Assembly (NCBI GenBank): GCA_045628525.1
Contig: JAZQPJ010000056.1
Span: 615-64,614, forward strand
Direction: 5' to 3'
DNA from: Bacteroidales bacterium
GTDB taxonomy: Bacteria > Bacteroidota > Bacteroidia > Bacteroidales > UBA3663
Length of the DNA: 64,000 nt
Every line of letters begins with the position of its first letter. The first letter of the stretch is position 1. The notes under the pieces were generated by a model, which saw only the letters and a list, made by a program, of their open reading frames with translations, searched no databases and was not told the origin of the DNA. Shown in pieces: positions 1 through 64,000 of the stretch. A program made the position numbers and the translations under genes.

Positions 1-2279
1 GCCTTCTTCATGGTGCGGGCGGTCTTGACGACTTGCGGCAGGAACATCTTGCCTTCACCAAAGAGACGGCCCACCTCGTTCATGCCAGCCATCAGAGGGC
101 CGGAAATGATCTGGACAGGGGTGTCGCCACGCTCGATGAGGGCGTGGAGGTCGGCGTCGAGGCCAGTGGTGAGGCCCTTGAGGAGGTACTGCTGAAGGCG
201 GGACTCGGGGGTGGAGAGGGAGCCGAACACGGCATCAGATGTGGGGCCTAAATCGGCAGCAGAAGAGGGGCTAGCAGATGATGGGTGGGTGACTACGGCA
301 CTAGAAGGAGCAAAGAGGGCCTTAGGATCGTATTTCTGGCCGGCGGCCTTGGCGTTGAGCTGGGCTTCGCTCATGCGTTGGGCTATCTCGATGAGGTCGT
401 CGGGGGCATCGGGGGAGGTATTGAGCAATACCTCGGTGATGGCCATGCGGAGCTCAAGAGGGATGGTCTTGTATTCAACCTCAGCGGCGGGGTTCATGAT
501 GGCCATGCCCATGCCGTTGGCTTTGGCATGATGCAGGAAGACGGAGTGCATCGACTCACGCAGATAGTTGTTGCCACGGAAGGCGAAGGAGAGGTTCGAG
601 AGGCCACCGGAAACGCGTGCACCAGGAAGATTATCGGTAATCCAACGGGTCGCACGGATGAAGTCGTGAGCGTAGGCGTTGTGTTCGGCCATGCCCGTAG
701 CTACAGTGAGCACATTGGGGTCAAAGATGATATCCTCAGGGGCGAAACCGACCACTTCGGTGAGGAGTCGATACATGCGCTGGCAGATGTGGATGCGACG
801 CTCATAATCGGTGGCCTGTCCTTCCTCATCGAAACACATAGCGATGACGGCAGCTCCGAGGCGATGGACGGTGCGGGCATGTTCGATGAACTCCTCCTCC
901 CCCATCTTGAGGCTGATACTATTGACGATGCCTTTGCCTTGCAGGCACTTCAAGCCAGCCTCAATGACATCAAAGCGGCTGGAATCGACCATGACAGGAA
1001 CACGGCTGATGGCGGGATCAGAGGCAAGGAGATTGAGGAAGGTGACCATTTCCTGCTTGGCATCAAGGAGGCCATCGTCCATATTGACATCGATGACACG
1101 AGCGCCATCTTCTACTTGTTTGCGGGCGATGTCGAGGGCTTCGTCATAGTTCTTTTCGTTGATCAAACGGAGGAATTTGCGGGAACCGGCCACGTTGCAA
1201 CGCTCGCCCACCGTCACAAAAAGAGTGGAGTGAGGAAAGTGGAATGTGGAATGTGGAGTGAGGAGTGTGGAATGAGAAGTGCCTGCCACCAAAGGCTCCA
1301 GGCCGGAGAGGTGCATGGCATGAACATGTTCCACGGGCTTGCGCACAGCCTCTCCTGCACGGCGATCAATCTCGGCTCGCATGGCTGCAATGTGCTCAGG
1401 GGTAGTGCCACAGCACCCTCCCACCATATTCACTAAATGCTCCTCGAAATAAGGCTGCATCTGCCGCACCATGTCCTCAGGAGTATCGTCATAGCCGCCG
1501 AACTGATTAGGCAACCCGGCATTCGGATGACAGCTCACAAAGCAGGGAGCAGCCATCGACATCTGGCGCAAATAAGGCACCATGCCATCGGCACCCAAAC
1601 CGCAGTTCAGGCCCAGGCACAAAGGCTGAGCATGCAGCACAGAGGTGACGAAAGCCTCCACCGTCTGTCCGCTGAGTGTTCGTCCGGAGGCATCGCTTAC
1701 GGTCATCGAAAGGAGCACCTCAGGGAAAGCCTCATCAGCAGCACACTTTACACACTTTACCTTCTCGAAGGCCGAAAGGGCGGCCTTGGCGTTCAATGTG
1801 TCGAAGATAGTTTCTACCAGGATGCCATCCACGCCCTCCTCGACCAACGCCTCAATCTGCTCCTGATAGGCAGCCTCAAGTTCATCGAAAGTGATGGCAC
1901 GAGCAGCAGGGTCGTTGACGTCATCGCTCATCGAGAGCATCTTGCTGGTCGGGCCTACATCGCCTAAGACGAAGACCTTGCGGCCAACAGCCTCATCAGC
2001 CGCCTGACGGGCCAAACGGACGGCAGCACGATTCATCTCCACGATGCGCTCCTCCTGATGATACTCATGCTGCGACACACGCTGGCTCGAGAAAGTATTA
2101 GTAGTCAGCACATCGACACCAGCCTTCACATAGCGACGATGTATATCGAGTATCACCTCAGGATGTTCGATGGAGAGCATGTCATTATTGGCACCCTTGA
2201 TGCCATACTCCTGGATCAGGGAACCCATACCGCCATCGAGCAGCAGAATCTTATGTTCAAATGCTTCGCGTAAGGTCAT
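1..2279 (-). CDS. metH: B12-dependent methionine synthase, 5' part (runs off the window start)
   Basis: Not in the ORF track; translated by hand from the ATG at 2279. Motifs LLLDGGMGS, GLNCG, PNAGLPN, GGCCGTTPEHI, VGERCNVAGSRKF and GKMFLPQVVKTARTMKKA. Confidence 0.96.
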   Translation of the reverse strand, partial: MTLREAFEHKILLLDGGMGSLIQEYGIKGANNDMLSIEHPEVILDIHRRYVKAGVDVLTTNTFSSQRVSQHEYHQEERIVEMNRAAVRLARQAADEAVGRKVFVLGDVGPTSKMLSMSDDVNDPAARAITFDELEAAYQEQIEALVEEGVDGILVETIFDTLNAKAALSAFEKVKCVKCAADEAFPEVLLSMTVSDASGRTLSGQTVEAFVTSVLHAQPLCLGLNCGLGADGMVPYLRQMSMAAPCFVSCHPNAGLPNQFGGYDDTPEDMVRQMQPYFEEHLVNMVGGCCGTTPEHIAAMRAEIDRRAGEAVRKPVEHVHAMHLSGLEPLVAGTSHSTLLTPHSTFHFPHSTLFVTVGERCNVAGSRKFLRLINEKNYDEALDIARKQVEDGARVIDVNMDDGLLDAKQEMVTFLNLLASDPAISRVPVMVDSSRFDVIEAGLKCLQGKGIVNSISLKMGEEEFIEHARTVHRLGAAVIAMCFDEEGQATDYERRIHICQRMYRLLTEVVGFAPEDIIFDPNVLTVATGMAEHNAYAHDFIRATRWITDNLPGARVSGGLSNLSFAFRGNNYLRESMHSVFLHHAKANGMGMAIMNPAAEVEYKTIPLELRMAITEVLLNTSPDAPDDLIEIAQRMSEAQLNAKAAGQKYDPKALFAPSSAVVTHPSSASPSSAADLGPTSDAVFGSLSTPESRLQQYLLKGLTTGLDADLHALIERGDTPVQIISGPLMAGMNEVGRLFGEGKMFLPQVVKTARTMKK

Positions 2280-2329
2280 GAAGGAAAATGTAAAATGAAG
2301 AATGTAGAATGTAAAATTGACACCTTGGT

Positions 2330-3283
2330 TTACAATGCCTTCATAATGGTCTCGATCTGCGCAGCCGCATTCATCGTGTAGAAGTGGAGCGAAGGGGCCT
2401 CATGCTCGCGCAACTCACGACACTGGCGGATGGCCCATGCCGTGCCCACCTCCTTCACCTCGACATTCGTCTGGCACTTCTCAAGCTGCTCCACCAGCTC
2501 ATCGGGGAAGTCGATATGGAAGGTGCGTGGCAACATGGTACAATGGGTCAGGGTAGCCAATGGCTTGATACCCGGAACGATAGGCACGGTGATGCCGGCA
2601 TCGCGGCAGCGATCCACAAAGTCGAAGAACTTCTTGTTGTCGAAGAACATCTGCGTAACGATATAGCCTGCACCCAACTCCACCTTATGCTTCAACCAGC
2701 GCATGTCGGCCGCAAAACTCATGGCCTCATCGTGCTTCTCGGGATAGCCAGCCACGCCGTACGAGAAAGGATGCTCCTGTGCCAGCTCATGACTCTCGCC
2801 GAAGAGCAGCTGGCCCTGATTGAAGCGGTTCACCTGTTCGCAAAGCTCTGAGGCAAAGCGCAGACCGCCCTCCTTCGGGATGAAGCGCGAATCCTGCTTC
2901 GACTTGTCGCCGCGCAGGATGATGAGGTCCCTGAGGTCGAGGAACGAGAGGTCGAGCAGCTCGTATTCCGTCTCTTGCTGCGAGTATCCACTGCAGATGA
3001 TGTGTGGCACCACCGGCACCCCGTATTTCTGCTTTATGGCATACGCGATGGCCACCGTACCAGGGCGCAGACGCTCCTCCACACGGCGGAATTCCCCCGG
3101 AGCCACCTCCTTATAGGCGAAGTCCGAGCGATGCGTTGTCACCTCGATAAAAGCCGGATTGAAAGGCATCAGACGATCGATGGTCTGATAGATCTGTTCG
3201 ATGCTCTTGCCTCTGAGCGGAGGCAATACCTCGAAGGAGAACAGAGTCTCACTTGTATGCTTGAGAAGATCGGTTACTGACAT
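2330..3283 (-). CDS. metF: 5,10-methylenetetrahydrofolate reductase
   Basis: FSFEVLPP, LRGD, GVAGYPEKH, TQMFFDN, PGIKP and LHFYTMN motifs; start taken at MSVTDLL, downstream of a TATCTTTG promoter. Confidence 0.95.
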   Translation of the reverse strand: MSVTDLLKHTSETLFSFEVLPPLRGKSIEQIYQTIDRLMPFNPAFIEVTTHRSDFAYKEVAPGEFRRVEERLRPGTVAIAYAIKQKYGVPVVPHIICSGYSQQETEYELLDLSFLDLRDLIILRGDKSKQDSRFIPKEGGLRFASELCEQVNRFNQGQLLFGESHELAQEHPFSYGVAGYPEKHDEAMSFAADMRWLKHKVELGAGYIVTQMFFDNKKFFDFVDRCRDAGITVPIVPGIKPLATLTHCTMLPRTFHIDFPDELVEQLEKCQTNVEVKEVGTAWAIRQCRELREHEAPSLHFYTMNAAAQIETIMKAL

Positions 3284-3304
3284 AAAATCGTTGCTTTTGG
3301 GTGG

Positions 3305-3394
3305 CAAAGATACATATTTATATTTAAAAAGAAAGGCTTTTCGGAAAAAATTCTGCAAAAGAGAGCCAAAAAAGAAAGATTTTCGTTATATTTG
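3305..3394. promoter_or_regulatory. Divergent Bacteroidetes sigma-A promoters for metF and hisS
   Basis: TATCTTTG on the minus strand (3305-3312) and TATATTTG on the plus strand (3387-3394) match the TAnnTTTG -7 consensus. Confidence 0.7.
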
Positions 3395-3479
3395 CGCGCA
3401 ATTTATTCGTGCGTGAGCGTAAAATTGCCCATTAAGCACCATTATTGACAATAAAAACATAAAGATATACGACTAAAAA

Positions 3480-4871
3480 ATGGCACAGGTAAAACCAAGC
3501 ATTCCCAAAGGAACACGCGACTTCTCGCCCATCGAGATGGCGAAGCGCAACTACATCTTCAACACCATCAAGGAGGTCTATGGCCTCTACGGCTACCAGC
3601 AGATCGAGACCCCTTCGATGGAGAATCTCTCAACCCTGATGGGCAAGTATGGCGAAGAGGGCGACAAGCTGCTCTTCAAGATCCTCGACTCAGGTAACTT
3701 CCTCTCGGACGTGAAGCCAGAAGAACTCTATGCCGACGGCGACACCCAGGGCCGTCTGGACGGCAGCGCCCGACTGGCCGCACGCATCTGCGAGAAGGGC
3801 CTGCGCTATGATCTCACCGTGCCATTTGCCCGCTTCGTGGTGATGCACCAGAACGAGCTTGCCTTCCCATTCAAGCGTTACCAGATACAGCCCGTTTGGC
3901 GCGCCGATCGTCCACAGAAGGGCCGTTACCGCGAGTTCTTCCAGTGCGATGCTGACGTGGTAGGCAGCGACTCGTTGCTCAACGAGGTGGAGCTCATCCA
4001 GATCATCGACGAGGTATTCCGCCGCTTCGGCATCCGCGTAGCCATCAAGATGAACAACCGCAAGATCCTGGCCGGCATTGCCGAGGTGATCGGTGCGCCA
4101 GAGCTCCTGGTCGATATCACCGTAGCCATTGACAAGCTCGACAAGATCGGCCTCGACAACGTCAACGCCGAACTCCGCGAGAAGGGTCTCAACGACGAGC
4201 AGATCGAGAAGCTGCAGCCTATCATCAAGCTCGAAGGCGAGAACCACCAGAAGCTCCAGATCATCAAGGAGACCCTCGCCGCCAGCGAGATCGGCGTGAA
4301 GGGCGTGGAGGAGCTCGAGTTCATCCTGGGCAAGGTAGAGAAGCTCGGCGGCACCCAATGCCAGCTCGACATCGACCTCACCCTGGCCCGTGGTCTCAAC
4401 TACTACACCGGTGCCATCTTCGAGGTCAAGGCCCTCGACGTGCAGATCGGCTCAATCACCGGCGGCGGCCGTTACGACAACCTCACCGGCGTGTTCGGCA
4501 TGCCAGGCATGAGCGGCGTAGGCATCTCGTTCGGCGCTGACCGCATCTACGACGTGCTCAATCAGCTCGACCTCTACCCTACCGATGCCCTGCAGTCCAC
4601 CCAGGTGCTCTTCGTCACCTTTGGCGAAGCCGAGCAGGACTTCTGCCTGCCACTCCTCGCCCAGCTCCGCAAGGCCGGCGTCCGCGCCGAGGTCTATCCG
4701 GAGGCTGGTGCCAAGATGAAGAAGCAGATGTCGTACGCCAATGCCAAGCAGATCCCATACGTAGTCATCATCGGTTCGGACGAGGTGGCCAACGAGGAGG
4801 TTTCGCTCAAGAATATGCTCACCGGCGAGCAGGAGAAGGTCAAAGCGAGCGAGCTTGTGGCCAGATTCTGA
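3480..4871 (+). CDS. hisS: Histidyl-tRNA synthetase
   Basis: [43 protein letters not shown] and GGGRYD motifs. Confidence 0.98.
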
Positions 4872-4884
4872 GCCGAAATGCCAT

Positions 4885-5187
4885 TGTAAATCTGCAGAGC
4901 GGCCGCAAATGCTTTTTTTCTCCCTCTGCAAACCTGCAGAAGCATGGCTACGACGTTTTTGTGCTTTTGCAAATCTGCGGAGAGGCGTCAAAAGTTTTTT
5001 CCATGCCTCTGCAAACCTGCGGAGAGGCGCCAAAAGTTTTTTTCATGCCTCTGCATATCTGCTGAGAGGTGCCAAAATTATTTTCCGAGCCTCTGCAAAT
5101 CTGCAGAGCGACGCCAAACGTTTTTTCCTGCCTCTGCAAATCTTCAGAAGCATTCCTAAAGTTTTTGGCAAGTTTTTGCAACTTTAC
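4885..5187. repeat. Intergenic tandem array of ~8 degenerate 41-42 bp units with a palindromic core
   Basis: Core TGCAAA(C/T)CTGC, degenerate in some units, starts at 4885, 4927, 4968, 5010, 5052, 5094, 5135 and 5177. Example unit: GCCTCTGCAAACCTGCGGAGAGGCGCCAAAAGTTTTTTTCAT. Confidence 0.9.
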
Positions 5188-5225
5188 AATGGCCCTTTGA
5201 ATAGAAAAAACAAACAATTACAACT

Positions 5226-7385
5226 ATGAAGTATTACCCAATCATCTGCGCAGCAGCCGCTACAGCCATCTCATTGAGCAGCTGCTCGAACAACCAAAAC
5301 GCCAACAACATGGATAACCCATTCCTGGTAGAGTCAACCCTGCCGCACGGTGCCTTCCCATTCGATCAGCTGAAGACCGAGCATTATAAGCCAGCCTTCG
5401 AGGCAGGCATCAAGGAGCACAACGAGGAGATCAACGCCATCATCGTGAACCGCGCCACTCCAAACTTCGAGAACACCATCGTAGCCCTGAATCGTGCCGG
5501 TTCGTTGCTCAATCGTGTGGAGTCGATCTTCTATAACCTCGTGGAGTGCGACGGTACCGACGAGATGCTGGCCCTCAGCGAGGAGCTCCAGCCAATGATG
5601 AGCAAGCACAGCCTCGAAGTGAGCCTCAACGAGCAGCTCTTCGAGCGCGTGAAGACCGTATGGAACAACTATCACGACACCGACCTGTGGGAGACCCTCT
5701 CGCTCGAACAGCAGCGACTGCTGAAGGAGACCTACGACGGCTATGTCCGTTCGGGTGCCACCCTGCAGGGCGAAGCTCGTGACCGCTGGCAGGTGATCAG
5801 CACCGAGCTCGACAGCCTCACCCTTGCCTACGGCCAGAACGTGCAGAAGGCTACCGCTGCCTGGACCTACCAGCTCGACCCAGAAAAGGGCGACATGGAG
5901 GGCCTGCCAGGCTTCGTGGTAGAGGCCTTGAAGCAGAACGACAACAAGCTCACCCTCCTGGCACCAAGCTACCGTCCATTCATGATGTACAGCAGCCGTC
6001 GCGACCTGCGCGAGATGCTCTACAAGGCATACAATGCCCGCTGTGTGGGTGGTGAGTTCGACAATACCAACAACATCCGCCGCATCGCCACCCTCCGTCA
6101 GGAGCGTGCCGAGCTGCTCGGCTATGACAACTTCGCACAGTATCGTGTGGAGAACAACATGGCACACACCCCAGAGGCCGTCAACAGCCTGCTCAACCAG
6201 TTGCTCGATGCCTACAAGAAGCCAGCCCTCAACGACGTGAAGGAGGTGGCTCAGCTGGCAGCCAAGGAGGGTGTCAAGGACCTGATGCCATGGGACTTCA
6301 GTTACTACTCAGAGAAGCTGAAGACTGCCAAGTATAATGTAAATGACGCTCAGGTGAAGCCATACCTCGCCCTCGACAAGGTGCGCACCGGCGTGTTCGG
6401 CCTGGCCAACCGTCTGTATGGCGTGACCTTCAACAAACTCGATGTGCCTGTCTATAACCCAGCCGCCGAGTGCTTCGAGGTGCTCGATGGCGACGGCACC
6501 TACCTCGGCCTGCTCTATACCGACTTCTATCCACGCGAGACCAAGCGTCCGGGTGCATGGATGACCGAGTTCAAGGGCCAGTGGCTTGAGGAGGATGGCA
6601 CCGATTCGCGTCCACACGTCCAGATCGTGATGTCGTTCAGCAAGGCTATCGGCAATCCTGGCGAGGAGGGCTACGTTCCTGCCCTCCTGACCTACGACGA
6701 GGCCACCACCTTCCTGCACGAGTTCGGTCACTCGCTCCACGGCTTGCTCACCAAGTGCACATACGCCTCATTGAGCGGCACCTCGGTATCGCGCGACTTC
6801 GTAGAGCTGCCATCGCAGTTCAACGAGAACTTCATGGGCAAGAAGGAGTTCCTCGACACCTTTGCCGAGAACTACGAGACCGGCGAGAAGATCCCACAGG
6901 AGCTCATCGACCGACTGCATGAGGCTGCCACCTTCCAGGCTGCCTACGCCTGTGTTCGTCAGCTCTCATTCGGCATGCTCGACATGGCCTTCCACTCACT
7001 CGGCAAGGGTCAGCAGAATGGTGCCACCGAGATCGACCAGCGTTACCCACAGCTCCAGAACGTTGAGCAGTTCGAGGCCGATGCCATGCTCCCAACCCAG
7101 GTATTGCCTCGCGTAGATGGTGCCATGATGGCGACTGCCTTCACCCACATCTTCAGCGGCGGCTATGCTGCCGGCTACTACAGCTACAAGTGGGCAGAGG
7201 TGCTCGATGCCGATGCTTTCGCCGTGTTCGAGAAGGAGGGTCTCTTCAACCCAGAGACAGCCAAGCGTTTCCGTCACATCCTTGAGAGTGGCGACACCAT
7301 CGATCCTGCCGAGCTCTATCGTCAGTTCAAGGGTTCTGATCCTGACATCAAGGCGTTGATGAAGAGGGACGGAATCATCAAGTAA
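5226..7385 (+). CDS. dcp: M3 family metallopeptidase (peptidyl-dipeptidase Dcp-like), lipoprotein
   Basis: Lipobox LSSC; NPFL, GAWM, HEFGHSLH zinc motif, DFVELPSQ, HIFSGGYAAGYYSYKWAEVL. Confidence 0.93.
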   Translation: MKYYPIICAAAATAISLSSCSNNQNANNMDNPFLVESTLPHGAFPFDQLKTEHYKPAFEAGIKEHNEEINAIIVNRATPNFENTIVALNRAGSLLNRVESIFYNLVECDGTDEMLALSEELQPMMSKHSLEVSLNEQLFERVKTVWNNYHDTDLWETLSLEQQRLLKETYDGYVRSGATLQGEARDRWQVISTELDSLTLAYGQNVQKATAAWTYQLDPEKGDMEGLPGFVVEALKQNDNKLTLLAPSYRPFMMYSSRRDLREMLYKAYNARCVGGEFDNTNNIRRIATLRQERAELLGYDNFAQYRVENNMAHTPEAVNSLLNQLLDAYKKPALNDVKEVAQLAAKEGVKDLMPWDFSYYSEKLKTAKYNVNDAQVKPYLALDKVRTGVFGLANRLYGVTFNKLDVPVYNPAAECFEVLDGDGTYLGLLYTDFYPRETKRPGAWMTEFKGQWLEEDGTDSRPHVQIVMSFSKAIGNPGEEGYVPALLTYDEATTFLHEFGHSLHGLLTKCTYASLSGTSVSRDFVELPSQFNENFMGKKEFLDTFAENYETGEKIPQELIDRLHEAATFQAAYACVRQLSFGMLDMAFHSLGKGQQNGATEIDQRYPQLQNVEQFEADAMLPTQVLPRVDGAMMATAFTHIFSGGYAAGYYSYKWAEVLDADAFAVFEKEGLFNPETAKRFRHILESGDTIDPAELYRQFKGSDPDIKALMKRDGIIK

Positions 7386-7467
7386 TTGAGTTTAGAGTGG
7401 AGAGTTTAGGGTTTAGAGTTGTTAACTCTACCCACTACTCTCAACTCTAAACTCTCAACTCTAAACT

Positions 7468-8412
7468 ATGATAACAGACATCTTCTACATTCTCCTTGGT
7501 TTCCTCCTCCTCGTCAAGGGTGGCGACTACCTCGTGGATGGAGCCGTAGCCATTGCCCAGCGCGCTAAGTTGAGTAAGATGGTGATTGGCATGACCGTGG
7601 TGGGCTTTGGCACATCGATGCCTGAGCTGCTGGTGTCGGCCCAGTCGGCGCTGGTGGGCAATTCGGGCATCGCCATCGGTAATGTGGTGGGTTCGAACAT
7701 CGCCAACATTGCCCTGATTCTGGGTGTGTCGTCGATGATTGTGCCTATCGCCTCATCACGTGCCACATTGAGAATCGATCATCCATTTATGATGCTCTCG
7801 GCCGTGCTGTTTGTAGCCATCGCCATGGCTGGCTCAATAGAGCGATGGGCAGGCGCGCTGATGGTGCTGATGCTGGTGGCATTCGTGTGGTACCAGGTGG
7901 TGAAGTCGCGCAAAGCTGAGAAAAAAAGAGCGAATACAGAAGAGGTTGAAACCACCCCTCCCATGGCTCTGTGGAAGGCATTGCTCGTCGTAGCGGTGTC
8001 GTTTGCTGCCATGGTGTTCGGATCGGACAAGCTCGTGGAGGGTGCTTCAGACATTGCCAAGCAGCTGGGCGTTACCGACCGCATCATAGGCCTCACCATC
8101 GTGGCTGTAGGCACTTCGTTGCCTGAGCTGTTTGCCTCGGTGATGGCTTCGATCAAGGGCGAGTCGGATATGGCCATTGGCAACATCATTGGCTCGGTGA
8201 CCTTCAATATTCTGAGTGTGATCGGAGTCTCGGCCCTCATTTGTCCTATTCACGATAGCAACGTAGGCTTCGGATTCGACTATCTCACCATGCTCGTGCT
8301 GGGTGTCATGCTCTGGATCTTCCTTCGCACGCATCGCAAGCTCGTGCGCTGGGAGGGCCTGGTGCTGACCATGTCATACGTGGCCTACATTATCAAGACC
8401 ATCGTGATGTAA
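7468..8412 (+). CDS. Ca2+/Na+ antiporter (CaCA, YrbG-like)
   Basis: Two alpha-repeats: GTSMPEL...GNVVGSN and GTSLPEL...GNIIGS; many transmembrane segments. Confidence 0.92.
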   Translation: MITDIFYILLGFLLLVKGGDYLVDGAVAIAQRAKLSKMVIGMTVVGFGTSMPELLVSAQSALVGNSGIAIGNVVGSNIANIALILGVSSMIVPIASSRATLRIDHPFMMLSAVLFVAIAMAGSIERWAGALMVLMLVAFVWYQVVKSRKAEKKRANTEEVETTPPMALWKALLVVAVSFAAMVFGSDKLVEGASDIAKQLGVTDRIIGLTIVAVGTSLPELFASVMASIKGESDMAIGNIIGSVTFNILSVIGVSALICPIHDSNVGFGFDYLTMLVLGVMLWIFLRTHRKLVRWEGLVLTMSYVAYIIKTIVM

Positions 8413-9576
8413 ATGAAAAAAGGCTATCAGAACATAGTGTTGCTCTGCCTGATGGCGATGCCACTGACCGCACATGGCGAGCGCTTCTTCAACACTTGGG
8501 AGGCATCGTATGGGCTGGGCACCCCTGGTCCTACGGCCTCCTGGCTCAACTACAAGAGCACGATTGGGCCAGGTGTAGCTATGCACAACGCAAAGTTAAC
8601 CATTGGCCATCAGTACCAAAAGGGTGATTTCGGAGCGGCAAGGAAGGGGCTGTATTATCCTGTAGTCGGATTCTCACTTAGCTACCTCGATTACACACAT
8701 TGCCACCTCACGGGCAAAGGCTCGCTCAGCGACTGGCGCACCAGTTTCGGTCGTTTCCTTGCGCTGAGCTGGCATCAGGACCAATACTATTTGAGAGGCG
8801 AAAACTTCAGCCTCCGCACCAGCTGGGACCTGGGCTTTGCCTACAATTTCAATCACCACGACGAGACGATGCCTAACCAGATCTTTCCGATGGGTGGGCA
8901 TCTGCAGATCTATTTAGACATGGCTATGCTTGCCGGATTCGATACGCCATGGGCAGAATGGAGCATCGGTCCGCACTTCATCCACATGAGCAATAGCAAT
9001 ACGCACGAGCCGAACAGTGGTGCCAACAATCTGGGGGTGACGCTGAGCGTGCGTCCTCATGCACGAGATACATCGTCGGGGGGCCGTTCTTCAAAGTTTG
9101 TCTCTGATGGCATATCCGGAACCGGCTGGCACAGACAATGGTACTGGGACGTGATGGCCGACATGGGATTCACCCGCGTGGAACAGCATCCTGAGAACCT
9201 CTACGGACAGGCCACCTTGGCAGCCTCTGCCCTCTGGCAATACAACCCTCAGAGCGCTATTGGTGCAGGACTGGAGGTTTCGTATCTGCCCGCTGGCGAC
9301 CGTACGGGACGAACCACCTATACGGGACTCTCGTTCGTACACACCACATGGATTCGCAACTGGTCACTCCATGGACAAGTAGGTTGTTACCTCAATGGCA
9401 AACATCCAAAGATGTGGGACCGCACTTCGCGCTTCTACGAACGCTTCGGCCTCCGTTATCATCCATTCCGACCACAAGCAGGGCGAAAAATGTCGCCTTA
9501 CATCGGATTATATTCTAAAGGTGACGGATTCATCGCACAGCAATTGGAATTGAGCATCGGGTGCTGCATATTCTGA
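8413..9576 (+). CDS. Outer-membrane beta-barrel protein, acyloxyacyl hydrolase/PagL-like
   Basis: Signal peptide; HMSNSN...PNSGAN resembles the PagL HxSN...NxGxN motif; aromatic beta-strand pattern; ends in F. Confidence 0.7.
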   Translation: MKKGYQNIVLLCLMAMPLTAHGERFFNTWEASYGLGTPGPTASWLNYKSTIGPGVAMHNAKLTIGHQYQKGDFGAARKGLYYPVVGFSLSYLDYTHCHLTGKGSLSDWRTSFGRFLALSWHQDQYYLRGENFSLRTSWDLGFAYNFNHHDETMPNQIFPMGGHLQIYLDMAMLAGFDTPWAEWSIGPHFIHMSNSNTHEPNSGANNLGVTLSVRPHARDTSSGGRSSKFVSDGISGTGWHRQWYWDVMADMGFTRVEQHPENLYGQATLAASALWQYNPQSAIGAGLEVSYLPAGDRTGRTTYTGLSFVHTTWIRNWSLHGQVGCYLNGKHPKMWDRTSRFYERFGLRYHPFRPQAGRKMSPYIGLYSKGDGFIAQQLELSIGCCIF

Positions 9577-9637
9577 AAAAAATACCCTATCACTCCCTTT
9601 TCACTCCCCTTAAATACCCTAAAATACCCTTTAAAAA

Positions 9638-10102
9638 ATGACCAAGCAGGAACTTCGCAAACAGATACGTGAGGAATTGAAACGCATGAGTGCTGCCGAC
9701 CGCGACACCCAGTCACTCTTTATCTGCCTCCAGATATTAGGCACAGCAGAATGGCAGGAGGCGCAGACCGTGATGCTCTACAATGCCTTGCCCGACGAAG
9801 TTTCGCTCCAGCTCCTCATCGACGATGCCAGCGGATCGGGCAAAGAGGTGATCATCCCTGAACAGGGAGCCAATGCACCGATCATCCCCGACGAAGTGCT
9901 CACACAGATCGACTTTGCCATCATCCCTGGCCGAGCTTTCACTCGCAATGGCAAGCGCATGGGCCGTGGTGGCGGCTGGTACGACCGCATCCTGCCCAAG
10001 ATGAAGTGTCCACGTTGGGGCGTGGCCTTCAACTGCCAGATGAAGAAAGACATTCCTACCGACGAGTGGGATGTGCGGATGAACAGGGTAGTGACTGCAT
10101 AG
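9638..10102 (+). CDS. 5-formyltetrahydrofolate cyclo-ligase
   Basis: KQELRKQIR N-terminus and IIPGRAF...RMGRGGGWYDR signature. Confidence 0.93.
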   Translation: MTKQELRKQIREELKRMSAADRDTQSLFICLQILGTAEWQEAQTVMLYNALPDEVSLQLLIDDASGSGKEVIIPEQGANAPIIPDEVLTQIDFAIIPGRAFTRNGKRMGRGGGWYDRILPKMKCPRWGVAFNCQMKKDIPTDEWDVRMNRVVTA

Positions 10103-10132
10103 CAAGTCATATCCTTTCCTTATTTGAAACAA

Positions 10133-11044
10133 ATGAACAAAGCTCTCTTTTCTTTCGGTCCAAAGCATCTGGCCACGATCGTTGCTGTGAGTGTCTGCGC
10201 TATATGGGGCGAGACCTTCGTGTCGTCGAAAGTGCTCCTGACAGCCGGGTTGCTTCCTGCCGACATCTTTTTCTTCCGCTTTACGTTAGCCTATCTGTGC
10301 CTAAGCATCTTCTCGCATCAAAGACGTTGGGCCGACACCTGGAAGCACGAACTCCTGCTTATGGCCACTGGAGTGCTGGGCGGCTCGCTCTACTTCCTGA
10401 GCGAAAACATGGCTTTGCTCTATTCCACAGCTTCGAACGTAGCCATCCTCGTTGGCTCCACCCCATTGGTCACCGCCATACTGCTCGCTTTGTTCTACAA
10501 AGACGAACGCATGCACGGCCGCCAGATAGGCGGGTCGCTCATCGCCTTCATTGGCATGGCGTTGGTCATCCTCAACGGACAACTGATGCTACACCTCAAC
10601 CCTCGCGGCGACATACTTGCCCTGGGAGCCTCTCTCACCTGGGGTTTCTACTCTCTGATCATGAAGAAGCTTACTCCACACTACGACGCCCTGTTCATCA
10701 CTCGCAAGGTCTTTGCCTACGGTGTACTGAGCATCATCCCCTACTTCATTTTCGTACAACCGCTGCACTTTGACACCACCATCTTACTCAAGCCCAGCGT
10801 GTGGGGCAATCTGCTCTATCTGGGGCTCATAGCATCAATGCTCTGCTATTTCGGATGGAACTGGGCGCTTTCGGTTCTGGGCACAGTACCCACTACCAAC
10901 ATCGTGTATCTGCAGCCCTTCTTCACCATGATCATATCATACATCGTGCTCGGCGAACGCATCACCTGGATGGCAATCACCGGTTCCGTCATATTGATAC
11001 TTGGCATGGTACTGGCCGTCAAGAACCGAAGGGAAAGGGGTTAG
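10133..11044 (+). CDS. DMT/EamA family transporter
   Basis: About 10 transmembrane segments; IWG, FFRF and LGERIT motifs. Start could be 10124 or 10133. Confidence 0.9.
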   Translation: MNKALFSFGPKHLATIVAVSVCAIWGETFVSSKVLLTAGLLPADIFFFRFTLAYLCLSIFSHQRRWADTWKHELLLMATGVLGGSLYFLSENMALLYSTASNVAILVGSTPLVTAILLALFYKDERMHGRQIGGSLIAFIGMALVILNGQLMLHLNPRGDILALGASLTWGFYSLIMKKLTPHYDALFITRKVFAYGVLSIIPYFIFVQPLHFDTTILLKPSVWGNLLYLGLIASMLCYFGWNWALSVLGTVPTTNIVYLQPFFTMIISYIVLGERITWMAITGSVILILGMVLAVKNRRERG

Positions 11045-11520
11045 TTTTTACGAAGCGGGAGAGCATAAGCTGCATATTGCCCTCTATCAGCGTTCGCATG
11101 TGCACATACAAATCGTCATCCTCAATCTCTTCCTCATCGCGCATCTCCAGGTATTTGAACACCAGATCCATCAGCTCCTGTGCCGTGAGGCCAACGATAG
11201 GTTCTGGCTCAGGAAGGGTATCTTTCTTCAGGCACTCCAGCACTTTGTTCGGCACACGATAGGTGACATCGCCATCGCGGTCCTTACGACGCATGATGGC
11301 ACCACGTTGCACCAACGCATCGATCTCTTCCCTTACTGACAACACCTGCAATGGACGCACATCAAAATGATTAGCGATGTCGCGATAGTTTATGCGCGAA
11401 TCTGTAAACTGATCGACGAACACCGAGAACAGCATCGCCTGCATGGGTGTCAGACCCAGTCGCTTTGCCAGTTCCTTCGTCAGCCGCAGCACCTCTCCCT
11501 CCATCGTCAAATCCTCCTGA
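11045..11520 (-). pseudogene. Fragment resembling the N-terminal region of a Bacteroidales AAA ATPase
   Basis: LAKRLGLTPMQAMLFSVFVDQ...VTYRVP resembles that family from memory. No Walker motifs; the frame runs into the convergent DMT gene. Confidence 0.5.
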
Positions 11521-11735
11521 TTCTTGGTCACTATTGAGGCGAACGAGATAGACGCCTGTGACGTTGACGCCACACTGGCTGAGCACATACTTCTGATAAG
11601 CAATGTCGTAGGCATATTTCTGCGGGACAGCACGAGTGTTTTTCTTCGGGTCGGTTGATCCCGTACTGCTCTTCACCTCATAGATGGCCCAGCCAGTCTC
11701 GGTCTTATGCAGGATGTCCACAGCACAATAGAATC
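11521..11735 (-). pseudogene. Internal fragment of a PD-(D/E)xK nuclease (DUF2779-associated type)
   Basis: FYCAVDIL...WAIYEVKSST...DIAYQKYVL contains the D...EVK motif and the QxxY-like motif. No native start or end. Confidence 0.65.
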
Positions 11736-11828
11736 TTCAGAAGGCGGCCAGGCGGTCAAGGATGGAAGGATCTGCGTCAATAATCGTATGTACCATCTGT
11801 GATTATGAAGGTCCTTTGATCGTTATTG

Positions 11829-13013
11829 TTATTGCCATAGATTATTTTGACTACTAATAATAAGTTTCATCCCTTTGCATGCAGAATCATCAAGTATAAC
11901 CTTCAATTCATTGGCAAACGAAATGATCGTTGCAGCATCTGCGGCGAGCGACTCGATGCGCATGTTGCCCATCACATATATATTCTCGGCAAGCGGGATG
12001 GACATGTAAGGGCAATCATTGTCAATGCCACAGGACTCTCTGACCCAAATGGACAGTGTAGCAATATCCTCTTTATATCGGGCATACAAGTCTCTGATCT
12101 TTTGTGCAGCATCTACAATCTGACCCAGACTGTCCTTCGGGTTTTCGGACCGAATGCCTGCAAGCATGAAGAGATTCGCTGAAAACTGAAACTGTATGTC
12201 AAGTTTCCCCTCTCTCACCTTTCTTGAGACTTTATACTCCAGGTCTTTATCCTTCAGGTAATCATTCACAAAAGGAAGCAGCATGTTGCCAATGATCCTA
12301 CCCTTGCTCCGCTCGCGTTCATAATGCACCAGTTCTGCGGCTTTTCGCGCTTGCTCTGCAGCCTTCTCTTCTTGCAGCTTGATCTGTGCAGGTACGACTC
12401 GTGACACTGGGTTGTACTCCTCTATCGTCATGGCGAGTTTATCGGCAGGGAAGTCTTTCCATTCTATGGCATCAGGAACGACATAAACTTTCGACACATC
12501 GAAGCCGCCCTTTTTAAGCACCTTCTCAACCATCTTTTCACTCTCTACATGAATGACGCAACCTGCTGGAATATCAGAAAAAAGATATTGCTTAGTCGAA
12601 ATCTTTTCTCCCAGATATACGTAATGCTTGAGCTTCGAGTCTTGGAAACAGTAACGCACCTCCGAATCACTGTATGCCTGAAGATACTCCACCCCATTGA
12701 TATGCCAACACAGTCTATTGAAAGCGTCTGGCAGGCAGAGGACTCGTGGCAACTGGGCACTCGTCTCAATCTCCTGAAGAGACTGCGGGACATTGACAGA
12801 AATAGCACTGCCCGCAAATAATTTCAAACTCAGCAAACCTTCATTCAGCAGAAGTTGCTTAACGATAAAACCGGAGGTCTCAGCATTGTCAAACCGGGCG
12901 TCAATCCGTAATACGGAGCCTGGTATTTCTACCCGTTCGTATTCGGAAAATGCCTTTGCCAGCTCATTCTTGCTGATTTTGTCCGTACCAGATGGAAACC
13001 GAAATGTTTTCAT
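11829..13013 (-). CDS. Hypothetical protein with a degenerate BspA/LRR-like N-terminus and a coiled-coil linker
   Basis: Intact 394-aa AT-rich ORF; FPSGTDKISKN, VEIPGSVLRI, LNEGLLSL and VPQSLQEIE resemble LRR_5 units. Confidence 0.6.
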   Translation of the reverse strand: MKTFRFPSGTDKISKNELAKAFSEYERVEIPGSVLRIDARFDNAETSGFIVKQLLLNEGLLSLKLFAGSAISVNVPQSLQEIETSAQLPRVLCLPDAFNRLCWHINGVEYLQAYSDSEVRYCFQDSKLKHYVYLGEKISTKQYLFSDIPAGCVIHVESEKMVEKVLKKGGFDVSKVYVVPDAIEWKDFPADKLAMTIEEYNPVSRVVPAQIKLQEEKAAEQARKAAELVHYERERSKGRIIGNMLLPFVNDYLKDKDLEYKVSRKVREGKLDIQFQFSANLFMLAGIRSENPKDSLGQIVDAAQKIRDLYARYKEDIATLSIWVRESCGIDNDCPYMSIPLAENIYVMGNMRIESLAADAATIISFANELKVILDDSACKGMKLIISSQNNLWQ

Positions 13014-13075
13014 AATTCATCGTTATTGAATTTTGGCAATGTCCCCTAGTGCCAAATAGTATATCATTGCCTTTT

Positions 13076-13375
13076 TTATTTTTCTGGATGATAGTCTCGC
13101 AATCCGAAATGACGGCTGGCCAGGTACTTCTTATCATATTCAGTCATACCTGTATCACCACCCTCGATGTAGCGAGAGTAAGCCCAAACGACACATGACC
13201 ACCAACCATCAAATACATCTGGTTGCTCGTTATGCTCTACCAAATAAAAAATGACAGAGAGAGAAAAGGTGATGAACAACAGCACCAGCATTGAAATTCC
13301 CATCTCACGTCGGGTATTGAGAAATGCCCGATAAAAAGATGCCAATTCGTTTGTTTTTCCAGAAAATAGTTTCAT
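13076..13375 (-). pseudogene. Truncated ion-channel (K+ channel-like) membrane fragment
   Basis: Transmembrane segment then YLVEHNEQPDVF...WWSCVVWA pore-helix-like stretch; breaks off before the following transmembrane helix. Confidence 0.55.
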
Positions 13376-13412
13376 GGTTGTTTTTTGATGAAAAACTAGT
13401 GTTTTTATGGCA

Positions 13413-13443
13413 CAAATATAGTTACTTTTTCCAATATTTCAAA
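13413..13443 (-). promoter_or_regulatory. Bacteroidetes promoter for the 13375 ORF
   Basis: TTTG (13440-13443) and TATATTTG (13413-13420), 19 bp apart. Confidence 0.7.
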
Positions 13444-13489
13444 TTTCCACCTCACTTTTTTTTCTGATTTATGCTGAACAACATATAAA

Positions 13490-14115
13490 AAGACACTCCA
13501 GTCAGGAAATTCCTGCCTAAGTATTGACCTCAGGAACATTTCCCAGATCTCTGCCATATCCACAAACATACCCATTGCCTCGTTCTTGGTTTCAGAGTCC
13601 TGCTGCATGATGCCCTTTTGCTGTATCAGTTGCCAAGAGAGGTCAACGATAGGTCTATATGACTCAAATACGGATTTATAATTGATTCTCTTATATTCGT
13701 ACACTGAGATATGGCGTAACTGGATGCCCAGAGAATGAAGATTGTCGAGGGCATTCTTGGCATTAGGTGAGGCATTGAGCCTATCTGCAGAAGCACAGTT
13801 CCGTAGAATAAAACGTTCGGCCTGAAGAATGATGTTTGCTATCACTTCGTCTGGCTGTTTCTCCCAAGTTGTGGAGTAAACCTCTCGCTCTTTATGATAT
13901 GGTAGAATTGATTTACGGACATTCAACCTTCCTTTGATCGTTACTCCTTTATGTTCAATAGCGACATTGCGGGTAGGAATACCATATTTGTTAGCATTCG
14001 ACAACTTGTTTGCCCAAATGAAACCAATCAATAAGTTTAGCAAATGATCAACACCAGTTTCTTTGGGCCCAGCTATTTGTTTTTGCTGGCAGCTTAGGTA
14101 ATACTCGTCGTAATG
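13490..14115 (-). pseudogene. Internal fragment of an McrC-family (5mC restriction) protein
   Basis: ANKYGIP...IKGRLNVRKSI...FVDMAEIWEMFLR resembles McrC. The N-terminus and the catalytic C-terminus are missing, and no mcrB lies alongside. Confidence 0.7.
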
Positions 14116-14260
14116 CTACTATTCATTGCTGCCATTGCTTCTCGAATACTTCTCAACTTTCGATTCTTATCTTCAGGGTAGCATATTCGAGAGTTCTCAC
14201 ATATCTTCAACCGGAAGCAGTCTGGCATAAGTGGACAAGAATGGCAGGATCATAACTTAC

Positions 14261-14297
14261 GACCGGCATCAATCATAAGTTGGGATTGATGCCGGTC
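14261..14297. repeat. Perfect 14-bp inverted repeat (hairpin)
   Basis: GACCGGCATCAATC-9 nt-GATTGATGCCGGTC; no clear U-tract. Confidence 0.8.
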
Positions 14298-14512
14298 TGT
14301 TCTATACATGCGAACAATCAGACTAATTATCTCGTCAATGCAGATTTCTATCTTCATTGGATCAAGACATCACTCAACAACCGCGAGACTGACGTATCGT
14401 TTCCTCATCTATGCCGTAGTTGACAGCTATAACTTCGACGGGGACATTGTACTATAGCAACAGACGGATGGATGAAGCAAGCATCTCATTTATCTGTTTA
14501 TCATTCAGACTC

Positions 14513-14573
14513 AGATGGGAGTTGGAGTTTATGGGCGGCCTTGGGGGCCGCTGGGAAACTCCAACTCTCATCT
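14513..14573 (-). other. Nested hairpin/cruciform downstream of the putative DGR variable repeat
   Basis: Outer 18-bp arms 14513-14530 and 14556-14573 (one mismatch) enclose the GC-only stem GCGGCC-TTGGG-GGCCGC. It lies 44 nt past the stop codon. Confidence 0.75.
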
Positions 14574-14617
14574 TATGCTTTGGCTTGGGATTTTTTTGAT
14601 CTCTTGGTCTACAAGGA

Positions 14618-16189
14618 CTATTCTATGGACACGCAGACCGCGCGGACGGAAGTCCCGTCGCGTCGGTCGTCGTCGTCTGCGTCCTGGCCGCCCGAACCGA
14701 AGTAGAGGCAGTACGCGCTGCGCGAGTACGAAGTGCCGAGCGACGACGACCAGTAGACGCCGAGCGAGCCTGCTTTGTTGAGGTCCGAGCCGCCACGACC
14801 ACCGGCAGCCGGCAAGAAGATGGAATTACCATTCGGGCCTGTGACGGTATAACCTTGCTTTGTGGAGTTCCATGTCCAGGTACAAGAGGTGCGAAGCTGA
14901 TCCAGCTCTGCCTTGGTTGGCATGCGCCAATTGCCGCCCCAGTTCACCGTGGCGGCATCATCCTCTGGGTCAAGTACGGTTTTGTTATCTACGGTGCCAT
15001 AACTGCTTTTGGTGCAATACTTTGTCATCGAAGTAGAAGATCCATTGCACCACTTGTAACTTGCCCAATCATAACCGGATGTCTTACCAGTCTTCCATGA
15101 AGAACATGGGCTATCCTGTGAATGCCCTGCCAGATAATACGGCTCCGTCTCGCCCCAGGCGAAGTAATCGCCATAGTCCTCTGGTGTGGTAGCACCTACG
15201 TTGCACGTTGCCCAATAGATGGTATGGCCATGTGAATCCTTCAGACCCAAATCGACGTAGGCATGACCATTGAAGGGATCTTCATCGAACGAGATGTCGT
15301 CTCCACTGGCATTAGTGCCACTCTTGAACTCCAACGCATAGTTATAGCCACCACGCGCCTGCATGTTCTTGCCATCTACTGTACCTACGTATGTTTTGTT
15401 AGTAGTACCAGCAACGGTAATGGTCAACTGGCTTCCGCTAAGATTGGTAGGTCCTACGAAAGCATAAACCGTCAGCAACTCCTTATTCTCTGTTGTCGAA
15501 GTATTCTTCAGCCTGATGGTATAAGAAGAAGCCTTGCTCTTTGGGGACAATGCAGGTGTTGCTGCTGTGAGATCGTAGGTGGCCGCAGTGGTGAACTTCT
15601 CGCCGTCACAAGACAGCGTCACACTCGTATAGGTATCTGCTACCGGCATCGTCAACTGCAAACGCACGAAACTACCAAGATGCTTCATCGCCAGATTGAC
15701 ACCACCCGTTTCATTAGGAGAAGTAGCTGCTGCTGCCATAAAGTCGTACTTGCCAAGGTGAGCTAATGAGCCATTGCCATTCTGCTCCTGGCCGAAATAA
15801 TCTACAGGGATAGCATTTTCGTTGATGTGGAAATTCTTCGCTGTAAATGGATAATAGGCTGCATAAGTATAAGAAGAGCGTAGTGCCCATGCTCCACCAT
15901 CAAACATGGCAGAGTTGGAACCCTCTCCCGCAGAAATCGGGAAATCTACCTGAGAGCCTCCGATTGGATAGATGCCAAGTGTGTCTCCATTCGACCACGA
16001 GAATTTCAGACTTGATCCCATCGTATAGGCAGTACGTGTTGCACCGCCCAATTCTGGCACGATGTCCTCGCCAGTAACTATGATGTCTGTTACCAGCTCG
16101 CTTTTGGCAGAGAATTCTTCTGACTCGCTGCATGAAGCGAAAGCCAAGGCGGCCATTACTCCCGCAAATAATAATTTAGTGCTTTTCAT
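14618..16189 (-). CDS. Fimbrillin/type V pilin-like lipoprotein with a C-terminal C-type-lectin-fold domain; putative DGR target
   Basis: Lipobox FASC plus acidic SESEE; ATRT processing site; WSNGDTLGIY, YAAYYPF and YDFM fimbrillin motifs; then GHAYVDLGL, WATCNVGA, YGDYFAWGET, WGGNWRMPT, FLPAAG and YWSSS. Confidence 0.88.
   Translation of the reverse strand: MKSTKLLFAGVMAALAFASCSESEEFSAKSELVTDIIVTGEDIVPELGGATRTAYTMGSSLKFSWSNGDTLGIYPIGGSQVDFPISAGEGSNSAMFDGGAWALRSSYTYAAYYPFTAKNFHINENAIPVDYFGQEQNGNGSLAHLGKYDFMAAAATSPNETGGVNLAMKHLGSFVRLQLTMPVADTYTSVTLSCDGEKFTTAATYDLTAATPALSPKSKASSYTIRLKNTSTTENKELLTVYAFVGPTNLSGSQLTITVAGTTNKTYVGTVDGKNMQARGGYNYALEFKSGTNASGDDISFDEDPFNGHAYVDLGLKDSHGHTIYWATCNVGATTPEDYGDYFAWGETEPYYLAGHSQDSPCSSWKTGKTSGYDWASYKWCNGSSTSMTKYCTKSSYGTVDNKTVLDPEDDAATVNWGGNWRMPTKAELDQLRTSCTWTWNSTKQGYTVTGPNGNSIFLPAAGGRGGSDLNKAGSLGVYWSSSLGTSYSRSAYCLYFGSGGQDADDDDRRDGTSVRAVCVSIE
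14625..14815 (-). other. Putative DGR variable repeat (VR)
   Basis: Abruptly GC-rich 3' end. Invariant codons avoid adenine (TCG, CGT, GGC, CTC, GCG) and alternate with NNC/NNT codons consistent with mutagenised AAC/AAT. Confidence 0.75.
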
Positions 16190-16201
16190 AACAGTTGGCA
16201 T

Positions 16202-16339
16202 TTAATCTTCGTCTTCAAAATCTCTAAAACGTGCACTCATTGGGATGTCGTCACCGGTAGCACCTGTGCTTGTTGCAATAATATCTGCATTATTCAACAT
16301 CACGATCTTCAACTCTGGGTTTGCAAATTGCTTTTTCAT
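16202..16339 (-). CDS. 45-aa peptide MKKQFANPELKIVMLNNADIIATS...
   Basis: ATG at 16339. Follows the MKKx(Y/F)xxPxxxv...DIIATS pattern of Bacteroidales small ORFs; its stop lies just upstream of the pilin-like gene. Confidence 0.75.
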   Translation of the reverse strand: MKKQFANPELKIVMLNNADIIATSTGATGDDIPMSARFRDFEDED

Positions 16340-16411
16340 AATTGTTTTCTGCCTACCAGTTCCTCCGATCTCAGCATATATAATAATATAATGTGTGACA
16401 TCCAGACACAA

Positions 16412-16650
16412 GAAAGCGTGAGGAACTGTCCTTTATTCATCTTATATCAGGCTCTGGTAAACCTTTGTCGAAATGAATAACTACAATTGCCCACGCCGCA
16501 TATGCTCGGAGCTATACGGCGCAGACACCAACAGACGGCGTGGCAACCGTATGCGCAGATACACATACAGGGGGCGTCCTTGTGGCTACCATCCTTCGAC
16601 TTTGAAATTTACCAGATTTCGATATAAAGGATGAAAGCGGGAACGCCTTC
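16412..16650 (-). ncRNA. Candidate structured 5' leader/ncRNA
   Basis: Several long-range complementary segments (see findings) between the promoter at 16733-16764 and the ATG at 16339. Confidence 0.55.
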
Positions 16651-16732
16651 TTGATGGTTATGGATAAGTCATGATGACCTATGGCTACACGAGAGTGGTA
16701 GCATCAGGCCCAATTCCGCCCATAATCCGCCG

Positions 16733-16764
16733 CAAAGATATACATTTTTTTTCTATCCTCCAAA
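16733..16764 (-). promoter_or_regulatory. Promoter for the peptide/pilin unit
   Basis: TTTG (16761-16764) and TATCTTTG (16733-16740). Confidence 0.75.
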
Positions 16765-16804
16765 TTTTCTCCTCACTTTTTATTCATTTCATGTTCAACA
16801 GCAC

Positions 16805-16838
16805 AAAAAAAAGGCTAAGCAGTACTCCTGCTCAGCCT
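16805..16838 (-). terminator. Intrinsic terminator after folD
   Basis: Minus strand reads AGGCTGAGCAG-loop-CTGCTTAGCCT followed by a T-run. Confidence 0.8.
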
Positions 16839-16865
16839 AATTATCTAAATCAAAATCAACGGTGA

Positions 16866-17744
16866 TTACCAGTTGATGCCCTTGCCAGCCTTTAGCGTGT
16901 TCTTCATCAGCGAACAGATGGTCATCGGGCCAACGCCACCTGGCACGGGGGTGATGAACGAGCACTTCGGAGCCACCTCATCGAACTTCACGTCGCCCTT
17001 GAGCTTGAAGCCCGACTTCTTGGTGGCATCTGGCACACGGGTAGTGCCTACGTCGATGACCGTGGCACCCTCCTTCACCATGTCGGCAGTCACAAACTCT
17101 GGCGAACCGATGGCTGCAATCAGGATGTCGGCCGAAGCACAGATCTCCTTGAGGTTCTCGCTGGCCGAATGGCATACGGTGACGGTAGCGTTGCCCGGAT
17201 AAGCCTTCTGCATCATGAGCTGAGCCACTGGCTTGCCCACGATGTTCGAGCGGCCGAGCACCACGCAATGCTTGCCCTTGGTCTCCACGCCGTATCGCTC
17301 CAGCAGCATCATGATACCGGCTGGGGTGGCGCTTACGAAGCATGGCAGGCCGATGCTCAGACGACCCACATTGACTGGGTGGAAGCCATCCACGTCCTTG
17401 CGGTAGTCGATGGCCTCGATCACCTTCTGCGAGTCGATATGCTTTGGCAATGGCAGCTGCACGATGAAGCCGTCCACCTCAGGATTCTTGTTCAACTCGT
17501 CCACCTTGGCGAGAAGCTCTGCCTCGGTGATGTCAGCCTCATAGCGGATGAGCGACGAGGTGAATCCACACTCCTCACAAGCCTTGACCTTAGCGGCCAC
17601 GTATGTCTCCGAACCGCCATCATGGCCCACCAGAATGGCAGCCAGATGTGGTGCGCGCTTGCCAGATGCAAGCATCTGCTTTACTTCTTCGGCAATCTCC
17701 TGCTTGATAGCAGCAGCGGTTGCCTTTCCATCAATTAGTTGCAT
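16866..17744 (-). CDS. folD: Methylenetetrahydrofolate dehydrogenase/cyclohydrolase
   Basis: [27 protein letters not shown] and [11 protein letters not shown] motifs. Confidence 0.98.
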
Positions 17745-17857
17745 AATCTTTTGTTGTATTGTTAATGTGTTAATTTGTTAATATGTTAATTTGTTATGTA
17801 TCATTCGACACTAAAAAAACAACATATTAACAAAATAACAAAACAACGCGAAGCGTT

Positions 17858-19222
17858 TTACATTCCCGGGAATCCCTGTCCCTTCATCTTAGCAGCCATC
17901 TGCTGCATCTGCTGCAGAGCGCGCGGATTGGCCTTGAAGTCGTTCATCTTCTTCATCACCTTGCGCATATCATCGAACTGCTTCACCAGACGGTTCACCT
18001 CCTGGATCGAGGTACCTGATCCCTTGGCGATACGGTTCTTGCGGCTCTGGTTCATGCACTCAGGGTGCTGACGCTCGTATGGGGTCATGGACTGGATGAT
18101 GGCCTCAACCGACTTGAAGGCGGAGTTGTCGATGTCGAGGTCCTTGATGGCCTTGCCCACGCCAGGAATCATCGAAGCGAGGTCCTTGATGTTGCCCATC
18201 TTCTTGATCTGCTGGATCTGCTCGAAGAAGTCGTTGAAGTCGAACTGGTTCTTGGCGATCTTCTTCTGGAGCTTCTTGGCCTCAGCCTCATCGTACTGCT
18301 GCTGGGCACGCTCCACGAGTGAAACCACGTCGCCCATGCCGAGGATACGGCCAGCCATACGCTCAGGATAGAACACGTCGAGGGCCTCCATCTTCTCGCC
18401 CGTACCGATGAACTTGATAGGCTTCTGCACCACGGTGCGGATCGAGAGGGCTGCACCGCCACGGGTATCGCCGTCGAGCTTGGTGAGGATCACGCCGGTG
18501 AAGTCGAGGCGCTCGTTGAACTCCTTGGCGGTGTTCACGGCATCCTGGCCGGTCATCGAATCGACCACGAAGAGGATCTCCTGTGGCTGCACGGCATTCT
18601 TGATGTTCTCGATCTCCTGCATCATGGCCTCGTCGATGGCCAGACGACCGGCGGTATCGAGCAGCACCACGTCATAGCCCTCATGCTTGGCCTTGTCGAT
18701 GGCATCGCGGGCAATCTTGACAGGATCCTTGCAGTCGCGGTCCTCATAAACTGGCACGCCTACCTGATTGGCAACCACTTCGAGCTGGTCGATAGCAGCT
18801 GGACGATACACGTCACAGGCGGCGAGCAACGGCTTCTTGCCCTTCTTGTCCTTGAGCATGAGGGCGAGCTTGCCGGTGTGGGTGGTCTTACCTGCACCGT
18901 TCAGGCCGGCCATCAGGATCACGGTAGGATTGGCCTTGAGGTTGAGCTCCACGGCATCTCCGCCCATGAGGATAGCCAGCTCGTCATGCACGAGCTTCAC
19001 CATGAGCTGGCCAGGCTTTACGGCAGTGAGCACGTCCATGCCCAATGCCTTCTGCTTGACGGTATCGGTAAAAGTCTTGGCTACCTTATAGTTCACGTCG
19101 GCATCCAACAGGGCACGACGTACATCTTTCAAGGTCTCTGCAACGTTGATTTCGGTGATCTTGCCTTCACCCTTGAGGATTTTGAACGAGCGCTCAAGAC
19201 GCTCGGAAAGATTGTCAAACAC
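17858..19222 (-). CDS. ffh: Signal recognition particle protein
   Basis: ALLDADV, GLNGAGKTT, DTAGR, TKLDGD and RILGMGD motifs plus an M domain; GTG start. Confidence 0.98.
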   Translation of the reverse strand: MFDNLSERLERSFKILKGEGKITEINVAETLKDVRRALLDADVNYKVAKTFTDTVKQKALGMDVLTAVKPGQLMVKLVHDELAILMGGDAVELNLKANPTVILMAGLNGAGKTTHTGKLALMLKDKKGKKPLLAACDVYRPAAIDQLEVVANQVGVPVYEDRDCKDPVKIARDAIDKAKHEGYDVVLLDTAGRLAIDEAMMQEIENIKNAVQPQEILFVVDSMTGQDAVNTAKEFNERLDFTGVILTKLDGDTRGGAALSIRTVVQKPIKFIGTGEKMEALDVFYPERMAGRILGMGDVVSLVERAQQQYDEAEAKKLQKKIAKNQFDFNDFFEQIQQIKKMGNIKDLASMIPGVGKAIKDLDIDNSAFKSVEAIIQSMTPYERQHPECMNQSRKNRIAKGSGTSIQEVNRLVKQFDDMRKVMKKMNDFKANPRALQQMQQMAAKMKGQGFPGM

Positions 19223-19450
19223 GGCTGTATTGAATTACAAATTACTAATTACAAATGACTGTAGTTTGACTTGACCGCAGCAATGTAGTGATAATTGCGG
19301 TGCAAAGATAACGATTTTTGTTGGGAAAACAAAACATTTGGGAGAAAAAGTGAGGGTTTTCTTGCTCATTGCCCAAAATTTTAGTAACTTTGCAGCGTCC
19401 AACAGGAAACAAGTATTCTGTAATTTGTAATCTGTAATCCGCTCAGCGAC

Positions 19451-20200
19451 ATGCTCGAAGTCAAGAACCTACATAAATCCTTCGACTCGCAGGAAGTGCT
19501 GCGAGGCATCGACTGCACCTTTCAGCCGGGTGTCAACAACCTGATCATCGGTCAATCGGGATCAGGCAAGACCGTCCTGCTGAAGTGCCTCATTGGACTT
19601 TATCGCCCCGAACAGGGCGAAGTGCTCTATGATGGTCGCAACTTTCATTCTCTCAGCCGGAAACAGTTGCATGAGGTTCGCAAGGAGATCGGTGTGTTGT
19701 TCCAGGGCTCTGCGCTGTTCGACAGCATGTCGGTGGAGGACAATGTGGCCTTCCCATTGCGCATGTTCAGTGATCTGACCGAGGTACAGATTCGTGAACG
19801 AGTCGATTTCTGTCTGGAACGCGTCAACCTCAAGGACGCACACCGGAAGATGCCAAGCCAGCTTTCCGGCGGCATGCAGAAGCGTGTAGCTATTGCCCGT
19901 GCCATCTCGCTCAAACCCAAATACCTGTTCTGCGACGAGCCGAACTCCGGACTTGACCCGAAAACATCCATTGTCATTGACCAGCTCATCGACGACATCA
20001 CGAAGGAATACGGCATCATCACCATCGTCAACACCCACGATATGAATTCCGTGCTCGGCATCGGCGACCACATCACCTTCCTTGCAGACGGTCATGTGGA
20101 GTGGACAGGAAACAAAAACGACATCCTGCAGACCGAAAACGAAACGCTCCGCAAATTCCTCTTCTCGGCACCGACGTTGCAGAGGATCAAAGACAAATGA
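19451..20200 (+). CDS. ABC transporter ATP-binding protein (MlaF-like)
   Basis: GQSGSGKT, FQGSALFDS, LSGGMQKRVAIAR and DEPNSGLDP motifs. Confidence 0.92.
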   Translation: MLEVKNLHKSFDSQEVLRGIDCTFQPGVNNLIIGQSGSGKTVLLKCLIGLYRPEQGEVLYDGRNFHSLSRKQLHEVRKEIGVLFQGSALFDSMSVEDNVAFPLRMFSDLTEVQIRERVDFCLERVNLKDAHRKMPSQLSGGMQKRVAIARAISLKPKYLFCDEPNSGLDPKTSIVIDQLIDDITKEYGIITIVNTHDMNSVLGIGDHITFLADGHVEWTGNKNDILQTENETLRKFLFSAPTLQRIKDK

Positions 20201-20226
20201 GGCCGTGGCAAAAGCCACGGCCTCAT
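20197..20226. terminator. Palindromic hairpin between convergent genes
   Basis: ATGAGGCCGTGGC-AAAA-GCCACGGCCTCAT, a perfect 13-bp stem. Confidence 0.75.
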
Positions 20227-20252
20227 CTATTTCTATAACGATATGGTGTGAA

Positions 20253-21542
20253 TCAAAGGAAAGCGTACTTCAAGACAAACAGTACGGCAAGAATATAGGT
20301 GCCGACGTTGACATCGCGCCAATGCCCAGAGAGGAGATACAGGAATACATAGGAAATGAGACCCATTAGAATGCCATCAGAGATGCTATATGTGAGTGGC
20401 ATGAAAGCAATGCAGATAAAGCAAGGGATGCCATTGAGGAAGTCCTGAAAATCGATTTTGCGAATGTCGGACATCATCATCACACCCACAAGCACAAGGG
20501 CTGGAGCGGTTGCCTCAGAAGGGATGGCAAGGAAGAGCGGAGCCAAGAAAAGCGCCACTGCAAAACACAGAGCCGAAGTAAATGCAGTAAGACCACTGCG
20601 GCCACCCACATTGACGCCCGACGCACTCTCGACGTATGTAGTGACTGTGGAAGTTCCCAATACGGCACCAAGGGTTGTGCCAATAGCATCAGCCATGAAT
20701 GCCTTGCGCAGACGTGGAATATTGCCCTGCTCATCGACCATGCCTGCTCGGCTGCTCACTCCGATGAGGGTACCGATGGTGTCGAACATATCAATGAAGA
20801 GGAAGGTCAAGACACAAACCAGCATGTCGAGCGTCAGGATGCTGCTCCATTCGAACTGACAGAATATGGGAGCCATGCTCGGTGGCGCACTGAAGACTGA
20901 AGAGAAATGCGTAACGCCCAATGGAATACCGACAACCGTAGTCGTGAGAATGCCAATAAGGAGAGCACCTGTGACATTGCGGATCAACAACACGGCACTG
21001 AGCAGGATTCCGATCATAGCCAAAAGGACTGCTGGCGAATGCAGATCGCCTAAAGTCACGAATGTAGAGGGGCTTGATGCCACAATGCCGGCATTCTTGA
21101 GACCGATGAAGGCAATAAACAGACCGATGCCAGGCGAGATTGACTGTCGCAAGATCAGAGGCATGGAATCGACAATACGCTGACGCAAACCTGACAACGT
21201 GAGCAAGATAAAGATCAAGCCCTCGATGAAAACAGCCGTGAGAGCGAACTGCCACGAATAGCCCATTGTGAGCACGATGGTATAGGCAAAGAAGGCGTTG
21301 AGTCCCATACCCGGCGCCAGCGAGAATGGCAGCTTGGCATAAATAGCCATAACGAGCGTAGCCACAATGGCCGAGACAACGGAAGCGGTAAAGATTGCGC
21401 CCTTATCCATACCGGTCGCACTAAGAATGTCTGGATTGACAGCCAGGATATAGGCCATCGTGAGGAAAGTAGTGATGCCACCCATCACCTCTTTCTTGAT
21501 CGTCATAGTTTCCTTCTGGAAACCAAAAAGTTTCTGTAACAT
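20253..21542 (-). CDS. NCS2/AzgA-type purine permease (PbuG-like)
   Basis: GITTFLTMAYI, APGMGLNAFF, DMFDTIGT and TYVESASG motifs. Confidence 0.93.
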   Translation of the reverse strand: MLQKLFGFQKETMTIKKEVMGGITTFLTMAYILAVNPDILSATGMDKGAIFTASVVSAIVATLVMAIYAKLPFSLAPGMGLNAFFAYTIVLTMGYSWQFALTAVFIEGLIFILLTLSGLRQRIVDSMPLILRQSISPGIGLFIAFIGLKNAGIVASSPSTFVTLGDLHSPAVLLAMIGILLSAVLLIRNVTGALLIGILTTTVVGIPLGVTHFSSVFSAPPSMAPIFCQFEWSSILTLDMLVCVLTFLFIDMFDTIGTLIGVSSRAGMVDEQGNIPRLRKAFMADAIGTTLGAVLGTSTVTTYVESASGVNVGGRSGLTAFTSALCFAVALFLAPLFLAIPSEATAPALVLVGVMMMSDIRKIDFQDFLNGIPCFICIAFMPLTYSISDGILMGLISYVFLYLLSGHWRDVNVGTYILAVLFVLKYAFL

Positions 21543-21601
21543 TATAATGAATTAGATTGTTTGTCGATTCACGGAAAGGAACAATGCTTTCAAGGAGCGC
21601 C

Positions 21602-22528
21602 TCACACGTCCAGCACCAGCTGTTCACGGGCAAGCACAGTATCGGGAAACACCTCCTGCGCCTCATTGAGCAACACAGCCTCCTGCTCGTTGGTCATGAA
21701 CTGGGCGGAATAATGTCCGATGCAGAGGCGTCGGGCATTTGCTTTCTGTGCGATTGTGGCGGCTTGACGGGCGGTGCTGTGACCACGCTGACGGGCCTTG
21801 ACGGCATCCTCATCGCCGTAGGTGGCCTCGTGATAGAGCAGGTCGCAGCCCTGGATGATCGGCACCACGCTCTCGGCATAGATGGTATCGGAGCAGAAGG
21901 CATAGGACTTGCTCGGTGTGGGATCGGACGTGAGGAGTTCGTTGGGCACCACCTTGCCCGACTCGGGATCGGTCCAGTCATTGCCCTTCTTAATGCCGGG
22001 ATAGTAGGCAAAGGGGATGCCGAGCTCCTCGCAGCGGTCGATGAGCAGATGGCGGTCGCGCGGCTTCTCCTGGAAAAGGAATCCGGCCGTGGGCACACGG
22101 TGATGCAGCGGGATGGTGCGGATCAGGAGCGACTTGTCCTCGTAGATCACCTCGCTCTTGTACGGATCGTAAGGCTGGAAAGTCACCTTCATCGAGAGGT
22201 CGGGACAGAAATAGTCGAACAGCGGCTGGAAGACACGTTCGGCATCGGGCTGCGCATGGATCACAATCTCGCCCGTGCGCTGTCCCAAACCAAGCGTCGA
22301 GATCAAGCCGACCAGACCCAGACAGTGGTCACCATGCAGGTGACTGAGCAGGATGTGGCCGATCTTGCCTACAGGAATGCGGTTCCGGCACAATCCGACC
22401 TGCACCCCCTCGCCGCAATCCACCAGGAAGAGATTTCCACGGAAATTCACAACCTGACAGGTGGGCGAATGGCGGAGCGTCGGTTTGGCGGAACCGCATC
22501 CTAATATGGTGACGTTAAAACAATCCAT
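21602..22528 (-). CDS. rnz: Ribonuclease Z
   Basis: LGCGSAKP, DCGEG, SHLHGDH, SDT, HEATY, GHST and GHYS motifs. Confidence 0.95.
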   Translation of the reverse strand: MDCFNVTILGCGSAKPTLRHSPTCQVVNFRGNLFLVDCGEGVQVGLCRNRIPVGKIGHILLSHLHGDHCLGLVGLISTLGLGQRTGEIVIHAQPDAERVFQPLFDYFCPDLSMKVTFQPYDPYKSEVIYEDKSLLIRTIPLHHRVPTAGFLFQEKPRDRHLLIDRCEELGIPFAYYPGIKKGNDWTDPESGKVVPNELLTSDPTPSKSYAFCSDTIYAESVVPIIQGCDLLYHEATYGDEDAVKARQRGHSTARQAATIAQKANARRLCIGHYSAQFMTNEQEAVLLNEAQEVFPDTVLAREQLVLDV

Positions 22529-24018
22529 TAAAACTTGGTGTTGCGCATATCACCCGTCTCCTCGTATGCCAGATGCATGGCAAAGGCATGGCGAAGCGAG
22601 TGTGGGGTGTGGCAGCTCTTGCCCTCGCTGAGCTTGAGATAGTCCCAAAGGAGCTGCTTGTAGTCAGGGTGCGCACAGTTCTCGATGATGAGACGGGCAC
22701 GCTGTGATGGCGACTTGCCACGCAGATCGGCTACGCCCTGCTCGGTGACGAGCACGCGAACCGAATGCTCGCTTGAGTCGGTGTGGGTCACCATTGGCAC
22801 GATCGAAGAAATCATGCCACCCTTGGCCATGGAAGGCGTGGTGAAGATCGAAAGGAAAGCGTTGCGTGCAAAGTCGGCCGAGCCGCCGATGCCGTTCATC
22901 ATCTTCACGCCGCTGACGTGGGTCGAGTTGACGTTGCCGAAGATATCGGCCTCCAAGGCAGTATTGAGCGCGATGATGCCCAGGCGGCGGATGCACTCAG
23001 GATGGTTGGTAATCTCCTGTGGACGGAGCAGCACGCGCTGGCCGAACACATCCATGTTGTCGTACATCATGTTAAGGGCATCCTCGGTGAGCGAGAGAGA
23101 CGAACCGGTCACATAGTTGCAGCGCCCCTTCATAATGAGGTCCATGACTGAATTCTGGATCACCTCGGTGAACATCGAGAAGGCAGGCACATCTGGATTG
23201 TCGCCCAGGGCACCAATCACGGCATTGGCCACGTTGCCTACGCCCGACTGCAATGGCAGGAACTCCTTGGGGATGCCGCCACGCTTGAGCTCATTGACCA
23301 GGAACTCCGACACATGTGCACCGATGCGACGGGTGTCGTCGTCCAATGGCTTGAAGCCGGCCATGTTGTCGCGGATGTCGGTCTCGACCACGCCGAGCAC
23401 CTTGGCAGGATCGACCTTCACGTCAATGGTGCCGATGCGGTCGCCAGGGCTGGTGATCATGAATGGCTTGCGATAAGGTGGCATCTCAGGCAGATAGATG
23501 TCGTGCATGCCGGTGAGCTTGCCGGTGTGGGCTGCATTGAGCTCGACGAGCACGCGGTCGGCCTTCTGAATCAATGTTGGGCTGATGCCCACCGAAGTGG
23601 AGAGGATGATGTTGCCCTCAGGGGTGATGTCCGAAGCCTCGACGATGGCCACGTTGATGGCACCGAGGAAGCCGTATGCCACATCCTGGCCGATCATCGA
23701 GAGGTGGCAGTCGAAGTACTGTACCTCGCCAGTGTTGATCAGGCCACGCATGTCCTTGTTGCTCTGGAATGGTGTGCGGAACGACACGGCATTGGCCTGT
23801 GCCAGCTGGGTGTCGATCTGTGGGCCGGTGGCGCCACCTGTTACCAATCCTACCTTGAATGCACGGCCGGCAGCATGCTCCTCCTGGGCATACTCAGCCA
23901 GCGCTGCAGGAATAACCTTTGGGGTTCCGACAGACGAGAAACCACCGATACCAATTACATCGCCGTCCTTAATGAGGCGGGCTGCCTCCTCGGCAGTCAA
24001 TCTTGGATAATTAACCAT
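22528..24018 (-). CDS. Acetyl-CoA hydrolase / succinate CoA-transferase
   Basis: PLQSGVGNVANA, TEVIQ, NTALEADIFGNVNS, NGIGGSADF and TEQGVADLRG motifs. Confidence 0.93.
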   Translation of the reverse strand: MVNYPRLTAEEAARLIKDGDVIGIGGFSSVGTPKVIPAALAEYAQEEHAAGRAFKVGLVTGGATGPQIDTQLAQANAVSFRTPFQSNKDMRGLINTGEVQYFDCHLSMIGQDVAYGFLGAINVAIVEASDITPEGNIILSTSVGISPTLIQKADRVLVELNAAHTGKLTGMHDIYLPEMPPYRKPFMITSPGDRIGTIDVKVDPAKVLGVVETDIRDNMAGFKPLDDDTRRIGAHVSEFLVNELKRGGIPKEFLPLQSGVGNVANAVIGALGDNPDVPAFSMFTEVIQNSVMDLIMKGRCNYVTGSSLSLTEDALNMMYDNMDVFGQRVLLRPQEITNHPECIRRLGIIALNTALEADIFGNVNSTHVSGVKMMNGIGGSADFARNAFLSIFTTPSMAKGGMISSIVPMVTHTDSSEHSVRVLVTEQGVADLRGKSPSQRARLIIENCAHPDYKQLLWDYLKLSEGKSCHTPHSLRHAFAMHLAYEETGDMRNTKF

Positions 24019-24085
24019 AACACTATTTTTTTACACTATCAAACTCTAAACTAAAAAAACTCTACACTCTAATCTCCAAACTAAG

Positions 24086-26359
24086 CTACTGCGCCACTGC
24101 CATCATGGCGCTGACCTCAGGCACTCGCTGCACCTGGCCGTTGATGGCATAGCCAGCGCGGATCATGTCGTAGATTACTCCACGCTTGGCCACCTCCTGC
24201 TCCTTGAATCCGCGAGGATAGAAAGAGTTGATCAACGGAGCATTATTGAGCTTGAAATTGTCGCTGTTGAAGTCATCGACAAAGAGATTTGGCTGAATGA
24301 GCGTGATGCCGTAACGTCCGAGCAGGGCAATGGTCTCAGATGCGGCTACCTTGAGGCTATCCACTGGGATGCCGGTGCGCTTCACCTCGGCAAGGAAGTC
24401 GGGCGAGATGGCGCTATAGGCGTTGAGACGCAACAGCTCGGCAATCCATGAGTAGTTGTTTTCAAGGGCCTGGCGCATATTCTCCTGCATCAGGTTGTAG
24501 AGGCCGTCCACCGTCTTCGAGTCGGGCTCCTCGCCCTGCAGGATGCTGCGGTCGAACCACGACATGAAGCTGACGAACTTCTGTGCCAGATGCAAGGTCA
24601 GCATGTGGTAATTGTTGTCGGCATTGTATGCCTCGACCCCCTCCTTCATCAGCATCACGTGTTCCTCGATGTGTGCCAATGAGGCCTGCAAGGCATTGCG
24701 GCTGATCTGGAGTGGCAATTGGAGCTGCTCGTTCAGATACTCCGCATGGGCACGAACAGTTGCGATCTCAGCCGTTGCTTGTTCCGTCACCTGCTGCATC
24801 TGCTTTTGCACCGCCTCGACCTCAGCGGCTGACTGTTGCTTGGCGGTCTCGATCGCCTCTTCCGCCTGCTGCCGTACGGCAAGGACGGATGCCTCTGCCT
24901 GTTCTGATGCTTGCTGGCGTGCGGCTGCAATCTCGGCAGCGGCCTGTTGCTGCACTTTGGTCACATCAGCAGCGGCTTGCTGCTTGGCTGCCATCACCTC
25001 GACCTCGGTTTGCTGCTGCAGCGATGCAAGCTTTGCCGATGTATCCTGACGCACAGTGGTCAGTTCATTCTGCACCTGTGCCAAGGCACGGGCAGCGTCA
25101 TCCTTGACACTCTGCAACTTCTGTGCGTAATCTGCCTCTGCATTGGCAAGCAACTGCTTTCCTGCCGACACTGCGGTCTCAACATCCGTGAGGTGTGATC
25201 TACGCTCGGTCTCCAGATCACCCTGCATCTGAACCAGCTCATTCTGCTTTTGCTGCACTACCGTACGAAGCGACTCTATCTGCTTTTGGAGTTCTGGGTT
25301 CGGATCAATACGAACCTCAACCGTCTTCTCCACGATCTTCTCGACTGGCTTCTCAACAATCTTTTCGACTATTTTCTCAACAGGCACCTCTACGCGCTTC
25401 TCGACAATCTTTTCGACCACCTTCTCAACAGGCACCTCCACGCGCTTCACGACAATCTTCTCGACCACCTTCTCGACAGGCACCTCCACGCGCTTTTCGA
25501 CGATCTTTTCGACGACTTTCTCAACAGGCACCTCCACGCGCTTCTCGACAATCTTGACGGTTTGATCGACAATAGGTACTCCCATTAGCGGTTCCGTCTG
25601 GATTGTTTTGTGGCGTTCACGATAGAACAGATAACAGCCCAATCCGATAGCAGCCAAAACAAGCAGCCAAAGCAGCACACGCTTTACCGAACTGCCCTCG
25701 GACACAGCCTCGCCATCGCTGGCTGCCTTCTCTAACAGAGGCTGGGATTTCTCCACATCCTTACCGGCATCCGCCATCGGCTGCTGCTCCTCGGGCGCTG
25801 GTTCTCTCACAGTGCCGCCCAATGCCACGATCGCCTCTTTGGGTGAGTTCTCGTCCAACATGCGCAGCTGTATCGGTCGCCTCATGCTGTCGTTGTTCTC
25901 CAGGCGGAACCACAAGTTTGCCTGACGAACGCTATCGATGCGGAAGTAGATATGATACTGCATGTTCCTAACACGAGTCACCATGAACTCTCGTTGTGAA
26001 GAACCCTGCTGTATTCGGCGATAATCGTATGTCGTGCTTCGTCCTCGGTCAAACGTAATTACACGATATTCATGCGTATTCTTGTCTCGCATATCGTCGC
26101 TCGATTCATTTACGACCTTTACGAACGACCGATTCGTATAAAGGACTAGCTGGTTTTGCCCATCACGTATCAAGTAGCCCGTCGGCTTTCCCTGTGCATC
26201 ATTCTTCACCTTAAAGGGTTCGTCAGCATTATCGATGCACAAACCGACGAAGCAAGTATCCGATTGAGCATTGGCTAACGAAGCGAATCGCATCACGGGG
26301 AGCAGCGAGAGCACGACGAGGGCCAGGAGGACAGACAATATCTTGTTTCTATTATTCAT
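24086..26359 (-). CDS. Membrane-anchored hypothetical protein: signal peptide, TM, VEVPVEK repeats, long coiled coil, GrpE-like C-terminus
   Basis: Start taken at MNNRNK; TM segment [19 protein letters not shown]; four [16 protein letters not shown]-type repeats; Q/A/E-rich helical region. Confidence 0.8.
25340..25555 (-). repeat. Intragenic 48-bp tandem repeat (16-aa VEVPVEK unit)
   Basis: ACAGGCACCTC(C/T)ACGCGCTT recurs four times at 48-bp spacing. Confidence 0.9.
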
Positions 26360-26420
26360 TTTGCGATGTACCAAAGGTAAAAAATTCGCGCAAAGATAAT
26401 AAAAAAACAGCAAAATGCCA

Positions 26421-26459
26421 AAAAGGAGGCCCGAAAAATGCATTTCGGGTCTCCTTTTT
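26421..26459. terminator. Intrinsic terminator after fusA2
   Basis: AAAAGGAGGCCCGAAA...TTTCGGGTCTCCTTTT hairpin with A/T runs on both sides. Confidence 0.8.
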
Positions 26460-26498
26460 GTATAGGGAAATACTTTTTATGCGCTTTTTTCGCAACTT

Positions 26499-28652
26499 TT
26501 ATGCCTCAGCCTCCTTCTCGTGAGCAGCGATAAGCTTCTGCTGGATGTCTGCTGGAGTGAGCTCGTAGCTGGCGAACTTCATGATGAACGAAGCGGCGCC
26601 CTGAGTCAATGAAGAAAGCGAAGTTGAGTAGTCGGCCATCTCTGACAGAGGCACCTTGGCCTGCAGCTTCTGGTAGCCAGCCTCAGCACCCATGCCCACG
26701 ATCATGCCGCGGTGGTTCTGGAGGTCGCTCATCACGTCGCCCATCTTGTCCGATGGCACGAATACCTCAACGTCATAGATAGGCTCCAGGATCTTAGGAC
26801 CAGCGTTGCGGAATGCCTCGCTGAACGCGTTGCGTGCTGCCAGCATGAACGAGAGCTCGTTAGAGTCAACCGGGTGCATCTTGCCGTCATATACAACGAC
26901 GCGAACGTCACGAGCATACGAGCCGGTCAATGGACCCTGCTCCAAGCACTGCTGGATGCCCTTGAGGATGGCTGGCATGAAGCGGTTGTCGATGGCACCG
27001 CCCACTACCGAGTTGATGAAGACGAGCTTACCGCCCCATGGCAGATCGATCTCCTCCTTGCCCTTCATGGTGACGCGATACTCCTTGCCCTGGAAGTTGT
27101 AAACCACAGGATCCTCCATGCCGTCGAAGTATGGCTCCACGATCATGTGAACCTCGCCGAACTGACCGGCACCACCCGACTGCTTCTTGTGACGGTAGTC
27201 AGCACGTGCCGACTTGGTGATGGTCTCGCGATATGGGATGCGCTGTGGAGCAAACGAAACCTCTACCTTGTCCAAGTTCTCCAAACGCCACTTCAAGGTG
27301 CGCAGGTGGAACTCGCCCTGGCCATGTACCAGGATCTGGCGCAACTCCTTCGACTGCTCAACCACCCAGGTAGGATCCTCCAGACGCATGCGGGTCAGAG
27401 CCTGCATCATCTTCTCGGTATCGGCCTGCTTTACAGCGGTGATAGCGCGGGTATATTTGCTCTGTGGGAACTTCACGAAGTTGAACTTATTGTCCGAGTT
27501 GCCGGCATTCAAAGTGTTGCCGGTGCGAACGTCACGCAGCTTCACCGTACAGCCGATGTCGCCTGCCTGCAGCTCGCTGACCTTCTCGCGGTTGGCACCC
27601 GAGCATACAAAAAGCTGGGCCAGGTGCTCCGAGGTGCCACGGTCGGCATTCACCAGATCGTCGCCCTCCTTGAGGGTACCGCTCATCACCTTGAAGTACT
27701 GAACCTCACCGATGTGTGGCTCCACGCCGGTCTTGAAGAAATAGAGCGAAGTAGCTGCAGTTGGATCGAGCTTCACCTCCTCGCCACGGGTGTTGTGTAC
27801 GGCTGGCATCTCGTCCACGAAAGGAACGACGTTGCCCAGGAACTCCATCAGTCGGCCTACGCCCATGTTCTTGCCTGCGCAAACGCAGAAGATTGGGAAG
27901 ATTGAGCGGGTAACCATGCCCTTGCGGATGCCTTCGCGCATCTCGTCCTCGGTGAGCTGCTCGGTCTCGAAGAACTTCTCCATCAGGTCCTCATCGTTCT
28001 CGGCAGCTGCCTCCACGAGTGCCTTATGCATCTCCATGGCCTTGTCCATCTGGTCAGCAGGGATGTCCTCGATGGTTGGGGTGCCGCCCTCAGGACCGTA
28101 GGTGAGCTGCTTCATCAGGATCACGTCGATCAGCTGGTGGAAGCCCTCACCGGTCTCCACTGGGTACTGCACAGGAATAGCCTTCGAGCCGTAGGTCATC
28201 TGCAGATCCTCGACGATGGTGTCGAAGTCGCACTCAGGGCTGTCCAGCTGGTTTACGAGGAAGATGACCGGCTTCTGCAGCTTCTCGGTGTAGCGGAAGT
28301 GGTTCTGTGTTCCTACCTCAGGACCTACAGATCCGTTGATCAAAAGGATGGTGGTATCGGTTACCGACATGGCGGTGATGGCCTGACCCACAAAGTCGTC
28401 CATACCTGGGCAGTCGATGATGTTGAGCTTCTTGCCATTCCACTCAGTGTGGAACACAGTGCTGAACACTGAATATCCGTAGTTCTTCTCTACTGGGAAA
28501 TAGTCACTCACGGTACTCTGCTGGCTGACGCGGCCCTTGCGGCTGATCTGGCCGCTGATGTAGAGGAGTGTCTCTGTGAGGGTGGTCTTACCCGAACCGT
28601 CATTGCCAAGCAAGGCAATGTTCTTGATCTCTTTAGAGCTGTAAACTTTCAT
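26499..28652 (-). CDS. fusA2: Elongation factor G paralogue EF-G2
   Basis: Full EF-G architecture (YRETI, KKQSGGAGQF, HPVDSNE) with a divergent P-loop GNDGSGKTT and a domain IV insertion; not in an rpsL-rpsG operon. Confidence 0.9.
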   Translation of the reverse strand: MKVYSSKEIKNIALLGNDGSGKTTLTETLLYISGQISRKGRVSQQSTVSDYFPVEKNYGYSVFSTVFHTEWNGKKLNIIDCPGMDDFVGQAITAMSVTDTTILLINGSVGPEVGTQNHFRYTEKLQKPVIFLVNQLDSPECDFDTIVEDLQMTYGSKAIPVQYPVETGEGFHQLIDVILMKQLTYGPEGGTPTIEDIPADQMDKAMEMHKALVEAAAENDEDLMEKFFETEQLTEDEMREGIRKGMVTRSIFPIFCVCAGKNMGVGRLMEFLGNVVPFVDEMPAVHNTRGEEVKLDPTAATSLYFFKTGVEPHIGEVQYFKVMSGTLKEGDDLVNADRGTSEHLAQLFVCSGANREKVSELQAGDIGCTVKLRDVRTGNTLNAGNSDNKFNFVKFPQSKYTRAITAVKQADTEKMMQALTRMRLEDPTWVVEQSKELRQILVHGQGEFHLRTLKWRLENLDKVEVSFAPQRIPYRETITKSARADYRHKKQSGGAGQFGEVHMIVEPYFDGMEDPVVYNFQGKEYRVTMKGKEEIDLPWGGKLVFINSVVGGAIDNRFMPAILKGIQQCLEQGPLTGSYARDVRVVVYDGKMHPVDSNELSFMLAARNAFSEAFRNAGPKILEPIYDVEVFVPSDKMGDVMSDLQNHRGMIVGMGAEAGYQKLQAKVPLSEMADYSTSLSSLTQGAASFIMKFASYELTPADIQQKLIAAHEKEAEA

Positions 28653-28703
28653 AAGCGGTATTATTAAAGGTGATAAGATTTGTTTTCATGTCAAAACCGA
28701 GGG

Positions 28704-28777
28704 CAAATATAGTGTATTTTTTCATTCCTGCCCCATTTTCACCCCCATTTTTTTGCATTTTTGTGTTGTGTAACATA
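28704..28777 (-). promoter_or_regulatory. fusA2 promoter with a putative Cur (BT4338/CRP-like) site
   Basis: TATATTTG at 28704-28711; near-palindrome TGTGTT-GTGT-AACATA at 28762-28777, one mismatch from TATGTT-N4-AACATA. Confidence 0.6.
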
Positions 28778-28914
28778 TTTTTTGCTGTTTTTGGGGCAAA
28801 AAACATGTCATATGTGTACGATTTCGTGCTGCAAGACGTCTGAAAAAAGTCCCATAAGTTAGGGAAACCTTGCCGCGGACTTGCCGGGAGCTCTCAGCCA
28901 TGCCGCAGGCTGCA

Positions 28915-29769
28915 TCAGGGCTTCCGAACCCTTACCACACGGATTCCAACACAATGCTTCACGCGTTGGGCATACTGCTGCAACGTTCCCTCGTCAAGGG
29001 TCACGCACTTCCTGGCCGAACTGGCATGGAACAGCTGGGGCGCACCGACTGAAGGATCCGGCCACCACACGAACCCCGTGTGCTGAACGTCAAGTCCCGG
29101 GGTGTCGGTCACGAACACCACAATGTCGCCATGCTGCAACTGCGGATAGGTCCGATCGATCTGTGAAGAGGGTATATAATAATATAAATGTGTAGATAAT
29201 TCCTGTTCCACCGCCATCACCTCCTGCTGCAGCATGCGGCAGGTCTGCAGCTGCGGGTAGTACTTCACGTTGCGGCTCATGAAGTTGATGGTGCGCTGCT
29301 CCTCTACTGCGCCAGCCAGCTCCTGCGTCACTTCGCACAGCAAGCCTTGACGTTCGCCATCGCTGATCCACTCGCTGAAGTAATGCTTGCGTGTGGCATA
29401 GTTTCCTCGCACACCGCCACGGTAGCGCAGGGCCTGCAGATAATGCAGGAAGAGCGAGTCCGTGGCCATCTGCTCCAGCGGCAGATGCGACCGATCCTGT
29501 AAAGCCAGACGCTCGGCTGTCACATATTCCACCAGCGTGGTGCAATCCACGGCATCCAGCCGCACCACCAGCTCCTCCACATTGGCCACCGGATCCGTCG
29601 GCACGGCCTTCGGTTCGAGTGTCGATGCCACATACGGCACGCCATCACCGCCCTTCAACGGATCGAAGAACAGACGTGCCACATCGTCGAAATACACATC
29701 CTGAGCAAATGCACAGGCGATGCCGACCGACATCAGCCACAGGCAAAGGAAGATTCTGTGTCTCATCAC
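28915..29769 (-). CDS. DUF1460 N-acetylmuramoyl-L-alanine amidase-like protein (NlpC/P60 superfamily)
   Basis: Signal peptide; PYVASTLE, VDCTTLVE, RKHYFSEW, LDVQHTG and HASS motifs. Confidence 0.9.
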   Translation of the reverse strand: MMRHRIFLCLWLMSVGIACAFAQDVYFDDVARLFFDPLKGGDGVPYVASTLEPKAVPTDPVANVEELVVRLDAVDCTTLVEYVTAERLALQDRSHLPLEQMATDSLFLHYLQALRYRGGVRGNYATRKHYFSEWISDGERQGLLCEVTQELAGAVEEQRTINFMSRNVKYYPQLQTCRMLQQEVMAVEQELSTHLYYYIPSSQIDRTYPQLQHGDIVVFVTDTPGLDVQHTGFVWWPDPSVGAPQLFHASSARKCVTLDEGTLQQYAQRVKHCVGIRVVRVRKP

Positions 29770-32285
29770 CTATACCCCTTCAGCACCTCGGCATCGTACT
29801 GGATGAGGCGCGTACTGTAAAGTCGCGGGAAGAATGTGTTGCCGACCGACTGGAAACGAATGCGGACAGACTTCTTGCCCTTGAGGTAAGCAGAGCTGAA
29901 GACGATAGGCATATCGCAGATCTTGTCCTTGCCCGATCCCTTGGCATTGTTGGGAATGGTGAGCTTGCTCACATTCTTGCCATCGATGGAGATGACACCG
30001 CCACGGGCACGATCAGAGACGGAGAGGTGAAGGACAAGGACAGCACTATCGCCCTGTACAGCCTGACCAGAGAGGTCGAAGGCGTATTCGAACCACTGCC
30101 CTGGTTGACAGTCACGGAACGACTGCTCGTTGAGCAAGCCGCTTGTCACGGTGGCACTGGTCTTCATGTCGTGCGCCTTCTCGCTGTCGGCCTCACCCAC
30201 CTCAACGAGGTCGAAGGTGATGTTCTGCAACGTATTATTGCGCAACTCGCGCAGATAGAGCGGATTCTTGAGCCACGCGGTCTCGTTCTGCTGATTCCAG
30301 TAGATGGTGTAGCGGCCATGCTGCGTGTCGAAGAACGGACGCATCTCGACCTGGTTATATGCAGAACCCTTGGCCGAGGCATCGACGTTGAACACGAGGT
30401 GCGACGACTCCTTGACGCTGATGCGACCTGGCACCTGTCCGCGCTCGGCAATAATCATAGGAGCCAGGGCGAGGCTCTGTGTGCGCTGGTTGGCGGCATT
30501 GGAGTGATCACGCTTGCCCTCGCCAGCATATTCGTTGAGGAACGGCTCGGCCTGCGTGCTGCGCTCGGTAACGCCGGCCAGCACGGTCGGACCATACTTG
30601 AGCGCTATGTAGGTAGGCACCTTGGGGCACTCCTGGAACGAGAGCGACATGGGGTAAGAGACCTCGATGACGTCGCCAGCCTTCCAGCCCTTACCGCACG
30701 ATACATAATAGGAACGCGCATCCGCACGCTGCGCCTCGAACTTCTTGGGCACCTTGCCATTGACCAGCACGGAGAACTGTCCGTTGGTCCACTCAGGGCG
30801 ACGCACGGCAATGACGTAGTTACCCGGCTTGGTGACGGTGATCTTGGAGGTCTGGCCGTATGGGAACTGTGTCTCCTGACGCACGGCCACCTTGGCATTG
30901 TTGAGTTCGCTGGCGATGAAGAGGTTGACGAAGAGTGTGTCCTTGTCGTAGGTGTAGATGAAGTCACCATACTTGGACTGGCTCTCCATGCCGGTGCCTA
31001 CACAGCACCACATGGCCTCGTTGACCTTGGAATAGATGCGGTAGCTGTTAGGACGCGTGGCGGTGTAGAACACATAGCCGCCGGTGACGGGGTCCTGATT
31101 GCTGAGTATATGGTTGAGCAGCGCACGCTCGTAGAAGTCGGCATAGCCGGCACGATGGTAGAGGTCGAAGAGCTGCTCGCTGAGCTTGAGCATATTGTAG
31201 GTGGTGCAGGCATCAGGACCATCGGCCTCGCTGATGTAGCGACTCGACTTGTTGACTGGCTGGAAGTAGTTGGCCACACCGGCGGCACCGATGGCGGTGG
31301 TGCGGGTGACGGCTTCGTTCCAGAACATGCGTGCAGCCTTCTCATAGCGCTCTTCGGGCTTGACGCCATTGACACGGGCAAAGCCCACGAACTTGGCGGT
31401 GGCTTCGTTGGCATTCTTCTGGTCGAGGAAGTCGTGGCGGTCGTCACGAATCATGTTCTCGATCATGATCTGGTGCGAGAACTTCTGTGCAGCCTTGTAG
31501 TATTTGTTGTCGCCGAAGATGAGGAATGCATCGGCCAGCACCTCGTTGATGGCACCTGGTTCCCACTGCAGGATCTGCATCTCCATGACATCCTCCTTGA
31601 AGTTCTTGACCACATCGATGACCCAGTCGCACATGCTGTGGAACGCCTCCTTGGCCTTCTCATTGCCGCCATAGATGTAGGCATCGCGCAGACCGGCCAT
31701 CACCTTGTGCTCGCAGTAGAAAGGCACCCACACGCCACGCTGGTTGTAGATACGGTAGTCACCTGAATAGAGGGTACGCCAGATCTCGTTGTCGGGCAGG
31801 CCGCCGATGAATCCCTTCATGCCCTTCTTGTCGGCGCTGTATGCGTTCTGGCAATCGACCATGACACCGACCATGTAGTCCATGCGCTCCTTGAGTTTGG
31901 CTTGCATGGCGACATCGTGGCACGAGCTGTAGCTGATGGCCAGGGCCGACAGATAATGACCGGTGAGGTGACCATCCATGGCAAGGGTGGGATTCCAGGC
32001 CCAGTTCTCGAAGGCAGGATGCTTCTGCTCCCAGCCAGCGTATCTGCCTGTGGTAAGTCCGGCCTGACGGATGAAGGGGGTGAGCAGTCGGTCCACATCG
32101 TACTGCAACAGGGTCTTGTAGTTAAGGTCCTGTGCACGTTTGAAGGGGCTATCGAGCAGTGTAACCTCGCTCAGATCAAAGTGCGAAGGATACAGGACAT
32201 GCTGAGCCCGGACTTGCGATGTCCAGAACCCGATAATCGCCAAAGACGCAACTGCCAAGAATTTCAAGATCTTATTCATGTCCAT
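29766..32285 (-). CDS. GH127/GH146 beta-L-arabinofuranosidase-like glycoside hydrolase
   Basis: GHLTGHYLSALA, CTTYNMLKLS, YERALLNHIL and WCCVGTGMES motifs. Confidence 0.88.
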   Translation of the reverse strand: MDMNKILKFLAVASLAIIGFWTSQVRAQHVLYPSHFDLSEVTLLDSPFKRAQDLNYKTLLQYDVDRLLTPFIRQAGLTTGRYAGWEQKHPAFENWAWNPTLAMDGHLTGHYLSALAISYSSCHDVAMQAKLKERMDYMVGVMVDCQNAYSADKKGMKGFIGGLPDNEIWRTLYSGDYRIYNQRGVWVPFYCEHKVMAGLRDAYIYGGNEKAKEAFHSMCDWVIDVVKNFKEDVMEMQILQWEPGAINEVLADAFLIFGDNKYYKAAQKFSHQIMIENMIRDDRHDFLDQKNANEATAKFVGFARVNGVKPEERYEKAARMFWNEAVTRTTAIGAAGVANYFQPVNKSSRYISEADGPDACTTYNMLKLSEQLFDLYHRAGYADFYERALLNHILSNQDPVTGGYVFYTATRPNSYRIYSKVNEAMWCCVGTGMESQSKYGDFIYTYDKDTLFVNLFIASELNNAKVAVRQETQFPYGQTSKITVTKPGNYVIAVRRPEWTNGQFSVLVNGKVPKKFEAQRADARSYYVSCGKGWKAGDVIEVSYPMSLSFQECPKVPTYIALKYGPTVLAGVTERSTQAEPFLNEYAGEGKRDHSNAANQRTQSLALAPMIIAERGQVPGRISVKESSHLVFNVDASAKGSAYNQVEMRPFFDTQHGRYTIYWNQQNETAWLKNPLYLRELRNNTLQNITFDLVEVGEADSEKAHDMKTSATVTSGLLNEQSFRDCQPGQWFEYAFDLSGQAVQGDSAVLVLHLSVSDRARGGVISIDGKNVSKLTIPNNAKGSGKDKICDMPIVFSSAYLKGKKSVRIRFQSVGNTFFPRLYSTRLIQYDAEVLKGYR

Positions 32286-32300
32286 CTCCGTATTTAGGAA

Positions 32301-33533
32301 TTACTTGGATAATACTATACGGAAACCACAGTGCATGACAACGCTCTGCAGGTTTTCGATGTCGAGTGAGCCGCGGGTGTATTCCTGGCGGCTGCTGGAG
32401 CCAAATGCCGAAGCTGACGTCTGGTACCACGAACCGCCACGCAGTATGAGGGTGTCGCCCTTATAGCCGCGGTTTTCGTAGAGGGGCAGATGCCGTGCAT
32501 TGAACGAGGCATTGGCAATGCTGTCACGATAGGTGTAGCGGTAGTAGGTATTCTCGACCCACTCGGCCACGTTGCCTGCCATGTCATAGATGCCGAGCTC
32601 ATTAGGTTCGAGCTCGCCGCCACGGTGCATGCCGAAGTCCTTGCCGCCTATGCCCTGGCTGAAGGCATTGGACGAGCACCAGGCGACATCGGCATAATCA
32701 TCGCCACCCGGATAACGATAGCCGCGTGAGTAGCGACCACCACGGGCAGCACACTCCCATTCGGCCTCAGAGGGCAGGCGGAAGCTGCGGCCCTGGGCAT
32801 CAGGCATGTGGCAGATCTCGTTCAGGCGACGGCAGAACTCCAGCGCATCGGCATACCAGACGTTGTAGGCAGGATAGTCATCGCCACGACCCACGACGGC
32901 ATACCACGCGCTGTCACGACGCTCGTTGGCCGTGACCTCGATGCAACGGCGACCCGTGGGCCACTGGCCCATCACGGCCATCCACTGGGCCTGGGTGACC
33001 TCGTACTTGCCTATGTAGTAATCGTCGGGGATGCACATCTCGGTGACAGGACCCACCCAGAGGTTGCCATTGTCCATGCCCGTGGTCTTGGGCATCTTAT
33101 AGACCTGGGTGAAGAAGATGGTGTCAGTCATCACCTGGTCATCCACAGTGTGACGATAGGTACGCTTGTCGAGCAGATGTACGTAATCGACAAAAGGGTT
33201 GTTGGGCGTATAGGTGAAGACACCGCTGGCATTGTGCGAACCGGTGAGCTTGAGCGAATCCTGATTGGCACCGTATGCTGACAGGTAGTTGGGGCGACTC
33301 GTGTTGCGCGACTGGGCACCCATGTGGAACTGGCAGGCCTCGACTTTCACCATATTGTCGAGCAGCGAGGCGATGGCATCGTGCTGCTGCTGCGAGAGTC
33401 CCTGGTTGAGGGTGACCTGTCCGATCGAGAAGTTCTCTGCCTCATACAGGAGCGACGGATCGTCTGCATCGCAGGCGGTCATCACAAGGGTCAAGGCAGC
33501 AGCTGTAGCTATATTTGCAAATATCTTATTCAT
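32301..33533 (-). CDS. FGE-sulfatase (SUMF1) domain lipoprotein
   Basis: Lipobox MTAC; YEVTQAQW, RLPSEAEWE, PNELGIYDMAGNVAEW, RGGSW and GFR motifs. Confidence 0.9.
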   Translation of the reverse strand: MNKIFANIATAAALTLVMTACDADDPSLLYEAENFSIGQVTLNQGLSQQQHDAIASLLDNMVKVEACQFHMGAQSRNTSRPNYLSAYGANQDSLKLTGSHNASGVFTYTPNNPFVDYVHLLDKRTYRHTVDDQVMTDTIFFTQVYKMPKTTGMDNGNLWVGPVTEMCIPDDYYIGKYEVTQAQWMAVMGQWPTGRRCIEVTANERRDSAWYAVVGRGDDYPAYNVWYADALEFCRRLNEICHMPDAQGRSFRLPSEAEWECAARGGRYSRGYRYPGGDDYADVAWCSSNAFSQGIGGKDFGMHRGGELEPNELGIYDMAGNVAEWVENTYYRYTYRDSIANASFNARHLPLYENRGYKGDTLILRGGSWYQTSASAFGSSSRQEYTRGSLDIENLQSVVMHCGFRIVLSK

Positions 33534-33760
33534 TCTTCTTAACGAGGATGTGCAATTGCCTATGCTGGCGAAAGCACAGATTTCAGGGAGCAAAGTTACA
33601 ACATTTTCCTGAACCAGCAAACTTTTCGTCGTTTTTTATCTTATTTTTGCATAGAATCGGGTATTTTCGGCAAAAAACACATCGTTTCATGACATTTTTT
33701 GGGATGTTTAGTATAACTAATCGGATTATTTTTGTATATTTGCGCAACAAATCTTTTCGT

Positions 33761-36700
33761 ATGAGCAAACAAGACCCCCACAAGCCCCTCAACATCTACC
33801 GTGCCTCGGCCGGTTCGGGCAAGACCCATCTGCTGACCGGTTTCTACATCAAGCTGCTGTTCCTGTCCGAACTGCTGCCCGAAACGCACTCGGGCGAGAT
33901 GCACTTCAACGAGGTGCTGGCCGTGACCTTCACCAACAAGGCCACCGCCGAGATGAAGAGCCGCATCATCGAGGAACTGCACCTGCTGAGCCAGACGCCC
34001 CGCAAGTCGCACTACTGGGACGAGATCAGCCACCAGGGCGAGCGACCGGAGCAGCAGATACGCGATAAGGCGACGGAACTGCTGGTGCAGATACTGAACG
34101 AATATTCATCGTTCAACATCTCGACCATCGACAGTTTCTTCCAGAAGATCGTGCGCAGCTTTGCACGCGAGCTCAATGTGCCGGGCAACTATGAGGTGGA
34201 ACTCGACAGCAAGAGCGTGGTGGAGGCCTCGGTGGCCAGCTTCCTCGACAAGCTGGATCCGCGCCATGACCGCAGCCTCTTCGACTGGATGCTGCGCTTC
34301 TCTGACCAGCGCAGCGAGAAGGGCGAGGGCTGGGACTTCCGCGCCAACCTGCTCGAACTGGCCGACAAGGTGCTGGGAAGCGAGCAATACCGTCGCCACA
34401 GCAAGCAGATCAAGGACTTCACCAGCGACAAGCAGCAGCTGGAACAGTACGAAAAGATGTTGCGCAACATCGTCAGCGACTGGCGCAGACAGCTGGTCAG
34501 CATCGGCGAGCAGGGGCAGGAACTGCTGACCCGGTACGCCATCGACAAGAAGGAGCTAAGCAATGGAGGATCAGGCACTACATCCGTTTTCCCCACATGG
34601 GCCAAAGGCATTGAGAAGAACCCCTCAGAGGGCACCTGGTTCAACAAGATCCTGGAGAGTCCTGACAAGCTCTTCAAGCCCGAGTCCGGACGCGTAGGCT
34701 CCGAGCTGCAGCACCAGCTTGTGGGGCTGATGCAGGCAGGTATGGAGCTCTTCCAGGGCGACACCTACACGAACTACGTCACCGCCACCTTCATCCAGCA
34801 GGACTTCTACGAACTGGGCATCATCGCCAATATCGACGAGGAGCTGCGCACCTACTGCAACGACCACAACAAGATGCTGCTCAGCTCCGTCACCGAGCTG
34901 CTGGCCAAGCTCATCGGCCCTTACGATGCCCCGTTCGTGTACGAGAAGACAGGTTCGCACCTGAAGTCGTACATGATTGACGAATTCCAGGACACCTCGG
35001 GCCTGCAGTGGCACAACTTCATGCCGCTGGTGAGCAACGCCCTGAGTCAGGGCTACCAGAACCTCATCGTGGGCGACGTCAAGCAGAGCATCTACCGCTG
35101 GCGTGGCAGCGACTGGGGACTGCTCGACTCCGAAATCAGTCATTACGAGCCGCAGCGCCACAACGACAACGACGAGGAACTGCGCACCAACTGGCGATCG
35201 CTTCCTGCCATCGTGGAGTGGAACAACCGCTTCTTCACCGCCATTGCCCGGCAGCTCGACGCAATGGCCGGCACACAGCAGATACAGCGCATATATAAAG
35301 ATGTGTGCCAGGCCCTTCCTGCAGACAAGACCCGGCAGGGCGCTCCCACCGGCATGGTGAGCGTACAGCACCTGATTCCGCTGGGCGAGGATGGCGAGCC
35401 CCTGGCATCGCCCACCAAGGATGACCTGGTGCGCGAGGCACGCCGGCAGCTGCCCCTGCAAGTGATCCGACTGCAGCAGCAGGGGTTCGAGCCGAGCGAC
35501 ATCGCCATCCTGTGCCGACGCAAGGAGGAGTGCCGCCAGATGGCCGAGGCTTTGCTGCAATACCGCCAGGAGCATCCCGAGTGCCCCTACCCCATGGACA
35601 TCATCTCCGACGAGGCCCTGCAGCTGGGTGCCCGCCCTGTGATACAGACGCTCATCAGCATGATGCAGCTGCTGCAATGCCCCGAGTCGGAGCTGCAGCA
35701 GGCCATCACCTGGAGCAACTACCTGCAACTGGAGGGCCTCAGCACCGATCAGGCACTGCAGCGCTACTTCCAGCTCACCCCCGAGCAGCGCACCCTGCTG
35801 CCACAGATGGCCTTCCGTCCGCTCTACGAACTCACCGAGCTGCTGATCGACCGCCTGCCCCAGAGCGTCGTGCACGAGGAGGCAGCCTTCCTGCAGGCCT
35901 TCCGCGACGTGGTGCTCGAATACTGCCACTCGCACAATGCCGACCTCAGCGCCTTCCTGGAGTGGTGGGAGCTGTCGGGCTACAAGAAGGCCATCGCCAC
36001 CCCCGACGCCATGAACGCCATCCAGATCATGACCATCCACAAGTTGAAGGGCCTGGGCATGCCTGCCGTCATCATCCCTTACGCCTCGTGGGAGATGGAC
36101 ATCAGCACCACACACGAGCAGATCATCTGGTGCGAACCCACCAGCGGCCCCTTCAAGCGCGACATACTGCTGCCCATCAAGCTCGACAAGCGTCTCACCG
36201 ACACCATCTTCTGTCAGGACTTTGCCGAAGAGCGCCTGCGCTCCATCATCGACAATCTCAACACCGCCTACGTGGCCTTCACCCGCCCCAAGGAGGCCAT
36301 GGTGATCCTGTGTCCCGAGCCGAAGGAGAAGGGCACCAGCATGCTCGAATACCTGCTCACCGACTACTGCACCCATCTGCCCGACAGCGGAGAATACTGC
36401 ATCTCCGGCGAACTCTCCATCCCGCTGAGCGTGGCGCCACACCAATTTGAGATTGGTGAATCAGGAATTAGGAACGAGGATTTAGGAATATATAATGTAC
36501 CCCCCGCCACCGACCCGCAGCACAAACTTGACTCCTCACTCCTAATTCCTCAATCCTCATTCAGCGAAGCGCCTGATTCCTCATTCCTCAACCCTAACTC
36601 CTCATTGGAAGGGGCAGGCGCAGGAAATGCTCCGCAGCCCCTGCCTGCCCTCTCCATCATGCACAGCCCCCTGCAGCAGGACAGCGAGGCACGTCGCCGT

Positions 36701-37120
36701 GGCAACTGCATCCACCGTGCCCTGCAGGAGATCCGCTATGCCCACGAAGCCACCCAGCGTGTGCACGAGCTGTTCGGCAAGGGCATCATCGACGCGCGCA
36801 TCATCACCGAAGCCGAGATGCTGCAAGCCATTCACCGCCTGCTCGCCATCCCCGAGGTAGCCGCATGGTTCGACGACTCGCTGCAGGTGCTCAACGAGCA
36901 GACGCTGATGAACCGCCAAGGCCAGCAGATCCGCCCCGACCGCATCATCCTCGATGCCCAGGGCCAAGCCATCGTCATCGACTACAAGACCGGCTCCGAC
37001 CACCGCGGCTACCGCAAACAGGTGCACGACTACATGCGTGCTCTCCGCGACCTCGGCTTCCGCCGCGTCAGGGGCTACCTGTTCTTCCTCAAGGATGAGA
37101 AGATTGTAGAAGTCCGATAA
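33761..37120 (+). CDS. AddA/RecB-like UvrD helicase with a C-terminal PD-(D/E)xK nuclease
   Basis: ASAGSGKT, TFTNKAT, DEFQDTS, VGDVKQSIYRWR, YVAFTR and RPDR...IDYKTG motifs; start at MSKQD, after a TATATTTG promoter. Confidence 0.93.
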   Translation: MSKQDPHKPLNIYRASAGSGKTHLLTGFYIKLLFLSELLPETHSGEMHFNEVLAVTFTNKATAEMKSRIIEELHLLSQTPRKSHYWDEISHQGERPEQQIRDKATELLVQILNEYSSFNISTIDSFFQKIVRSFARELNVPGNYEVELDSKSVVEASVASFLDKLDPRHDRSLFDWMLRFSDQRSEKGEGWDFRANLLELADKVLGSEQYRRHSKQIKDFTSDKQQLEQYEKMLRNIVSDWRRQLVSIGEQGQELLTRYAIDKKELSNGGSGTTSVFPTWAKGIEKNPSEGTWFNKILESPDKLFKPESGRVGSELQHQLVGLMQAGMELFQGDTYTNYVTATFIQQDFYELGIIANIDEELRTYCNDHNKMLLSSVTELLAKLIGPYDAPFVYEKTGSHLKSYMIDEFQDTSGLQWHNFMPLVSNALSQGYQNLIVGDVKQSIYRWRGSDWGLLDSEISHYEPQRHNDNDEELRTNWRSLPAIVEWNNRFFTAIARQLDAMAGTQQIQRIYKDVCQALPADKTRQGAPTGMVSVQHLIPLGEDGEPLASPTKDDLVREARRQLPLQVIRLQQQGFEPSDIAILCRRKEECRQMAEALLQYRQEHPECPYPMDIISDEALQLGARPVIQTLISMMQLLQCPESELQQAITWSNYLQLEGLSTDQALQRYFQLTPEQRTLLPQMAFRPLYELTELLIDRLPQSVVHEEAAFLQAFRDVVLEYCHSHNADLSAFLEWWELSGYKKAIATPDAMNAIQIMTIHKLKGLGMPAVIIPYASWEMDISTTHEQIIWCEPTSGPFKRDILLPIKLDKRLTDTIFCQDFAEERLRSIIDNLNTAYVAFTRPKEAMVILCPEPKEKGTSMLEYLLTDYCTHLPDSGEYCISGELSIPLSVAPHQFEIGESGIRNEDLGIYNVPPATDPQHKLDSSLLIPQSSFSEAPDSSFLNPNSSLEGAGAGNAPQPLPALSIMHSPLQQDSEARRRGNCIHRALQEIRYAHEATQRVHELFGKGIIDARIITEAEMLQAIHRLLAIPEVAAWFDDSLQVLNEQTLMNRQGQQIRPDRIILDAQGQAIVIDYKTGSDHRGYRKQVHDYMRALRDLGFRRVRGYLFFLKDEKIVEVR

Positions 37121-37202
37121 CCATCAATAGCAACAATCAATACATCAAGCGAAATAGAATTCCTTAGAATGACTATAACCTCATAATAACTATAACCTCC
37201 AA

Positions 37203-37406
37203 AGCTCTCGGACGGTCCGACCTGATGCTAGGTCGGACCGTCCGAGAGCTCTTTTAGTCCGACTCAGCACCAGGTCGGACTGTCCGACACCTCCGTTAGT
37301 CCGACTCAGCACCAGGTCGGACTGTCCGACACCTCTGTTAGTCCGACTCAGCACCAGGTCGGACCGTCCGACACCTCCGTTAGTCCGACTCAGCACCAGG
37401 TCGGAC
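37203..37406. repeat. Intergenic array of five 42-bp palindromic units
   Basis: GTCCGAC-N10-GTCGGAC starts at 37215, 37257, 37299, 37341 and 37383. The first unit extends to a perfect 21-bp inverted repeat (37203-37223 and 37230-37250). Confidence 0.95.
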
Positions 37407-37675
37407 TTTTGTTGATGCACATTTTTGACACAATGTACGAAGTGTCAAAATCCGAGACACACAGAACATGAATCTCTGCAGTAAACCAACTTTTGCACAC
37501 TTGCAGAGATGCGAACGCGTACACGCTGGCATCTCTGCGCACCAGCAACGCAAAACCCTGGCCACGGAGGTGGTCAGGGTTGACTTTTTGGCATTCAGCG
37601 CAGCACTTGGCTGCGGAGAAGCTGTATGTACTGACGGCACTCGATCAGGAGTGCTCGTCGGAATCAGTTCACTGA

Positions 37676-39355
37676 TTACAGAGCGTTGATAACCGAAGCG
37701 AACTTGGCGAACTCGAGGTCGGTAGCAGCCTTAGCCTTGAGAGCAGAGTTCATAGAGATAGCCTTCTGGAGGTTGCTCTGAACGTCAGCGCTGTTGTTGG
37801 TGCGGGCAGCAACGATAGCCTGGAGGTAGTAGGTCATGGCGTCCTTGTTGGCAACGGCCTGGAGGGTAGCCTTGGCAGCGCTGTAGTTCTGAGCACAGAT
37901 CTGTGCTACGGCAGCGTTGTTGCTCTTCACATCGCCGAAGCTCTGGATAGCCTGAGCATACTGGCCCTTGTTGGTGAGGAGGGTACCCATAGCCTCGCCG
38001 TACTCAGCGCACTGGCCAGCCTTGCCGAGGTAAGTCTGGGCAGCCTGCCAGTCGGCAGCGTTCATGGCTACGAGGCCGAGGTTCATGTTGGCCTGAGCAT
38101 TGTTGGCGTCCTTGCCGAGGATGTTCTTCCAGATCTGCTCAGCCTCAGCGATCTTGCCCTGTGCGAAGTAGAGACCAGCGAGGTCGTTGGCAGCACGGTA
38201 GTCAGAAGAGAACTTGCCCTGGGTGTACTTATAGATGGCCTCCTTGTCGGCAGCTGGCTTGCTGGCGAGGTAGAGGAGCTCCTCGAGGGTGAGGGCATCC
38301 TTGTCGCTCTTCCAGAGGTCGGCGATCTCCTCGTCGGTGTGACCGATGTTGCGCACGGTAGCGGTCACCTTAGAGTAACGGAGCTGTGGCAGGATCTCGT
38401 CCTCGAGCTCCTTGTAGGCAGCTGAGAGGTTGCGGATCTCCTGCTCGCGCTGAGCTGGGTCGCTGATGCGGCTGAGCACATTGAGCACGAGCTGCTTGTC
38501 CTGGATTGAAGAAGCCTCGACGAGGGCCTTGAAGCCGTCCCAGTCCTCAGCAATCTGCTCTGGGGTGATCTGGCCCTGCATCTTAGCCTTCTTGAGGAAC
38601 TTGTTGAGGTAGGCAGCTGATGACTTCTCACGACCAGCAGCGAGCTGCTCGTTGAGGCTGTACTTACCCTCAGGCGATGCGGTGCTGAGCATGTCGATGC
38701 CAGCGAGCTCGCGACGCTCCTGATCCTTGGTAGCCACGATAGCATCCTGCAGGTCCTTTACCTCCTGCTTCTTCTCGCTCTCGGTAGCGCGCAGGTTGGT
38801 GCTCTGATACTGATAGATCATGGTGGCGATGTACTTGTCGAAGGTATCCTTTACGAAGTTGTCAGCAGCGTATGCTGGAGTGTTGCTGGCAGCGCTGGCA
38901 AGGCTCTCAGTGGCGATAACGCCATCAGCTACATATACGCTTGGAAGAACGATCTCCTTGCCCTTAACGTCAGCGAGGAAGTCGAGGCGGAGCTTAGAAG
39001 CAGCCATCTCGTCCTGATAGAGGAAAGAGGCGCGGAATACAGCGGTGCCACCATACTTGTAGTTAACCTCCTGGTCATTGCCGCTTACCTTCTCGCCCTG
39101 GAAAGTCACAGGGGTGCCCTTGGTCTCACCGGCAGCGTACTCGAGTACTGGGGTGATGGTGAGGGTAGCCTTCTTGTTAAAATACTTCTCAGGATAGGTT
39201 ACGGTGATGGTTGCATTCACCTGACCACCCTGCTCAACGAGAGGATTTGGATTGCAGACGAAGTTGTCGGCAGTCAGTGGATCGAGCTTGCCACATGATG
39301 ATACTACAGCGAGCATCACGGCAGCACAAACGGTCAGAAAGATTTTCTTGATCAT
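37676..39355 (-). CDS. Conserved Bacteroidales TPR-domain lipoprotein
   Basis: Lipobox VSSC; ASPEG...N..LA..R OmpA-like segment; EDWDGF; C-terminal TPRs; strongly biased codon usage. Confidence 0.85.
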   Translation of the reverse strand: MIKKIFLTVCAAVMLAVVSSCGKLDPLTADNFVCNPNPLVEQGGQVNATITVTYPEKYFNKKATLTITPVLEYAAGETKGTPVTFQGEKVSGNDQEVNYKYGGTAVFRASFLYQDEMAASKLRLDFLADVKGKEIVLPSVYVADGVIATESLASAASNTPAYAADNFVKDTFDKYIATMIYQYQSTNLRATESEKKQEVKDLQDAIVATKDQERRELAGIDMLSTASPEGKYSLNEQLAAGREKSSAAYLNKFLKKAKMQGQITPEQIAEDWDGFKALVEASSIQDKQLVLNVLSRISDPAQREQEIRNLSAAYKELEDEILPQLRYSKVTATVRNIGHTDEEIADLWKSDKDALTLEELLYLASKPAADKEAIYKYTQGKFSSDYRAANDLAGLYFAQGKIAEAEQIWKNILGKDANNAQANMNLGLVAMNAADWQAAQTYLGKAGQCAEYGEAMGTLLTNKGQYAQAIQSFGDVKSNNAAVAQICAQNYSAAKATLQAVANKDAMTYYLQAIVAARTNNSADVQSNLQKAISMNSALKAKAATDLEFAKFASVINAL

Positions 39356-39578
39356 GATTGTTTTGGAAAATAAAAAATTGGTTTTGTTTAGTATTTGGGC
39401 GCAAAGATAATAAAAATATTTGAATTTTGCACATTTCGGAGCAAAAAAAGAGCGCGCACGGTGCAATTTTGATGGTTTTGTAATGAGGAATGATTATTTG
39501 TGAAGGGTTTTAAGGGTTTTAAGGGGAGTGAAAGGGGAGTGAAAGAGGAGTGAAAGGGGAGTGAAAGGGACAAAACTC

Positions 39579-40475
39579 TTATCTCACCTTATTTCGGGGA
39601 TGGAAGGTGAGGATTTCCTCGCGGAGCATCTGCTTATCGACCTTGGTGTAGATCTCGGTGGTGGAGATCTGTTCGTGGCCGAGCATCATCTGGATGGCGC
39701 GCAGATTGGCACCTCCTTCGAGCAGATGGGTGGCAAAAGTGTGGCGGAAAGTGTGGGGCGAGACCTCCTTGCGGATGCCGGCCTCCTGGCAGTAGCGCTT
39801 CACGATGTTGAACACCATGATGCGCGACAGGCTGCGCCCCCAGCGGTTGAGGAAGACGTAGTCCTCGTAGCCGCGCTTCACATCGAGCTCGTACTGGAAC
39901 GACTGATACAGCCGGATCTGTTTCAATGCCTCGTCGGAGATGGGCACGATGCGCTCCTTGCGCCCCTTGCCGAGCACCTGGATGAAGCCCTCGTCGGCAA
40001 AGATGTGCGACCAGCGCAGGTTGGTGAGCTCGGACACACGGAGGCCGCAGCTGTAGAGGGTCTCGAGGATGGCACGGTTGCGCTGGCCATCCCACGTGGA
40101 GGGGTCGGGGGCCTCGACTATGCGGTTCACCTCCTCGACGGTGAGCACGGTGGGTATCTGGTCGGGCAGTTTTGGGGCGTCGATGCAGTCGGTGGGATCA
40201 CGCTCGATGACGCCCTCCAGCCGCAGGAACTTGTAGTAGGAACGTATGCCCACCAGGATGCGCTTCTGCGAGGTGGGCGAGATGCCAAGATCGTGCAGGC
40301 TCCAGATGAACGACTCCACCTCCATAGCCTCCATCTCAGTGAGTTCCTTGCCCAGGGCATCGGCATATTTCTGCAATTTGGCGATATCACTCAAGTAAGC
40401 TTGGACGGAATTTTCGGTAAAGTTTCGCTCAAATTTTAAATATGTATAATATTTTGTGAGGTTATTTTTGTCCAT
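39579..40475 (-). CDS. xerD: Tyrosine recombinase XerD
   Basis: LYSCGLRVSEL, GKGRKER, HTFRHTFATHLL and LGHEQISTTEIY motifs; divergent from aroQ in a housekeeping context. Confidence 0.9.
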   Translation of the reverse strand: MDKNNLTKYYTYLKFERNFTENSVQAYLSDIAKLQKYADALGKELTEMEAMEVESFIWSLHDLGISPTSQKRILVGIRSYYKFLRLEGVIERDPTDCIDAPKLPDQIPTVLTVEEVNRIVEAPDPSTWDGQRNRAILETLYSCGLRVSELTNLRWSHIFADEGFIQVLGKGRKERIVPISDEALKQIRLYQSFQYELDVKRGYEDYVFLNRWGRSLSRIMVFNIVKRYCQEAGIRKEVSPHTFRHTFATHLLEGGANLRAIQMMLGHEQISTTEIYTKVDKQMLREEILTFHPRNKVR

Positions 40476-40541
40476 GTCAAAATTTTTTCGTACTTTTGCG
40501 GCGCAAATATAGTGCAAATCGGACAAACAAACAAATAAAAT

Positions 40542-41024
40542 ATGAAAATTCTCATCATCAATGGCCCAAACCTCAACCTTTTGGGCCGCAGGGAGCCAGG
40601 AATCTACGGTGCTCAGACCTTTGAGGACTATCTGCAGACGTTGCGCCTGGCTTACCCGGACGTTGAGATCACCTACTTCCAGAGCAACCACGAGGGCGAC
40701 ATTGTGGATGCTATCCATCGTGCCGGTTTTGGCAACGAGGCCAACCTGAGCGACGCGGAGCATCGCACGGCATCGGCCATCGGGCTGCAGGACGGCATAG
40801 TGCTCAACGCCGGTGCCTACACCCACACCAGCGTGGCCATCCACGACGCCATCAAGGCGGTGAAGACGCCCGTCATCGAGGTGCACATCAGCAACGTGCA
40901 TCAGCGCGAGGAATTCCGCCACCACTCCTACATCAGCCCGGCCGCCAGCGGCATCGTGGTCGGCTTCGGCATCGATGGGTATCGGCTGGCAGTAGAAGGG
41001 TTATTAAAGGGAGTGAAAGGGTAG
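40542..41024 (+). CDS. aroQ: Type II 3-dehydroquinate dehydratase
   Basis: NGPNLNLLGRREP, QSNHEG, NAGAYTHTS and EVHISN motifs. Confidence 0.97.
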   Translation: MKILIINGPNLNLLGRREPGIYGAQTFEDYLQTLRLAYPDVEITYFQSNHEGDIVDAIHRAGFGNEANLSDAEHRTASAIGLQDGIVLNAGAYTHTSVAIHDAIKAVKTPVIEVHISNVHQREEFRHHSYISPAASGIVVGFGIDGYRLAVEGLLKGVKG

Positions 41025-41068
41025 TGAAAACCCTTCATAGTGTTATTTTAAGGTATTGAAAAAAATTT

Positions 41069-42505
41069 ATGATTCAGAAGAAAACGAAGATCGTCTGCAC
41101 GATCAGCGACATCAACTGCGATGTCGATTTTATCCGCGACCTCTATGAGCGCGGTTTGAATGTAGTACGAATGAACACGGCACACGCCAACGACGAGGGC
41201 ATCCGCCGCCTGATCGCCAACGTGCGCACCGTGAGCGAGAATATCCCGATCCTGATCGACACCAAGGGCCCGGAGATCCGCACCACCCAGTTCCCCGACG
41301 ACTACACCGTCAAGGCGCTCATCTTCGAGCCGGGCGAACAGGTGCGCATGGTGGGCCGCCCCGATGGCCGCACCACCCACGACGAGATCGCGATGAACTA
41401 TGCCGACTTCTGCCAGGACGTCTCGGTGGGCGACACCGTGCTGATTGACGATGGCGAGATTGCCTTCAAGGTGATCGACCGCCAGGGCGACGCCCTCATC
41501 GCCGAGGCACAGAACCATGGCGAGCTGGGCCAGCGCAAGAGCGTCAACGTGCCGGGCGTGAGCATCAAGCTGCCATCGCTCACCGACAAGGACCGCCACA
41601 ACATCGACCTTGCCATCGCCGAGGACATCGACTTCATCGCCCACTCTTTTGTGCGCTCCAAGCAGGATGTACTCGACATCCAAGAGATCCTCGATGCCCA
41701 GCATTCGAAGATCAAGATCATTGCCAAGATCGAGAACCAGGAGGGTGTGGATAACATCGACGAGATTCTGGACGTGGCCTACGGCGTGATGGTGGCACGC
41801 GGCGACCTCGGCATCGAGGTGGCACAGGAGAAGATCCCGGGCATCCAGCGCATGCTGATCCGCAAGTGCATGCAGCGTCATAAGCCGGTGATCGTGGCCA
41901 CCCAGATGCTGCACACCATGATCAAGAACCCAAGGCCTACGCGTGCCGAGATTTCGGACATTGCCAACGCCGTCTTTGCCCACACCGATGCCGTGATGCT
42001 CAGCGGCGAGACCGCATACGGTGCCTATCCGCGTGAGGCCGTGCAGACCATGGCACAGGTGTGCCAGGAGGCCGAATACGAGCTGGAGAGCCAGCCATAC
42101 GCAGTGCCACGCAACCTCAACGGCATTTCGGACAACGCCAACATTTACCTCTGTAAGCACGCAGCCATCGCCACCGAGAGCCTGGGCGTCAAGTCGATCA
42201 TCACATCGAACAACACCGGCGTCACCAGTCGCACCCTCTGCAGCTTCCGCCCTCAGGTGCCCATCTATGCGCTCTGCAACGACATGCACACCGTGCGCAG
42301 CCTCAACCTCAGTTTCGGTGTGCAGCCCTACTACGTTGAGTTTTCTGATGCCTCGATGGGCAACCACATGTTCCAGCAGCTCGGCATCCGTCAGCTCCTG
42401 GCCAAGGAGATCATCAGCGACGACGAGCTGGTAGCCTGCCTGCTCGGTGCCACCAGCAAGGGCGCGTATTCGCTGGCGATCAATACGGTGAATCGGTTGA
42501 AGTAA
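41069..42505 (+). CDS. pyk: Pyruvate kinase
   Basis: KTKIVCT, DTKGPEIR, IAKIE, MVARGDLG, ATQML and MLSGETA motifs. Confidence 0.97.
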   Translation: MIQKKTKIVCTISDINCDVDFIRDLYERGLNVVRMNTAHANDEGIRRLIANVRTVSENIPILIDTKGPEIRTTQFPDDYTVKALIFEPGEQVRMVGRPDGRTTHDEIAMNYADFCQDVSVGDTVLIDDGEIAFKVIDRQGDALIAEAQNHGELGQRKSVNVPGVSIKLPSLTDKDRHNIDLAIAEDIDFIAHSFVRSKQDVLDIQEILDAQHSKIKIIAKIENQEGVDNIDEILDVAYGVMVARGDLGIEVAQEKIPGIQRMLIRKCMQRHKPVIVATQMLHTMIKNPRPTRAEISDIANAVFAHTDAVMLSGETAYGAYPREAVQTMAQVCQEAEYELESQPYAVPRNLNGISDNANIYLCKHAAIATESLGVKSIITSNNTGVTSRTLCSFRPQVPIYALCNDMHTVRSLNLSFGVQPYYVEFSDASMGNHMFQQLGIRQLLAKEIISDDELVACLLGATSKGAYSLAINTVNRLK

Positions 42506-42514
42506 GGAAGACGA

Positions 42515-42565
42515 AGGTTCGAAAAGTTCGAAAGGTTCGAAAAGTTTGAAAGGTTCGAAAGGTTC
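42515..42565 (+). repeat. 9-bp tandem repeat (AA(G/A)GTTCGA), about six copies
   Basis: Directly visible between pyk and the methyltransferase. Confidence 0.85.
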
Positions 42566-42571
42566 CACTTT

Positions 42572-43285
42572 ATGCAAAAAGAACTGCGATACGAAGAGAT
42601 AGCCGATGCCCTGGACGAATACGTCCGCGCGCACATCGACCCCGAGCCTGAGCTGCTGCACCAATTGCAGCGGCTCACGCATTTGCGCCTCACCTATCCG
42701 CGCATGTGTTCGGGGCATCTGCAGGGCCGTCTGCTCAAGATGCTCTGCCAGATGGCGGGGGCACATCGCATCCTGGAGCTCGGCACCTTCAGCGGCTACT
42801 CTGCCCTCTCGATGGCCGAAGCCCTCACGCCCGACCCCGTCACCGGCCAGTGCGAGCTGCACACCATCGAGGTATTCGACGAGCTGGAGGACTTCCTGCA
42901 GGAGGTGATGCAGAAAGCCGGCACATTGGGCGAACGCATCCACCTGCATTTCGGCGACGCTTTGACGCTGATACCTTCGGTAAGTGAGGAGTTAGGAGTG
43001 AGGTGTGAGGAAAGCGCAGCGCCCTGGGATGTCGTTTTCATCGATGCCGACAAGCGCATCTACGACCAATACTACGAACTGGTGCTCCCCCATGTCCGCC
43101 CCGGCGGCCTCATCCTGGCCGACAACACGCTGTGGGACGGCAAAGTGCTCGACCCCTCGCCCAAGGCATCGGACACCCAGACCCTCGGTCTGCAACGCTT
43201 CAACGACCTGGTGGTCAGCGATCCTCGCGTCGAGAAAGTCATCCTCCCGATGCGCGACGGCCTCACCATCATACGAGTGAAATGA
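42572..43285 (+). CDS. SAM-dependent O-methyltransferase
   Basis: ILELGTFSGYS, VFIDADK, GGLILADN and RDGLT motifs. Confidence 0.93.
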   Translation: MQKELRYEEIADALDEYVRAHIDPEPELLHQLQRLTHLRLTYPRMCSGHLQGRLLKMLCQMAGAHRILELGTFSGYSALSMAEALTPDPVTGQCELHTIEVFDELEDFLQEVMQKAGTLGERIHLHFGDALTLIPSVSEELGVRCEESAAPWDVVFIDADKRIYDQYYELVLPHVRPGGLILADNTLWDGKVLDPSPKASDTQTLGLQRFNDLVVSDPRVEKVILPMRDGLTIIRVK

Positions 43286-43383
43286 TAAAATGATATAATT
43301 ATAAAATGATAGAATTCCTCTCCGGTTTGCAATTCGGCAGCAATTCTTTCATTTTTTCATTCTTTAATTCTATAATTCCAAAT

Positions 43384-43719
43384 ATGGAGAATACCCGATT
43401 AGACAAAGTCAACCGCCTGCTCGAAAAGGAGCTCGCAGAAATCCTGCGACAGGAAACCGCCAAGACCCATGGCCTGCTGGTCAGCGTGAGTGCCGTGCGC
43501 ACCGCACCCGACCTCTCGTTCGCCCGCGTCTTCGTCAGCGTCTTCCCTTCGGCCCAGGGCAAGCAGGTAGTCGATAACCTCAACAACCAGGTGAGCGGCA
43601 TCCGCGGCGCCCTCGGCAACAAGGTGCGCTACCAGCTCCGCGTCATCCCTGAGCTCCGCTTCGACATCGATGACTCGCTCGACTATCTGGAGCGTATCGA
43701 CGAACTGCTCAAGAAGTAA
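43384..43719 (+). CDS. rbfA: Ribosome-binding factor A
   Basis: RLDKVNRLL, PDLSFARVFVS and LRVIPELRFDIDDSL motifs. Confidence 0.95.
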   Translation: MENTRLDKVNRLLEKELAEILRQETAKTHGLLVSVSAVRTAPDLSFARVFVSVFPSAQGKQVVDNLNNQVSGIRGALGNKVRYQLRVIPELRFDIDDSLDYLERIDELLKK

Positions 43720-43737
43720 TCTGTAATCTGTAATTCA

Positions 43738-45006
43738 ATGCGTCTCGCATTGCACATCGCCCTACGCTACCTCTTCTCTCCGAAGAGCCATTCGGCCATC
43801 AACCTCATCACGTTGGTGGCTGCTTGCGGTGTGGGCATCATCACGGCAGCCATGATCTGCTGCCTGTCAGTCTATAACGGATTCGAGCAGCTGGTGGGAG
43901 ACCTCACCTCGCGCTTCGATCCCGATCTGCGCATCGAGGCCACACAGGGCAAGACGTTCAGCGATTCGCCCCAGTTGCGCGAACAGCTGCTCAGCCATCC
44001 CGATGTCGAGGCAGTCAACGCAACGCTCGAAGAGACCGTGCTGCTCAGCTACAGCGGCCGACAGCTCCCAGCCATCATGAAGGGAGTGGATGAGGGCTTT
44101 GCCTCAGTTTCGCAGATTGACAGCATCCTGCTCGGTGCCGACGGCTTCCTGCTCAAGGACGAAGTGGCCGACTACTGTGTCCCTGGAGCCGGCCTGGCAT
44201 CAGTGCTCGGCATCGGACGCGGCTTCGTACGCCCCATCACCGTCTATTGCCCCCGTCGCGAAGGCAAGATCAGCCTCACCAATCCTGACGAGGCCTTTGC
44301 ACAGCATTACCTGTATTGCAGCAACATCTTCATGGTGCAGCAGGCCGACTATGACGACCAGTATTTCCTCTGTTCCCTCCCCATCGCCCGCCAGCTGCTG
44401 GGCGACAGCCTTCTCACTTCGGCCTACGAGGTGAAGCTGCGTGCAGGAGCAAAGACCCAACGTGTACAAAAGGAATTGCTCCAAATCATCGACGCCAATT
44501 CCTCACTCCTCACTCCTAGCTCCTCATTGAGCGAAGTGCCTCATTCCTCATTTACAATATTGAACCGCCATGAGCAGCAGGCCGATGCCTACCGCATCAT
44601 GCAGATCGAGAAGTGGATCACCTTCCTGCTCATCGTCTTCATCATGCTCATTGCCTCGTTCAATGCCATCGGAGCCCTCTCCATGCTCATCATTGACAAA
44701 GAGGCACAGATCACCACGCTACGGAACCTCGGTGCCTCCAGCAGCCTCAACCGCAGGATCTTCACCTTCCTGGGCTGGCTCATCACAGGCAGCGGTGCCC
44801 TCTGCGGCGCACTCCTGGGTGTCATCCTGTGCCTCCTGCAGCAACACTTCGGATTCATCACCCTCGGGTCGGGCGACACCACCCGCTACGTCGTCTCGGC
44901 CTACCCCGTATATCTCCAGTGGGGCGACGTCCTGCTCACCCTCGCTGCCGTCACCCTCATCGGCTGGCTGGCTACATTCTATACCGTGAGGAGCCAGAGA
45001 CTTTGA
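43738..45006 (+). CDS. LolC/E (FtsX-like) ABC permease
   Basis: IALRYL, SVYNGF, IASFNAIG and LRNLGA motifs; four transmembrane segments. Confidence 0.88.
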   Translation: MRLALHIALRYLFSPKSHSAINLITLVAACGVGIITAAMICCLSVYNGFEQLVGDLTSRFDPDLRIEATQGKTFSDSPQLREQLLSHPDVEAVNATLEETVLLSYSGRQLPAIMKGVDEGFASVSQIDSILLGADGFLLKDEVADYCVPGAGLASVLGIGRGFVRPITVYCPRREGKISLTNPDEAFAQHYLYCSNIFMVQQADYDDQYFLCSLPIARQLLGDSLLTSAYEVKLRAGAKTQRVQKELLQIIDANSSLLTPSSSLSEVPHSSFTILNRHEQQADAYRIMQIEKWITFLLIVFIMLIASFNAIGALSMLIIDKEAQITTLRNLGASSSLNRRIFTFLGWLITGSGALCGALLGVILCLLQQHFGFITLGSGDTTRYVVSAYPVYLQWGDVLLTLAAVTLIGWLATFYTVRSQRL

Positions 45007-45050
45007 GGCGATGGCATAAAGCAAATAATATATATTAAAGGAGAAATAAT

Positions 45051-45092
45051 AATCCCGTCCTCGCTATTGTCAATTGTAGCGAGGGCGGGATT
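45051..45092. terminator. Hairpin terminator between convergent genes
   Basis: AATCCCGTCCTCGCTA...TAGCGAGGGCGGGATT stem. Confidence 0.75.
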
Positions 45093-45144
45093 GCTTTGCT
45101 TATCGAATCGAATAAGATTACCTTGCTTACGGAATCGATTAAAG

Positions 45145-45849
45145 TTACAGATTGAACTTCACAGCCAGCGTTGGATTGATATAGAACTTATCGTTCTTGC
45201 CAGTCTGGCCCGAGTAGATGAAGTTGCTCGAAACTTCGACCTCAGTACCTACCGAGATCTTGCTGTTGACATTGTACCAGAGCTGTGGCTCAGCAAGGAA
45301 CACCATGTGGCGATCACCCCACCAGGCCTTCTCGCTCCAGATATCAGCAAAACCCGAGAATGTGCACTTGCCCTGTGCGAAGGTTGTGCTCCACACACCG
45401 GTCAGCTGTGCGCTGGCGTATGCATCGTAGCTGCCATGTCCGAAGAACTGCTTGTAGAGCAACTGTACCGAATAAGTGGTCGAGAAGTCGGCATTGTGGC
45501 CATTCCATGCCGGACCAATCAGGGCCGAAGTCTGGAAGCTGCTACCCAGGTTCAAACCACCATCATACTCGATGTGTGCAGCAAAGCCCTTGTTGCCCAC
45601 ATTGAACTCGCGGCTCACCTCCGTGTAGGCACCTGCCGAGCCATGCTGGTTGATATCCATATCGACGAAGTAGAACCACGAACCGAGATCATCGGCCGAG
45701 AACTTCTCGAACGTAACAGTGAAGTTCTGGCGACCAGCCTCATCATCGCTGTACAGATTGCGGCCGAAGTCGTAATGTAACTGAATATTCTGTGCGTTGG
45801 CAGCAACTGCACCGGCTGCCATAAGGATCATTGCAAAAATCTTTTTCAT
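45145..45849 (-). CDS. DUF5020 / Tsx-like outer-membrane nucleoside channel
   Basis: Signal peptide; QNIQLHYDFG, GSWFYFVD and EPQLWYN motifs; last gene of the salvage operon. Confidence 0.8.
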   Translation of the reverse strand: MKKIFAMILMAAGAVAANAQNIQLHYDFGRNLYSDDEAGRQNFTVTFEKFSADDLGSWFYFVDMDINQHGSAGAYTEVSREFNVGNKGFAAHIEYDGGLNLGSSFQTSALIGPAWNGHNADFSTTYSVQLLYKQFFGHGSYDAYASAQLTGVWSTTFAQGKCTFSGFADIWSEKAWWGDRHMVFLAEPQLWYNVNSKISVGTEVEVSSNFIYSGQTGKNDKFYINPTLAVKFNL

Positions 45850-45887
45850 AATATTTAATTTTTGATAAAATACTCTAAACTCTACAC

Positions 45888-46547
45888 TCAGATCTTATCC
45901 CCGTACATCAGATCACCCGCGTCGCCCAATCCAGGCACGATGTACTTGTGCTCGTTCAGGATCGGATCGATGGCGCCGCACACCAGCACCACGTCGTCGC
46001 TTGGGAAGGCCTTCTTCAGCGCCTTCACGCCCGTCTGCGAGGCAATGACGCAAGCCATCACCAGTCGGCGGGGCGTGCCCTTGGTCTTCAGTGCCTCGAA
46101 GGCGAGCTCCAGGCTGCCGCCGGTGGCCAGCATCGGATCGACCAGGATCAGCGTCTTGCCGTCGAGGCTGGGCGATGCACAGTACTCGATCTTGATGCCC
46201 ACCTCGTTCATCTCGCGATCCTTATAATAACGATAGGCCGAGACGAAGGCGTTGCCCGCCTTGTCGAAGATGTCGAGGAAGCTCTGGTGCAGCGGCAAGC
46301 CGGCACGGAACACGGTGCCCACCACCACATCGTCCGAGCAGACATTCACCGGGCACTCTGCCAATGGGGTCTGCACCGTTCGGTTCTCGTACGACAGGAA
46401 CTTGCTGATCTCGTATGCCTCGATATGTCCGATGCGGACAATGTTCTGACGGAAACGCATACGCTCCTCCTGCACATTCACGTCACGCAGCTCTGCCAGG
46501 AAGTTGTTCAGGATGCTACAGCTTTCGCTTAGGTTGATTACTTTCAT
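45888..46547 (-). CDS. upp: Uracil phosphoribosyltransferase
   Basis: RAGL, DPMLATGGS and YIVPGLGDAGD motifs. Confidence 0.96.
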   Translation of the reverse strand: MKVINLSESCSILNNFLAELRDVNVQEERMRFRQNIVRIGHIEAYEISKFLSYENRTVQTPLAECPVNVCSDDVVVGTVFRAGLPLHQSFLDIFDKAGNAFVSAYRYYKDREMNEVGIKIEYCASPSLDGKTLILVDPMLATGGSLELAFEALKTKGTPRRLVMACVIASQTGVKALKKAFPSDDVVLVCGAIDPILNEHKYIVPGLGDAGDLMYGDKI

Positions 46548-47887
46548 AATTCTTCCTTTATATCATGTTTTTCTTTTCCATTGAAGCTCTTCACCTTCAT
46601 GCCCAGCTGCTCAGGCAGCACGGCATTTAGCACGATGCCCACCAGCGCAGCAATGGCCAGGCCCGACAGATGTACGCTGCCGATGGCCACGCTGTCACCT
46701 GCTCCGTACTTCACGCCGATGGCCAGCACCAGGATCAGGGCAGCCACGAAGACGTTGCGCGAGCTTGAGAAATCGACATGCGACTCCACCAGGTTGCGAA
46801 CGCCCACCGATGAGATCATACCGTACAGGATCAGGCTCACGCCGCCGATGGTGGCAGCTGGCATCAGGCCGATGATGCAGGCGAACTTGGGGCAGAAGCT
46901 CAGCGCGATGCTGAAGCAGGCTGCCAGACGGATCACGGCAGGATCGAACACACGGGTGAGGTTCAGCACGCCGGTGTTCTCACCATAGGTCGTATTGGCA
47001 GGAGCACCGAAAGCACTGGCCAGGGCGGTAGCCAGACCGTCGCCCGTCAGGGTGCGGTGCAAGCCCGGCCTGTCGAGGAAGTCCTTGCCCACGGTCGATG
47101 AGATGGCACACATGTCGCCAATGTGCTCCATGATTGTGGCAAAGGCGATAGGCACGATGGCAATGATGCTGCTCAACAGCAACGTTGAATCGAGGTTGTC
47201 AAAGACAGCCAGGATGCTGGTCTCGCGGCTGAAAGGCAGACCAAACCAGGCGGCCTCACTCACGCTCGAGAAATCCACCTCGCCCATCACGGCAGCCAAG
47301 ACGTACGACACCACCACACCCAGCAGGATCGGGATGATCTTGATGATGCCCTTGCCCCAGATGCTGGCACCGATCACCGTGACGATGGCCACGATGGCCA
47401 GCAGCCAGTTGGTGGTGCAGTTGCTGATGGCCGAGCCCGAAAGGGTCAGACCGATGGCAATGACCATAGGACCGGTCACCACAGGAGGGAAGAAGCGCAA
47501 CACCCTGCCCGTGCCGAAGGCCTTGATCAGCGCAGCCATCACAAAGTAGCAAAGGCCGGCGCAGAGCACGCCCACACAGGCATAGTCAAGCGACAACGTC
47601 TCGCTCAACCCCTGCGCCATGCCCATCTCCTTGACCGACAGATAGCCACCGATGAAGGCGAAACTCGAGCCCAGGAACGCCGGCACCTGGCGCCTGGAAA
47701 TGAAATGGAACAGCAATGTGCCCAGACCCGCCATGAGCAGCGTGGTCGAAACCGACAGGCCCGTCAGCGCAGGCACAAGGATCGTGGCACCGAACATGGC
47801 AAACAGATGCTGGATGCCCAGGATCGTAAACTTACCGTACCCCAGCTTGCGGGCATCGGTAATTCCTTGTTGTGGTTGAAATTCCAT
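46544..47887 (-). CDS. uraA: Uracil permease (NCS2)
   Basis: QHLFAMFGATILVP, FLGSSFAF, EHIGD and NTTYGEN motifs. Confidence 0.9.
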   Translation of the reverse strand: MEFQPQQGITDARKLGYGKFTILGIQHLFAMFGATILVPALTGLSVSTTLLMAGLGTLLFHFISRRQVPAFLGSSFAFIGGYLSVKEMGMAQGLSETLSLDYACVGVLCAGLCYFVMAALIKAFGTGRVLRFFPPVVTGPMVIAIGLTLSGSAISNCTTNWLLAIVAIVTVIGASIWGKGIIKIIPILLGVVVSYVLAAVMGEVDFSSVSEAAWFGLPFSRETSILAVFDNLDSTLLLSSIIAIVPIAFATIMEHIGDMCAISSTVGKDFLDRPGLHRTLTGDGLATALASAFGAPANTTYGENTGVLNLTRVFDPAVIRLAACFSIALSFCPKFACIIGLMPAATIGGVSLILYGMISSVGVRNLVESHVDFSSSRNVFVAALILVLAIGVKYGAGDSVAIGSVHLSGLAIAALVGIVLNAVLPEQLGMKVKSFNGKEKHDIKEEL

Positions 47888-47991
47888 AGTATAATGTTTT
47901 TCGTGTACCCCCAAAATCCCTCCAATACTCTTTAGAAATCCTTCATAGAAATCAAAGGAAATCAAAAAAACAGGATTCAGGGATTGATTTC

Positions 47992-49305
47992 CTATGATTT
48001 CTTTGATGGATCAGAATGGGGCAGTACCAGATTCAGCACGACAGCCAGCAGGAAGACGACAGCCACGCAGTTCTCGGCAAAGACGGTCTGCACGATCTGT
48101 GGGAAGATGGAGAACATCTCGGTGGCCTGCGTGAAGCCGAGACCCACGCTGAGCGACAGGGCCACGATGACCATGTTGCGATCGGTGAAGCCGCACTTGG
48201 CCAGCATGCCGAAGCCGGCGTACATGATCGAGCCGAACATCATGATGGTGCAGCCGCCCAGCACAGCCTGTGGGATGGTGGTCAGCAAGGTACCCACAGC
48301 AGGGAACACACCGCCGATGATCATGATGCAGGCACCCGTGGCGATGGCAAAGCGGTTGACCACGCCTGAGAGTGAAGCCAGGCCCACATTCTGCGAGAAC
48401 GAGGTGATAGGGGTACAGCCGAAGACGCCGGCCACAGAGCTCACGAAGCCGTCGGCCGAGATGCTGGCGCCCAACTCACGCTGCGTAGGCATTCGCTTCA
48501 AGGCACCCGAGCAGAGGGCACTGGTATCGCCGATGGTCTCGGTGGCCGACACCATGAAGATGGCCATGATCGAGAGCGTAGCACCCAGGTTGAACTCGAA
48601 GCCGAAAGGCAACAATTTAGGCAACGACACGAAGCCGACATTCGAGAGGCCCGAGAAGTCAACCATGCCCATGCACACAGCCAGGATGTAGCCCACAATC
48701 AGGCCCACCAGCACCGACAGCGAACGCAGGAAGCCCTTGGCAAACACCTGGCAGCCGAGGCACACCAGCAGGGTGACGGTGCCCACGATCCAGTTCTGCA
48801 TCGAGCCGAAGTCCTCAGCGCCCTGACCGCCGGCGAACGAGTTGGCACCGATAGGCAGCAGCGAGAAGCCGATGGCCGTAACCACCGTGGCAGCCACGAT
48901 GGGCGAAATGATCTTGATCCAATACTTGGCAAACAGGCCCAGCAGGCCCTCGAACAGACCGCCGATGATCACGGCGCCCATCAGCACGCCCATGCCCTGC
49001 GTGGTGGCAATGAAGATGGCTAGCGACAGGAAGGTGAAGCTGATGCCCATGACGACAGGCAGACGTGAGCCGATGCGCCACACCGGATAGAGCTGCACCA
49101 GGGTGCCGATGCCGGCAATGATCATACAGTTCTGCACCAGGGCGGCACTCAGGGCAGGGTCGATGCCTGCCACATTGGCCAGGATGATGATTGGCGTGAT
49201 GTTGGACACGAACATGGCCAACACGTGCTGGAGGCCGAATGGCACAGCCTGCACCAAAGGCACGCGTCCATCCAGCTGATAAAGGTTACTCTTCTCGTTT
49301 TTCAT
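47992..49305 (-). CDS. pbuX: Xanthine permease (NCS2)
   Basis: GLQHVLAMF, ETIGD and TSFSQNVG motifs; follows xpt. Confidence 0.85.
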   Translation of the reverse strand: MKNEKSNLYQLDGRVPLVQAVPFGLQHVLAMFVSNITPIIILANVAGIDPALSAALVQNCMIIAGIGTLVQLYPVWRIGSRLPVVMGISFTFLSLAIFIATTQGMGVLMGAVIIGGLFEGLLGLFAKYWIKIISPIVAATVVTAIGFSLLPIGANSFAGGQGAEDFGSMQNWIVGTVTLLVCLGCQVFAKGFLRSLSVLVGLIVGYILAVCMGMVDFSGLSNVGFVSLPKLLPFGFEFNLGATLSIMAIFMVSATETIGDTSALCSGALKRMPTQRELGASISADGFVSSVAGVFGCTPITSFSQNVGLASLSGVVNRFAIATGACIMIIGGVFPAVGTLLTTIPQAVLGGCTIMMFGSIMYAGFGMLAKCGFTDRNMVIVALSLSVGLGFTQATEMFSIFPQIVQTVFAENCVAVVFLLAVVLNLVLPHSDPSKKS

Positions 49306-49335
49306 AAGGTGATAATATAAAAGTGGTGTATTCTA

Positions 49336-49956
49336 TTATACAGCGCTCAGCTTGGCGCCAGTGAGTGGCTTGGCCTCCTGCTCGCGGAACTTGATGGTCT
49401 GCGTCTGCCAGTCCATTGACTCCACGATGGCGAGCGACTCCACGCGGTAGCCCTCGGCACGGAGTTCGCGTCCGCCCTTCTGCTGGCCCTTCTCCACAGC
49501 GATGCCGATGCCCATCACCTCACCGCCAGCCTGATGCACCAGGTCGATCAGGGCGTGGGCTGCCTCGCCGTCGGCCAGGAAGTCGTCCACGATCAAGACC
49601 TTGTCCGTGGCGTGCAGGTAGGGACGCGAGATGAAGATGTTGTTCATCTTCTTGTGCGTAAACGAATAGGCCTGCGACACGTACTTGTCGTCGGTGCTGT
49701 TGGCCGTCTGGCTCTTCTTGGCAAAGACCACAGGCACGTCGTACAGATGTCCGAGCAACGTGGCAATGGCGATACCGCTGGCCTCGATGGTCAGTACCTT
49801 GTTGATCTCCACACCCCGGAAGCGACGCTTGAACTCGTAGGCCATCTGGCGCATGATGTCAATGTCAATCTGATGATTGAGGAAGCTGTCCACTTTCAGG
49901 ATGTTACCCTCCTTGATGCTGCCATCCTGGAGGATTTTTTCTTCGAGGAAATTCAT
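49336..49956 (-). CDS. xpt: Xanthine phosphoribosyltransferase
   Basis: LKVDSFLNHQID, TIEASGI and IVDDFLA motifs. Confidence 0.95.
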   Translation of the reverse strand: MNFLEEKILQDGSIKEGNILKVDSFLNHQIDIDIMRQMAYEFKRRFRGVEINKVLTIEASGIAIATLLGHLYDVPVVFAKKSQTANSTDDKYVSQAYSFTHKKMNNIFISRPYLHATDKVLIVDDFLADGEAAHALIDLVHQAGGEVMGIGIAVEKGQQKGGRELRAEGYRVESLAIVESMDWQTQTIKFREQEAKPLTGAKLSAV

Positions 49957-50020
49957 GATAGTATGCGTATTTCTTATAGATTGTTTTACAGGTAATGAGC
50001 CCAAAGGGTTGCAGGTCGGA

Positions 50021-51295
50021 TCACTTCAGTCCGATGTACCCCACGCCGAACGACTTGCGCTTGACCAGAGCCTTGATGCGGAACCAGGCATCGACCAGCG
50101 GGAGGTAGAGGTCCATGAACAGCGGCCAGGCGATGAACCGACGCAGTCGGAGCGATTTGGCGAAGGCCGACTCGGCCCAGACCATCAGGATGGCGCGTAT
50201 CAGCAGCAGGGCAAGCGCCACCCCGAAGAGCACCCAGCCTGCTGATTGCAGAGACGGGACATCGGCTGAAGATTCGAGCTGCAGCATGCCCGGCTGCAAG
50301 GCCAGCACGAGGCCCAGGGCAGCCAAAGCCAGGCCGGGCAGCACGGTGAGGTAACGCGTCACATCGTCGATGACCTTGACGCAGACTGGTGCCATGGCAT
50401 ATAGGCGCGACGTGAAGCCGCGGTTCAGGCGCTCCATGCTCCAGCCCAGAAAAAGGGGTGAGGTCTGATCGGTGAGCAGACTGTCTGCACGGCACTCGAT
50501 AGCCACGTTCGAGCCACGCGCCACGTCCGACACGAAGAGGTCGTCCTCGCCCGGCTGGATGTGCAGGTGGCGCTGGTAGCCCTGACTGCGGTTGGCATAG
50601 AAGGTCGATTTGCGGAACGCCATGTTCTGCGCCCAGCCTGCAAACGGACGCACAGCCAGCGAGAGGCCGAACATGCCCGTCAGGCGATGAAAGAGGTCGT
50701 ACTGTGCGAAGCGCGAGAGGAAGCTGGCACGGCGTTCGTAGGCCACGGGGCCGAGCACCACCTCCACGCCGGGATTCTGGAAGTGCTGCACCATGTTGGC
50801 CAGCCACTTGTCCGACGTAGGCAGACACTGCGCCTGCGTCATCACAACCAGCTCATAGTGAGCCGCCTTGGTGCCGAGCAGCACGGCCAGCTTGCGGTGG
50901 CTCATGGTGCGCACACGCTCGTCGATGCGGCTGTGGAACAGGTGCTCGAAACGCTGGTCCATCATCGTCAGGACATCCTGCGTCTCGTCGCGCGACGTAT
51001 CGTCGATCACAATGACCTCATAGGCAGGATAGTCCTGCGACAGGAGCACGGGCAGATTGCGCACCAGAGCCTCGCCCTGATTGTGGGCATACACCAGGAT
51101 GCTGACGCCCGGCTGCGGACCGGCAGGCTGTCCCAGTTGGGCAGCAGCCTCCTTCTGTTGACGACGGAGATGACGCAACGGGCGGCTCCACACCACCAAC
51201 TGCAATACGATTTGCACCAGCCACGCCACCACAAAGACGACGGCCAGTGCCACAAACCACCATGGACTATCGGATAGTATATTCATAATGTTCAT
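50021..51295 (-). CDS. Family 2 glycosyltransferase, membrane-bound
   Basis: PGVSILV, QDYPAYEVIVIDD and GEDDLFV motifs; N- and C-terminal transmembrane segments. Confidence 0.88.
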   Translation of the reverse strand: MNIMNILSDSPWWFVALAVVFVVAWLVQIVLQLVVWSRPLRHLRRQQKEAAAQLGQPAGPQPGVSILVYAHNQGEALVRNLPVLLSQDYPAYEVIVIDDTSRDETQDVLTMMDQRFEHLFHSRIDERVRTMSHRKLAVLLGTKAAHYELVVMTQAQCLPTSDKWLANMVQHFQNPGVEVVLGPVAYERRASFLSRFAQYDLFHRLTGMFGLSLAVRPFAGWAQNMAFRKSTFYANRSQGYQRHLHIQPGEDDLFVSDVARGSNVAIECRADSLLTDQTSPLFLGWSMERLNRGFTSRLYAMAPVCVKVIDDVTRYLTVLPGLALAALGLVLALQPGMLQLESSADVPSLQSAGWVLFGVALALLLIRAILMVWAESAFAKSLRLRRFIAWPLFMDLYLPLVDAWFRIKALVKRKSFGVGYIGLK

Positions 51296-51624
51296 TTTTC
51301 GGGTGCAAAGTTAATGTTTTTTTACAAAAATTCCAAATTTTTTGAGCACTTTTTTCAGTGTTTCTGCAGAAGATGGCAAGCAAAGGAGCTTTACTCACAC
51401 ACACGCGCAATTGAATATAACATGCACGCCCGCCCACCTCACGCCTCCGCCTGCCCAGGCACCTGTCCAGGCACCTGCCCAGGCACCTGCTCAGGGACGC
51501 GCACTCTTTCTTAGCAGAAAGAGAAATTAAAAAAAGAGAAAGAGAAAGAGAGAGAGAATTTGGGTGGAGGTAAAGATGCGTGTATGCGCGCATGCGTAAA
51601 GGAGTTCGGGAAGGCGGAAACCGG

Positions 51625-51848
51625 TATCCGAGACATCGAAAAGTCTGTCACGGGTTCGGGACAAGCTTTTCGAGATGTCGAAATGGTTGCCACAGGTTCG
51701 GGACGAACTTTTCGAGATGTCGAAACGGTTGCCACAGGTGCGGGACGAACTTTTCGAGATGTCGAAACGGTTGCCACAGGTTCGGGACAAACTTTTCGAG
51801 ATGTCGAAACGGCCGACGCAGGCTCAGACCAGACTTTCGAGATGTCGA
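51625..51848. repeat. Intergenic array of six 41-42 bp units with palindromic core TTTCGAGATGTCGAAA
   Basis: CGAGA core starts at 51629, 51671, 51713, 51755, 51797 and 51838. Confidence 0.95.
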
Positions 51849-52038
51849 GCCACACACTTCGTGTACGTGCCCGAGGAGCGTTACATCTTCGACGGAAAAG
51901 CTGCAAAAAAGTCATGATTAACGACAACTCTGACACGAAAACGCCCGAATTACGGCCAAAACTTCAAAAGTTGGAGCAAAAATTTGGCAATGTCAGAAGA
52001 AATCATTATATTTGCGCCAAATATCCTCATACGACAAC

Positions 52039-54399
52039 ATGAATCGCATAGCAAAATATCTCGTCATCACGCTGTGGACCCTCCTGGTGCTGGGTGCGCT
52101 GGGCGCCTGGTTTATCTTCTCGCAGATCAATCGCGGCAACATCGGCTACATGCCGCCCATCGACGAGCTGGAGAATCCGCAGAGCAAATATGCCACCATC
52201 ATCTATTCGGCCGACTCGGTGGAGCTGGGTCGTTTCAGCCAGGCCAAGGAGAACCGCGTGTTCACCAACTTCAACGAGCTATCGCCCAATCTGATCAATG
52301 CCCTGATCTCGACCGAGGACGCACGATTCCGCGACCACTCGGGCATCGACATGAAGGCGCTGTTCCGTGCCATGTTCAAGACCGTGCTGATGCGCCAGAA
52401 GCAGGCCGGTGGCGGTTCGACCATCACGCAGCAGCTGGCCAAGCAGCTCTACACCGAAGACCCCGCATCGGGCCTGATGGAACGCGCCATGCAGAAACCC
52501 ATCGAATGGGTGATTGCCGTCAACCTGGAGCGACTCTACACCAAGGACGAGATCATCAACATGTATCTCAACAAGTTCGACTTCTGCTACAACGCCGTGG
52601 GCATCCAAAGCGCCTCACGCATCTACTTCGACAAGCAGCCATCAGAGCTGAACGTGGAGCAGGCCGCCATGCTGGTGGGCATGCTGCAGAACCCCTCGAT
52701 GTACAACCCCATCCGTCGCCCGGAGAAGACGCAGGCACGCCGCGCTGTGGTGCTGGGCCAGATGGTGAAGGCCGGACACCTGACGCAGGCCGAAGCCGAC
52801 TCGCTCAGCGCACTGCCCCTGCTGCCACAGACCGATGCCGAGGGCCGCTACAAGCTGGCACACTCGGCCGACCACAAGTCGGGTCTGGCGCCCTATCTGC
52901 GTGAATATCTGCGCAAGATCATGCGAGCCAAAAAGCCCGAGCGTCGCAACTACGCCTCATGGCAGGACCAGCAGTACCACGACGACTCGCTAGCCTGGGA
53001 GAGCAACCCGCTGTACGGCTGGTGTGCCAAGAACCGCAAGCCCAATGGCGAGAACTACAACCTCACCACTGACGGTCTGCGCATCTACACCACCATCGAC
53101 TCACGCATGCAACGCTATGCCGAGGAGGCCGTGACCGAGCACCTGAGCGAGACGCTGCAGCCCGAGTTCTTCAAGGAGAAGCAGAACCAGGCCAATGCAC
53201 CCTACAGCCGCAAGCTCTCGGCCGACGAGGTGAACGCCTCGCTGACCCGCGCCATGCGCCAGAGCGACCGCTACCTCACCATGAAGGCAGGCGGAAAGAG
53301 CGCAGAGGAGATCGAAAAGGCCTTCCACACGGCCGTGGATATGAAAGTATTCTCATGGCAGGGCGAGATTGACACCATCATGACCCCATGGGACTCGCTG
53401 CGCTGGCAGAAGCAGTTCCTGCGTGCCGGATTCATGTGCATGGACACGCTGGGCCACGTCAAGGCCTACGTAGGCGGTCCAGACTTCAACTACTTCCAGT
53501 ACGACATGGTGACCGCCGGCCGCCGACAGGTGGGTTCGACCATCAAGCCATTCCTCTACACCCTGGCCATGCAGGAGGGCCGCACCCCTTGCGACCTGGA
53601 GCTGAACACACAGCCTGTGCTCTACGACGCCGTGGGCCGTCCCTGGACGCCACGCGACGCCGGCAAGGAGCGCATCGGCGAGATGGTGACGCTGCACTGG
53701 GGCCTGATGAAGTCGAACAACTGGATTTCGGCCCGCGTCATGAGCCGCATGACGCCTGAGAGCTTTGTAGAGTTCCTGCACAGCGCAGGCATCACCAACA
53801 AGCTGGATCCGGTGCTGTCGCTCTGCCTGGGTGTATGCGACATTTCGGTGGCCGAGATGGTGACCGGCTACTCGGCCTTCCCCGGACGCGGCATGCGCTC
53901 GACCCCGATCTACGTCACCTCCATCCAGGACAACTCGGGCGTAGAGATCGCCGAATTCTCGACACAGCGACATGAGGTATTCTCATACGAGGCCTACCTG
54001 AAGATGCTGCCCATCCTGCGCGACGTAGTGGACCATGGCACGGGTGGCCGCATCCGTTCGCGCTACAAGATCACCGCACCGATGGGCGGCAAGACCGGTA
54101 CGACCAACGACAACTCCGACGGCTGGTTCATGGCCTTCACGCCATCGCTCGTGGCCGGCACCTGGGTAGGTGGCGAGGAGCGCAGCATCTGCTTCGACCG
54201 CATGGCCATGGGCCAGGGTGCCTCAATGGCGCTGCCTATCTTTGCCCGCTTCATCCAGAAGGTATATGACGACAACCGCCTGCCATACAGCCAGAACGAG
54301 CAGTTCCAGTACCTGCAGGGCTACGATCCATGCGCCACGTCAGGAACGTTCGAACAGGAGGATCTGTCCCCATCGGGCGAGGGCGGCATTTTCGACTAA
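52039..54399 (+). CDS. mrcA: Class A penicillin-binding protein (PBP1a)
   Basis: Transglycosylase motifs TEDARF and GGSTITQQLAK; transpeptidase motifs STIK, SNN and KTGT. Confidence 0.93.
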   Translation: MNRIAKYLVITLWTLLVLGALGAWFIFSQINRGNIGYMPPIDELENPQSKYATIIYSADSVELGRFSQAKENRVFTNFNELSPNLINALISTEDARFRDHSGIDMKALFRAMFKTVLMRQKQAGGGSTITQQLAKQLYTEDPASGLMERAMQKPIEWVIAVNLERLYTKDEIINMYLNKFDFCYNAVGIQSASRIYFDKQPSELNVEQAAMLVGMLQNPSMYNPIRRPEKTQARRAVVLGQMVKAGHLTQAEADSLSALPLLPQTDAEGRYKLAHSADHKSGLAPYLREYLRKIMRAKKPERRNYASWQDQQYHDDSLAWESNPLYGWCAKNRKPNGENYNLTTDGLRIYTTIDSRMQRYAEEAVTEHLSETLQPEFFKEKQNQANAPYSRKLSADEVNASLTRAMRQSDRYLTMKAGGKSAEEIEKAFHTAVDMKVFSWQGEIDTIMTPWDSLRWQKQFLRAGFMCMDTLGHVKAYVGGPDFNYFQYDMVTAGRRQVGSTIKPFLYTLAMQEGRTPCDLELNTQPVLYDAVGRPWTPRDAGKERIGEMVTLHWGLMKSNNWISARVMSRMTPESFVEFLHSAGITNKLDPVLSLCLGVCDISVAEMVTGYSAFPGRGMRSTPIYVTSIQDNSGVEIAEFSTQRHEVFSYEAYLKMLPILRDVVDHGTGGRIRSRYKITAPMGGKTGTTNDNSDGWFMAFTPSLVAGTWVGGEERSICFDRMAMGQGASMALPIFARFIQKVYDDNRLPYSQNEQFQYLQGYDPCATSGTFEQEDLSPSGEGGIFD

Positions 54400-54493
54400 A
54401 CGCTTACTTACAACCGTTCACTAACGGCCTTGACAAACGTCGTCAATCAAGATTATCACTTATTAAATATTATTAATTCAACATTTACTGCTT

Positions 54494-55168
54494 ATGAAAA
54501 AGTATCTTGCAGAAATGGTCGGCACCTTCGTGCTCACCCTTCTCGGTTGCGGCGCTGCCGTCAGCCTGAACTGCGGCGTTGACACCGCCTCTGTAGTTGG
54601 CACTTCTGTTGCATTTGGCCTGGCCGTTGTAGCCATGGCTTACGCCATCGGCGGTATCTCAGGCTGTCACATCAACCCAGCCATCACCCTGGGCTGCCTC
54701 CTCACCAAGCGCATCTCGGGCAAGGACGCAGGCATGTACATGGTATTCCAGGTGATCGGGGCCATCCTCGCTTCCTGCGTGCTCTACGCACTCGTTTCTA
54801 CCTCACCTGAACTCGCACTGGGCACCACCACTGGCGCCAACGCTTGCTCTGGCACTGTAATGAATGGACTGCTGGCCGAGATCGTTCTCACCATGATCTT
54901 CGTGCTCGTAGTGCTCGGCACCACCGATGCCAAGAAGGGCGCTGGCAACCTCGCCGGACTCGCCATCGGCCTTTCTCTGATTCTGATTCACCTCGTAGGC
55001 ATCCACTACACTGGCACCTCAGTGAACCCAGCTCGCTCTATCGGCCCAGCCCTCTTTGAGGGTGGCAAGGCTCTCGAGCAGCTCTGGGTGTTCATCGTCG
55101 GTCCATTCGTAGGCGCAGCTCTGGCAGCCTGCATCTGGGGCGTAATCGGTGGCGAGGAGAAGAAGTAA
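54494..55168 (+). CDS. aqpZ: Aquaporin (MIP family)
   Basis: Two NPA motifs (HINPA, SVNPARS). Confidence 0.92.
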   Translation: MKKYLAEMVGTFVLTLLGCGAAVSLNCGVDTASVVGTSVAFGLAVVAMAYAIGGISGCHINPAITLGCLLTKRISGKDAGMYMVFQVIGAILASCVLYALVSTSPELALGTTTGANACSGTVMNGLLAEIVLTMIFVLVVLGTTDAKKGAGNLAGLAIGLSLILIHLVGIHYTGTSVNPARSIGPALFEGGKALEQLWVFIVGPFVGAALAACIWGVIGGEEKK

Positions 55169-55344
55169 TATAAAATCGCAACCGACACCATGGGTGGGAA
55201 TATCCTGCAAAAAACGAGGATTTTCCCACCCAATTTTGCACTATCAGGGGAACAAACAGCAGAGAAATGTAAAAAAGTATTAAAAAACTGACAATTTTCC
55301 ACCAAAAATTTGGTCAGGCGAAAAAAACCCCCTATCTTTGCAGC

Positions 55345-55426
55345 GTGAGTAATTCCACAAAACTTCATAAAAATGAGAGAAAGGACTGACGATCGTCGTG
55401 AGATGAGCGTCAGTTTTTATTTTTTT
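55345..55426 (+). ncRNA. Candidate ~80-nt small RNA
   Basis: Own promoter (TTTG 55309-55312, TATCTTTG 55332-55339) and terminator ACTGACG...CGTCAGT plus T-run; no complete ORF inside. Confidence 0.6.
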
Positions 55427-55663
55427 CGATCCGCAAGACCGATGACGGGACAAGAAGGGAGATTCACACCAGTTTCCGACGAGTTATTGCATCAAAATTG
55501 ACTGAGAAAGTAGGCAAAAAAGGGCACAAACGAATAAAATTAGGGGGAAAGTGCATTTTTTAAGGCTCGAAAGATACAACTTTGCAAAAAAAACAGTATA
55601 TTTGCTCCGTATTTATCTATAGATAAACGCAACTGGTTTCGAAACACAAAAAGACACGATTAT

Positions 55664-58600
55664 ATGCGAAAGAACAGACTGACCCGCGTATTCTTTTCGG
55701 CATTGGTAGCCTTAGGCATGCTGATGCCAGCATCCCCTCTCACCCAGCAGGCCCTTGCCGAGGCCGACGTGTGGGACGGCACCTTGCGTCGTCCAATCCT
55801 TGGCAGCGGCACCCAGCAGGATCCTTACCTGATCACCACTGCTGAAGAGTTTGCCTTCCTGATGCAGAACTACGACAATGCTTCAGGCATCTGCCTGCGC
55901 AAGTACTACAAGCTCACTGTCGATATCGACATGGCCAACAACATCTACTGCTATGGCGCCACCACCACAGCCAGTCGCACCTTCATTGCACAGCTCGACG
56001 GCGACGGACACAAGGTGAGCAACCTGCAGCTGATCGTATTCGACAATACCAGCGAAGTACATGCAGGCCTGATTCCTCAGCTGGGCGGTGATGCAGAGTT
56101 CCGCTCGGGTGTCCGCAATCTGCAGATCGACGGTGTCAACATCACATATCACGATAATAGCGCCATCTCGCAAGGCGGCATCCACCAGTTTGCCATCTCA
56201 CCACTGGTGGGTCAGATGTACAGCAACGCCTTTGTCGAGAACTGTATCGTGAGCAATGCTGTGCTCGACAGCTCGTTCGACAAGGTGCTTGCCGACAAGC
56301 AGGCATCGGTGCGCGTGGCTCCTATTGCCGGCGAGTACAAGGCCGCCTTTGGCAAGAAAGGCGCAGGCAGCAAGGTGCCTGAGGCCAGCATGATCCATTC
56401 GTTCGGCCACATCAAGTCAAACGCCACCCAGGGCAAAGGCACCCTCAGCTTCACCGCCACACAGGGCAAGGCCGCTGAGGGCAAATACAACGACTTCACA
56501 TGGCATAAGCTGGGTGACAACGTCTATTCTTTCGTGTCGAATAGCGTGCAGGTGATCCCAGTGGAGACGGCCACGGGCAATCGCAAATACCGTGCCCAGG
56601 TCAGCAAGGCCGGCAACTTTTCTTACCGTTGGCACTTCAATGGCAACGTCTTGCCCGACAAGGGAGCCGAGTGCCAGATTCCATTCGTAACCAACTACAG
56701 CACCCTCGGCGTGGACGTATTGGACGCCAAGGGCAATATCGTGACCAGCGGCGGCATCATGACCGTGGCTCCTACCTTGCAGATGCATGCGGTGTCAGTC
56801 ACTTCGGTGGCCGGCGGCAAGTCATACAACATCAAGGCCGAAGTCGTTGGCCCAGGCATCAGCCAGATGACCTCGGAGCTGAACTATGAATGGCTGGACC
56901 TCACCGACGGCGAGAAGGTGGTGGGCAAAAGCATCAACCTGGTGGGCGCACACGCCGGACACACCTATCTGGCACTGGCACGCAGCAACCGCAACCCACA
57001 GATGGCTGTCAGCACCCTCTGCACACTGGGCCGCGTGGTCTATGTCTGCCATAATGGCATCACATCGCCTGACGACATTGCCAAGTACACCTTCGACGGC
57101 AAGACCGCCTATCCGGCCGGTGACGACAGCAACGACGGCAGTGCTCCTGACAAGGCCGTGCGCACCCTGCAGCGTGCCATGGAGCTGATCATGCCCGAGA
57201 GCCAGGGCGGCACAATGGCCGACAACGTCATCGTCATCATGGGCGACTACAGCGAGAACGCCATGGCCCAGTATCTGGACCGCGACTGCCTCACCCCTAA
57301 CCCGACGGCCCTGCAGGTGTTCTACCCATCGATCATCTGCGGCAGCTACGGCAACATCCGCAATGGCGAGCTGATGGCTTCGGGCGAAATCATGATCGGT
57401 GCCGACGTGCGACTGGAGAACATCAACTTCCACGGCGATCCAGCAGACAACGGCAATAGCGTCGCTTCGGTCTATGCACAGAACCACAACGTCACCTTCG
57501 GCTACGGACTGACCATGAAGGGCTATGCCATGATGGATCTGGCCCACGGTCTGCCATACGGTGCACACAGCCCAATGATCTCCATCTATGGCGGATTCCT
57601 CAATCCCGACATGGAGGAGTTCGACTACAAGGAGAATACCATCCGTCTGCTGTCGGGCTACTACGGCCGACTCGTGGCAGGCAGCCGCTTCTCGAAGAAC
57701 TGCTACACTTCAGGCAACATGGCGGGTTCGGCACGCAAGCCTATGCGACCGCACCTCATTGCCGACATCTCCAACCAGGACAACTTCCAGGCGCATCCAT
57801 TCGACATCGGCATGATTGTAGGCGGACAGGCCGATGGTTCGTGCTGGACGGTATCGACCATGGACGTCAAGGGCCGCAGCCGCGTAGGCCGCATCATCGG
57901 TGGCAACATCGGTCTGGGTCGAAAGGCTTACGTCAAGGACCGCAAGGGCACGCTCTCGCCACGTCCTTCTGACAGCTTCTATGGCAAGAGCAGCATCAAC
58001 ATCGAGTCGGGCATCGTGCATGAGATCTATGGCGGCAGCCTGGGCCGTACTATGCACAATATACGTACCGGCATCGAGATGGTGGATTCATGTTCCACCT
58101 ACTTCTATGGAATCTCTGAGATCAACATCTCGGGCGGCAGCATTCGCAACACCATCTACGGTGCAGGTGCTGGTGGTGTGACAGGTGTCATCGGCGATAT
58201 GGAGGATGGCCAGTATCATTCCTTCGATCCACTGCTTCCCTATTCTACAGCCAACGGCAAGATCGCATACGGCAACTACGAGAAGGCACAGTACAAGATG
58301 CCTCGCATCATCGACACCGACGGCTCGCTCATCTACATCACCCGCTCAAAGGTGGTGATCAACATCAGCGACCGTGCCCACCTCTATGGCTCTGTCTATG
58401 GCGGAGGTCTGGGCTTCAGCGAGTCGATTCAGACGCGTGAGGCCACCAGCCAGAGCGGCAACGTGTTTGGCGACATCAGCATCAACATGGATGGCGGCAT
58501 CGTGGATGGCTACATCTTCGGCGGCGGCCGTGGCAGCCTCAACTACTACGACAACTACGACCTGACCGGCTATCCGACCGTGAATGGCAAGGCGCAGGAC

Positions 58601-61600
58601 AAGTCATACTTCAACGCCATGGCTCAGGTCTATGGCAACACCAACATCCGAATCAGCGGCGGTGAGGTCAAGGGCATGATCTACGGCGGCGGCGAGGGCT
58701 GCTACTATCGCGCCACCAGCGACAAGGACGCCACCAACCACGTGAGCAACATGGCCAACGTCTATGGCACCACCAACGTGACCATCGAGGGCAATGCCCA
58801 GATTGATGACTTCGTATTCGGTGCCGGCAACTATGGCAACATCTGCAAGATCGAGGGCGTCGAGGAATCGGGCAACACCTACGTCAACATCCTGGGCGGC
58901 AAGATCGGCAACTCCATCTTCGGTGCAGGCCACGGCCATTTCGAGACAGAGAGCCCCGAGAAGTCGGTACTTGCCTACGTCGAGGGCGATGCCCATGTGC
59001 TGATCAAGGGCGGCGAGTTCTTCTTCCTGCCTACCGGTTCGCGCTATGCAGCCAAGCGTTACTATGGCATCTTCGGTTCGGGCCGCAGCGCCAGCATCGT
59101 GAAGGGCGACACATACGTGGAGGCTCACCGCAGCCTCTTCAGCCAGGCGATGATCGACAGCATCGGATTCCACCACTGGAACACCGACAAGTCGTGGGAT
59201 CAGCGCTTCGCCCTTTGTGGCGGCGGCAGCGGCGAGATCGCTGACGTGATGGGCGACACCCACGTGCTCATCGACGTGGACGACCTGGAGGGTCGCAATG
59301 GCCTCCCGGCCGTGCACATCGCCCCTGACATGGTCGAGAAGCAGATTACGGTTCCTTACATTGCCTTCACCGACATCTTCGGCGGCGGTCTAAAGGGCAA
59401 CGTCTATGGCTCGACCAACGTCACGGTGAAGGGCAATCCACTCATCCGCAACCTCTATGGCGGCGCATTGCAGGGCGACTGCGGTCTGCGCGACAAGCAC
59501 CTCAATGGCTCGAGCATCTTCAGCCACAGCAACGATGAACGCGCCTACACCACACGCGCCACCACCAACATCCTCTCAGGCCGAATCCTGCGTCTGTATG
59601 GCGGTTCGCTGATGGGCGACGTGATGGGCGAGACTGAGGTCAACATCGGATCTCTGACCGACACCATCGGCAACAGCAGCATTTTCATCAACCGTGTCAC
59701 TGCAGGCAACGATGCAACAGGTGCCATTGCAGGCGGCAACAACGAGCGCTATGGCACGCACCTCAACATCTATGGCGGCACCATCCTGAGCGACGTATAT
59801 GGAGCAGGTGATGGTGAGGACCTCAACAGCGAGCACATGCTGCCATCGCCTCACAGCAAGAATCCTGACGCTCCGGTGATGCGTGCCCGTCCTCATGTGG
59901 CCAGCACGATGATCAACGTGCAGGGCGCCAGCGCCACCAGTCGTGTCAACATCCTGGGCACACTCTTCTGCGGCGGCAACAACACCACCGTGGGCCTGTT
60001 CGAGGCCGACACCTACGACAATGCCGAATGGGGCATGTTGCGCGAGGTGCTCGTACCTAACTCCGGTCGTGTGCACCTCAACATCGGCAGCCATGTCAAC
60101 ATGGGCAGCCTCGTCATGGGCTGCAATGGCCGACAGTTCCTCACCAAGAGCAACATTCCATATTCGACGACCGACGGCAAGGAGTGGTATCGCGGCTTCC
60201 TGAGCAACGATGACTTCGAGCACTTCTGCCGTGCCATCGACATGTCGTGCGTGCCTACGCTTACCTTCAACGCCGACGGCAAGTTCCACAACGACTACCC
60301 GATCGACGACCGCATGGGCGACAAGATCGAGTTCAACACCCCGGGCGAGATGGATGCACGTGACATCCTGATCGGCGACTTCGTGGGCGGCGGCTACCGT
60401 GGCTCCATGACCAGCGATTCCTGCTACATCTACACTTTGCCTCTGGGCGTCACCATCAGCAACCAGATCGTGGGCGGTGCTCTGAATGCACATTTCGATT
60501 ACACCGAGAAGCAAGGTCCGAACAAGGGCGAAAAGCGTACCAAGCTGGGCGGAATCGCACCTTATCATGACGACTTCATCATGACCGACCGTCTGCAGCT
60601 CAACCTCTTCAACCGCTTTGCCGACATGGAGGCTGTCATCGACAAGAATGGCAATCCATCGCACAAGGGTGCCAAGGTCTTCACCGGCTGTCTGGACTAC
60701 GGCATCATCATGGGCTACGCTTCGCTCAACTACCACTCGGACATCATCGGCAACTATCAGCTCAAGGAGGGCGAGTCATGGCGCAACATCTCGCGTGAAT
60801 GGAACTCTGAGACCGGCTACATCTACGGTGCCGGCAAGGGAGAGAACACCGAGATCCTGGGCAACACCTACATCAACATCCGTGGCTGCGTGCTCAATGG
60901 AGAGAAGTGTCTGCCTAACTGTCTGAACGTGTTCGGCGGTGGTCTGGCAGGTCGCGTCATCGGCCGTACCAACGTGGGCGTTGACATCCAGTGCAAGGGT
61001 TCGTCGTCAGTCGAAGCTGCCCAGCACGCCGTATGGGGCAACGTCTATGGCGGTGGCCGCATGGGCGATGTGTGCGAGCACAGTACGCTGATGCCTCAGT
61101 TCCATGCACTGAGCGGTGTGTCAACCCACGTCCGCGTACACAGCGGTCGCGTGGGTGACGTCTTCGGCGGCGCCCGCATGGCCAACATCGAGGGTGGCAC
61201 ATGGGTCGAGATCGAGGATCACTCTACCGACCACTTCCATGCCATCATCGACCGCGTCTTTGGCGGTTCAGACCTCTCGGGCAGCATCGGTCTCTCCAAG
61301 CACACCCAGAAGACCCGTGGCTCAGAGTTCACCTCGAACACATACGTATATATTAATGAGGCTCCACATGAGGACGGCACCTTCACCGGCTTCCCACTCA
61401 TCGGCGAGGTCTATGCTGGTGGCAACGGCGACTACGGCGTGCCTGGCAGCAATGGTCACTATGGTGGCGGTCAGGTGCTGACCCGTCATGGCGACATGAT
61501 GGACCTCACAGGCATGCGTTATCCTGACGTGGACAGCACCTATCTCGAGATCAACGGCGGCACCATCCTGAGTGCCTTCGGCGGCGCCAACAGCAGTAAT

Positions 61601-63166
61601 GTGCTCCATAAGTCAGCCATCGTCATCGACTATCCGAACAAGGAGGACAAGGCCCACTTCGACCGCACCCTCTCGGAGTCGTGCTTCGCCCGTGGCCAGG
61701 AGTTCCTGATCCTGCCAGCATTGCACGAGGGCTTCAGCAACGATGGCACACAGATCCTCTTTGCCAACAACATCTGCCGACTGTATGGTGGCAACAACAA
61801 GACACCACTCACCCTGCAGCCTGACTGGGATATGCAGCGTGCTGACATCGGTACCATCTATGGCGGCTGCAACAATGGCGATGTACTCTACTACAAGGAG
61901 TCGGGCGACCGCAACCTCTATCCAGAGGCCGGTGGCTCACCAGGCCTGTGGCTCGTGCTGTGCAACGACGATCTGAAGGTGGACAACATCTTCGGTGGTT
62001 CGCGCATGGGCGACATCCGTCCGAGCAAGATCACCTTCGATCCTGCCACTGGTCGCAGCGATACCACACAGGTGCAGCTGGCCGACAACCAGTACGCTTC
62101 GGTCATTCTGATCAATGCAGGCAAGTATGGTCGCGTATTCGGCGGCAATGACGTAACTGGCTACGCACACAACGGCACCCGCATCCAGATGACCGGTGGT
62201 ACCATTGAGTCAATCTATGGCGCAGGCAATGGTCACTACCTCTACAAGTGGGATCCTTCAGTGACCCGCGTGACTGAGACCTGGGATGAGACCCTGCAGC
62301 AGTACGTTTACCTCACGCCAACCAACGAGCACTACCCTGATGCTGCCAACGATCCTAACCATCGTCTGCATGCCATCAACTTCGTCCGTCCTCACAGCAC
62401 AAAGTCGCTCATCGAGGTAGGCGGCGACCAGTACACCACAGCCTACGTCAACGACGGCATCTTCAGCGGTGGCAACTGCGCAACGATCATCGGCAAGGAG
62501 CCTGGCACGAATGGCGACGTGGTAGTGGATCTGGGCGACAACGCTGTCATCAACAGCCTCTACATCGGCTCGGACGCTGAGGACTACATCGGCCAGAAGT
62601 ATGTCAGCCAGCTCTTCAAGCTCAACGACATCAACGACCTCACCCAGCGTACTTCACACGACCAGAGCCTGCTCGACGTCTATATGAATGCCGTGGCACT
62701 GTATGGCCTGCCTAAGTACTTCCACTTCCGCAACAACTACGACAACTGCTACGTAGGTTCGTTCTATCTGGGTGGCCGTCACGCTTCGCTTGTGGCTCAT
62801 GGTTCGCTCGACATCAGCTTCCCACGTCAGCTCAAGATTTTCGATAAGGTAGTAGGCGGTGCTGATCGTGCCGACTTCACTATCGTGGCTCCAGACGGAC
62901 AGCATGTATCGCACAATGGCGGCATCCTCTGGGATCGCACCGGCGAAATGCCAAGCATCAACATGGATGTACAATGCCAGTTCATCGAGGCTGAAATGGA
63001 TCTCCATGACGAGTCGCTGAGCGGAAGCAACTTCCTGCGTTTCGGCATCAATGGCACCAATACTGTCGATCCGACCATCTACAGCGGATGCTATCAGTCG
63101 GGCAAGATTGAGGGTACAGTCGAAATCGAGGTCGATGGTGCTCAGGAGGAAGAATTCTTCTTCTAA
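55664..63166 (+). CDS. 2500-aa secreted protein with many (I/V)(Y/F)GG(G) repeats, probable beta-solenoid surface protein
   Basis: Sec signal peptide; GSGTQQDPYLI and GDDSNDG motifs; recurring IYGG/VYGG/VFGG units; host-like codon usage; promoter TATATTTG at 55597. Confidence 0.85.
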   Translation: MRKNRLTRVFFSALVALGMLMPASPLTQQALAEADVWDGTLRRPILGSGTQQDPYLITTAEEFAFLMQNYDNASGICLRKYYKLTVDIDMANNIYCYGATTTASRTFIAQLDGDGHKVSNLQLIVFDNTSEVHAGLIPQLGGDAEFRSGVRNLQIDGVNITYHDNSAISQGGIHQFAISPLVGQMYSNAFVENCIVSNAVLDSSFDKVLADKQASVRVAPIAGEYKAAFGKKGAGSKVPEASMIHSFGHIKSNATQGKGTLSFTATQGKAAEGKYNDFTWHKLGDNVYSFVSNSVQVIPVETATGNRKYRAQVSKAGNFSYRWHFNGNVLPDKGAECQIPFVTNYSTLGVDVLDAKGNIVTSGGIMTVAPTLQMHAVSVTSVAGGKSYNIKAEVVGPGISQMTSELNYEWLDLTDGEKVVGKSINLVGAHAGHTYLALARSNRNPQMAVSTLCTLGRVVYVCHNGITSPDDIAKYTFDGKTAYPAGDDSNDGSAPDKAVRTLQRAMELIMPESQGGTMADNVIVIMGDYSENAMAQYLDRDCLTPNPTALQVFYPSIICGSYGNIRNGELMASGEIMIGADVRLENINFHGDPADNGNSVASVYAQNHNVTFGYGLTMKGYAMMDLAHGLPYGAHSPMISIYGGFLNPDMEEFDYKENTIRLLSGYYGRLVAGSRFSKNCYTSGNMAGSARKPMRPHLIADISNQDNFQAHPFDIGMIVGGQADGSCWTVSTMDVKGRSRVGRIIGGNIGLGRKAYVKDRKGTLSPRPSDSFYGKSSINIESGIVHEIYGGSLGRTMHNIRTGIEMVDSCSTYFYGISEINISGGSIRNTIYGAGAGGVTGVIGDMEDGQYHSFDPLLPYSTANGKIAYGNYEKAQYKMPRIIDTDGSLIYITRSKVVINISDRAHLYGSVYGGGLGFSESIQTREATSQSGNVFGDISINMDGGIVDGYIFGGGRGSLNYYDNYDLTGYPTVNGKAQDKSYFNAMAQVYGNTNIRISGGEVKGMIYGGGEGCYYRATSDKDATNHVSNMANVYGTTNVTIEGNAQIDDFVFGAGNYGNICKIEGVEESGNTYVNILGGKIGNSIFGAGHGHFETESPEKSVLAYVEGDAHVLIKGGEFFFLPTGSRYAAKRYYGIFGSGRSASIVKGDTYVEAHRSLFSQAMIDSIGFHHWNTDKSWDQRFALCGGGSGEIADVMGDTHVLIDVDDLEGRNGLPAVHIAPDMVEKQITVPYIAFTDIFGGGLKGNVYGSTNVTVKGNPLIRNLYGGALQGDCGLRDKHLNGSSIFSHSNDERAYTTRATTNILSGRILRLYGGSLMGDVMGETEVNIGSLTDTIGNSSIFINRVTAGNDATGAIAGGNNERYGTHLNIYGGTILSDVYGAGDGEDLNSEHMLPSPHSKNPDAPVMRARPHVASTMINVQGASATSRVNILGTLFCGGNNTTVGLFEADTYDNAEWGMLREVLVPNSGRVHLNIGSHVNMGSLVMGCNGRQFLTKSNIPYSTTDGKEWYRGFLSNDDFEHFCRAIDMSCVPTLTFNADGKFHNDYPIDDRMGDKIEFNTPGEMDARDILIGDFVGGGYRGSMTSDSCYIYTLPLGVTISNQIVGGALNAHFDYTEKQGPNKGEKRTKLGGIAPYHDDFIMTDRLQLNLFNRFADMEAVIDKNGNPSHKGAKVFTGCLDYGIIMGYASLNYHSDIIGNYQLKEGESWRNISREWNSETGYIYGAGKGENTEILGNTYINIRGCVLNGEKCLPNCLNVFGGGLAGRVIGRTNVGVDIQCKGSSSVEAAQHAVWGNVYGGGRMGDVCEHSTLMPQFHALSGVSTHVRVHSGRVGDVFGGARMANIEGGTWVEIEDHSTDHFHAIIDRVFGGSDLSGSIGLSKHTQKTRGSEFTSNTYVYINEAPHEDGTFTGFPLIGEVYAGGNGDYGVPGSNGHYGGGQVLTRHGDMMDLTGMRYPDVDSTYLEINGGTILSAFGGANSSNVLHKSAIVIDYPNKEDKAHFDRTLSESCFARGQEFLILPALHEGFSNDGTQILFANNICRLYGGNNKTPLTLQPDWDMQRADIGTIYGGCNNGDVLYYKESGDRNLYPEAGGSPGLWLVLCNDDLKVDNIFGGSRMGDIRPSKITFDPATGRSDTTQVQLADNQYASVILINAGKYGRVFGGNDVTGYAHNGTRIQMTGGTIESIYGAGNGHYLYKWDPSVTRVTETWDETLQQYVYLTPTNEHYPDAANDPNHRLHAINFVRPHSTKSLIEVGGDQYTTAYVNDGIFSGGNCATIIGKEPGTNGDVVVDLGDNAVINSLYIGSDAEDYIGQKYVSQLFKLNDINDLTQRTSHDQSLLDVYMNAVALYGLPKYFHFRNNYDNCYVGSFYLGGRHASLVAHGSLDISFPRQLKIFDKVVGGADRADFTIVAPDGQHVSHNGGILWDRTGEMPSINMDVQCQFIEAEMDLHDESLSGSNFLRFGINGTNTVDPTIYSGCYQSGKIEGTVEIEVDGAQEEEFFF

Positions 63167-63205
63167 TGGACTTTACACATTATTATATAATATACCTTTT
63201 ACAAA

Positions 63206-63520
63206 ATGGCTAAGCAAATAACCGATCAGAACATTGCCGAGCTTCTCGCCGGCGATCAGCTTGTAGTAATCGACTTCTGGGCAACCTGGTGTGGCCCATG
63301 CCAGCGCCTCACCCCAATCATCGAGCAGCTCGCCGAGGAATACGAGGGTCGCGCCATCATCGGCAAATACAACGTCGATGAGGGCGAGGATGTTGTTGCC
63401 GACTACGGCATCCGCAACATCCCTGTAGTCCTCTTCCTCAAGGATGGCGAGGTTGTCCACAAGATGGTAGGTGCTGCCACCAAGGCCGCGCTGCAGGAGC
63501 AGATTGAAAAGTTTCTGTAA
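63206..63520 (+). CDS. trxA: Thioredoxin
   Basis: DFWATWCGPC active site. Confidence 0.97.
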   Translation: MAKQITDQNIAELLAGDQLVVIDFWATWCGPCQRLTPIIEQLAEEYEGRAIIGKYNVDEGEDVVADYGIRNIPVVLFLKDGEVVHKMVGAATKAALQEQIEKFL

Positions 63521-64000
63521 TGAAGATAGAAATCTGCTTCTCCCCCAGTCTGCTCAATCTTTATGACCACAAGGACGCAGTAGTGGTGGTGACCGATGTA
63601 TTTCGTGCCACCACCACTATCTGTACGGCCTTCGCCAATGGCGTGAAGGATATCATCCCTGTGGCCACCGAGCAGGAGGCGCTCTCGTACAAATCGCTCG
63701 GATACCTTGTGGGTGCAGAGCAGAGCACCGAGCGTTGTTCGTTTGCCGACTTTGGCAATTCGCCGGCTGAGTACTCTGTGGAGCACGTCAATGGCAAGTC
63801 GCTTGTCATCAAGACCACCAACGGTACCGTGGCCATCAAGGGCGCACAGCATTGTCACAAGCTACTCATCGGAGCGTTCGTCAACCTGCAGGCGCTGGCC
63901 AACCGCATCCTGCAACTCGGCAAGGACGTGCTCATCGTCTGCTCGGGTGCCGATGGCCGCATCTGTCTGGAGGACTCGCTCTTTGCCGGTGCCCTCACCA
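63520..64000 (+). CDS. comB: 2-phosphosulfolactate phosphatase family protein (runs off the window end)
   Basis: Hand translation MKIEICFSP...DVFRATTT...DFGNSP...TTNGT...LEDSLFAG. Confidence 0.9.
   Translation, partial: MKIEICFSPSLLNLYDHKDAVVVVTDVFRATTTICTAFANGVKDIIPVATEQEALSYKSLGYLVGAEQSTERCSFADFGNSPAEYSVEHVNGKSLVIKTTNGTVAIKGAQHCHKLLIGAFVNLQALANRILQLGKDVLIVCSGADGRICLEDSLFAGALT

Follow-up and report, generated by a model that had tools for sequence, protein, structure and literature searches.

Palindromic arrays in the window

The window, a stretch of 64,000 nucleotides from an uncultured gut Bacteroidales, carries three intergenic arrays of palindromic units that an earlier note had described as sharing a 42-bp period. 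Tandem Repeats Finder (TRF) recovers each of them at period 42, all the palindromes described are present in the sequence, and Pfam names five of the six genes flanking the arrays. Array 1 (positions 4886–5195; family 2, nine arrays) occupies the entire spacer between the hisS stop at 4871 and the ATG of an M3 peptidase gene at 5226 (Pfam: HisRS and M3 peptidase), starting 10 bp past the stop and ending about 30 bp before the ATG. Its TRF core (4968–5143, 4.2 copies, 83% match) is lengthened by degenerate copies, read in the 42-bp register, to about 7.4 units of 41–42 bp, where the earlier note gave roughly eight; each unit consists of a foot palindrome of the J type described below (CTGCA-AATC-TGCrG) and a AAAAGTTTTTT centre. 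As single-stranded DNA, this array folds better than shuffles by a weak margin (z = −1.9).

Array 2 (37203–37406; family 3, six arrays, 11 loci by nhmmer) has five units in the 42-bp register, as claimed. It lies in a convergent spacer 3′ of a UvrD-like helicase gene (Pfam), the other neighbour being a 596-aa ORF that Pfam leaves unnamed. The array opens with a 44-bp near-perfect palindrome centred at 37226.5. After it come 4.2 units of 42 bp with GTCGGAC/GTCCGAC arms (TRF: 37230–37406, 4.2 copies, 94% match), and TTTTGTTG follows the last hairpin; the array folds strongly (z = −9.3). A solitary palindrome, TTTTGACAC-N10-GTGTCAAAA, read from the sequence at 37423–37450, adjoins the array and is of a type that recurs in mosaic arrays (C62:846-866) and in the related genome G007. 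Farther along, a ‘palA’ module (GCAGAGATGCGAACGCGTACACGCTGGCATCTCTGC, 37503–37538, dyad at 37520.5, located by BLAST and register reading) comes after J-like CTGCAG/TTGCA motifs; the genome contains palA at 25 or more loci, frequently within 84- or 126-bp mosaic arrays.

Array 3 (51625–51849; family 1, 17 arrays, 32 loci by nhmmer) lies between two divergently oriented genes that Pfam names, one for a GT2 glycosyltransferase (minus strand) and one for a class A PBP (plus strand), and also folds strongly (z = −4.1). Its unit is TTCGA-GATG-TCGAA plus a 28-bp linker (GTTGCCACAGGTTCGGGAC...), and the 42-bp period holds (TRF: 51649–51848, 4.8 copies, 89% match), with about 5.3 units rather than the six counted before. 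The 43-bp family 0 is represented by part of one unit (...GGGAAACCTTGCCGCGG...), which stands alone in intergenic DNA at 28857–28891.

A genome-wide population with a 42-bp period

When unit lengths were checked across the 3.27-Mb genome, a sharp spike appeared at 42, far above chance, with harmonics at 84 and 126: 60 of the 802 TRF arrays have period 42, 18 have period 84 and 5 have period 126, against 6 at period 41, 12 at 43, one at 40, none at 44 and 3 at 45. Multiples of 42 account for 103 of 144 intergenic arrays, compared with 10 of 31 genic ones (period ≥28). The unit-to-unit spacing was 41–43 bp in every case (203/203, from four families that are not independent observations). On a gene map made with a crude ORF caller, 95 of 106 arrays are intergenic, as are all 42 extra loci retrieved by nhmmer, and the population amounts to about 123 loci and 23.7 kb, or ~5% of the intergenic DNA of the genome. 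The types of spacer are occupied roughly in proportion to their numbers, with divergent (promoter) spacers holding 11 of the 87 intergenic arrays that are flanked by called genes on both sides.

Anatomy of the bricks

The module of these arrays, here called a brick, is 41–43 bp long and is bordered by a short foot palindrome of the scheme TT-xxxx-nn(nn)-x′x′x′x′-AA (J or P1; for example, CTGCAGATCTGCAG or TTCGAGCNCTCGAA). A second, variable dyad lies about 21 bp away and is extended in some families, so that the whole brick becomes a palindrome of roughly 38 bp. Bricks are arranged head to tail and always in register, either uniformly, as in arrays 1–3, or as mosaics with higher-order repeats of 84 or 126 bp, in which unlike modules are joined through a common junction palindrome; the mosaic clusters C55, C95, C39, C73 and C62 hold the 42-bp register. 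Intergenic DNA contains 68 copies of the J motif and genes contain 11 (a ~38-fold difference by density), and the 33 J–J spacings of up to 300 bp comprise 23 of 41/42 bp, seven of 82–84, two of 126 and one of 167. Adjacent dissimilar palindromes tend to fall on a 21-bp lattice (103/229 versus 14.7% expected).

Families 0, 1, 2 and 4, with 62 of 95 arrays, are linked into one superfamily (single linkage at a score exceeding all 1500 shuffles). It includes arrays 1 and 3, which have like 14-bp foot palindromes (TTGCAnnnnTGCAA versus TTCGAnnnnTCGAA), whereas array 2 enters only at a looser threshold. The description of the three arrays as sequence-unrelated is apt to the eye but only partly right: arrays 1 and 3 have a superfamily in common, and the mosaics share a junction palindrome. 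Within this one genome, palindrome sequences differ among at least eight families, and hairpins range between 14 and 38 nt in size while the period is unchanged. Indels within arrays amount to 1.7%, versus 17.5% for mismatches. In 36 of 55 strong palindromes the pairing of the stems stops at most one base pair short of the centre, beyond the hairpin-loop limit, and an internal 10–11-bp periodicity is mainly limited to family 0. Solitary P1-P2-P1′ hairpins occur just 3′ of stop codons, and a composite of 280–364 bp is found at no fewer than eight loci with 81–87% identity, its ends differing by whole modules. A search for signatures of transposition found no terminal inverted repeats around the bricks, nor target duplications, nor any conserved leader or tail.

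Related genomes and the search for a partner gene

Arrays of 41–43 bp with other sequences are present in G007, G010, G013, G043, G045, G014 and G051; the genus has the period in common, not the sequences. The period was not found in the other families sampled, two sampled congeners had no arrays in 96–200 kb, and plasmid and phage collections yielded no match. The families of G010, G013 and G043 have real loops of 8–13 nt and no J motif, yet measure 41–42 bp, and arrays in G007 and G051 are placed after a stop codon but before the canonical bidirectional terminator. Comparison of orthologous loci, a check suggested in the earlier note, revealed variation in presence and absence: array 1 is not present at the two nearest hisS loci of relatives, and two G007 arrays are missing at the syntenic G000 sites, one of which retains a single palindrome. 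The lattice of unlike palindromes is weaker elsewhere (11/37 in G007, 9/29 in G010 and 11/59 in other families). The array-free genome G016 has 13 of 35 on the 21-bp lattice.

The earlier note had also suggested looking for a co-occurring gene, but no RAYT, reverse transcriptase or IS110 gene tracks the arrays. Y1_Tnp (RAYT) is missing from the array-rich G000, G007 and G010 and found in G003 and G014, RVT_1 is missing from G000 and found in the array-free G016 and G044, and IS110 is missing from five of five genomes tested, although such absences are not proof because all the genomes compared are MAGs, 84–96% complete. Genes bracketed by elements (2/2315) were not above chance.

Origin of the arrays and of their constant length

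The possibility that the arrays are remnants of genes for 14-residue repeat proteins, raised in the earlier note, can be considered effectively refuted. The length does equal 14 codons, one or more frames are open in 93% of the 42-bp arrays, and 10 of 31 genic arrays of period ≥28 fall on multiples of 42; but shuffled-unit arrays are open nearly as often (87%, with 2.79 open frames of six per array versus 3.33), the period is 41 or 43 in 26 of 106 arrays, the units are palindromic, and the arrays are mostly intergenic. The same verdict applies to an assembly artefact, given that copies differ by substitutions, that related arrays recur in independently assembled genomes and that four other public runs have contigs up to the array borders. 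It is distinctly unlikely that the arrays act at the RNA level, as putative hairpin stacks in 3′/5′ UTRs or operon spacers (terminators, barriers to 3′–5′ exonucleases or precursors of hairpin-sized RNAs). Such a role would suit the intercistronic position of array 1, the G007/G051 arrays, which would be in 3′ UTRs given their place before terminators, the solitary P1-P2-P1′ hairpins followed by T-runs that resemble terminators, the TTTTGTTG after the last hairpin of array 2, and the strong folds of arrays 2 and 3. However, the processed hairpin RNAs proposed earlier leave no strand signal: family 1 shows no orientation bias relative to flanking genes (5 versus 6), and sense-strand stem mismatches show no excess of G:T over A:C (51 versus 47, P = 0.76). 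Moreover, arrays also occupy divergent spacers, many palindromes lack a loop, Rfam gave no match to the arrays, and hairpin size varies under a constant period. On this evidence the bricks, non-coding and extragenic, would be elements of the DNA rather than the RNA level.

Selection by the host for a phased lattice is possible, if unlikely. Dyads two turns apart would be putative same-face sites for a dimeric or oligomerising DNA-binding protein of a nucleoid-associated, insulator or partition-like kind, or else the in-phase period would make the DNA intrinsically curved; the sequence could change freely provided that the dyads keep their symmetry and spacing. One precedent is iterons with a spacing of about 22 bp. 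Another, architectural, is sopC of plasmid F (PMC3177203). The spacing of 41–43 bp in all units measured and across unrelated families and species, the unlike palindromes on the 21-bp lattice, the symmetry through the palindrome centre and the absence of strand bias are all consistent with this explanation. Against it, no single sequence-specific protein could read the different palindromes of at least eight families, orthologous sites of different species have gained or lost arrays, two sampled congeners showed none in 96–200 kb, spacers are occupied roughly by their number, the 10–11-bp periodicity is mainly confined to one family, and no candidate protein was found. Cas1–Cas2, which measures repeats, and RAYT, which copies REPINs, are precedents for an active ruler enzyme, here a dedicated recombinase, nuclease, HUH enzyme or reverse transcriptase of a type not recognised that would make or insert fixed-length hairpin units. 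We regard this as very unlikely, even though it would account for one unit length in dissimilar families and several species and for multi-module blocks dispersed to many loci, and the symmetry through the centre suggests inverted-duplication chemistry. The UG27 reverse transcriptases of Bacteroidota phages, which make short hairpin cDNAs from ncRNA arrays (bioRxiv 10.64898/2026.09.22.753630), demonstrate that the phylum has systems able to make hairpins, but differ in unit size (about 150 nt), cDNA length and their RT-adjacent prophage setting; the distribution of Y1_Tnp, RVT_1 and IS110 and the chance-level count of bracketed genes likewise speak against an enzyme of this kind.

Our preferred reading, held with about even confidence, is that arrays 1–3 belong to a single population of palindromic bricks, non-coding, extragenic and restricted to this lineage, which grows by whole-module slippage or unequal recombination. 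It builds on the observed anatomy and distribution of the bricks, the lack of a coding or strand signal and the presence or absence of arrays at orthologous sites. The border palindrome of each brick would be a direct and inverted repeat of the next one and, being both, would allow slipped-strand mispairing and unequal recombination to add, delete and shuffle whole bricks, which may have generated arrays, mosaics and solitary P1-P2-P1′ hairpins; blocks of bricks would also be copied into new intergenic sites, although the search for a transposition signature or an associated gene, which found neither, speaks against this reading. As with REP/BIME and BOX, DNA would be the level at which the elements act or simply persist.

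Under this brick model, the constant period would in part be a legacy of a common module design, kept by in-register exchange, as suggested by the superfamily and by the mosaics with their common junction palindrome. Shared junctions and descent are not the whole reason, since congener families without the J motif and with real loops still measure 41–42 bp. Furthermore, indels, when set beside mismatches, are not so rare that pure inheritance would hold drift to ±1 bp, and a period within ±1 bp across dissimilar families and species points to an added constraint. This constraint is most likely helical phase, 42 bp being four helical turns of B-DNA, with dyads every two turns. The interpretation in the earlier note is partly supported. 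The genome-wide length distribution and the 41–43-bp arrays of congeners bear it out, but part of the constancy would come from inheritance and in-register recombination, and no RAYT, reverse transcriptase or IS110 gene accompanies the arrays; same-face phasing gains support from the lattice of unlike palindromes, but that lattice is weaker in the other genomes sampled.

Relation to known repeat systems

The earlier note could assign the arrays to no described element class. The bricks can be placed near extragenic palindromic mosaics of the REP/BIME/BOX type, though they fall inside no named family. Like bricks, the REP/BIME elements of enterobacteria and the REPINs of Pseudomonas are short, high-copy extragenic palindromes in linker-joined mosaic clusters, species-specific in sequence and present or absent at orthologous spacers; proposals for their action involve DNA (gyrase, IHF) or the ends of mRNAs. 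REP/BIME palindromic units alternate in inverted orientation, whereas bricks repeat directly in tandem and keep strictly to a 42-bp (21-bp dyad) lattice. Bricks lack the GTAG or CGTC tag of REPs, as defined in PMC3733652 (GTAG/CTAC in 5/95 units, below shuffles). Unlike REP/REPIN systems, array-rich brick genomes have no RAYT gene. BOX of Streptococcus pneumoniae (boxA-(boxB)n-boxC) is likewise a modular intergenic repeat with one module, boxB, of about 45 bp, in a variable-number tandem array. BOX units are predicted to form stem-loops and vary in copy number among strains (PMC3049150). Bricks belong to a different phylum, comprise many families rather than a single boxB, and no conserved terminal modules such as boxA and boxC were found.

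Within the Bacteroidales, the BrickBuilt MITE of Porphyromonas gingivalis (PMC4596501) is a spacer-free intergenic minisatellite at about 19 loci and, like the present bricks, dispersed and species-restricted, but with a 23-nt unit, leader and tail subunits and inverted-repeat ends, as opposed to palindromic units of 41–43 bp, no leader, tail or TIR found, about 123 loci and many families. sopC consists of 12 direct 43-bp repeats, and SopB binds the 16-bp inverted repeat that each of them contains (PMC3177203). It matches bricks in unit length and in having one palindrome per unit; in sopC and iteron arrays the binding sites are in helical phase. However, sopC is a single plasmid locus with a cognate ParB-type protein, whereas bricks occupy >100 chromosomal loci with many palindromes. 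In the Neisseria NIME (dRS3-RS-dRS3), variable repeat units of 50–150 bp stand in alternation with the conserved short palindrome dRS3, a phage attachment site, reminiscent of the J junction and the variable brick centres; the length of NIME units varies, whereas brick spacing is fixed and no integrating element was seen. Finally, UG27 arrays resemble bricks in their structurally conserved, sequence-diverse hairpin units, gained and lost in Bacteroidota, and are reported (bioRxiv 10.64898/2026.09.22.753630) to have units of about 135–167 nt, cDNAs of 50–100 nt of varied length and strand-specific RNAs, beside the RT in prophages, whereas the bricks lie in a genome without an RVT_1 match, measure 42 bp and are scattered among core genes.

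A 42-bp period dominates the intergenic tandem repeats

Run on the entire source genome, that of an uncultured gut Bacteroidales (3.27 Mb in 97 contigs, 84% complete), Tandem Repeats Finder (TRF) returned 802 non-overlapping arrays, among which 60 had a period of 42 bp, against one at 40, six at 41, 12 at 43, none at 44 and three at 45 bp; the double and triple lengths, 84 and 126 bp, were represented by 18 and five arrays, respectively. The 42-bp period that the earlier note had noticed in three arrays of the window thus corresponds to a genome-wide excess. All loci with a TRF row of period 40-44 bp amounted to 106 arrays, totalling 16.1 kb, with 1.9-7.1 copies and a period of 42 (79 arrays), 43 (20), 41 (6) or 40 bp (1), and 95 of the 106 were intergenic according to a crude, home-made, ORF-based gene map (2315 genes, 86% coding). 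When all arrays with a period of at least 28 bp were considered, 103 of the 144 intergenic and 10 of the 31 genic ones fell on 42, 84 or 126 bp (±1-3). Profile searches with HMMs of four families placed successive units 41, 42 or 43 bp apart in 203 of 203 cases. Addition of the nhmmer matches and of the 84- and 126-bp arrays brought the collection to 123 intergenic element loci (23.7 kb), although arrays of the same family, and loci sharing one composite block, do not count as independent; the 42 loci overlooked by TRF were all intergenic. All genomes considered here are MAGs, 63-96% complete, in which repeats often remain unassembled.

In the window, TRF recovered all three arrays as cores of period 42 bp at 4968-5143 (array 1; 4.2 copies, 83% match), 37230-37406 (array 2; 4.2 copies, 94%) and 51649-51848 (array 3; 4.8 copies, 89%). 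Read in 42-bp rows and with degenerate copies included, they span ~4886-5195 (~7.4 units of 41-42 bp), 37203-37406 and 51625-51849, respectively, and the palindromes named in the earlier note are present in each, one per unit. Folding of the arrays as single strands of DNA surpassed that of shuffled versions by a wide margin for array 2 (z -9.3), clearly for array 3 (z -4.1) and weakly for array 1 (z -1.9). Each spacer type is occupied by one of the three: array 1 lies in a co-directional spacer between the genes for HisRS and an M3 peptidase, array 2 in a convergent spacer between those for a UvrD-like helicase and an unnamed 596-aa ORF, and array 3 in a divergent spacer between those for a GT2 glycosyltransferase and a class A PBP. 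Pfam gave names to five of these six flanking genes, and those named are housekeeping genes. The spacer of array 3 also contains, just upstream of the array (51450-51558), a 12-bp repeat, CCTGCCCAGGCA, in 3.8 copies and an AG-rich run of 4.3 copies of AAAGAG.

The arrays interrupt short-read assemblies: Logan contigs from four public DNA runs end at or near the window arrays, and none bridges them. One contig of run X7 (depth 9) connects 37538 back to 37493 via 38 other letters, which resemble a family-2 unit. Its structure is an 84-bp (2 × 42) tandem duplication of palA, a palindromic module near 37503-37538, plus a second unit, comparable to C62:586-835 of the source genome, and this single contig hints at a whole-module copy-number difference between strains.

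Sequence families share a lay-out

Unit consensuses were compared by local alignment in every rotation and both orientations, with a null maximum of 24 in 1500 shuffles. At a score of at least 30, they formed families of 24, 17, 9, 6, 6, 4, 3 and 2 arrays and 24 singletons, with array 1 belonging to family 2 (9 arrays), array 3 to family 1 (17) and array 2 to family 3 (6). At a score of at least 26, above all shuffles, single linkage united families 0, 1, 2 and 4 and six singletons, comprising 62 of the 95 arrays; family 3 merged with the rest only at a score of at least 22. To the eye, the three window arrays share no sequence, as had been claimed, but strictly this does not hold, since arrays 1 and 3 merge at a score of at least 26.

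The in-register alignment of family 1 yielded a 42-bp consensus containing TTCGAG-nn-CTCGAA, AAGyT, GTCC and, further on, TGGCAG. The same lay-out was recognized by eye in families 4 and 6 and in the 41-bp family of genome G007: a 14-bp foot palindrome of the form TT-xxxx-nn-x'x'x'x'-AA precedes another inverted repeat, whose arms are of the TTGCC/GGCAA type, and the stem letters of the foot vary between families with the symmetry preserved. Derivation of the unit from a heptamer (42 = 6 × 7) is ruled out by the depletion of unit autocorrelation at lag 7 (z -6.2), with lag 14 not raised. Autocorrelation peaks at lags 10-11 and 20-21 stem mainly from family 0, and no 10.5-bp internal periodicity was detected in singletons or in other genomes, which rejects it as a general property.

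Unlike bricks join in register and palindromes fall on a 21-bp lattice

The 84- and 126-bp arrays combine unlike 42-bp bricks, that is, palindrome-bearing units of 41-43 bp, into higher-order repeats. Laid out in 42-bp rows, the mosaic clusters C95:20772-20900, C55:13030-13290, C39:20400-20740, C73:1438-1700 and C62:570-870 (contigs of the source genome) keep a strict 42-bp register. The mosaic brick consists of a ~38-bp palindrome with TGCA...TGCA borders and a 4-bp linker, so that every junction creates a 14-bp palindrome, J (CTGCA-GAT[C/G]-TGCAG), which also serves as the foot palindrome of array 1. Intergenic DNA contains the J core 68 times and genic DNA 11 times, and all 33 spacings of at most 300 bp between neighbouring intergenic J sites measure 41/42 (23 cases), 82-84 (7), 126 (2) or 167 bp (1). 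A composite block of 280-364 bp, made up of a family-0-like array, palA and an 84-bp module, recurs at at least eight loci with 81-87% identity, and its copies terminate at differing whole modules.

A scan of all intergenic DNA of the source genome identified 1230 palindromes in 457 kb. Adjacent palindromes of dissimilar sequence were separated by 21, 42, 63, 84 ... bp (±1) in 103 of 229 pairs, against 14.7% expected, with peaks at 21-22 (28 pairs), 42 (17) and 62-64 bp (38). Of the 37 arrays with a clear second dyad, 27 have their two best dyads separated by 20-22 bp within the unit. The lattice was weaker in the other samples, for which the scan also covered genes (11 of 37 pairs in G007, 9 of 29 in G010 and 11 of 59 in other families); the array-free sample G016 gave 13 of 35. 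Small peaks at 62 and 124 bp, of four pairs each, were seen in G016 (L141-L150), which has no 41-43-bp TRF arrays.

Unit length is shared with relatives, unit sequence is not

The closest relatives by HisRS are MAGs named 'Bacteroidales bacterium' with 89-90% identity, and the GTDB family of the source genome is represented by a single genus among the genomes compared. Samples of 85-400 kb from congeners contained five arrays of period 41, four of 42, one of 82 and two of 126 bp in G007 (400 kb); arrays of 41, 41, 42 and 126 bp in G010 (148 kb), with 10.7 copies (2.9 for the 126-bp array); one 42-bp array each in G013 (100 kb) and G045 (85 kb); 9.4 copies of a 42-bp and 8.3 of a 41-bp unit in G043 (92 kb); and a 43/86-bp family in G014 (380 kb). 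No 41-43-bp arrays were present in G016 (200 kb) or G044 (96 kb), and 300 kb from 16 other families of the order contained one 43-bp array. The congener units are unlike those of the source genome in sequence, and BLAST matches to array 2 and array 3 were among congeners in only 3 of 24 and 1 of 18 cases, respectively. Several congener families are ordinary hairpins (8-12-bp arms, 8-13-nt loops) without J, and still measure 41-42 bp. Searches of plasmids, phages, viral contigs and JGI metagenome contigs with array 2 or the palA core produced no match.

Comparison of orthologous loci, a check suggested in the earlier note, revealed that arrays are present or absent between relatives. Array 1 is missing at both nearest hisS loci, where the spacer contains an inverted pair of heptamer repeats in one and is short in the other, and no 41-43-bp array was found at hisS in any of 80 Bacteroidota loci. 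Two G007 arrays are without counterpart at the syntenic sites of the source genome, one of which carries a lone palindrome, TTGTGAATTCACAA, in place of the 5.7 units with TTGTGyryrCACAA in G007; neither of these two filled/empty pairs has a target duplication. Among the UvrD-like gene loci of 13 congeners, the spacer of array 2 holds a 42-bp array only in G051 (L199 621-860; 5.7 copies of ATGGACTCCACTGAACGATGTGGTACATGCCATCATCTCGGG), which is unrelated in sequence to array 2 and sits in the interval from the orthologous stop codon to a bidirectional terminator. This coincidence may be due to chance, and conservation of the occupied spacer was rejected on the basis of the 1 in 13 frequency.

No partner gene and partial likeness to known repeats

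The co-occurring gene envisaged in the earlier note did not emerge: neither RAYT nor reverse transcriptase nor IS110 tracks the arrays. The RAYT domain Y1_Tnp (PF01797) is absent from the array-rich G000 (the source genome), G007 and G010 (84-86% complete) and present in G003 and G014; RVT_1 is absent from the source genome and present in the array-free G016 and G044; and IS110 was found in none of five genomes tested. On this distribution among incomplete MAGs, all three were rejected as partners. A REPtron-like bracketed gene was likewise rejected, with elements in both flanking spacers of only 2 of 2315 genes, below chance expectation; judged by eye from its sequence, one is RidA-like and the other RelE-like. 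All-against-all comparison of 240 flanks uncovered no common leader, tail or TIR, only neighbouring bricks being matched.

Knowledge of small extragenic palindromic repeats such as REP, BIME, BOX and NIME comes mainly from Proteobacteria and Firmicutes. As read from the sequence, the anatomy of the elements is that of a REP/BIME/BOX-type extragenic palindromic mosaic in an unusually regular form. They resemble REP/REPIN, whose imperfect palindromes measure 20-40 bp, in being extragenic imperfect palindromes in high copy (123 loci, palindrome scores above shuffles), but among the 95 unit consensuses only 3 contain GTAG and 2 CTAC (means in shuffles, 13 and 16), the CGTC/GACG tag is at chance level, the array-rich genomes have no RAYT gene, and the units are direct tandem repeats, whereas a REPIN replicates as an inverted doublet; the likeness is partial for some solitary elements, which are P1-P2-P1' hairpins. 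As in BIMEs, differing palindromic units and linkers are clustered, here as mosaics with a common J and 4-bp linkers. Unlike BOX- and BrickBuilt-type MITEs, the elements have no common termini (boxA/boxC or leader/tail, inverted-repeat ends, target duplication). In contrast to CRISPR arrays, copies match each other (83-94% identity) over their full 42 bp, the 'spacer' part as well, and the arrays are dispersed over >100 loci between housekeeping genes. With a sopC-like centromere or an iteron origin they share the architecture of tandem direct repeats each with a palindrome, but such origins occupy one locus per replicon beside parAB or rep, whereas here ~123 chromosomal loci with many sequences are flanked by genes that Pfam names as housekeeping and have no plasmid or phage match. 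The only close Bacteroidales precedent found is the BrickBuilt minisatellite, with a 23-nt unit, of Porphyromonas gingivalis (PMC4596501). The open-access literature searched contained no description of bacterial chromosomal intergenic 42-bp repeats of this kind.

Arrays act neither as coding sequence nor with a detectable strand preference

That the arrays are coding remnants or artefacts is barely conceivable. A 14-residue repeat protein is ruled out by the periods of 41 or 43 bp in 26 of 106 arrays, by the number of open frames of six (3.33 in 42-bp arrays versus 2.79 in shuffled-unit arrays) and by the intergenic location of 95 of the 106. A function as RNA hairpins is unlikely. The 87 of 95 intergenic arrays with a gene called on both sides comprise 60 in co-directional, 16 in convergent and 11 in divergent spacers (genome-wide, 1723, 244 and 251), and no spacer class is shunned, with divergent spacers under-used per base pair. 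Transcription of some arrays would nevertheless be predicted. Array 1 occupies a whole operon-like spacer; in G007 and G051, arrays are placed downstream of a stop codon and ahead of a canonical bidirectional terminator; and solitary P1-P2-P1' elements that directly follow stop codons and run into T-runs resemble terminators. The sequence of the units themselves carries no mark of a transcribed strand. Family 1 is oriented with co-directional flanking genes in five cases and against them in six. The stem positions on the sense strand of the 60 arrays between co-directional genes include 1301 Watson-Crick pairs, 51 G:T, 47 A:C and 77 others; G:T and A:C do not differ (p 0.76), so there is no sign of G-U tolerance. 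Moreover, 19 of 55 strong-palindrome arrays are paired right through the centre and 17 have one central pair open, a symmetry beyond what a hairpin loop allows. At gathering score, the 64-kb window had no match to any of 4227 Rfam families. By eye, a sigma-54 promoter (TGGCA-N-TTGC) was dismissed on a spacing one base short and an orientation not tied to genes, and Bacteroidetes promoter motifs (TTTG / TAnnTTTG) within units on misfitting spacing.

Retention of the period and its possible constraint

With a palindromic foot bounding each brick, its flanks are direct repeats and inverted repeats alike, at a distance of 42 bp, and slipped-strand mispairing and unequal exchange would then act on whole bricks, which would be gained, lost and shuffled. 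The expected outcome is arrays of like bricks, mosaics kept in register, lone hairpins and sets that are specific to a species. Selfish or structural DNA bricks that spread by slippage and recombination are a reading to which we give about even chances. This process explains the retention of a period already set, but does not fully explain why every family of several species measures 41-43 bp: within arrays, indels (1.7%) are about one tenth as frequent as mismatches (17.5%), so free drift should have widened the range. An extra constraint on unit length is therefore likely. Helical phase on double-stranded DNA, through same-face sites or in-phase curvature, would be the best candidate, in view of the 21-bp spacing of unlike dyads, palindromes that are symmetric through the centre and the lack of a strand signal. 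As an overall account, a phased lattice selected by the host is rather doubtful, and a ruler enzyme of a kind not yet known is more doubtful still. The sopC repeats, 43 bp long with one palindrome per unit (PMC3177203), serve as a precedent for helical phasing.

More speculatively, the genus might keep a chromosome-wide set of >100 intergenic dyad lattices, in which palindromes of any sequence stand exactly two helical turns (21 bp) apart in 42-bp bricks. If true, there would have to be a factor that acts in trans and recognizes geometry, not sequence. It could be a structure-specific chromosomal protein that binds cruciforms or hairpins or senses curvature, or a new enzyme that copies hairpins and carries its own 42-bp ruler; to our knowledge, neither has been described in bacteria. 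The system of this gut Bacteroidales genus is much more regular than the known small extragenic repeats, with 41-43-bp bricks that vary between species and families in sequence, not in length, that join in register as mosaics, and whose unlike palindromes fall on a 21-bp lattice. If brick length is set by helical phase or by a measuring protein, the arrays would offer, in bacterial chromosomes, a natural experiment on the geometry of DNA and a means of tracing that factor. In practical terms, they are probably strain-variable minisatellites of an uncultured gut lineage and could be used as typing markers.

Other repeats in the window and beyond

Several further repeats were noticed. At 39503-39569, a 9/11-bp repeat, AAGGGGAGTGA, is present in 4.5 copies; the surrounding bin (39170-39703) has a summed contig depth ~5-10 times that of its neighbours in four metagenome runs (420 versus ~40 in X1) and many loose contig ends and joints, and the repeat looks like a multi-copy or widely shared one. 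Away from arrays 1-3, a 48-bp repeat at 25316-25555 (4.3 copies, 89% match, 12/24-bp sub-periods) looks like a putative 16-residue protein repeat on the minus strand. Outside the window, arrays with low unit identity and a period of 72-74 bp in the source genome (C11:400-656 and 2575-3277) or 66 bp in G016 (L150 88-513) look like CRISPR arrays. TRF also reported, among the 802 arrays in 3.27 Mb, many of periods 7, 8 and 9 and their multiples. Inverted pairs of such short tandem repeats (7-, 8- and 9-bp units), for example 4.7 copies of GAGTTTA facing 4.4 of ACTCTAA, form long micro-repeat hairpins at gene ends, in the window at 7388-7420 with 7437-7467, 17759-17796 with 17812-17847, 19233-19260 with 19413-19439, 36458-36606 and 43280-43378, and elsewhere at L001:4385-4500. 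These pairs may be terminators built of repeats, and one such pair is found in the nearest relative, in the spacer equivalent to that of array 1.
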